DNA from: a virus | Lineage: Duplodnaviria; Heunggongvirae; Uroviricota; Caudoviricetes | IMG/VR virus record: IMGVR_UViG_3300044675_003084 | Span: 65,378 to 94,359 of that record | Length of the DNA stretch: 28,982 bases | Strand: one strand, 5' to 3' | Part shown: in pieces, positions 1 to 28,982 of the stretch | Numbering within the stretch: the stretch's first letter is position 1 | Layout: every line of letters begins with the position of its first letter | Program-made: the position numbers and the translations under genes | Notes under the pieces: model-generated | The model's database searches: none | What the model saw: the letters and a program-made list of their open reading frames with translations, nothing else | What the model was told of the DNA's origin: nothing

Positions 1-899
1 CCAGTATTCAACGAAAATGAAATTGTACTACCTGATAATGAACCGGTTAATCCATTAGATGCTTCGTATGTATTACCACCACCAAAAGTATAAGTGTCCC
101 AAGAAATTGAATCACTATATGTAGTTACAAAATCAGCATAGGTAATTGTTGCTTTATATAAAGTATCGGTATTTGCTACATATACTATTTGACCATTTGT
201 AAAGTTATTTACCGGTGAGGTAGATAACGCACTATACGTTGCAAATACTCTAAACGTACCTTTTAAATCAGTTAGGGTATCTATTAATTTTCTACCAACA
301 TATTGATAAGCAGAAACATAAACATACTGAGTAGTAGTTGGTGCTAATGCAGTAGTAGCAAATTGTAAAACACCCGTCTTATAATCAAAGGTATAATTAT
401 TTACCGAAACTTGGTCTCCTGCTGCAACTCCTACCGATGAGGTAGCAGATGATACGAATACCTTTGCACCATAACCCGGTGTTGTATCTTCTGCGTTAGC
501 ATTTGCTAATGATACTGCACCATATTTTGGAGATATAAAATTTGTTTGTTGATTACCATCAATCAACTGACCACCAATACCCGCTAAAGATGCAGTTGCA
601 TTGGATAATAAAAACCAAACCTCACTTTTAGAACCAGTTGCTAAATCCGAACGAGTTAAACCTGCTCTATAATAGTATTTCATTACACTCTGTCCATTGA
701 CTGAGTATACCGAACCACTTTGTGCACTTCCACTATATGGTAATCCACTTGAAGGTATCAATGCATGGTCTACATAAACTTCTCCTGCGTTAATATCCAA
801 TGTAGAAGTGAATGCCTCTTGAGAGTCAGTAAAACTGTCATGAGTGTATCTTCTACTTTGAAGTAACCTGTTCGATTTGGATAATTTATCTATTGCCAT
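1..899 (-). CDS. Virion structural protein (tail/baseplate/fibre-associated), N-terminal part; runs off the window edge
   Basis: Not in the ORF track. Manual translation from ATG at 899 gives MAIDKLSKSNRLLQSRRYTHDSFTDSQEAFTSTLDINAGEV...NYTFDYKTGVLQF..., open to position 1. S/T/G-rich, directly downstream of the 1264-aa fibre gene. Confidence 0.8.
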   Translation of the reverse strand, partial: MAIDKLSKSNRLLQSRRYTHDSFTDSQEAFTSTLDINAGEVYVDHALIPSSGLPYSGSAQSGSVYSVNGQSVMKYYYRAGLTRSDLATGSKSEVWFLLSNATASLAGIGGQLIDGNQQTNFISPKYGAVSLANANAEDTTPGYGAKVFVSSATSSVGVAAGDQVSVNNYTFDYKTGVLQFATTALAPTTTQYVYVSAYQYVGRKLIDTLTDLKGTFRVFATYSALSTSPVNNFTNGQIVYVANTDTLYKATITYADFVTTYSDSISWDTYTFGGGNTYEASNGLTGSLSGSTISFSLNT

Positions 900-925
900 T
901 TTATATCTTTGCTATTCTTTAATTA

Positions 926-3900
926 TTAAGCTATTGTTATTGATGCTATTGGTGTTGGGTCTCCTTTGTAACGTACTATTACATAAATATTCGTATATGT
1001 TGCATTTAAGAACATACCATCACCATTTCTTAAAGGAATTGTATAAGTTGTTGACGATACACTACCTCCAGTATTACCATATAAATCTATACTACTACCG
1101 AATGGATTTTGACCATCAGTATTTGCAGAGATTGTTGATACAAAGTTAGATAGAGTTTTTGTTGGGTCATATACTCTTGCTGGAGAATATATTGTATTCT
1201 TAGATGATTCAAATAGAATAACTGCTGCTGCAGAGTTATTAGTTGTTGCATCCCATGCCACTAATGTTTGTCCTAAATTTAAAGTCATAGAGGTTTTTAC
1301 ACCTGATGTTGTAAACTTACGAATATAATATTTGTAATCACTTGCAGTTGATGGATTTCCTAACCAATAAGCATAAGTACCACCCGGTTTAACCAAATGT
1401 CCTGGTTTAACTTGTAGGTCATTTGCTCCTAAATTATATAATCCAAATGAAGTTGTCCACGCAGTTCCATTAAATGCCAAAACGTTATCTGCTAATTGAA
1501 TACGATAGTTTTCACCTAAGAATGGTTCGTATAAAGTAGTTGCCGATGCATCAGATGCTTGTGAAGCACCATAATACGCCATTGAACCACTACTTACAGG
1601 TTGCCCAAAGGTACTACCGGAATGATATAGTATCGTTGCAGTAGTCGATGTTTGTGTTCCTGCAAAGTTATATCCACTAATAGTTGCATTAAATGAAGTT
1701 GTACCTAATCCGGTTTGGTTGATATTCTCATTTGTTGATGGTGTAAATGTAAATTTAGAATTTAATCTAATGGTATCAGTTTCATATGGTATAGTTGAAG
1801 TACTTCTTAATGTATTATCAATACCATAAACCGCGTTTGCAGTTGATATTGTACCACCAGAAGTAGCAACTGTTGATGTACCGGTTGAGGTTACTAATGA
1901 ATCCGCTTCAGTTATTGCTGCGATAGTTCCATTGTAAAATAATGGATTAAATGTACCTGAAACTGATGCACTAATTTCATAAGTTGCACCTGTTAAATAT
2001 GGTGCACCACTTAATGAACGAGATGTTGCAGTTAATGGTACATAAGTACTAACAACTAATGTTGGTGTTTGTGTAGGAACGTTTGTTGAGATTGTACTCA
2101 ATGGTGCCCAAAATACTTCCGTACCATTTGCTGCTATTGCAGTTGAATACCCACTACTACCACTTGCTATTTGAATAGAAGATGATATATGATAATATCC
2201 ACTTGCACTTACTGCCGTTGCAGAACCACTATAAAGAGATTGACCTAACGTAGATACAAATTTTCCATCCTGATATCCAGCAGGTATTACCGCTGAATTT
2301 GCAGTTGGAATTAAAGCTAATGTTACACCACTTGTTGTTCCTGCACCAGTTTGTGTTATAGTTACAACCGAAGATGAGGTTGCCGTATCAGTTTTTGCAC
2401 TATTATCTTTAAATCTAAATGTAAATGAACCGCTTACTTTAAAGTTTGTTGCTGCTCCACTACTTAAATTACCCAATCCAAATAATTGTGAATCTAATGA
2501 TGAGGTTGCAGTGGTTGTACCCCCTGCTACCGATGTGTAATTGTATCCGTAATTTGCTGTATAAATTGGAGTAATACCACTAAAAATAGTAGAACCGGCA
2601 GTTGCAAATCCTTTACCATTTAAGTAAATAATTGTTGTATTGGTAGAAGTTTGTGGAATACGACCTGTTAATGCAGTTCCCGTTGTTGTATTTTGTGCCG
2701 TTGCCGTTACCGAATTCAATGTTCTTGTATTTGGTGATGCATCAGGTGCTGATGCTGATAATAATCCTGCTACGAAACGAAGTATTTCAGATACATTTGT
2801 TTCAGATGTAAAGTTATTAAAATAAGAACCATTCAAACTACTTTGCCATGCGTTTGAAGTTGGAATACCAACCGTTACGTTATCTGGATTAATTGTTCCG
2901 CTTACATTTAACGAACCACTTATAACTTGCGTACCAATAAAAGTATTTGAGCCAGTAGTTGCTAATGAACTCGTATCTAATGTTTGAGAAGATGAAATAA
3001 ATCCTAAAGCAGTTAATTGTGATGAACCACTTATAATTCCATCAGGTTTACTTGCTATATTATCCCAAGTTGTTTGAGTAATACTTCCACTTAAAACATA
3101 TTTGGTATCCAAAGATGATGTTATTTGGTCAGAACTACTTACAATACCACTTGGAAGATTACTTAAATCAGTAAATGAAATTTGAGATGAACCAGATACT
3201 ACTCCATCACTTCCAGCCAATAATATATTTTCTTCACTATTTTTAGGGCCTGCTATCCATCTATCATTTTGTGCATCCCATAATAAAGAACCAGAAATAG
3301 TTGAAGCCCCGTTTGAATCTTTAACTACCAATCCCCCATATGAAGCATTTGAACCATTTAATTCAATTATATTATCTCCTAATTGAATTGTAGTTGAGTT
3401 AATGGTAGTGGTTGTTCCCTTAACTGTTAAGTTACCATTAATTGTTACATTCGTACCACTTGCAGTAATTGCTGCAGCAAGTGATTGTGTAAACGAATTA
3501 AATGAACTTGATAAAAGGAATCCTGCCTTTTGAATTTGTGCAGAACCACTAATTGTACCAGAAGGAACACCTGAGGATGCTAATGAATCTACATCTTGTC
3601 TAAGTCCTACAATTGATGCGGACATTAGAGATGATGATATCGTTAATTCAGCTACTGATTGACTTGTAGCGTAACTTCCACTTACAAATCCTAATGCAGT
3701 TATTTGTGCTGATGAACTTATTAAATCTGAGGGTAGTATTACGTTTTGAACACTACCACTTAGGGTATATCTTGTATCATATGATGATGTAAGTTGGGAT
3801 GACCCACTAATTACACCACTTCCACCTAATATTTGTGAACTACCACTAACTAATCCTTGTGGTAATTGTTGTGATGAACTTATAATACCTGCAGGAGTGT

Positions 3901-4720
3901 TTGAAAGACCTGTGTAAGATATTTGAGATGAACCACTAACTACATTTGAAGGTAGGGGTTGAACACTACCGCTTAGAGTATATCTTGTATCAAATGAACC
4001 TGTTAATTGAGATGACCCACTAATTGTTCCAGCAGGAGTTGTACCACTTACAACACTACCACTTAGAGTATAACGTGTATCAAACGAACTTGTTAATTGT
4101 GATGAACCACTAATAGTACCACTTGGTACTGAATCTGATGAACTTACAAATCCTAATGCAGTTATTTGTGCAGAAGAACTAATTGTTCCAGTAGGTACTG
4201 AAGCAGATGAACTAACAAATCCTAATGCAGTTATTTGTGAACTACCACTTATAATACCATTGGGTACGTTTATAAGTTGAGTATAATCACTTGTACCACC
4301 TCCACCTCCACCGACTACATATCCTAACGCACTGATTTGTGCAGATGAACTAATAATTCCTCTACCCTTTGTTTCGTAAGATGAGGTTGTTTGAGTTAAG
4401 TTTGAAAGTTGTGAATTAACCGATGCAGTATAAGTAGCAAGGGTTAAATCCTTAGTATTTTGTGAACCACTAAAAGTATTTAAATCCGTTAAGATACCAA
4501 CGATTTGAGATGAACCACTAACTAATGTTGGAGCGTTAACAATACTACCAAAATTGATATTAGTTAAACCACTACCATTACCCGTAAAGGTATTAGCAGT
4601 TACATTACCAGATGCGGTTATATCCGTAGCAATTAAAGACCCACTTACTGTGAATACTCCTTCAATTACTGAAGCGGTTACAACCCCCTGTATTTGTTTA
4701 CTTTTAATAAGTGTAGCCAT
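926..4720 (-). CDS. Large fibre-like virion protein (1264 aa) with Ser/Gly-rich repeats
   Basis: S/T/G-rich with 15 copies of (I/V)S(G/S)S(S/A/Q/D)Q(I/L), a poly-Gly hinge, WDNIASKP/FTDLSNLP-type fibre repeats and an NGNLTVKGTTTTINST...DNIIELN module of the kind seen in T4-like fibres. Lies in the neck/tail region. Confidence 0.7.
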   Translation of the reverse strand: MATLIKSKQIQGVVTASVIEGVFTVSGSLIATDITASGNVTANTFTGNGSGLTNINFGSIVNAPTLVSGSSQIVGILTDLNTFSGSQNTKDLTLATYTASVNSQLSNLTQTTSSYETKGRGIISSSAQISALGYVVGGGGGGTSDYTQLINVPNGIISGSSQITALGFVSSSASVPTGTISSSAQITALGFVSSSDSVPSGTISGSSQLTSSFDTRYTLSGSVVSGTTPAGTISGSSQLTGSFDTRYTLSGSVQPLPSNVVSGSSQISYTGLSNTPAGIISSSQQLPQGLVSGSSQILGGSGVISGSSQLTSSYDTRYTLSGSVQNVILPSDLISSSAQITALGFVSGSYATSQSVAELTISSSLMSASIVGLRQDVDSLASSGVPSGTISGSAQIQKAGFLLSSSFNSFTQSLAAAITASGTNVTINGNLTVKGTTTTINSTTIQLGDNIIELNGSNASYGGLVVKDSNGASTISGSLLWDAQNDRWIAGPKNSEENILLAGSDGVVSGSSQISFTDLSNLPSGIVSSSDQITSSLDTKYVLSGSITQTTWDNIASKPDGIISGSSQLTALGFISSSQTLDTSSLATTGSNTFIGTQVISGSLNVSGTINPDNVTVGIPTSNAWQSSLNGSYFNNFTSETNVSEILRFVAGLLSASAPDASPNTRTLNSVTATAQNTTTGTALTGRIPQTSTNTTIIYLNGKGFATAGSTIFSGITPIYTANYGYNYTSVAGGTTTATSSLDSQLFGLGNLSSGAATNFKVSGSFTFRFKDNSAKTDTATSSSVVTITQTGAGTTSGVTLALIPTANSAVIPAGYQDGKFVSTLGQSLYSGSATAVSASGYYHISSSIQIASGSSGYSTAIAANGTEVFWAPLSTISTNVPTQTPTLVVSTYVPLTATSRSLSGAPYLTGATYEISASVSGTFNPLFYNGTIAAITEADSLVTSTGTSTVATSGGTISTANAVYGIDNTLRSTSTIPYETDTIRLNSKFTFTPSTNENINQTGLGTTSFNATISGYNFAGTQTSTTATILYHSGSTFGQPVSSGSMAYYGASQASDASATTLYEPFLGENYRIQLADNVLAFNGTAWTTSFGLYNLGANDLQVKPGHLVKPGGTYAYWLGNPSTASDYKYYIRKFTTSGVKTSMTLNLGQTLVAWDATTNNSAAAVILFESSKNTIYSPARVYDPTKTLSNFVSTISANTDGQNPFGSSIDLYGNTGGSVSSTTYTIPLRNGDGMFLNATYTNIYVIVRYKGDPTPIASITIA
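3000..4525 (-). repeat. Intragenic degenerate repeat array with two unit types: ISSSAQITALGFVS and ISGSSQLTSSFDTRYTLSGSV
   Basis: About five ALG(F/Y) units and four DT(R/K)Y(T/V)LSGS units are visible in the translation, with near-duplicate nucleotide blocks. Confidence 0.85.
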
Positions 4721-4725
4721 AATTC

Positions 4726-5103
4726 TTAAATATCCACTATTTTTCCTTTAACCAAAAATTCACTTATAATAATATCTGCTGGACTAAAAGTTATTGATTG
4801 ATTAAATGTTATTATTATATTATTACCACTTGTTGTAACATCATATGCATTTGGGGCTTTTAACAAACCTTGCAAATATACATCCATATAATCTTTATTA
4901 TTATCTATTTTTATTTCTTCAAATTCAAATTTTTTATTACCCAAAGTCAACGTAAATAACGCACCATTTAATTGCATGGTATCAAACCCAGCCCTTAAAC
5001 TATATGATGTTTTTAAAGTATCTTCGAACACTTCATGTACCAATGCCTTTATACGACTTCTATCATTAAAGGGAACTTTTTTTATTTTTGGTGCTACTTT
5101 CAT
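4726..5103 (-). CDS. Hypothetical virion-associated protein (125 aa)
   Basis: In the co-oriented structural operon, overlapping the upstream gene; C-terminal domain resembles those of the two upstream genes. Confidence 0.7.
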   Translation of the reverse strand: MKVAPKIKKVPFNDRSRIKALVHEVFEDTLKTSYSLRAGFDTMQLNGALFTLTLGNKKFEFEEIKIDNNKDYMDVYLQGLLKAPNAYDVTTSGNNIIITFNQSITFSPADIIISEFLVKGKIVDI

Positions 5104-5432
5104 AGTATTTCAAAATCTCCCTTCATTACTATATTATCGTTTGTCGTAATATTGTATGCGTTTATAAAATTTTCTTTTTTAAATTTAACTAAAATATCAG
5201 CATTATACCCTTCCATCACATAATCTTTTTCAGATATGTATTGCCCGTTAATAAATATATCAAAACGTGCGTGTTCGCGACGTAAAGGTCTAAGAAATGA
5301 TTCTAAATCTTTAAGTTTAGTATTTGTTGCAACCCATATCCAATACAATGGGTGATTCATATCCTTTGGGGTCAAAGTAAACTCATCTTGTTCTTCAATT
5401 TGTTTCAATATTTTATTTAAATCATATATCAT
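5100..5432 (-). CDS. Hypothetical virion-associated protein (110 aa)
   Basis: Short overlaps with both neighbours; shares the DIFING..Y..I..F..D.I..G.F domain. Confidence 0.7.
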   Translation of the reverse strand: MIYDLNKILKQIEEQDEFTLTPKDMNHPLYWIWVATNTKLKDLESFLRPLRREHARFDIFINGQYISEKDYVMEGYNADILVKFKKENFINAYNITTNDNIVMKGDFEIL

Positions 5433-6574
5433 AATTCAATAAATTTTCCGGTTACTGCTATTTCATCAGTAGTTTCTATTGGGTATCCTAATTCATTCGC
5501 ATTTGGGGTTTCTATAATTTCTGCACCATTAAAAACAAATTGAATTTCATTTGTTGTAGAATTATATGAATAACTATACTTTATAAATGGTATCAATACT
5601 CCATTTATATAAACGTTAAACCATTCTCCTCCCGTAACATAGGTATTCCTTAATTCTGGCGGGCATATAGGTAGTTTTACGTTAGTTAACTTAATAGTAG
5701 ATGAGTTTACAAAGACTGGTGCTAGGGTACTTCCTAATATCCCACCTTGTGCTCCTCTAATAGTAATAAAATCAATTAGGTCTGAATACTCATTATACAT
5801 TTGTTGTTTTGTATAATTTATATTACCACCAGATAAATCGGTCTCTATTCCCCACACTACTTTTTTAGGAGACAATGATTTTTTAGTAGTTGGTTCATTA
5901 TCAAATTTTTCGGGTAATAAATACGCATTGACTGTCATTGTAAATGTAGTTCTTACAATTCTTTGTGCACCATCACCTACTTCCTGTTGATTCTCAAATG
6001 AATCTATTTTTGTACGAAATTTAAAACCAGATTGGTCTCCCCAATATTCATCCGTTGCATATTGAAATGCTTCAACGATTTTATTCATATGTTCAGTAAA
6101 ATCTGTCCATATAATAACATCATAGGTTACACTAACATAATCCGGCATTGTTATATTGTATTGTTCAACTGGTCTTTTAGTATCCGTCATCAGGCTAAAC
6201 TTATCATACTTATGTTTTTTAGAATACATAGATATGGTAGGGTATGATACGTGACGATTCATTGTATTAGCCAATGCTTCATCTCTAGCAATTGAATTTC
6301 TTTTAAATACAACTATCGGTGTTTGAATTTGACCATTTTTATCTCTTAAAAATCCATCTCTTCTTATAGCTTTCCATCTTTCTGGATTACCATATATTAC
6401 CGGTACTTTTATCGATTCCCCTAAAATTTCTAAACTAGGAACGACAGTATCTACCATATGTTCAGCAATTGCTAAATCAACATCATATAACTTTACTCCT
6501 TTAAACTGATTTTTAGGTTCAGTTTTAAGTTGTTCTGCTCTATTTAGTGGTTTTTTTAGTGGGTCTACTGCCAT
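5429..6574 (-). CDS. T4 gp15-like tail completion/sheath stabiliser with an extra C-terminal domain
   Basis: VPVIYGNPERW...P.I...R...MPDYVSVTYDVIIWT...MNKIVE...F.F.T.ID...R.V.T.F..TVNAYL pattern resembles gp15/gp3-like tail terminators. Follows the gp13/gp14-like genes. Confidence 0.65.
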   Translation of the reverse strand: MAVDPLKKPLNRAEQLKTEPKNQFKGVKLYDVDLAIAEHMVDTVVPSLEILGESIKVPVIYGNPERWKAIRRDGFLRDKNGQIQTPIVVFKRNSIARDEALANTMNRHVSYPTISMYSKKHKYDKFSLMTDTKRPVEQYNITMPDYVSVTYDVIIWTDFTEHMNKIVEAFQYATDEYWGDQSGFKFRTKIDSFENQQEVGDGAQRIVRTTFTMTVNAYLLPEKFDNEPTTKKSLSPKKVVWGIETDLSGGNINYTKQQMYNEYSDLIDFITIRGAQGGILGSTLAPVFVNSSTIKLTNVKLPICPPELRNTYVTGGEWFNVYINGVLIPFIKYSYSYNSTTNEIQFVFNGAEIIETPNANELGYPIETTDEIAVTGKFIEL

Positions 6575-7128
6575 TAGTATGTTCTCTCCTCAATTTGAAC
6601 TTGTGAACGTTTTACCATCATACCAGTAGCAACAAGTTGCATACTTGCATCTGAGAATGTGTTTGTAGATTGGTCATATATTTTTGATGAACCACCTATT
6701 AACATAGTATCCATAACATTATTTATTTCATAGTAAAATTCATCAAACAAAATAATGTCTCCAATTTCAGGATATCCATATTGTGTATTTTGTATTGCAT
6801 CTGCAGGGATTTCGTTACCATTGATATCTCGTATCTTTGGTATCTCATGAGTTCTCAATCTTTCTTTATTAAAACGGAATTCTACATTTTGTTGTGTATC
6901 CGGTCCAAATTCATCATAATTTGAAGTAGTGTTCTCCCTATCAACAATACACATTAAATTAGCAGGTGCATGGTATATTTTACCCAATGATTCACCATAT
7001 AAATTAGTTTTTGATTCACCAACTGATATTTTGAATAAAGTAATAGTCGTTTCCACTACATAATCTACCACTTCTTCAGCGATAGTTTTTATGAATTCCA
7101 AATCTCTACTATGAAAAAACTTTGGCAT
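6574..7128 (-). CDS. T4 gp14-like neck/head-closure protein
   Basis: N-LYGE...Y..P and P.IGDIILFDE.YYEINNV motifs; sits between the gp13-like and gp15-like genes. Confidence 0.6.
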   Translation of the reverse strand: MPKFFHSRDLEFIKTIAEEVVDYVVETTITLFKISVGESKTNLYGESLGKIYHAPANLMCIVDRENTTSNYDEFGPDTQQNVEFRFNKERLRTHEIPKIRDINGNEIPADAIQNTQYGYPEIGDIILFDEFYYEINNVMDTMLIGGSSKIYDQSTNTFSDASMQLVATGMMVKRSQVQIEERTY

Positions 7129-7134
7129 ATGTTA

Positions 7135-8286
7135 TTATCCTATGTATATTGCTAATGGAACTGATTTAATTATTTTTTGTTGTTGTTCAACCATATTGGA
7201 TTCATTTTCCATTCTGGTCTTTTTACTAACCTCTTCTAAGTTTTCTCTCAATTGAGTTACTAATGATTCCTTTTCAGTTTGTGCTTCTGCTCTTAGTGCT
7301 GCACCATCTAATGAAACATCCGAACCAGGAATTGGTATAGTAGAATATTTTTCTCTAATTGCACCTAATAATTCTTTAGCAAGTGCAAGTGTGTATTTTC
7401 TAATCCATTGTTTACCAACATCATTAATTTTTGAGTAATCTTGAAACTGATATCCAACATTTGAATAATCACTTACAACATTTGGTGTTATTATAGTATT
7501 TCCTTCTCTGAAATCCTTTTTAACCATATACTCAAACCATAATCTTTCAGTTGTAGTTGGTATTGGGAATATTTGTATTTTATTATTGACAATATTAAAA
7601 CTAAATGCGGATTTACGGAATTGGTCATTGAATTCAATCGCTTGAATTCTTAACATATCCTCATACATTGGCATTAGAATAAATTGTGCGGCTGGGGAGA
7701 ATGAACCAAACCCGAATTCATCGATTAAGTTCAATGTACCTTGTCCAGAAACTGAATAAGGGTCAAAGAAACGAGAGATTGCCGGAGTGGCTTCGTAAAA
7801 TACTTTAGTTATATCAAGTCTTTCACCACTCTCACTTACATCACCCCATAATTCTTGTAAATCATAACTTTGAGTACCTGCCGATGCAAGGATACTTCCC
7901 CTTTTAATATCAATTCTACCACCAACATTTGCTTGAGTACCATAACCTTCGGCAATAGTAATTACATTGTTCAATTCACTTCCTAATACTGATTTATTGG
8001 TGAAATTTGAACTTGTGGGTTGACCTTCAAGGGCACCCATATTGTTTCGTATGTTAAATTGATTGACTTGTGCAGAATATTCACTCACTGCCTCTTCAAA
8101 CACCGCAAAGAAACTACTTGATATCAATTCTACATCTACAATTGGATAACCCAACCTCTGTGCACACCACGATGCAACTTTAGGTGCATCTTGTTGAAAT
8201 CTTGAATCATTATCATATAATCCGAATGGGGTAGATGAACCAGTAACGAAAGTTGCCGTACCTGTCCATACTCTTGATTGCGACAT
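7135..8286 (-). CDS. T4 gp13-like neck/head-tail adaptor protein
   Basis: LGYPIVDVEL...F.EAV.EY at the N-terminus and WIRKYTLALAKELLG.IR.KY..IPIPG..V.LDG..L at the C-terminus. Start moved from 8334 to 8286 (MSQSRV) because TAAGGAG lies 7 nt upstream. Confidence 0.75.
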   Translation of the reverse strand: MSQSRVWTGTATFVTGSSTPFGLYDNDSRFQQDAPKVASWCAQRLGYPIVDVELISSSFFAVFEEAVSEYSAQVNQFNIRNNMGALEGQPTSSNFTNKSVLGSELNNVITIAEGYGTQANVGGRIDIKRGSILASAGTQSYDLQELWGDVSESGERLDITKVFYEATPAISRFFDPYSVSGQGTLNLIDEFGFGSFSPAAQFILMPMYEDMLRIQAIEFNDQFRKSAFSFNIVNNKIQIFPIPTTTERLWFEYMVKKDFREGNTIITPNVVSDYSNVGYQFQDYSKINDVGKQWIRKYTLALAKELLGAIREKYSTIPIPGSDVSLDGAALRAEAQTEKESLVTQLRENLEEVSKKTRMENESNMVEQQQKIIKSVPLAIYIG

Positions 8287-8332
8287 ATTTATTCTCCTTA
8301 ATACATTTATTCTTATATAAATATAAAATAAC

Positions 8333-8363
8333 AAAAAAGGGAGTGAATAAATCCACTCCCTTT
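8333..8363 (-). terminator. Rho-independent terminator
   Basis: Minus strand reads AAAGGGAGTGGAT-TT-ATTCACTCCC-TTTTTT, just after the 123-aa gene. Confidence 0.85.
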
Positions 8364-8385
8364 CAAATCTTATGTTTTATATCTA

Positions 8386-8757
8386 TTATCCTAAGTTAAT
8401 TAGTTTATATTTTGTTGAGTATAATAGTTTAGCAATATTATCTAATTCATTCTGAATCCAACTTACCTTTAATTTATCTTGCTGTCTTTCATTTTCTAAA
8501 AATTTAATAAGTTTATCAAAATAAGCAATTATGTTTTCTTTTGATGAATCAGTATCTATTCCGTTTACTTGTTTGTAAGTTATCAAACCATATTTACCTT
8601 GATATGCTTCAATTAAACCATCTAATAGAGGTATAAGTTCTGTATAATAGGTTTGTAATGCTAAATGTAACGCAAGTGAACCCGGTCCATTAACTCCTGT
8701 GTGGAATTGATGTGCTTGTGTTCTACTATGAAAAAAAATTGAAGCTAATTGTTCCAT
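8386..8757 (-). CDS. Ferritin/Dps-like four-helix-bundle phage protein (DUF5856-like)
   Basis: AHQFH...LHLALQTYY...DGLIEAYQG pattern resembles Dps/ferritin-like helices. Has its own TATTTATA motif and terminator. Confidence 0.55.
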   Translation of the reverse strand: MEQLASIFFHSRTQAHQFHTGVNGPGSLALHLALQTYYTELIPLLDGLIEAYQGKYGLITYKQVNGIDTDSSKENIIAYFDKLIKFLENERQQDKLKVSWIQNELDNIAKLLYSTKYKLINLG

Positions 8758-8810
8758 ATAATATTGGTATTTCTTATAAATATACTAAAAAAAATATTTA
8801 AATTAGATTA

Positions 8811-9572
8811 TTATATTTTAAAAGTTATTTTTTGTTTTGAAAATGAATAACGTACACATTCTGTTTTAGTATCTGGTAATTCGGATTCCCATATTTGTGC
8901 TATTCCTAACATAGCAGTATCATAATATTCTGGCAGATGGTCTTTTACAAAATCATGATGACACATTATAGTAGGATGGCCATCTGATTCATATGGAACT
9001 GGAGTATCTTTAAATCCATATGATTGTGGGGTGTATTTACTAGAATATGTTTGTAAACTTTCCTCCATATATACATCTTTTTTATAATCATTAATAAGTA
9101 GGGTTACATTGTCATCAGTTTTTAATGTATTACCGGTATCAGTTTGTAATAAATCAAATGCTTGAAGAATTTTATACTCACATCCAATACTATCTAATAG
9201 AGCCTTCATAGTTTTAACCATAAACCAAGTGTTATATATTGAATGTTCATCATTCCACACTTCTCTTACAAATTTTTCACCAAATATATGTTCTGAGTTA
9301 TAAATGTTCCCATTTAAATTGAATGCTTTGTATTGTGGGTTGTATATATCAATTCTATTAAAACTACTTAACATTATTAACACCACATCATTTTTAGTTA
9401 TAGTTGTTTTTAAATGCATTTCATATAATTTTTCAGCAGCATAGTAATTACCTGCCCCTGCTTGTGCACAATTATAATGTTGGTCGAAACCGGTTGCAAT
9501 TATATTAGCCCAACTTGGCCAAAAGTATTTGGTATAACTACAACCGAATGTATATAATCTCCTTTCTGTCAT
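8811..9572 (-). CDS. SGNH/GDSL-like hydrolase-fold phage protein
   Basis: LYTFGCSYT (block I), YNCAQAGAGN (block II), VVLIMLSSFNR and DGHPT (block V). Start moved to MTERR at 9572 because the track start at 9593 lies inside the terminator. Confidence 0.55.
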   Translation of the reverse strand: MTERRLYTFGCSYTKYFWPSWANIIATGFDQHYNCAQAGAGNYYAAEKLYEMHLKTTITKNDVVLIMLSSFNRIDIYNPQYKAFNLNGNIYNSEHIFGEKFVREVWNDEHSIYNTWFMVKTMKALLDSIGCEYKILQAFDLLQTDTGNTLKTDDNVTLLINDYKKDVYMEESLQTYSSKYTPQSYGFKDTPVPYESDGHPTIMCHHDFVKDHLPEYYDTAMLGIAQIWESELPDTKTECVRYSFSKQKITFKI

Positions 9573-9591
9573 TATTATAAATATTAGACAC

Positions 9592-9616
9592 AAAAAAAGG
9601 GAGAATATCTCCCTTT
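9592..9616 (-). terminator. Rho-independent terminator
   Basis: Minus strand reads AAAGGGAGA-TAT-TCTCCCTTT-TTTT, after the small-gene island. Confidence 0.85.
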
Positions 9617-9647
9617 AACAAATGAACAAACAAACAAAAGCAATATC

Positions 9648-9914
9648 TTAATATTCAATCATTGAGACCGGTACGTTGTATGAAGCAAATCCACCTTTTA
9701 CTCTCAAATTGGCTTTAGTTCGGTTGATTTTAACAACCTCTAACTCTCTACCCATTAATTTCGGGTGATTTACTTTAACCGTCATACCTACTTGCAATGA
9801 CAATTTCTTTTCTAACGATTCTATGGTACGTTTTTGTTTAATCAGTTCAATAACCATTTGGTTAACATTACGCAATTCTGCTACTGATAATTTTGATAAT
9901 TCTGAATAATTCAT
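9648..9914 (-). CDS. Small hypothetical protein, N-terminal helix plus SH3/KOW-like domain
   Basis: LQVGMTVKV...LEVVKINRTKANLR...YNVPVSMI; A-rich leader. Confidence 0.65.
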   Translation of the reverse strand: MNYSELSKLSVAELRNVNQMVIELIKQKRTIESLEKKLSLQVGMTVKVNHPKLMGRELEVVKINRTKANLRVKGGFASYNVPVSMIEY

Positions 9915-9937
9915 GTCTTTTATGTTTTAAATTTTAA

Positions 9938-10150
9938 TTAATCTATTTCACCGAATACTCTAATCCATTCCTCATTGGTAATTCCTGTCATAAGAAACTC
10001 CCTTTCGTCCATTGTTAAGTTTGGAACGATGTTTTGTATCAATTCTTTTGAGTTATAACGATTCTCTACTCTTAGTAACTCATCTTCGGTAATATTGATA
10101 TTCAATGTATGTTCAATACCGGTTAAACTGCTGATTTTTGTAATATTCAT
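9938..10150 (-). CDS. Small conserved-looking phage hypothetical protein (70 aa)
   Basis: SSLTGIEHTLNI...IQNIVPNLT.DEREFLMTGIT.EEW; tightly packed with an A-rich leader. Confidence 0.7.
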   Translation of the reverse strand: MNITKISSLTGIEHTLNINITEDELLRVENRYNSKELIQNIVPNLTMDEREFLMTGITNEEWIRVFGEID

Positions 10151-10168
10151 ATTTTTATATTTTAAGGG

Positions 10169-10411
10169 TTACCAACACAACATATCTCCTGCCTTATCCC
10201 AACTTCTAGCACCACTTTCGGTTGCTTTGTGAAGTGTATTGTAATCCACATCTAAGTTGGAATTACCGAACTGGCGTTTAAGTTCTGATTTAAACTCTTT
10301 AAGGTTTCTAGCCCAAACATCGTTGAACCCACCACTTACCCAATTGAATTGGTATCGGTACTCACCTTTTGAATTCTTTAACAATCTTTCATACTTTGCT
10401 CTGTGTTTCAT
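10169..10411 (-). CDS. Small hypothetical protein (80 aa)
   Basis: Preceded by the 41-bp promoter-like repeat and a tandem ATAAAAT leader. Confidence 0.7.
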   Translation of the reverse strand: MKHRAKYERLLKNSKGEYRYQFNWVSGGFNDVWARNLKEFKSELKRQFGNSNLDVDYNTLHKATESGARSWDKAGDMLCW

Positions 10412-10455
10412 AATTTTATATTTTATATTTTATATTTTATAGTTTATTATCTCTC

Positions 10456-10496
10456 AATCTTATAAAGCTAATCTACAACTTTTTTTTCACATTTCC
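10456..10496 (-). promoter_or_regulatory. Putative early promoter, copy 1 of a 41-bp repeat
   Basis: 36/41 identical to 11098..11138. Minus strand reads GGAAATGTG-N10-TGTAG.TTAGCTTTATAAGATT, upstream of a small-gene block. Confidence 0.65.
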
Positions 10497-10516
10497 TAAT
10501 ATTTTAGGACTTATTT

Positions 10517-10825
10517 TTATAAATAAGTTGGGCCATAATGAGACCATTTAGCTGTTCCATCAAATATGTTTCCTCTACTATGTTTAGCCGGGGCTCTCCA
10601 ACTGGCAGGTTTCATTAAATCACCTTTTTTAACCGGAACTCCCATATGGTAACCATCAATCATTGAAACGAACGCCCATACGTGGTTACTATCCATAATT
10701 TTCATAAACTTAGAACCCTTTTTAACCTTTAACGGGGTATAATCACTATAATACTCACCTGATTCGTGTCTTTTTTTACGTTCTGCATCAACCTTTCCTA
10801 ACCAAATTTCAAATTGCGTTTTCAT
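10517..10825 (-). CDS. Conserved phage hypothetical protein (102 aa)
   Basis: KFMKI...VWAFV...GDLMKPASWRAPAKHSRGNI, a motif I recognise from many T4-like phage small proteins. Confidence 0.75.
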   Translation of the reverse strand: MKTQFEIWLGKVDAERKKRHESGEYYSDYTPLKVKKGSKFMKIMDSNHVWAFVSMIDGYHMGVPVKKGDLMKPASWRAPAKHSRGNIFDGTAKWSHYGPTYL

Positions 10826-10837
10826 ATATCTTATATT

Positions 10838-11068
10838 TTATTTTAACCATAAATTGTAAACATAATCATACTTTACGTTCAAAGTATCTGCAAGTTTCTC
10901 AAACAATCTCTCTCTGATTACACTATCGGTAACACCTATGTATCGGTAAACATCCTCACCAACAATCAGTTTATTTAATAGACCGGGAAACGTTGGGGTT
11001 TCATTCAATTCTAATCCCAAATCATCGGTTGGGAAGTTCTCTACATAATACTCTTTAATTGTGCTCAT
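10838..11068 (-). CDS. Small hypothetical protein (76 aa)
   Basis: First gene after promoter copy 2; A-rich leader. Confidence 0.7.
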   Translation of the reverse strand: MSTIKEYYVENFPTDDLGLELNETPTFPGLLNKLIVGEDVYRYIGVTDSVIRERLFEKLADTLNVKYDYVYNLWLK

Positions 11069-11097
11069 ATCTTTTATATTTTATTTGTTTATCTCCT

Positions 11098-11138
11098 AAT
11101 CTTATAAAGCTAAACTACACATTATTTATCACATTTCC
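11098..11138 (-). promoter_or_regulatory. Putative early promoter, copy 2 of the 41-bp repeat
   Basis: Near-identical to 10456..10496; TAGCTTTA resembles the Bacteroidota -7 element TAnnTTTG. Confidence 0.65.
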
Positions 11139-11187
11139 AAATTATTTCCCATTTATTTTCACTTTTTTTGTAAAATTTTTCATTGAT

Positions 11188-11225
11188 TATCAACGAGTTA
11201 TAAGGGGTTGAATATCAATGAGTTA
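11188..11225. promoter_or_regulatory. Two tandem IHF-consensus sites (WATCAANNNNTTR)
   Basis: TATCAACGAGTTA at 11188..11200 and TATCAATGAGTTA at 11213..11225, with A/T tracts on the 5' side. Confidence 0.5.
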
Positions 11226-11232
11226 TGGGCAT

Positions 11233-11263
11233 AAAAAAAGGGAGAATATTTCTATTCCCCCTT
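11233..11263 (-). terminator. Rho-independent terminator of the scaffold-capsid operon
   Basis: Minus strand reads AAGGGGGAATA-GAAA-TATTCTCCCTT-TTTTT (GNRA loop plus U tract), about 35 nt after the MCP stop. Confidence 0.88.
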
Positions 11264-11299
11264 CTTTATTATCGAATCGTTAGTTTGATTCAGTTAAGA

Positions 11300-12928
11300 C
11301 TAGATTGAAGCCAAATCTTTAACATAAATCTTACCATAGAATTCTGGACGGACCATCTTCTTAGCGTAACGAGTCATAACACCACGACGAGGCGTGAAGT
11401 TAGATGGGTCGTACACTAATGGAGTCATAATCAATGGTACATATGGAGCATAAACCGCACCAGTCTCAAGGAAGTTACTTCCTTTGAATCCTAATAAGAT
11501 TTCGTTAGAAGTCATATAAGGGTTCTTGTAAACTGTATAACGAGATGCCAAAGAACCTACTTGAGATACACCAGCTGCGAAAGATGTAGCATCTTTATCC
11601 GCGTTAACTGAGAAACCAGGAATTGATTCTAAGATAGTACAAACATCTGGAGATGCAACGATGAAGTTAGCACCACCACGAAGAGTTAATTGATGAATCT
11701 TGTTAGAAACTTTGTTCAATTTAACACCTAATGTTTGGAACCATGTATTTTTTTGGTATGCCAATGCATTAGTACCAGCAGTCCAACTACCATCTTGAGA
11801 GTTAAACTCTTCACCGATTGTTGCTGACCAATATTCAGTTGTCAACGCGTTAGACTTTAACATATCTAAGATTTCTAAGTCAATCTCTAAAGAGATATAT
11901 TCAGATAACATAGAAGTTAATTCAGCTTCAGCATCGATTGAATGGTATGCATTCAAATCTTGTGCCAATTCTGGTGTCCACACTGCTTTCAACTTACGAG
12001 TCTTAGCAACGATTGCCTCAGAACGTAATTCTAAGTCAACTTCAGGAATACCTAAATCAGTTGCTGGTTCAGTTGGGTTACCATCTTCGAAATCACCACG
12101 TGTGTTTGAAGTTGGAGCCAATGAATACTGAACTTCTAAAGATTTTGCAGCACCTGGTGCTGTTACTTTACCATAGAATACGATATTTGAACCTGAAATT
12201 CTTGTTTGTCCAGGATAATATAAATCAGCTGCTGCAAAAGCAGGTGATTGAACTGCAAATGAACGTACTGCTTCTGCATCTAAACTTGGTAATTCTGATG
12301 TTGCAACAGAGAATCTTTTAAGTGTACCTGCGTCTACTGAAGCAGATAAAGCTGCATCGTATCCAACTTCTTGCCAGTTTGCAGAACCAGTTGTTACAGC
12401 AGATGCTGCAATTGATTCACTAACATTGTTAACTGTGTATCCGTAACGTCCTTCACCATAAAGACCGTTTACAGCTGATTTAGTTCTACCATAATCAGAA
12501 CTAAAGTTTGAAGTACCATTACCACCGAAAAGTGATTTACCAGCACCACCAGCACTGAATGCAGGGTTACCATTTACACTTGTTCCGTATTTGAAATCTA
12601 GATAGAATATAAGACCTGAAGGTAAGTTCATTGGTTGAACTGAAACGAATTCTTTCGCTGCAATTTCACCAAAGATTCTTCTTACTAATGGTAAAGCTAC
12701 ACCAGACCATTCTTCAGAACCTGCTGAAGTACCAGTTGCGGTAGCTTCATCCAATAATTGTTTCGCTTGGTTCTCTAATAGAACTGCGATTTGAGATTGC
12801 TCTCTTTCTTTTAAACCTTCTAAAAGACCAGTTGCTTCCCATTTGCTTTTCAATTGACGTGTTTCAGCCAACATTACCGCTTGTGGGTTCTTGCCTTCCA
12901 TAAGTTTAGATAAATTAAAATTTGCCAT
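11300..12928 (-). CDS. gp23: Major capsid protein (T4 gp23-like)
   Basis: LALPLVRR-like segment, VSVQPMNLPSGLIFYL, AKTRKLKAVWTPELAQDLNAYHSIDAEAEL, YAPYVPL and F.PRRGVMTRY motifs. Probable maturation site LLDE/AT at residue 61/62. Confidence 0.97.
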   Translation of the reverse strand: MANFNLSKLMEGKNPQAVMLAETRQLKSKWEATGLLEGLKEREQSQIAVLLENQAKQLLDEATATGTSAGSEEWSGVALPLVRRIFGEIAAKEFVSVQPMNLPSGLIFYLDFKYGTSVNGNPAFSAGGAGKSLFGGNGTSNFSSDYGRTKSAVNGLYGEGRYGYTVNNVSESIAASAVTTGSANWQEVGYDAALSASVDAGTLKRFSVATSELPSLDAEAVRSFAVQSPAFAAADLYYPGQTRISGSNIVFYGKVTAPGAAKSLEVQYSLAPTSNTRGDFEDGNPTEPATDLGIPEVDLELRSEAIVAKTRKLKAVWTPELAQDLNAYHSIDAEAELTSMLSEYISLEIDLEILDMLKSNALTTEYWSATIGEEFNSQDGSWTAGTNALAYQKNTWFQTLGVKLNKVSNKIHQLTLRGGANFIVASPDVCTILESIPGFSVNADKDATSFAAGVSQVGSLASRYTVYKNPYMTSNEILLGFKGSNFLETGAVYAPYVPLIMTPLVYDPSNFTPRRGVMTRYAKKMVRPEFYGKIYVKDLASI

Positions 12929-12962
12929 TTTATTTTTTCTCCTTTGGGGTTGTTTTTTTTGT

Positions 12963-14078
12963 TTATTTAATATTTGCTAATTTCTTGAAACGTTCTGCCA
13001 TAGAATTGCTTTCTGCTATAATTGTTTTTGGAGCAGTTGAAGCAACTTTTTTCGATGCGAATGATTCATTCATTTTAGTTTGTTGTTTTACCTTCTTAGC
13101 AGTTCCACCAATTTTCATTGATTCAGCTAATGTAGAGAAAACTAATTTTACTTCTCTAACGTTTTGAGTTCTATCCAAAGTTTCAACAACTTTGTGTTTT
13201 TGCTCATTAGTTAAATCGTAAGAACGGAATAATTTGTTAGTATACAATAATTTTGCATTTAACAAGTTTACTTCGTTGATTGTAGATTTCAAAGATTTGA
13301 TAACTTTGTATGCTTCTTCTAAATCAGCTTGTAATTCAGCTTTTTCTTCATCAGCACCTTCTTTCATTTCCTCTTCTTCACCTTCCATTTTTTCGTCATC
13401 ACCATAACCCATTTCACGTAAGATTTCGTCTAAGTCGATTTCTTCGTCTTCTTCGGATACTGGTTCTGCTTTTTCGTCACCTTCTGCAACAGCTTCTGGT
13501 TTTTCTTCCTCTTCAACATACTCAGGTTTTTCAGATTCGAATTTTGCTTCGCCTTTTTCTTCACCTTCTTCTGTCATTGGGTCGTTTTTACCATCTAACT
13601 CTTGTTCTAGTTCTCTGATAATTTCTTCTAAATCGAAATCATCTTCATCCATAGGTTCTGCTTTTTCTTCTTCAGAAATTGCTCCAGTTGGGTCGTCGTT
13701 AACACCATCTTCATTAGCATCGTCATCGCCTTCTGCTAATGGCATGTTTTCGTCTTCTTTACCTGGTTCTGCTGTTTCTTTGTCAGTATCACCTAATTCT
13801 GTGTGTGCGTCAGTTGAGATACCCTGTGGGTCTTTGTTCTCAACATCGTCAAATTTTGTGCTGTCTGCATCCGATGTGTCATCTGCACCATACTCTTCAG
13901 TTACATCTGCTGTCTCTTCTTCTTCACCTTCCATTTCGGCTGTGATTTTCTTAGATAAGATAGATTGTAATCTTGGAGTAAAAGCTTCCTCTAATGCGAT
14001 TTTAGCATTAGCGATTGCAGTTTCACGTACGGCTTTAGCATCAGCAATTGCATCTTTCAACAATTTTGAATTTGCCAT
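12963..14078 (-). CDS. Prohead core scaffold protein (gp22-like)
   Basis: Very acidic central region, coiled-coil EVNLLNAKLLYTNKLF C-terminal region, immediately upstream of MCP. Confidence 0.8.
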   Translation of the reverse strand: MANSKLLKDAIADAKAVRETAIANAKIALEEAFTPRLQSILSKKITAEMEGEEEETADVTEEYGADDTSDADSTKFDDVENKDPQGISTDAHTELGDTDKETAEPGKEDENMPLAEGDDDANEDGVNDDPTGAISEEEKAEPMDEDDFDLEEIIRELEQELDGKNDPMTEEGEEKGEAKFESEKPEYVEEEEKPEAVAEGDEKAEPVSEEDEEIDLDEILREMGYGDDEKMEGEEEEMKEGADEEKAELQADLEEAYKVIKSLKSTINEVNLLNAKLLYTNKLFRSYDLTNEQKHKVVETLDRTQNVREVKLVFSTLAESMKIGGTAKKVKQQTKMNESFASKKVASTAPKTIIAESNSMAERFKKLANIK

Positions 14079-14276
14079 TTGTTTTCTTCCTTTACTTTTT
14101 TTTCTGAAAATATTGAGTGATTTTCAATCGAATTGATTAAGTTAGTTGTTCGGTGACCTCACATAAGGGTGGGTATTCATTAACCAACGGGATAAAATTA
14201 AACCTACATTAAGTAGGTTATTATAGAAATAAATATATAAATGTTTACGAAACCGCAAAATTTATGTAAAATATTT

Positions 14277-14579
14277 TTAATCTCTTGAGGTGTCTTTATC
14301 TGATTGAGGTGTTTTTTTACTAACTTTCTTTTTCTTTTTAGTAAAAAACCTAATCGTTCTATCACCATCTGCAATCTTACCGAGAGCAACTCTTTTTTGC
14401 TCTTCTCTGATTGCCTTTTGTTTTTGTAATCGTCTTTTTGTAGTAGGTTTAACGTATTCCTTTCTTTCTCTTAGTTCTAAGAGGTGTCCAGATTCCATAA
14501 CCTTTTTTTTGAATTTCTTTAAAGCCTTTGCAATGTCTCCATTACGAACTTCGACTGTAACTCTTGATAATCCGCTCAT
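14277..14579 (-). CDS. rpsU: Phage-encoded 30S ribosomal protein bS21 with a basic C-terminal extension
   Basis: V.VRNGDIAKALKKFKKKV..SG.L.ELRERKEYVKPTTKRR matches the bS21 signature. Confidence 0.92.
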   Translation of the reverse strand: MSGLSRVTVEVRNGDIAKALKKFKKKVMESGHLLELRERKEYVKPTTKRRLQKQKAIREEQKRVALGKIADGDRTIRFFTKKKKKVSKKTPQSDKDTSRD

Positions 14580-14636
14580 TAATTGTATTTAAATTGTGTT
14601 TGTAACTTATTTGGTAATAAATATGTCTTTTATAGA

Positions 14637-15677
14637 TTATTTGCTTAAAAGGAACAATGCTTCTTCAGCTTCTTGTTGATTTTTAATCTTTGGGTCTTTA
14701 TACATATCTACTTTATATCCCCTTAACGCATTTGATAAGAATATCATATACTTAGGATGTCCTAATTTTTCTTCTAATGCAGATAATGAATCATAAAACG
14801 ATTGCTCATTTCCTTTATTCATTTTTTCTGCCATTTTGAATTCATCTTTATGTTTATCAATGTACGATGAAGTTGAATCTTTATATCCATATGCAGCTTC
14901 TTTATTTATTTTCTTACCTGCTTCAACTGCATCTTTATATGCTTGAGAATTTTTAGGTGATGATTTCTCACCTCTAGCTTTTTTTGCGTTAATATTAGCC
15001 CATAGACCGGGATTTTTTTCGTTTATAGCTTCTTCTAATGGCCATTGTTTTAACCACTTTAACCAATCTTTAGTATGCCAATCGTTTCTTTCCCTTGCAC
15101 CTACTTTGTAGTATTTTGTAAATACATCTCTTAATTCCTCTTTGTTATTAGCAAAACCAGGTATTTTACCTGCAACGTTTACAAATTCATTTGCACTAGC
15201 ATAATGTTCCATTGAGTTAGATAACATATCTACTAATGCTAACATTGCTTTATCATTACCTATTGCTTCTCTCAATCCCAAACGTTCTTTCATTTGCTCT
15301 TCAGTAATTTCACCAATTTTATAGTAACGAGATAGGATATGACCCATATCTTCGTATAATCCATGTAATCTTTGGTCTAAGTTCTTTGCTTCTATTGCAA
15401 CTTGGTCAAATGATTTACCTAATTTGGTTAATTCATTCATATTACGTTTAACAGTATGTGCATCAAACCAATCATCTGCTTCGTTTACCGCCAATTCTCT
15501 AGCTGCATCGGTAATACCACCCAAAGTTTCTGCAACTTCAGTAATATCTGATTTTCTATCCATCATTTCTTGATACTTGTTGTATGTAGAAACGATTTCT
15601 AAGAAATGTTTTTTTACTTCGTTAGAAAATCTTTTTGGTTCTTCACCTTCTTTAACTATCTTTGATAAACGTATCAT
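14637..15677 (-). CDS. Putative internal head/core polyprotein (346 aa)
   Basis: Begins MIRLSKIVKE/G; modules bounded by LREA, LEEAINEK and NKEA; TAGGAG SD. Confidence 0.7.
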   Translation of the reverse strand: MIRLSKIVKEGEEPKRFSNEVKKHFLEIVSTYNKYQEMMDRKSDITEVAETLGGITDAARELAVNEADDWFDAHTVKRNMNELTKLGKSFDQVAIEAKNLDQRLHGLYEDMGHILSRYYKIGEITEEQMKERLGLREAIGNDKAMLALVDMLSNSMEHYASANEFVNVAGKIPGFANNKEELRDVFTKYYKVGARERNDWHTKDWLKWLKQWPLEEAINEKNPGLWANINAKKARGEKSSPKNSQAYKDAVEAGKKINKEAAYGYKDSTSSYIDKHKDEFKMAEKMNKGNEQSFYDSLSALEEKLGHPKYMIFLSNALRGYKVDMYKDPKIKNQQEAEEALFLLSK

Positions 15678-15687
15678 TTAATATCTC

Positions 15688-16959
15688 CTATTTTACTAAT
15701 TTTGCTAATTTTATTGATTCTGATTTAAATGGATTAAATAATCCTCTATTATTTACTTCCTTTTCAGTAGATGGTGCAACTTTTGCATTTTGTTGGTGTT
15801 TGTTTTTTATTGGATTATATTTTTCCAATTCATCAACATTAACATTACCATCTGCATCGGTCTTAACCTCACCCGATTTATCATCACCCATTCTTACAAT
15901 ACCAACTGTCTTAGTTCTTTTGTTATAAACTAAATCATCTTTTTTGAATTTACCTTCTTTAACCATTTTAGTTAACGAAATTGTACCTTCATTCTTTTTA
16001 ACTGGCTCGTATCCCCTGTCAACTTTATCTTTTTTCTTAGCATCAGAGTCTTGTACACCTGGTTCATTTGGTTCATTATCATCAAAATCTATTGTATCCT
16101 TTTCAGCAGGAGTTCCCATATGTTTACCATACATAGATGTAGCATGATGTTGATTAAAATCTTGTTCTGCTTCACTATCTTCAGTATTAGAAAGACCTGT
16201 ATTAAAATGTTTAGGTTCGCCCTCATTAACCATTTTAGTTAACGAAATTCTACCTTCATTCTTCATATATGGTTTATTATCAAATACTGATTGAATTAAA
16301 TCCGCTTCTTTATGAAATCCATTCATCCTTAATGTAAATGCTATACCATCTGCTGCATCAACTCCATCCCATCCTGATGCTTGTGATACATCCGTACCAT
16401 AATCATCAATCTCACCAGTTCCGTTCATATAAACCGAACCATCTGCCGAATTCTTACGAATATCAGCCATTTTTTCTTTATACTTAGGGTCTTTGATTGA
16501 TGGATATTCAGGTCTTTTTGCAAATTCAGGTTTTCCTTCAATTGCTGCAACCAATTCTCTTGCCTCACTATGGAAGTTTGAATCAGTTAGTGCAGAAACT
16601 GCTGCTTGTAACATTGCTTCTTTATACTTTTCATTACCCAACTTTTGTGGAGTAATACCATATTGTTCTGCTTTTTTCTTAGCTTCTTTATTTACTTGAG
16701 GATTACCTGGTCTTTTCTTTTTAGGTTCTGACGTTGGTTCATCCTTCTTAGGTTCTGCTGCAGGAGTATTAAATATATTTGTGGTTGGAGTAGATGCTTT
16801 TTTAGAAGTATCACCTCCTTTATCAGCTACTTTAGAATGAGTTCCTGCTTTAACTGCAGAATCTCTACTATCCTTTGATTTGAACACCGATGTTTTACCG
16901 GTCTTCTTATTAGTAGCGGTAAATGTTTCTTCGTTAAGTAAATTATTTAATTTAATCAT
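15688..16959 (-). CDS. Putative internal head/core polyprotein (423 aa)
   Basis: Begins MIKLNNLLNE/E; contains ISLTKMV(N/K)EG twice and ends IKLAKLVK. Confidence 0.7.
   Translation of the reverse strand: MIKLNNLLNEETFTATNKKTGKTSVFKSKDSRDSAVKAGTHSKVADKGGDTSKKASTPTTNIFNTPAAEPKKDEPTSEPKKKRPGNPQVNKEAKKKAEQYGITPQKLGNEKYKEAMLQAAVSALTDSNFHSEARELVAAIEGKPEFAKRPEYPSIKDPKYKEKMADIRKNSADGSVYMNGTGEIDDYGTDVSQASGWDGVDAADGIAFTLRMNGFHKEADLIQSVFDNKPYMKNEGRISLTKMVNEGEPKHFNTGLSNTEDSEAEQDFNQHHATSMYGKHMGTPAEKDTIDFDDNEPNEPGVQDSDAKKKDKVDRGYEPVKKNEGTISLTKMVKEGKFKKDDLVYNKRTKTVGIVRMGDDKSGEVKTDADGNVNVDELEKYNPIKNKHQQNAKVAPSTEKEVNNRGLFNPFKSESIKLAKLVK
15959..16263 (-). repeat. 38-bp direct repeat (15959..15996 and 16226..16263) encoding NEG(R/T)ISLTKMV
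   Basis: ttaaccattttagttaacgaaatt(g/c)taccttcattctt, 37/38 identical. Confidence 0.9.
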
Positions 16960-16978
16960 TAGTTGATGTTCCTATATT

Positions 16979-17419
16979 TTAAAATCCTATTGAGACCGTT
17001 TTATTATCAAATTCTATCCAACGTATTTTTAATGAAATTAATAATTTCAAATCACTAACATCCATTCTCCAATTTTTTTCTGCCATTTCAATATCAGCGA
17101 TATTACCATGAATACCATCCCAAATTGTAATAACTTTACCATTAAAGAATTTTAGGAATTGTTGTACTTGTTTTTGTTTGTTAGAATCTAATTCTTTTAA
17201 TTCAATTTCTGATGCTTCTTTAATTACCCTTTTACTTTCAGTTAATACAGTTTTATGTGTATAAAGGTCTAATTTACCATCCTCTTTAATCTTAACCTCA
17301 TAGTTAGTCTTACGAATATCGTTATGACCACCCTTAAAAGGTGTATCACCAACTTCTTTCTTAATACTACCCATTTCTATTTTGTTATCTCTTAGATAAT
17401 CTTGTATTGAAAATGCCAT
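16979..17419 (-). CDS. Hypothetical head-associated protein (146 aa)
   Basis: Directly downstream of the prohead protease; LTES...IKEA linker; AAAGGA SD. Confidence 0.7.
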   Translation of the reverse strand: MAFSIQDYLRDNKIEMGSIKKEVGDTPFKGGHNDIRKTNYEVKIKEDGKLDLYTHKTVLTESKRVIKEASEIELKELDSNKQKQVQQFLKFFNGKVITIWDGIHGNIADIEMAEKNWRMDVSDLKLLISLKIRWIEFDNKTVSIGF

Positions 17420-17429
17420 ATTGTATCCT

Positions 17430-18029
17430 TTACGCTAATTCAGTAATGATTTCTCTCATAAGGTCTTGTGCCTTACAATACTCACCACAAACTATAGCTT
17501 GTTCTTTTAATTGTCTATTTACTGATTCGTTCATCGTAACCGGTGTCATAAATGCACCATGTGTAGACGGGTTAGAAACAAAATCCCAACCAATCAGTTC
17601 AAAATCATCAGCCACTTTAACTTTACCTTCGCCAATGTTAACTACCGAACCCATACCACGAGAAGAAATACCCAAAAGGATACCTGCTCTTAATAATTCT
17701 TTTAAGATGTTACCTGATGGAGTTGGTAGAATTTCTACTGTCCCACAAAGGTCATCACCTTCCCAATGAATTTCTTTGACGTTATGAGAAACGTTCTTTA
17801 AATTGATAATACCAGAATCTGGATGGTCTAACTCCCCTAATGCACGTCTTTCTTTAATAAGAACTTCGTATTTCTTTGCTTCACGCATTAAGATATCTTT
17901 AGGGTATATACGACCATTTTGGTTTTCTGCAACCGCTCTTTGAAGAATACCTTTAACTAAAGTTTTACCACTTGAATCTTCATTTAATTTTCCTTCAAAT
18001 AATGTTGTTTCTATTAATAAATTTTTCAT
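17430..18029 (-). CDS. gp21: Prohead core protease (T4 gp21-like)
   Basis: GILQRA...NQNGRIYP...ALGELDHP...NVSH...G..EILPTP.G...GISSRGMGS...DFVSNPST..A motifs. Start moved to MKNLL at 18029 (TAATG coupling to the upstream 58-aa ORF). Confidence 0.95.
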   Translation of the reverse strand: MKNLLIETTLFEGKLNEDSSGKTLVKGILQRAVAENQNGRIYPKDILMREAKKYEVLIKERRALGELDHPDSGIINLKNVSHNVKEIHWEGDDLCGTVEILPTPSGNILKELLRAGILLGISSRGMGSVVNIGEGKVKVADDFELIGWDFVSNPSTHGAFMTPVTMNESVNRQLKEQAIVCGEYCKAQDLMREIITELA

Positions 18030-18205
18030 TATGCTCCCCACGTTTTTCTCTTTTTAAAGAGGTCAAAAAATATTGCAGATACTTCTTTACGAATGATATC
18101 ACGAATAAGTTTTTCATCTTCAGTCGTGATTTCTTCTTTGACGATACCCCATTTTACTTTGGTTATCTCTTCGTTAATAATATCTAACAATCTTTTTCGT
18201 GTCAT
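18029..18205 (-). CDS. Small hypothetical head-associated protein (58 aa), missing from the ORF track
   Basis: Manual translation MTRKRLLDIINEEITKVKWGIVKEEITTEDEKLIRDIIRKEVSAIFFDLFKKRKTWGA*; fills the gap exactly and its stop overlaps the protease ATG. Confidence 0.8.
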   Translation of the reverse strand: MTRKRLLDIINEEITKVKWGIVKEEITTEDEKLIRDIIRKEVSAIFFDLFKKRKTWGA

Positions 18206-18207
18206 TG

Positions 18208-18516
18208 TTATTTTTTCTTTACTGATTCATTTGCTTTTTTACCAGCTCTTAAATCTGCTAAATCATCACTACCGATATCACCATCTTTATCAACATCTAA
18301 TTTCTTTTGACCGCCCACTAATTCTTCATTCTTCTCGCCCTTACCATTCCATGCTGCATCAATTTTATCAAAGAATGCTTTCTTTTCTTCATCTGACATA
18401 GATGGAATTGATTTTCCAGCTTTATCTAATGCTTTTTGAAAGAATGCCTGATATTCATTTTCTTCAATCATTACTCCTTTGATGATTTCTTTTAATCGTG
18501 TACGTGATATTTTCAT
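18208..18516 (-). CDS. Small head-associated protein with an EF-hand-like loop (102 aa)
   Basis: DVDKDGDIGSDD fits DxDxDGxI..xD; shares its start/stop junction with the upstream gene. Confidence 0.7.
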   Translation of the reverse strand: MKISRTRLKEIIKGVMIEENEYQAFFQKALDKAGKSIPSMSDEEKKAFFDKIDAAWNGKGEKNEELVGGQKKLDVDKDGDIGSDDLADLRAGKKANESVKKK

Positions 18517-19523
18517 TATTTTTCTATCTCCTGTATTGTTTTTGCTATGTTGATTAATCGTTCCTTTATCTTATAAATATGTCCGTGCGTTCTTTTCCAA
18601 AATGTATCGGAACTTAATTCATTCATAGTCTTAATTTGATTATACCAACGAAAAAAAGTTTCAACCTCTTTTAATTGATATTTTAATTCTCTCAAACCAG
18701 TAGCTAACTTCTTATTAGCATGCATTGATTCATCATTTTTTAATTCTAACCAACGATTTACTGGTCTTTGAATTTTCTTTCCCTCTGATAAACTCTCATC
18801 CATATGTTCTAAACCATATTTCATAATAGTTTTATCATCCAACATCTTACCATTAAGAGTAAACATACGTTTACCTTTGTAATAAACTGACCAATTACCT
18901 TGTGGGGTTGCATCGACAGTAATATTTTTTAAATCCTTTATACTTCTATCATTAACTTGAATAGCATCTAAGAATTTTTCTGCTTTAGGGTCTAATGCTT
19001 CGTTTACTGATTCGTTTGTTGATACAAATAATCTTACTGAAAGAATTACATCGTTACCTATTTTTAAATTACTTACTTTATGTTTTTCTAAATCATAAGC
19101 CGGATTGATTGTAGTTGCTTTAGCAATTACACCATCTTTAATAAAGTGTGGTTGTAATCCAGAGTAGTTATCATCTCTAAACATAAAAACATCTTTAGGG
19201 GATTCCTTAGATATTTTAATTATTTTCATTAAACCTTGCTTACCGATAAAACACCCACCTTCACACTTACTTCCACCATAAGTTTTACCTTTTTGTAATG
19301 ATATTTCATTTACTGATTCATCAATATTGTTAATATCATTATTTACTAATGTATAACCGAATTGTGTTGCAGTTTTTTTTCTTTTTTTATCAGAATTTTT
19401 ACCAGAAAAGGCATGAGGAGTATCGTAGCCATCAACATTACCTGTCACATTGGCTTCATCTAATTCATCTTCGACTTCCTTAATAAGTTCGTCTATAAAA
19501 GATTTAATATTTTTTTCTGACAT
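18516..19523 (-). CDS. Putative internal head/core polyprotein (335 aa)
   Basis: N-terminal LDEANVTGNVDGYDTPHAF and C-terminal helical segment flank two cassettes delimited by ESVNE. Confidence 0.7.
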   Translation of the reverse strand: MSEKNIKSFIDELIKEVEDELDEANVTGNVDGYDTPHAFSGKNSDKKRKKTATQFGYTLVNNDINNIDESVNEISLQKGKTYGGSKCEGGCFIGKQGLMKIIKISKESPKDVFMFRDDNYSGLQPHFIKDGVIAKATTINPAYDLEKHKVSNLKIGNDVILSVRLFVSTNESVNEALDPKAEKFLDAIQVNDRSIKDLKNITVDATPQGNWSVYYKGKRMFTLNGKMLDDKTIMKYGLEHMDESLSEGKKIQRPVNRWLELKNDESMHANKKLATGLRELKYQLKEVETFFRWYNQIKTMNELSSDTFWKRTHGHIYKIKERLINIAKTIQEIEK

Positions 19524-20373
19524 TGGTTATTTCCTTTATTAATTCATATGATATCATCAACGCTGAAACCTGTTCATCCGTAATTTTCTTTCCTATCTTT
19601 TGTGTTTTTAAAACATTGATAGTTTCTTTTAATTTAATTTTTGTGATTTTATCATTAACTTCGGAATGTAATTTGTGAAGTTCAGTTACTACTTTTTTTA
19701 ATTGTGAATCGTAGTATTCACCGAATTTAGATGTATTATTAACATTATTAATAAATTCTCTTAAAAGACCTTTTTGGTCGTCGTTTAAGTTAGTGTATTT
19801 ACTATTAAATGTTTCAACTAGTATTTTATATGTCAACAATCTCAAATCCTTTTCTTGATTCTTATATGTTTCCATTAATTTATCTTCAATCTTCTTAATA
19901 GATGTTTGGGTTGTAGATACGTGTTCTACTAATGTAATCTTAGCATCAAATACATCCTTAACATTAGTTACATCTTGTATCTTTGCTTCAAAAATCTTAT
20001 GAACCGATGCCAATACTCTATAATTAGAAACAGGCGAGGTAACAAATTCTTCAATATCAAAATTTTCTTTAATAGCCTTTACTAAGTTATACTTTTCTCT
20101 TAATAATTTAGTTTCATCTAATTTAGTACGAGTTTCGATAATAGCATCAATAAATTTTTCTGCTTTACTTTCTGAATTATATTTTTCAGTTGTAAGTAAA
20201 TTGAATAAACGCAATTCCTTTGCTAATTCGGTTTTACCACCAAAAAATTCCTGTACTATTTTTTTAGCCTTTTCAACTGGAGCATTATTTAAAATCTCCA
20301 ACGTGATTTGACGAGTTAAGAGTTCGAATAAAAACCCAGTATTTTTAAATTTCGAATGTTTAATTTTTTTCAT
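19504..20373 (-). CDS. Conserved helical hypothetical protein of the head module (289 aa)
   Basis: MKKIKHSKFKNTGFLFELLTRQIT start, directly downstream of portal, with its own TATTTATA motif and TAAGGA SD. Confidence 0.75.
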   Translation of the reverse strand: MKKIKHSKFKNTGFLFELLTRQITLEILNNAPVEKAKKIVQEFFGGKTELAKELRLFNLLTTEKYNSESKAEKFIDAIIETRTKLDETKLLREKYNLVKAIKENFDIEEFVTSPVSNYRVLASVHKIFEAKIQDVTNVKDVFDAKITLVEHVSTTQTSIKKIEDKLMETYKNQEKDLRLLTYKILVETFNSKYTNLNDDQKGLLREFINNVNNTSKFGEYYDSQLKKVVTELHKLHSEVNDKITKIKLKETINVLKTQKIGKKITDEQVSALMISYELIKEITNVRKKY

Positions 20374-20440
20374 TGTTTTTAAATCCTTATTTTGATAGAC
20401 TCAAATTTCTATATATAAATATAAAAAATTAGAAGTTAGA

Positions 20441-22171
20441 TTAATTTTCCGTATCATCGATAATATTAGTTTCATCTAACATATCTTTAGTTTCGTGTAA
20501 ATATTTCTTTTTTGATGAAATCCCATTGATGTAATTCATTGCTTTTGTTTCAGATGTTCTACTTCTCTTTGAAGTTCTCTCATCATCACCTAATGGGTCT
20601 CTTCCATAAGGATGCTTGTCTTTACCATAAGTATTACCTTCGCGAGGTCTACCACCTTTATCCTTCAATTCTGTTTTAAGATTTTCCAAACTTTCTTCAA
20701 CATCAGTTGGTTTTGGAGGGTTTGCAGGGTCATTACCATCATTTTCTATTGAATTGTAACGGAATACATCCTTTAAATCCTCAACCACTTTACCTCTTTG
20801 TTCGGTTTGTTCCGTTTCTGATAATTTAAATATATTTTCATATATCCAATCCTTAGATAACATCTTCAATGCAGCCATATCAGTTGCTAAACGGATTTTT
20901 TCACTCCATAGGTTTACTTTCTCTTGTTCGTAGATTGTAGATGGGTTAACTAATCCAATTTCAAAGTTAGTCATTTCAGAATCTTGTATACCATTACCAT
21001 ATAAGTGGATAACTGCTATTTTAGATAATTCTGAGGTAACTGTTCTTTGGATTCTTTCGATTGTTCTTGCAAAACGAACATCTTCTGCTGCTAGGGTTGC
21101 TTTACCATTTACATTTTCATCATATCCCAAATATGCTTTAGGGATTTTTAATGCAGCAAATAATTTAGCTTTTAGGTAATCAATATCTTCAATCGAAGCG
21201 TATTCTAAACCTGCTAAGTTTTCAATAGCAGTTCCACTATCACCACCTCTTACCGGTAGATAAAAATCTTCCGTAAGGTTTTGCATATTATACTTTAAAT
21301 TGTAATCACCACTTGTCTTATCTAAGAATGGAACTTTTTTCATCTTATTGATAATCTTTTGCATGTAGTTATCAACTTCGGTTGGTGGAATATTACCAAT
21401 ATCAATTTTAAATACTCTTTTTTCAGGTGCTCTCATAATACGATGGATTAACATCGCATCTTCCATCAAACTCAATTGTTTCCATAACCTTCTACCATTC
21501 TCAATCATTGATTTACCATAAGGTAACCAGTTGGTATCAGATAATAAACGGAAATGTGCCATTTCAAAGTTATCATACTCTACTTTACCAATTGGGTCTT
21601 CTTGTACTTTGAATTTAACAAGTGATATATTTTCAGGGTCGTGTCCTTCTATTCTTTCAGTATTATATTGTGAGTGTGGAGTAACGTTTACTATACCTTT
21701 ACCTTCAGCAATTTCAAGTCCTAAAAAGAAATCACCATATTTACACATATTACGAACCCACGGCCATAAAGTAAATTCAATATTAAGAATATCATAAAAA
21801 AGGTTTTCTAATAATTCTTGAACACGAGGGTTATCTGAACGTATTGTTATAATATCACCAAATTCGTTTTTAAGGGTAGATTCATCAGCGTAAATATCTA
21901 ATGCAGATGCTATAATTGGGTCTTGGTCCATTGCATCGAAATCTCTAAATACTTCTCTGCGAACTTGAGCGTATGCCATTGATTGTGCACCACCCGCTTG
22001 TTCATAAAAAGATTTTTGTATTTTTGTGTATCTATCTTTTAATGAAGATAGGTTTGTTTGTTGTCTTTCATCCGCATCAAAAACTTTTCGTTTTCCACTA
22101 GCATCGACAGTAACAATTGCCTTTGTTGAGAAAAGTTTTTTTAACCGATTGAAAAATGTAGTATCTGCCAT
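20441..22171 (-). CDS. gp20: Portal protein (T4 gp20-like)
   Basis: PYGKSMIE..RR.WKQL.LMEDAMLIHRIMRAPEKRVFKIDIGNIP, EDFYLPVRG, F...L.IPK and EDVRFARTI..IQ motifs. Confidence 0.96.
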   Translation of the reverse strand: MADTTFFNRLKKLFSTKAIVTVDASGKRKVFDADERQQTNLSSLKDRYTKIQKSFYEQAGGAQSMAYAQVRREVFRDFDAMDQDPIIASALDIYADESTLKNEFGDIITIRSDNPRVQELLENLFYDILNIEFTLWPWVRNMCKYGDFFLGLEIAEGKGIVNVTPHSQYNTERIEGHDPENISLVKFKVQEDPIGKVEYDNFEMAHFRLLSDTNWLPYGKSMIENGRRLWKQLSLMEDAMLIHRIMRAPEKRVFKIDIGNIPPTEVDNYMQKIINKMKKVPFLDKTSGDYNLKYNMQNLTEDFYLPVRGGDSGTAIENLAGLEYASIEDIDYLKAKLFAALKIPKAYLGYDENVNGKATLAAEDVRFARTIERIQRTVTSELSKIAVIHLYGNGIQDSEMTNFEIGLVNPSTIYEQEKVNLWSEKIRLATDMAALKMLSKDWIYENIFKLSETEQTEQRGKVVEDLKDVFRYNSIENDGNDPANPPKPTDVEESLENLKTELKDKGGRPREGNTYGKDKHPYGRDPLGDDERTSKRSRTSETKAMNYINGISSKKKYLHETKDMLDETNIIDDTEN

Positions 22172-22244
22172 ATTTTATTTTTTATATTAAAATTATATTA
22201 TTTAATAGTGCATCTTATTATACACTATAAATATGTTGAATTTA

Positions 22245-23828
22245 TTATTTAATCAACCAAGTCAAATCTTCGTCTTGATTACCCACTTTCATTGACCACG
22301 GATTATCATCCATTGAGCTACCACCATAGAAGCCAGATTCTTGTACTTGTTGTTGAATTCCACCCAACGATTTGATAGTTAAATCAATTCCTTCCTGTCT
22401 TAATCTCAATGCGGTATCTCTCACCCATAGAGCAATCGATAACGCCATTACTAAGTCATCATTGTATCCCCTCATTGCTTCCGCACGATTATTGTTCCAT
22501 ATAAAGGTAAAAAGCTCTTCTATCAACCTATTAGAACGTATGGTGATAGATTTCTCTCTGAAATAATCATCCAACTTTGAAATAATTAGAGGTCTTGTCT
22601 TAGATGTAGTTGAGAATCCTGCAACCATACCCCTTTCTTCCGCCCTAAATTTATTATGCATCTGATGTTCAACATCCACATACTTTAAATCCTTACTCAT
22701 ATAAAATAAGTTTTTATATCCCCTATCAATTACCTGTTGGATAACTGCCCAACCAATATTTGCGTTTTCTATTACTAAAAGTGCTTCGTTATAATCGGTT
22801 GCTAAGGAAACTAAGAAATTTCCAAAATCTTTTGTATCTAATTTTCCTTTGTATTCTGCTACTTGTACCGAATTAACAATATCAATTACTTGTGCGGCGG
22901 AGTAATCCGTAGAATCTCCACGTGCAACGTCCGCAACAACCATATATGATTTTTGATAATCGGGGTATTCCCATTTCCAAAGATTTCCATCAAAACCAGT
23001 TTTTTCTAATGGTTCTTGTACAAAAGTTTCCCTATAAAACATTAGAAGTTGTGGGTCTATGACACTATCACCGGATGATACGAAATCACAATCACATTCC
23101 TGTGCTGCACCCTTTGCTCCTAAAAGTATTTGTTGTTCATCTCTCCATTCTTGATTTCTTTCAGGATGAACCGTCCAATGTAAACGGACTGTATTGAATC
23201 CATTAGTTCCATCCTCTGCACCAACCCAAGTCCTATGAAAGAAATTACCCACACCATTAGGAGTAGAAAGAATAATTGCATTACCACCCGTTGATAGAGT
23301 AGATTGTGCAGATATCCAAATTTCTTCAATATTATCAATGAATGCTGCCTCGTCAAATACTAATAGGGATAGTGCTTCAGAACGACCAGCATCACCTGCT
23401 GCAGAAGTTGCTTTTGCCTGTGAACCATTTGAGTATCGTAATGAAAGTTTATTATCTTCAACTGTTGTTTGTTTTAACCAACTAGGTAAATATTGATTCA
23501 TTACCCTAATTTTAGTAATAAGGTTTTTAGCAACTTCTTGTTTAGTTGCAATTACCAATACGTTAAAATCTTGATTAAATAACATCTTCCACAATGCAAA
23601 TCCCGCAGTTAAGGTAGATATACCCGTTTGACGAGATTTTAGAATGATATTATATCGATGGTCTTTGAATTGTGTTAGTGTATTTTCTTGAAATGGATAT
23701 AAATGAAATGGTATTTTACCGCGGACAGGATGTTGAATCATACAATACTTTTTCATAAAGTATATAGGGTCACCAGCACATCGTTGGTATTCTAATTTTA
23801 TTATATCTTTTAAAGAAGTTCCTGCCAT
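22245..23828 (-). CDS. gp17: Terminase large subunit (T4 gp17-like)
   Basis: Walker A KSRQTGIST, Walker B LLVFDEAAF, STPNG coupling motif, nuclease residues ADVARG and DDLVMA. Confidence 0.97.
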   Translation of the reverse strand: MAGTSLKDIIKLEYQRCAGDPIYFMKKYCMIQHPVRGKIPFHLYPFQENTLTQFKDHRYNIILKSRQTGISTLTAGFALWKMLFNQDFNVLVIATKQEVAKNLITKIRVMNQYLPSWLKQTTVEDNKLSLRYSNGSQAKATSAAGDAGRSEALSLLVFDEAAFIDNIEEIWISAQSTLSTGGNAIILSTPNGVGNFFHRTWVGAEDGTNGFNTVRLHWTVHPERNQEWRDEQQILLGAKGAAQECDCDFVSSGDSVIDPQLLMFYRETFVQEPLEKTGFDGNLWKWEYPDYQKSYMVVADVARGDSTDYSAAQVIDIVNSVQVAEYKGKLDTKDFGNFLVSLATDYNEALLVIENANIGWAVIQQVIDRGYKNLFYMSKDLKYVDVEHQMHNKFRAEERGMVAGFSTTSKTRPLIISKLDDYFREKSITIRSNRLIEELFTFIWNNNRAEAMRGYNDDLVMALSIALWVRDTALRLRQEGIDLTIKSLGGIQQQVQESGFYGGSSMDDNPWSMKVGNQDEDLTWLIK

Positions 23829-23840
23829 TATTGTTTTGTA

Positions 23841-24500
23841 TTAAACGTAATGTTCACAATTATGTTCTTTTAAAATTTCGAACGCTTTATTACGGAACTC
23901 TTCTATTTTTTGTAACTCTTCCTTACCATTTGTAATAATTTCCATTATTTCTTTTTGGGTTTCCTCTACTGAATTAGGTAATTCCCATTTTTCCGTAGTT
24001 CCATCCTCATTAACGTATTCGTAGTAAGGTTTCACATCATCGTGTGCTTGTTGGAGTTCTTCTAATTTTATTTTACCATCGATTATCATACGAGTATATA
24101 TTTTATAATCCTCATATTGTTCCCATACTCCGGCAACTCTCACATTATGTTCTCTTTCCGCTAAACAATTGATACAATATCCAGTTTTTTTAATAACTTT
24201 CTTATGATTACTATTAATCTTTATTGTAGTACAATCTGGATTAGAACATCTTTCTAATTCTGCTATATATTTTCTGATTTCATCAAATGCTTCAGAGTTT
24301 TTAGAAGTTTTCATTGTGAATCCCTCTTTTTTCTCATATCTATGATGTTCGTCTTCCCATACATCACCAACCTTTCGTTCTACGTTAGCTTTTTCCCATC
24401 CTAACGCGGTAGTTTTTTCATATTCACCACCTGTCATAACCATATCCACCAACTTCCTACGAGTTGGATGCATAAACTTTTTGTTAAATTCCTTTGCCAT
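23841..24500 (-). CDS. Hypothetical protein with CxxxxC...CxxC putative Zn-binding motif (219 aa)
   Basis: CSNPDC and YCINC; immediately upstream of the large terminase. Confidence 0.7.
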   Translation of the reverse strand: MAKEFNKKFMHPTRRKLVDMVMTGGEYEKTTALGWEKANVERKVGDVWEDEHHRYEKKEGFTMKTSKNSEAFDEIRKYIAELERCSNPDCTTIKINSNHKKVIKKTGYCINCLAEREHNVRVAGVWEQYEDYKIYTRMIIDGKIKLEELQQAHDDVKPYYEYVNEDGTTEKWELPNSVEETQKEIMEIITNGKEELQKIEEFRNKAFEILKEHNCEHYV

Positions 24501-24553
24501 TATTATATATTAGGTTTTTATTTTAATATATATATAAGTATATATAAAATAAA

Positions 24554-27500
24554 TTATGCGTAAAAAATACCCAATAATTGATTCAGAGAGGCGAACGCTC
24601 CTGTTAATTTGAATGTCTGTCCGTTATATACAAATACAATTCCTTCGATTGGTACGATTCTTTTAGCACCACCGATTGCATTTAATCTTTTAAGTTCTAA
24701 TTTTAGTTTATCTATCTTTTTCGGGTCTCCACTAGCTTGAACATCCTTTATAGTTTGTTCCAATCGTTTCTTCATATCCCTTAGAGCGGAATCTGGATTA
24801 ACTGTTAATACCGATGCGGTAAATTCCAATACATCTGCACCAACTCCTAAGAAAATATCTTCAAATTTCATTAAGTTATCTTTTGAAATACCCTTATGGT
24901 CTTCCTTATCTATCTTAGTAGCCCATGCAAGGGTTTTTTCATCCTTAATTGAATTCTTATCAATACGGAATCCTTTTTCGTTAAACGCCCATCTCTTAAC
25001 TAACCCCATTTTGGTGCCGTTATCTAATGTAGTTGGTGATTTCTTATCTACAAAGTTCTCCCACCATGCTTGATGGTAATCTGCAACACCTGCAGTATCT
25101 CCTAATCCAAATTCTTTTTGTAATTTAGATATCATAGTAAGATACTTACCTTTTTTAGATGATAGGTCTTGTGATTTTGGTAACTTTAATACCGGTGGTC
25201 CTTGTAGTGTATACTTTGATTGAACATCGGCGTTTACTTGTTTAAGCATTCCACCCAATACTCTACCTGCTTCTGCCGATTCCCCTATTGCATCACCATT
25301 CTCATCGTACTCCATTGTTCCGTGAAATACTAATAGTGGTTGTCCGTAAGGAATGACGTTGACTGAGGTAGGGTATATCACCTCTATGTTCATAAAACAC
25401 GAACCATTCTTAAATACTTTATCTTTTTGTGCTTGGGATAATGATTTTATAGCATTAGATAGGTCTTTCATAGCGAAATTGTAGGCATCAGTTAATTCAC
25501 CTCTACCCGCAAACTTATCTGCTACTCCGTTGATATCTAACGCCCCAGCACCTTTGTTTTTCAAATGTGATTTGTTTCTTGCTGCTACTAATCTACCATC
25601 TATCCAACTAATTGCTAATGCTTGACCATCAGTTTTCTCTCTAGCAAATTCTAAGTTACCATCCAATGCACGATTTACAATATCTTTAAGTTGTCCAAAG
25701 GTTAAATTGATTTCAGTATCAAATGGATGATTCATATGTCCATATGCACCACCTTCCATTATTAAGGATTCGGTTGTAAATACAGGAGTAGATGATTTAA
25801 AATCAGCTTTTCTCATTACCGTCTTAGCAATCAATCTATCAGCCACTTTAATAAATGCTATGTTGATATTTGATACTCTATCTTTAACTACAAACTCTTT
25901 ATATTGTTTTAGGAACTCTAAAAATTTCTTTTTGTTTCTAGCCAATCTTTTGAATAAACCTGTTAGTTCTGCAGGTGATATTTCTTTACCATTTCGCGGG
26001 TCGTTTAACCTTTGAAAGAAATGGTCAGTTTCTTTTCCTAAATCAACATCAGTTGGATTCATTTGTGAATCGGCATATTTTTCAACCGCATCCATATCGG
26101 TTTTTGCCATTTCAACTTTAACTCTTTCTCTTAATACTGCACTTTGAGATGAATAAAAGTATCTATCAATTAATTTATTTTCTAATTTTTTAAATCCTGC
26201 ACTCTTATGACAATTATGGAATGGATTTTGTTGTTTTACTAAAAGTATTTGATGTGTTATCTCGTGTAATATTGCCCTTTCTATATCAGTAACCTTACTC
26301 AAATCAAAGGTAATATATTCTGGTATAAATGTTTTAGCATCATAAGTAGTTGCTGCACCTGCGTGACCAACTGAACCGAATTTTACTGCAATAGGTTTTA
26401 TATTTAAATCCTTACAAATTGCTTTGTAGTAATTTACAACACTTTCTTTTTTAACTTCAGTAATAACACCCTCTTCTATTTTAGTCTCCGATGTATTATT
26501 ATTTTTCATTCGTTGTCTACGCATATCAACGTGTGAATTACCAACCGGTGCAATTACTGTATATCCAGCATCCTCCGCCTCTTTAATTTTTCTATCTAGT
26601 TCTTTTTGACGAAATCCGTTGTATGCTTCTTGTGCTTTAAATATTTCAGTTTCACCATATCCATCATCATCTCTATAATTTAGTTCATAAAGGTCTTTTT
26701 GTTGTGAATCAGTTAGGTTATCCCAATCAACCTCACCATCAAACTCACTACTACCACCTTTTTTTGCTTGGTCTATTAACCATTCTTTTCCTTCATCATC
26801 TAAATAATCTTCAGGTGACATATTTTCGTCAGGACCATCTTGTCCATACATATTTGACCACAATGCAGCTTTAGCTTTAGATTTACTACCACCTACTGAT
26901 TTTGCTACTTCATCAAATACTGGTGATTTATCATCCAATACGTCTGCGTTTTCATCCCAACTACTTTCTTCTGCATTATCAAAGTGTCCTTTTACTGCAT
27001 TTCTAATTTCATTTTGTTCTCCGCCAAATTCAATATTACCATTCTTATCTTTACTCATACCACCCTCACCTACAAACATTACTTTTGTATTTTTAGGTAA
27101 AGTTTTTATTTGTTCTATTGTTTCTTTATTACTTTTTTTTCTTTTTCCGTGCTCAACTCCAATAATCAATGAACCATTTGGTGTTACATCAATATCTAAT
27201 TCTTCACCATTTTTTGTTTTTCTATTCTTTAATTTATTTGCTACTTCGGCAGTATCAGATGATGATTTTGTAGGTTCTTGTTTTGGTTCTTCTTTAGGTT
27301 GTTTAACACTTTTATCATGTTTAAACATATCCGCACCTTGTACTGCTTGACCAGTTGGTTTGGCTTCACCACCTTTATCATCTACCTCAATAGGATTATA
27401 TTTTCCACTATCATCTTTTGTAAATAGAGGTGCACCTTCTACATCTTTTTTACTTTTTTCTTTGTATTTACCATACCCAACATGCACGTATTTATCATCC

Positions 27501-28795
27501 TCACCATCACTTTCAAATAGTGAATCTAATAAATCAGAATAATCAGATAACAATTCTGAAATAGAATCTTTTTGTTTAGTTTTCTTTTTCAATCTCTTTT
27601 CTGCCTTTTCAATTTTTTCAATTTCTTGAGTGACATCAACATCATCAAACCCAAGTGGATATGTAGTTGGTTTATTCAAACTTCTAGCGTTGTTTTTTGT
27701 TTTAATTTTAAAAGTTATTTGGTTTTCATCATCGGATGCATATATTGCATCTGCTTTTGGAAAATCAGTTTGGGTATAACCTCCCCTAACAAACCAATCA
27801 TCACTACTATTAACTCCATCATCACCACCCAATACTCTTGCTTTACCTTTTGGTAAGTATCCACCATCGGGTTGTGAATCATCACCGCCAGAGACAGTTG
27901 CTGCCTCTTTAAAAATATTTTGTTTTGGTAGAATTCTAAATGTAGCTACTTTTTTACCATTAATTGTTGGCATTCCATGTTCGTCTTTACCAATTGTCTT
28001 AACTACTGTTTTTTTATTTTTAAATTTACCCATTAAGATAGTATCACCTATTTCAACATCTAATTTAATTTCTTCGTTTACCTCATCTTCATCATCTAAC
28101 TTTTTACGCATCTTTTTGACGTCTTCAGGTTTAGGTGCACCATTAATTGTTCCGTTTGGAAGTGATAACCCTATACCCGTACCACCTGGCATTCCTTCGC
28201 TCATAGTTTTAAGTTTAAGAGTAATCAGTTTGAATATTTTTTCATCAAACTTTGGATATGCTTTTAAGAATCCAGCCTTTTGTTGTTCTTCATCACCCTT
28301 ACTTAACCAATTTCGTACATTAGTACCTGATATTGGGTTTGATTGTGATGGTGAAACATATACATAACCCCTTTCCTTATATCCTTGTTCTATCTTACCT
28401 TTATATTTTTCAAAATACTTTCCACCCAATCTCATCTCATCTTTTTCACCAACAACACTTATATAACCAGTTGTAGTTTCATCGAAGTTTTTTAAGATTT
28501 CAGTAGGTGCATAAGGATTCTTAATCTCAACTATTTTGTTTGATGGTATACCAAACATTTTAGTCATGATTATTTTCTTTTCCTTAAAATTAAATGGAGA
28601 TTGTCTATTATCGGTTTTATTAGATGTACCAATAAACACTTTATCCTTACCAAATTTCTTACAAAGATTTTGATAAGTTGCGTAGTGGCCTTTGTGAAAA
28701 GGTTGGAATCTACCTGAATATACTACAACAAAGTTGCGTAATTCGGTATCTTCTAATAAAATTTGATTGACAAGATATTGACTTAGTTCATTCAT
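24554..28795 (-). CDS. 1413-aa multidomain protein: HxGH nucleotidyltransferase, TraB/Tiki-like domain, HExxH metallopeptidase module, KxDG ligase-like nucleotidyltransferase
   Basis: GRFQPFHKGH (aa 28-37) and ISGTNVR; IIGVEH...FVGEG...PVGNSH; ILHEITH; EKTDG...NIE...VFH...EGIV...FKL. Confidence 0.75.
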   Translation of the reverse strand: MNELSQYLVNQILLEDTELRNFVVVYSGRFQPFHKGHYATYQNLCKKFGKDKVFIGTSNKTDNRQSPFNFKEKKIIMTKMFGIPSNKIVEIKNPYAPTEILKNFDETTTGYISVVGEKDEMRLGGKYFEKYKGKIEQGYKERGYVYVSPSQSNPISGTNVRNWLSKGDEEQQKAGFLKAYPKFDEKIFKLITLKLKTMSEGMPGGTGIGLSLPNGTINGAPKPEDVKKMRKKLDDEDEVNEEIKLDVEIGDTILMGKFKNKKTVVKTIGKDEHGMPTINGKKVATFRILPKQNIFKEAATVSGGDDSQPDGGYLPKGKARVLGGDDGVNSSDDWFVRGGYTQTDFPKADAIYASDDENQITFKIKTKNNARSLNKPTTYPLGFDDVDVTQEIEKIEKAEKRLKKKTKQKDSISELLSDYSDLLDSLFESDGEDDKYVHVGYGKYKEKSKKDVEGAPLFTKDDSGKYNPIEVDDKGGEAKPTGQAVQGADMFKHDKSVKQPKEEPKQEPTKSSSDTAEVANKLKNRKTKNGEELDIDVTPNGSLIIGVEHGKRKKSNKETIEQIKTLPKNTKVMFVGEGGMSKDKNGNIEFGGEQNEIRNAVKGHFDNAEESSWDENADVLDDKSPVFDEVAKSVGGSKSKAKAALWSNMYGQDGPDENMSPEDYLDDEGKEWLIDQAKKGGSSEFDGEVDWDNLTDSQQKDLYELNYRDDDGYGETEIFKAQEAYNGFRQKELDRKIKEAEDAGYTVIAPVGNSHVDMRRQRMKNNNTSETKIEEGVITEVKKESVVNYYKAICKDLNIKPIAVKFGSVGHAGAATTYDAKTFIPEYITFDLSKVTDIERAILHEITHQILLVKQQNPFHNCHKSAGFKKLENKLIDRYFYSSQSAVLRERVKVEMAKTDMDAVEKYADSQMNPTDVDLGKETDHFFQRLNDPRNGKEISPAELTGLFKRLARNKKKFLEFLKQYKEFVVKDRVSNINIAFIKVADRLIAKTVMRKADFKSSTPVFTTESLIMEGGAYGHMNHPFDTEINLTFGQLKDIVNRALDGNLEFAREKTDGQALAISWIDGRLVAARNKSHLKNKGAGALDINGVADKFAGRGELTDAYNFAMKDLSNAIKSLSQAQKDKVFKNGSCFMNIEVIYPTSVNVIPYGQPLLVFHGTMEYDENGDAIGESAEAGRVLGGMLKQVNADVQSKYTLQGPPVLKLPKSQDLSSKKGKYLTMISKLQKEFGLGDTAGVADYHQAWWENFVDKKSPTTLDNGTKMGLVKRWAFNEKGFRIDKNSIKDEKTLAWATKIDKEDHKGISKDNLMKFEDIFLGVGADVLEFTASVLTVNPDSALRDMKKRLEQTIKDVQASGDPKKIDKLKLELKRLNAIGGAKRIVPIEGIVFVYNGQTFKLTGAFASLNQLLGIFYA

Positions 28796-28816
28796 ATATG
28801 CAGTACTCTAATAGTC

Positions 28817-28824
28817 TATAAATA
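28817..28824 (-). promoter_or_regulatory. Putative late promoter TATTTATA (further copies at 22226, 20414, 9576, 8775, 8316; variant TACTTATA at 24533)
   Basis: The same octamer occurs in six intergenic regions, always on the coding strand shortly before a start codon. Confidence 0.6.
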
Positions 28825-28839
28825 TAAATGATTCAATAA

Positions 28840-28968
28840 TTAGTGATTTTTATAAACAAACGGGTCTCTCTTACGAAGTTCTTCTAACTTTTTTTTATAA
28901 AGTTCCATTTGTTTTCTTTTATTTCTTTTTTTATTAAAGAAATCTAATATTTTTTTTAATAATTTCAT
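28840..28968 (-). CDS. Small basic protein (42 aa), missing from the ORF track
   Basis: Manual translation MKLLKKILDFFNKKRNKRKQMELYKKKLEELRKRDPFVYKNH*; ELRKRDPF(I/V)Y is a C-terminal motif I recall from small T4-like phage proteins. The frame stays open to the window edge. Confidence 0.65.
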   Translation of the reverse strand: MKLLKKILDFFNKKRNKRKQMELYKKKLEELRKRDPFVYKNH

Positions 28969-28982
28969 TTTAAAGTAAATAT

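What the first reader, a model, noticed from the sequence alone, without database searches (positions are those of the whole stretch)
7128..20390. Candidate translational switch: SD motifs on abundant head/neck genes plus a phage bS21
Seen in the sequence: AGGA(G) motifs lie 4-11 nt before the ATG of MCP (AAAGGAG-10nt), scaffold (AAAGGA-9), 346 aa (TAGGAG-7), 423 aa (TAGGA-10), 146 aa (AAAGGA-6), protease (GGGGAG-4), 102 aa (AGGAG-11), 335 aa (AAAGGA-8), 289 aa (TAAGGA-10), gp13-like (TAAGGAG-7) and gp14-like (TAGGA-9). In contrast bS21, portal, terminase, the 219-aa, 58-aa and 1413-aa genes and the small island genes have purely A/T-rich leaders. Established: Bacteroidota ribosomes largely ignore SD sequences because bS21, bS18 and bS6 sequester the 16S anti-SD (shown in Flavobacterium johnsoniae), and bS21-carrying large phages expressing it late are already known. 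Inference: the phage bS21 replaces the host copy, frees the anti-SD, and selectively boosts high-copy virion proteins, giving a ribosome-level late and stoichiometry switch. A few motifs lie inside the upstream gene and could be coding coincidences.
Basis: partly seen in the sequence, partly recalled or inferred. Interest (0 to 1): 0.88.

Follow-up and report, generated by a model that had tools for sequence, protein, structure and literature searches.

The report
SD-led virion genes plus Tyr54-less phage bS21
A large lake phage of Bacteroidota, bacteria whose ribosomes normally ignore Shine-Dalgarno sites, puts real Shine-Dalgarno sites in front of its most abundant virion genes and also encodes a ribosomal protein bS21 that lacks the residue used to hide the ribosome's anti-Shine-Dalgarno tail, which gives a testable case of a virus re-tuning host ribosomes.

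Summary
All 11 motifs are present. Genome-wide, 29 of 84 leaders carry an SD core 4-13 nt before the start codon, against 13% at internal ATGs (p=5e-7). Virion-module genes have 22/35; other genes have 7/49.

The host is very probably a Sediminibacterium-like Bacteroidota. The phage's TonB receptor is 75% identical to that group's, and Bacteroidota-type promoters precede its replication genes. Candidate hosts are SD-poor (5-6%), have Tyr54 bS21 and have an extended SD only on rpsU.

The phage bS21 has Arg at the Tyr54 position, a Lys-rich tail and no SD of its own.

Across viral contigs, loci with non-aromatic bS21 are 37% SD-led. Tyr/His-type loci are 4%. The bS21-less Flavobacterium phage immuto is also 4%.

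The link is not strict:
- Relatives with no visible bS21 keep an SD on MCP and scaffold.
- Some Arg-type relatives are near background.
- Two Tyr-type relatives have SDs.
- Published F. johnsoniae data show that Y54A boosts only strong SDs.

The switch is therefore plausible (about 45%) but unproven. First-reader notes in this scan raise similar ideas on other genomes.

The parts
14277..14579 (-). Phage bS21 gene (100 aa). The core aligns without gaps to solved bS21 structures. It has a Lys-rich C-terminal tail and an SD-less A/T-rich leader.
   Evidence: Pfam PF01165 scores 55.9 bits against a cut-off of 27. The leader has no SD core.
14406..14408 (-). Codon 58 (AGA, Arg), which occupies the position of the Bacteroidia signature Tyr54.
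   Evidence: The phmmer alignment is gapless: phage KAIREEQ against Bacteroidota-type KAIYVKQ (9i5v_9), with 7jil_z ending at residue 53 opposite query residue 57. The sequence was read. Arg is invariant in 13 family members.
12939..12945 (-). SD of the major capsid protein gene (AAAGGAG, 10 nt before the ATG, -9.2 kcal/mol).
   Evidence: An (A)AGGA(G) motif is conserved in all 8 members of the window's sub-clade.
11300..12928 (-). Major capsid protein, Gp23-like.
   Evidence: Pfam PF07068, E=1e-75.
14088..14093 (-). SD of the scaffold-like 371-aa gene (AAAGGA, spacing 9).
   Evidence: The same motif and spacing occur in the 289-kb relative L002.
12963..14078 (-). 371-aa scaffold-like gene directly upstream of MCP.
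   Evidence: Its position is conserved in relatives. It has no Pfam match.
15685..15689 (-). SD of the 346-aa head gene (AGGAG, spacing 7).
16970..16973 (-). SD of the 423-aa head gene (AGGA, spacing 10).
17426..17431 (-). SD of the 146-aa gene (AAAGGA, spacing 6).
18034..18037 (-). SD of the prohead protease gene (GGAG, spacing 4), taking the first ATG at 18029.
   Evidence: Pfam Peptidase_S77.
18528..18532 (-). SD of the 102-aa gene (AGGAG, spacing 11). It lies inside the upstream gene.
   Evidence: It is conserved in L002.
19532..19537 (-). SD of the 335-aa gene (AAAGGA, spacing 8). It lies inside the upstream gene.
   Evidence: It is identical in L002.
20384..20388 (-). SD of the 289-aa gene (AAGGA, spacing 10).
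8294..8299 (-). SD of the gp13-like neck gene (AAGGAG, spacing 7). The true start is the ATG at 8286.
   Evidence: The orthologue in relatives hits Pfam Phage_T4_gp13.
7138..7141 (-). SD of the gp14-like 184-aa gene (AGGA, spacing 9).
6586..6590 (-). SD of the 381-aa neck/tail gene (AGGAG, spacing 11). This lies outside the finding's coordinates.
20441..22171 (-). Portal gene (Gp20-like) with an SD-less leader.
   Evidence: Pfam Portal_T4. The leader is shown. It is also SD-less in L002.
22245..23828 (-). Large terminase gene with an SD-less leader.
   Evidence: Pfam Terminase_6N. The leader is shown.
14616..14624 (-). Near-consensus late box (ATATTTATT on the coding strand), about 45 nt upstream of the bS21 ATG.
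   Evidence: The ATATTTATA family occurs 22 times on the coding strand and 4 times on the other.
14201..14219 (-). Terminator-like hairpin followed by a T-rich run, just downstream of bS21.
9648..11068 (-). Island of five small genes (70-102 aa) with SD-less leaders. Each has an AAAAYATAAAA motif 12-13 nt before the ATG.

Best explanation
The window is the head and neck part of a roughly 200-kb-class T4-like phage (the contig is estimated 47% complete) that infects a freshwater Sediminibacterium/Chitinophagaceae-like Bacteroidota.

The AGGA(G)/AAGGA elements are genuine, selected Shine-Dalgarno sites. They are complementary to the host 16S tail (..ACCUCCUUUCU), sit 5-12 nt before start codons, are conserved at orthologous genes, and are graded in strength with copy number: MCP is strongest, then neck, sheath and tube, then minor proteins, and there is none on portal, terminase or bS21.

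Host genes, including ribosomal-protein genes, lack such sites, because Bacteroidia ribosomes clamp the anti-SD tail in a bS21/bS18/bS6 pocket.

The phage bS21 keeps the N-terminal core of the family but has Arg in place of the clamping Tyr54, plus a long Lys-rich tail. Its own leader is SD-less, so ordinary host ribosomes can translate it.

The most likely mechanism has three steps. Phage bS21 is made with the virion genes. It then exchanges into 30S subunits and shifts the 16S tail towards the free state. This gives SD-led virion mRNAs an advantage over SD-less host and phage mRNAs.

Shown: the motifs, their statistics, the host signals, the residue change, and the cross-phage association. 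Inferred: exchange into ribosomes, liberation of the anti-SD, and the translational boost.
For: Motifs and statistics.

Conservation at orthologues: the 289-kb relative keeps an SD on scaffold, MCP, the 335-aa, 102-aa, gp13, gp14 and 381-aa genes, and keeps bS21 and portal SD-less. All 8 MCP leaders in the sub-clade have (A)AGGA(G).

Host:
- The TonB receptor is 73-75% identical over its full length to Sediminibacterium/Chitinophagaceae chromosomal genes, one of them on a 5.26-Mb contig.
- Four TTTG-N19-21-TATCTTTG promoters precede replication genes.
- Host bS21 reads KAIY54KQ, and the host rpsU leader is GAGGAGGTAT at -12.9 kcal/mol.
- The host 16S ends in ACCUCCUUUCU.
- Host SD frequency is 5-6%, below the 10-12% background.
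- Host ribosomal-protein operons have SD on 3/28 and 3/30 genes.

bS21:
- Arg58 sits at the Tyr54 position, where E. coli has Lys.
- Arg is invariant in the family.
- 21/23 phage bS21 genes in this lineage are SD-less.

Literature: Tyr54 stacks on A1534, and the Bacteroidetes bS21 C-terminus is less basic than elsewhere (PMC7797042). Y54A gives +70% from a strong-SD reporter in vivo and 3-fold more rpsU'-gfp in vitro, with SD-less output unchanged (PMC9976891). Pocket mutations liberate the tail (PMC13000457).

Comparative:
- Non-aromatic bS21 loci are 37% SD-led (190/513, 24 loci). Tyr/His loci are 4.3% (31/726, 51 loci). 0/25 MCP leaders in Tyr-type loci have an SD.
- At cluster level the comparison is 10 against 8 clusters, p=0.002.
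- Immuto is 4%. The complete bS21-less genome G006 is 8%.
Against: - Relatives of the same MCP lineage with no bS21 in 20-kb view are still 18% SD-led against 10% background, mostly on MCP and scaffold.
- The complete 369-kb genome G006 has no bS21, bS18 or bS6, yet has SD-like motifs on MCP, sheath and tube.
- An 11-member Arg-type sub-clade has an SD-less MCP and roughly 20% SD overall.
- G005, which has an Arg-type bS21, is at background genome-wide.
- Two Tyr-type loci inside this lineage have 23% and 50% SD, so lineage and residue 54 are partly confounded.
- In F. johnsoniae, ribosomes with a C-terminally truncated bS21 (delta-C) or Y54A did worse than wild type on a weak-SD mRNA. Stimulation needed strong or extended SDs, whereas most phage SDs are only 4-7 nt (-4 to -9 kcal/mol).
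- Freed ribosomes should also boost the host rpsU, which would work against replacement.
- Some SD-led genes (gp32, helicase, thioredoxin) belong to the replication module.
Confidence: 0.45

Rival explanations
1. The SD sites are real, but they are read by host ribosomes that already have a free anti-SD. These would be the natural bS21-lacking subpopulation, possibly enlarged after host shut-off. The phage bS21 would then have another job, such as keeping ribosomes replete for SD-less translation, countering a host translation-stalling defence, or selecting phage mRNAs through its N-terminal helix. The Arg54 change would be incidental to SD use.
For: - An SD on MCP and scaffold is common in relatives with no visible bS21 and in the complete bS21-less genome G006.
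- Some Arg-type relatives are SD-poor, and two Tyr-type relatives have SDs.
- A bS21-free ribosome subpopulation exists in F. johnsoniae, and the N-terminal part of bS21 is needed for SD-less translation (PMC9976891).
- Chen et al. proposed N-terminal selectivity and counter-defence roles (PMC9723584).
Against: - The contrast between non-aromatic (37%) and Tyr/His-type (4%) bS21 loci would be unexplained.
- Arg at position 54 is invariant in the family.
- Host highly expressed genes do not exploit such a subpopulation.
- Immuto, a cultured Flavobacterium phage of the same lineage without bS21, has no SDs at all.
Confidence: 0.25
2. The true host's ribosomes are not SD-blind. Either the host assignment is wrong, or Chitinophagales ribosomes behave differently from those of F. 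johnsoniae. In that case the SD sites are ordinary and the phage bS21 is an ordinary SD-compatible bS21.
For: - No host is cultured for this phage.
- The relative Mel-JY01 is recorded as a Microcystis phage, is SD-rich and has an SD-led bS21.
- Ribosome structures exist for only a few Bacteroidia.
Against: - The TonB receptor is 75% identical to Sediminibacterium genes.
- Bacteroidota-specific -33/-7 promoters precede the phage's replication genes.
- Candidate hosts have Tyr54 bS21, the rpsU extended SD, SD depletion genome-wide and SD-less ribosomal-protein operons.
- Two thirds of the phage's own genes use SD-less A/T-rich leaders.
Confidence: 0.08
3. The purine-rich elements do not act through the anti-SD. 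They could be sites for a phage RNA-binding regulator or for an mRNA processing or stability factor, or by-products of A/G-rich leader composition and coding constraints in overlapping genes.
For: - Most motifs are short (4-6 nt).
- Several lie inside upstream coding sequence.
- The coding strand is purine-rich.
Against: - There is a 2.6-fold excess over internal-ATG controls on the same strand.
- The spacing distribution is SD-typical.
- The motifs always match the 16S-tail complement (AAAGGAG register).
- The motifs are conserved while their flanks diverge.
- Lineages with Tyr54 bS21 are depleted of them.
Confidence: 0.07

Closest known systems
bS21-encoding freshwater Bacteroidetes phages (Chen et al. 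2022, ISME Commun, PMC9723584)
   Same: Both are large T4-like phages of Bacteroidota. In both, bS21 sits inside the TerL-portal-protease-MCP module and is proposed to substitute into host ribosomes late in infection.
   Different: In the Chen et al. phages, bS21 is on the strand opposite to the structural genes, and all 61 proteins keep an aromatic residue at position 54. Loci of that type are SD-depleted at 2-4%, and 0/25 of their MCP leaders have an SD. Here bS21 is co-directional and lies immediately upstream of scaffold and MCP. It has Arg at position 54 and a basic tail, and most virion genes are SD-led.
rpsU autoregulation by bS21-lacking specialised ribosomes in Flavobacterium johnsoniae (McNutt et al. 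2023, PMC9976891; PMC13000457; PMC13000453)
   Same: The logic is the same: the bS21 status of the 30S subunit decides whether the anti-SD is free, and hence whether SD-led mRNA is translated. The Y54A allele partly frees it.
   Different: That circuit controls one host gene with a 9-13 bp SD (below -13 kcal/mol). Here there are dozens of phage genes with 4-7 nt SDs. The effector would be a foreign bS21 allele that stays bound, not the absence of bS21. Weak SDs did not respond in that system.
bS21 paralogue-specific ribosomes in Francisella tularensis (PMC9578407, PMC12262407)
   Same: Swapping bS21 paralogues changes which mRNAs are translated well.
   Different: That system is a cellular one with three chromosomal paralogues. 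Its selectivity is not tied to unlocking a sequestered anti-SD. I did not analyse it here beyond the abstracts.
Pelagibacter phage HTVC008M bS21 (Mizuno et al. 2019, as cited in PMC9976891)
   Same: It is a phage-encoded bS21 in a T4-like myovirus, reported to incorporate into E. coli ribosomes.
   Different: Its host is an alphaproteobacterium with no known anti-SD sequestration. No link to SD usage has been described. tblastn with the window's bS21 found no match in the cultured-phage collection.

Membership tests
Ribosomal protein bS21 (Pfam PF01165) | Profile match above the curated cut-off | tested here: met
   55.9 bits against a cut-off of 27, residues 8-59.
Ribosomal protein bS21 (Pfam PF01165) | Core aligns to solved ribosomal bS21 chains | tested here: met
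   24 PDB bS21 sequences match at E<=0.01. The alignments are gapless through the KP motif to residue 65.
Ribosomal protein bS21 (Pfam PF01165) | Incorporation into 30S subunits | not testable with these tools
   This needs ribosome purification from infected or expressing cells.
Bacteroidia-type, anti-SD-sequestering bS21 | Signature Tyr54 that stacks on A1534 | tested here: not met
   Arg58 occupies that position. The candidate host bS21 has Tyr there.
Bacteroidia-type, anti-SD-sequestering bS21 | Short (about 64 aa), weakly basic C-terminal part | tested here: not met
   The phage protein is 100 aa with a KKKKKVSKK tail. The hosts' proteins are 64 aa and end in ...SGKIEG or ...LDQEK. The criterion comes from PMC7797042.
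Bacteroidia-type, anti-SD-sequestering bS21 | Gene preceded by an extended SD (autoregulation) | tested here: not met
   The phage leader has no SD core (+1.3 kcal/mol). The host rpsU leader is GAGGAGGTAT at -12.9 kcal/mol.
Chen et al. 2022 bS21 phage clades | bS21 embedded among TerL, portal, protease and MCP | tested here: met
   and the same synteny in relatives.
Chen et al. 2022 bS21 phage clades | [quoted passage not shown] | tested here: not met
   All 86 genes, including bS21, lie on one strand.
Chen et al. 2022 bS21 phage clades | Aromatic residue at position 54 | tested here: not met
   Arg.
Chen et al. 2022 bS21 phage clades | Late co-expression of bS21 with structural genes | tested here: inconclusive
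   A near-consensus late box lies 45 nt upstream. Six metatranscriptome runs hold 53-60% of the sampled words of window 11300-15700.
Canonical Shine-Dalgarno translation initiation sites | Complementarity to the 3' tail of the host 16S rRNA | tested here: met
   The motifs are sub-strings of AGAAAGGAGG. The candidate host tail is ..ACCUCCUUUCU.
Canonical Shine-Dalgarno translation initiation sites | Restricted spacing to the start codon and excess over background | tested here: met
   The peak is at 6-12 nt, with none at 0-3 or 14-16 nt. 35% of leaders against 13%, p=5e-7.
Canonical Shine-Dalgarno translation initiation sites | Conservation at orthologous genes | tested here: met
Canonical Shine-Dalgarno translation initiation sites | Actual SD-ASD pairing during initiation in the host | not testable with these tools
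   This needs toeprinting, reporter assays or ribosome profiling.
T4-like (Gp23-type) myovirus virion module | Gp23 MCP, Gp20 portal, S77 prohead protease, sheath, gp19 tube, T4 baseplate protein | tested here: met
   Pfam hits.

The most novel reading that the evidence does not exclude
A widespread family of phage bS21 alleles, with a non-aromatic residue at position 54 and a basic tail, converts SD-blind Bacteroidota ribosomes into SD-reading ones. This phage lineage would then have evolved a private translation code, with graded SD sites on its abundant virion proteins, that host mRNAs cannot use. Tyr54-type phage bS21s would do the opposite and keep the host mode.
Probability: 0.4. Interest if true: 0.9.

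Novelty: new variant of a known kind. Interest (0 to 1): 0.78.

Why it matters
Phage bS21 is the most common virus-encoded ribosomal protein, yet its function is unknown. Chen et al. stressed that phage bS21 keeps Tyr54 and therefore behaves like the host protein. This genome and its relatives show a second, large class that has lost Tyr54. That class co-occurs with Shine-Dalgarno sites in a host phylum that otherwise avoids them.

If the link is causal, it would be a clear natural case of a virus creating specialised ribosomes with a changed mRNA-selection rule. It would also explain how stoichiometric over-production of capsid, sheath and tube proteins is achieved in SD-blind hosts.

The prediction can be tested with existing F. 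johnsoniae genetics, reporters, in vitro translation and cryo-EM. Even if the link is not causal, SD-led capsid genes in phages of SD-blind hosts remain unexplained and need an account.

Tried and rejected
- tblastn of the bS21 against the cultured-phage collection found nothing at 1e-3, although Mel-JY01 carries an RpsU. The query is too short and divergent, so this is not evidence of absence.
- Assigning each gene to the nearest upstream intergenic late or host-type box showed no association with SD (Fisher p=0.24). SD therefore follows virion function, not the late box. I dropped 'temporal switch' as the main description.
- Rival that the host uses moderate SDs on highly expressed genes: rejected. 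Ribosomal-protein operons of two candidate hosts are SD-less except rplE (and rplF in one).
- Idea that bS21-less relatives carry a phage bS18 or bS6 instead: none was found in G000, G005 or G006.
- Rfam found no family in the window.
- The 198-nt bS21-scaffold spacer folds unremarkably, z=-1.6.
- The generic sigma-70 scan was not above its shuffles.
- No tRNA genes are present on the contig.
No read-level expression, transcription start sites or RNA ends were obtained.
- The protein atlas gave only weak taxonomy for the TonB receptor. It was superseded by the genome-contig scan.
- The origin of the Arg-type bS21 (Bacteroidota-derived or foreign) could not be resolved. Scores against Bacteroidota and E. 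coli bS21 are similar, 32, 30 and 28 bits.

Full report
**What is there.** The window is the last 29 kb of a single 94,359-bp viral contig that CheckV rates about 47% complete. All 86 predicted genes lie on the minus strand. Pfam identifies a T4-like virion module:
- In the window: Gp23 major capsid protein, S77 prohead protease, Gp20 portal and large terminase.
- Further along the contig: tail sheath, gp19 tube, a T4 baseplate protein and fibre genes with endosialidase-chaperone domains.
- Beyond those, a replication and nucleotide-metabolism block: family B polymerase, RNR, RecA-like, gp32-like, DnaB-like, clamp-loader ATPase, thioredoxin, an AsnB-type enzyme and a TonB-dependent receptor.

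A 100-aa bS21 (PF01165, 55.9 bits) sits between head genes and the scaffold-MCP pair, on the same strand.

**The observation.** I called genes without using ribosome-binding information. I scored an SD core (AGGA, GGAG, GAGG, or a 5-mer or longer of the 16S-tail complement) ending 3-13 nt before the start codon.
- 29 of 84 leaders have a core, against 13.2% upstream of 1,865 internal ATGs on the same strand (p=5e-7).
- The spacing distribution is the classical one. It peaks at 7-10 nt and has no hits at 0-3 or 14-16 nt.
- The pattern is wider than the finding. Sheath, tube, baseplate and several fibre genes are SD-led too, so virion-module genes score 22/35 against 7/49 for all others (Fisher p=5.8e-6).
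- The non-virion exceptions include gp32, the DnaB-like helicase and thioredoxin.
- Predicted pairing energies run from -4 to -9.2 kcal/mol, with MCP strongest.

**Host.** Two independent signals point to Bacteroidota.
- The phage's 1091-aa Oar-type TonB receptor is 73-75% identical over its full length to chromosomal genes of Sediminibacterium and other Chitinophagaceae, including one on a 5.26-Mb contig.
- Four intergenic promoters of the Bacteroidota type (TTTG, 19-21 nt, TATCTTTG) precede replication-region genes.

The candidate hosts behave as textbook Bacteroidia.
- Their bS21 is 64 aa with the signature Tyr (KAIY54KQ).
- Their rpsU leader carries an extended SD (GAGGAGGTAT, -12.9 kcal/mol).
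- Their 16S ends in ACCUCCUUUCU.
- Only 5-6% of their leaders have an SD core, below their own internal background of 10-12%.
- Their ribosomal-protein operons are SD-less, at 3/28 and 3/30. rplE (both genomes) and rplF (one) carry strong SDs, and the remaining hits are weak.

The phage's SD use is therefore foreign to its host. Runs holding the sequence are lake and freshwater metagenomes, and six metatranscriptomes hold over half of the bS21-MCP stretch.

**The bS21.** Gapless alignments to solved bS21 chains place phage Arg58 opposite Tyr54 of the Bacteroidia proteins, and opposite a Lys in E. coli.
- Jha et al. describe Tyr54 as stacking on A1534 where the 16S tail turns into the bS18/bS6 pocket. 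They also note that Bacteroidetes bS21 has an unusually non-basic C-terminus (PMC7797042). The phage protein instead has a 40-residue Lys-rich tail.
- Arg at this position is invariant in 13 diverse members of a family of at least 143 metagenomic proteins.
- The members whose context I checked lie in the same head-module slot of phages up to 289 kb.
- The phage gene has no SD, and neither do 21 of 23 bS21 genes in the lineage. This is the opposite of the host rpsU.
- McNutt et al. showed that a Y54A bS21 raises output from a strong-SD reporter by 70% in vivo and 3-fold in vitro, without changing SD-less output (PMC9976891). Mutations that compromise the pocket liberate the tail (PMC13000457).

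**Comparative tests.**
1. Flavobacterium phage immuto has the same head module and a known Bacteroidota host but no bS21. It has 0/30 SD-led genes in the module and 4% over 80 kb.
2. A 289-kb relative with an Arg-type bS21 keeps SDs at the same orthologues and keeps bS21 and portal SD-less.
3. Among 80 MCP-related viral loci, bS21 where present is co-directional, about 1.5 kb upstream of MCP, and mostly non-aromatic (Arg, Lys or Leu) at position 54.
4. Among 80 loci fetched with a Tyr-type bS21 profile, nearly all have Tyr54, most are antisense to their neighbours as Chen et al. described, and the neighbours are SD-depleted.
5. With one pipeline, non-aromatic loci are 37% SD-led (190/513, minimum 14%). 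Tyr/His loci are 4.3% (31/726, median 0). None of 25 Gp23-like MCP leaders in Tyr-type loci has an SD.
6. After clustering bS21 at 60% identity, the contrast persists: 10 clusters against 8, medians 37% against 6%, p=0.002.

**Why the causal claim stays open.**
- The MCP tree shows a large clade with no bS21 in the 20-kb view that nevertheless has AAGGA/AGGAG before MCP and scaffold. Its 18 loci are 18% SD-led against 10% background.
- bS21 can hide elsewhere. The complete 252-kb genome G005 has an Arg-type copy 100 kb from MCP.
- The complete 369-kb genome G006 has no bS21, bS18 or bS6. It is at or below background overall (8% against 11%), yet has SD-like motifs on MCP, sheath and tube.
- An Arg-type sub-clade of 11 loci has an SD-less MCP and about 20% SD overall. 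G005 is at background genome-wide, though about a third of its virion orthologues are SD-led.
- The two Tyr-type bS21 loci that belong to this MCP lineage have 23% and 50% SD. Lineage and residue 54 are therefore partly confounded, and independent transitions are few.
- In F. johnsoniae, a weak-SD mRNA was translated worse by Y54A ribosomes and by ribosomes with a C-terminally truncated bS21 (delta-C). Stimulation needed strong or extended SDs. Most phage SDs are only 4-7 nt.

**Temporal or stoichiometric.** A phage-specific box, ATATTTATA, occurs 22 times on the coding strand and 4 times on the other. It lies 23-87 nt before many virion genes and is shared with immuto, so it is probably the late promoter. 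Portal, bS21 (a near-match box), the 1413-aa gene, the TonB receptor and others have the box without an SD. A nearest-promoter classification shows no association with SD (p=0.24). SD presence and strength follow protein copy number instead.

**Verdict.** The motifs are real, selected SD sites in a phage of an SD-avoiding host, and the phage carries a bS21 that has lost the anti-SD clamp residue. The best-supported mechanism, at about 45%, is that this bS21 shifts host ribosomes toward a free anti-SD and favours SD-led virion mRNAs. The main rival, at about 25%, is that such SDs work through naturally bS21-free ribosomes and the phage bS21 does something else.

I found no paper in the library that connects non-Tyr phage bS21 with SD-led phage genes. 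Chen et al. reported only aromatic residues at position 54. First-reader notes in this scan raise the same idea for another genome and note the Arg at position 54 here. Those notes are leads, not support.

Noticed in passing
window 9918-9928, 10153-10163, 10414-10438, 11072-11082; also genome 34.5-36.3 kb (L007) and 13.1 kb (L006): A conserved TTTAAAAYATAAAA motif begins a fixed 11-13 nt before the ATG of at least 10 small genes (51-161 aa) and one 541-aa gene. The fixed distance suggests a promoter for near-leaderless mRNAs or a dedicated SD-independent initiation element.
   Followed up: partly
window 8316-8324, 8775-8783, 9576-9584, 18572-18580, 20414-20422, 22226-22234, 28817-28825 (minus strand): An ATATTTATA box occurs 22 times on the coding strand and 4 times on the other, 23-87 nt before mainly virion genes. 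Flavobacterium phage immuto has the same box before terminase, portal and other late genes. It is probably this lineage's late promoter.
   Followed up: partly
L006/L007: genome 26520, 17545, 8972, 1846 (coding strand): Four near-identical full Bacteroidota-type promoters (TTTGG, about 19 nt, TTCGTATCTTTG) lie 20-37 nt before replication-region genes. A fifth -7 box directly abuts the ATG of the 420-aa gene at genome 31455-32717.
   Followed up: partly
window ~8335-8360 and ~9594-9620 (minus strand): G+C-rich hairpins followed by T runs lie immediately upstream of the gp13-like gene and the 253-aa gene. They look like terminators that insulate the small-gene island and made the longest-ORF TTG starts spurious.
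   Followed up: no
L307:11053-11628 and L308:10803-11363, 12135-12692: In the candidate hosts' otherwise SD-less ribosomal-protein operons, rplE (and rplF in one genome) carries a strong SD (GGGGAGGTAA, -14.1 kcal/mol). A second host gene besides rpsU may therefore respond to free-anti-SD ribosomes.
   Followed up: no
L005 (Microcystis phage Mel-JY01, PP395634.1): This phage is recorded as infecting a cyanobacterium. It shares the head module (MCP 54% identical) and an RpsU without Tyr54. More than half of its genes are SD-led, including bS21, terminase and portal. Either the lineage spans phyla or the recorded host deserves a check.
   Followed up: partly
G005:C1:211139-211399: In a complete 252-kb relative, the Arg-type bS21 is not in the head module. 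It lies about 100 kb away, next to a fibre-like 828-aa gene, so the gene has moved within the lineage.
   Followed up: partly
window 24554-28795 (minus strand): A 1413-aa protein with an N-terminal cytidylyltransferase-like domain lies upstream of the terminase. It has an SD-less leader and a late box 30 nt upstream. G005 has a 1048-aa counterpart (75% identical over 405 aa), and Mel-JY01 has a cytidylyltransferase-like gene in its terminase region.
   Followed up: no
L006:13200-14039 (genome coordinates, minus strand): The strongest SD core outside the virion module (AGGAGG, spacing 9, -10.3 kcal/mol) precedes a 279-aa gene. That gene lies inside the cassette that an earlier report read as a DNA hypermodification pathway.
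   Followed up: no
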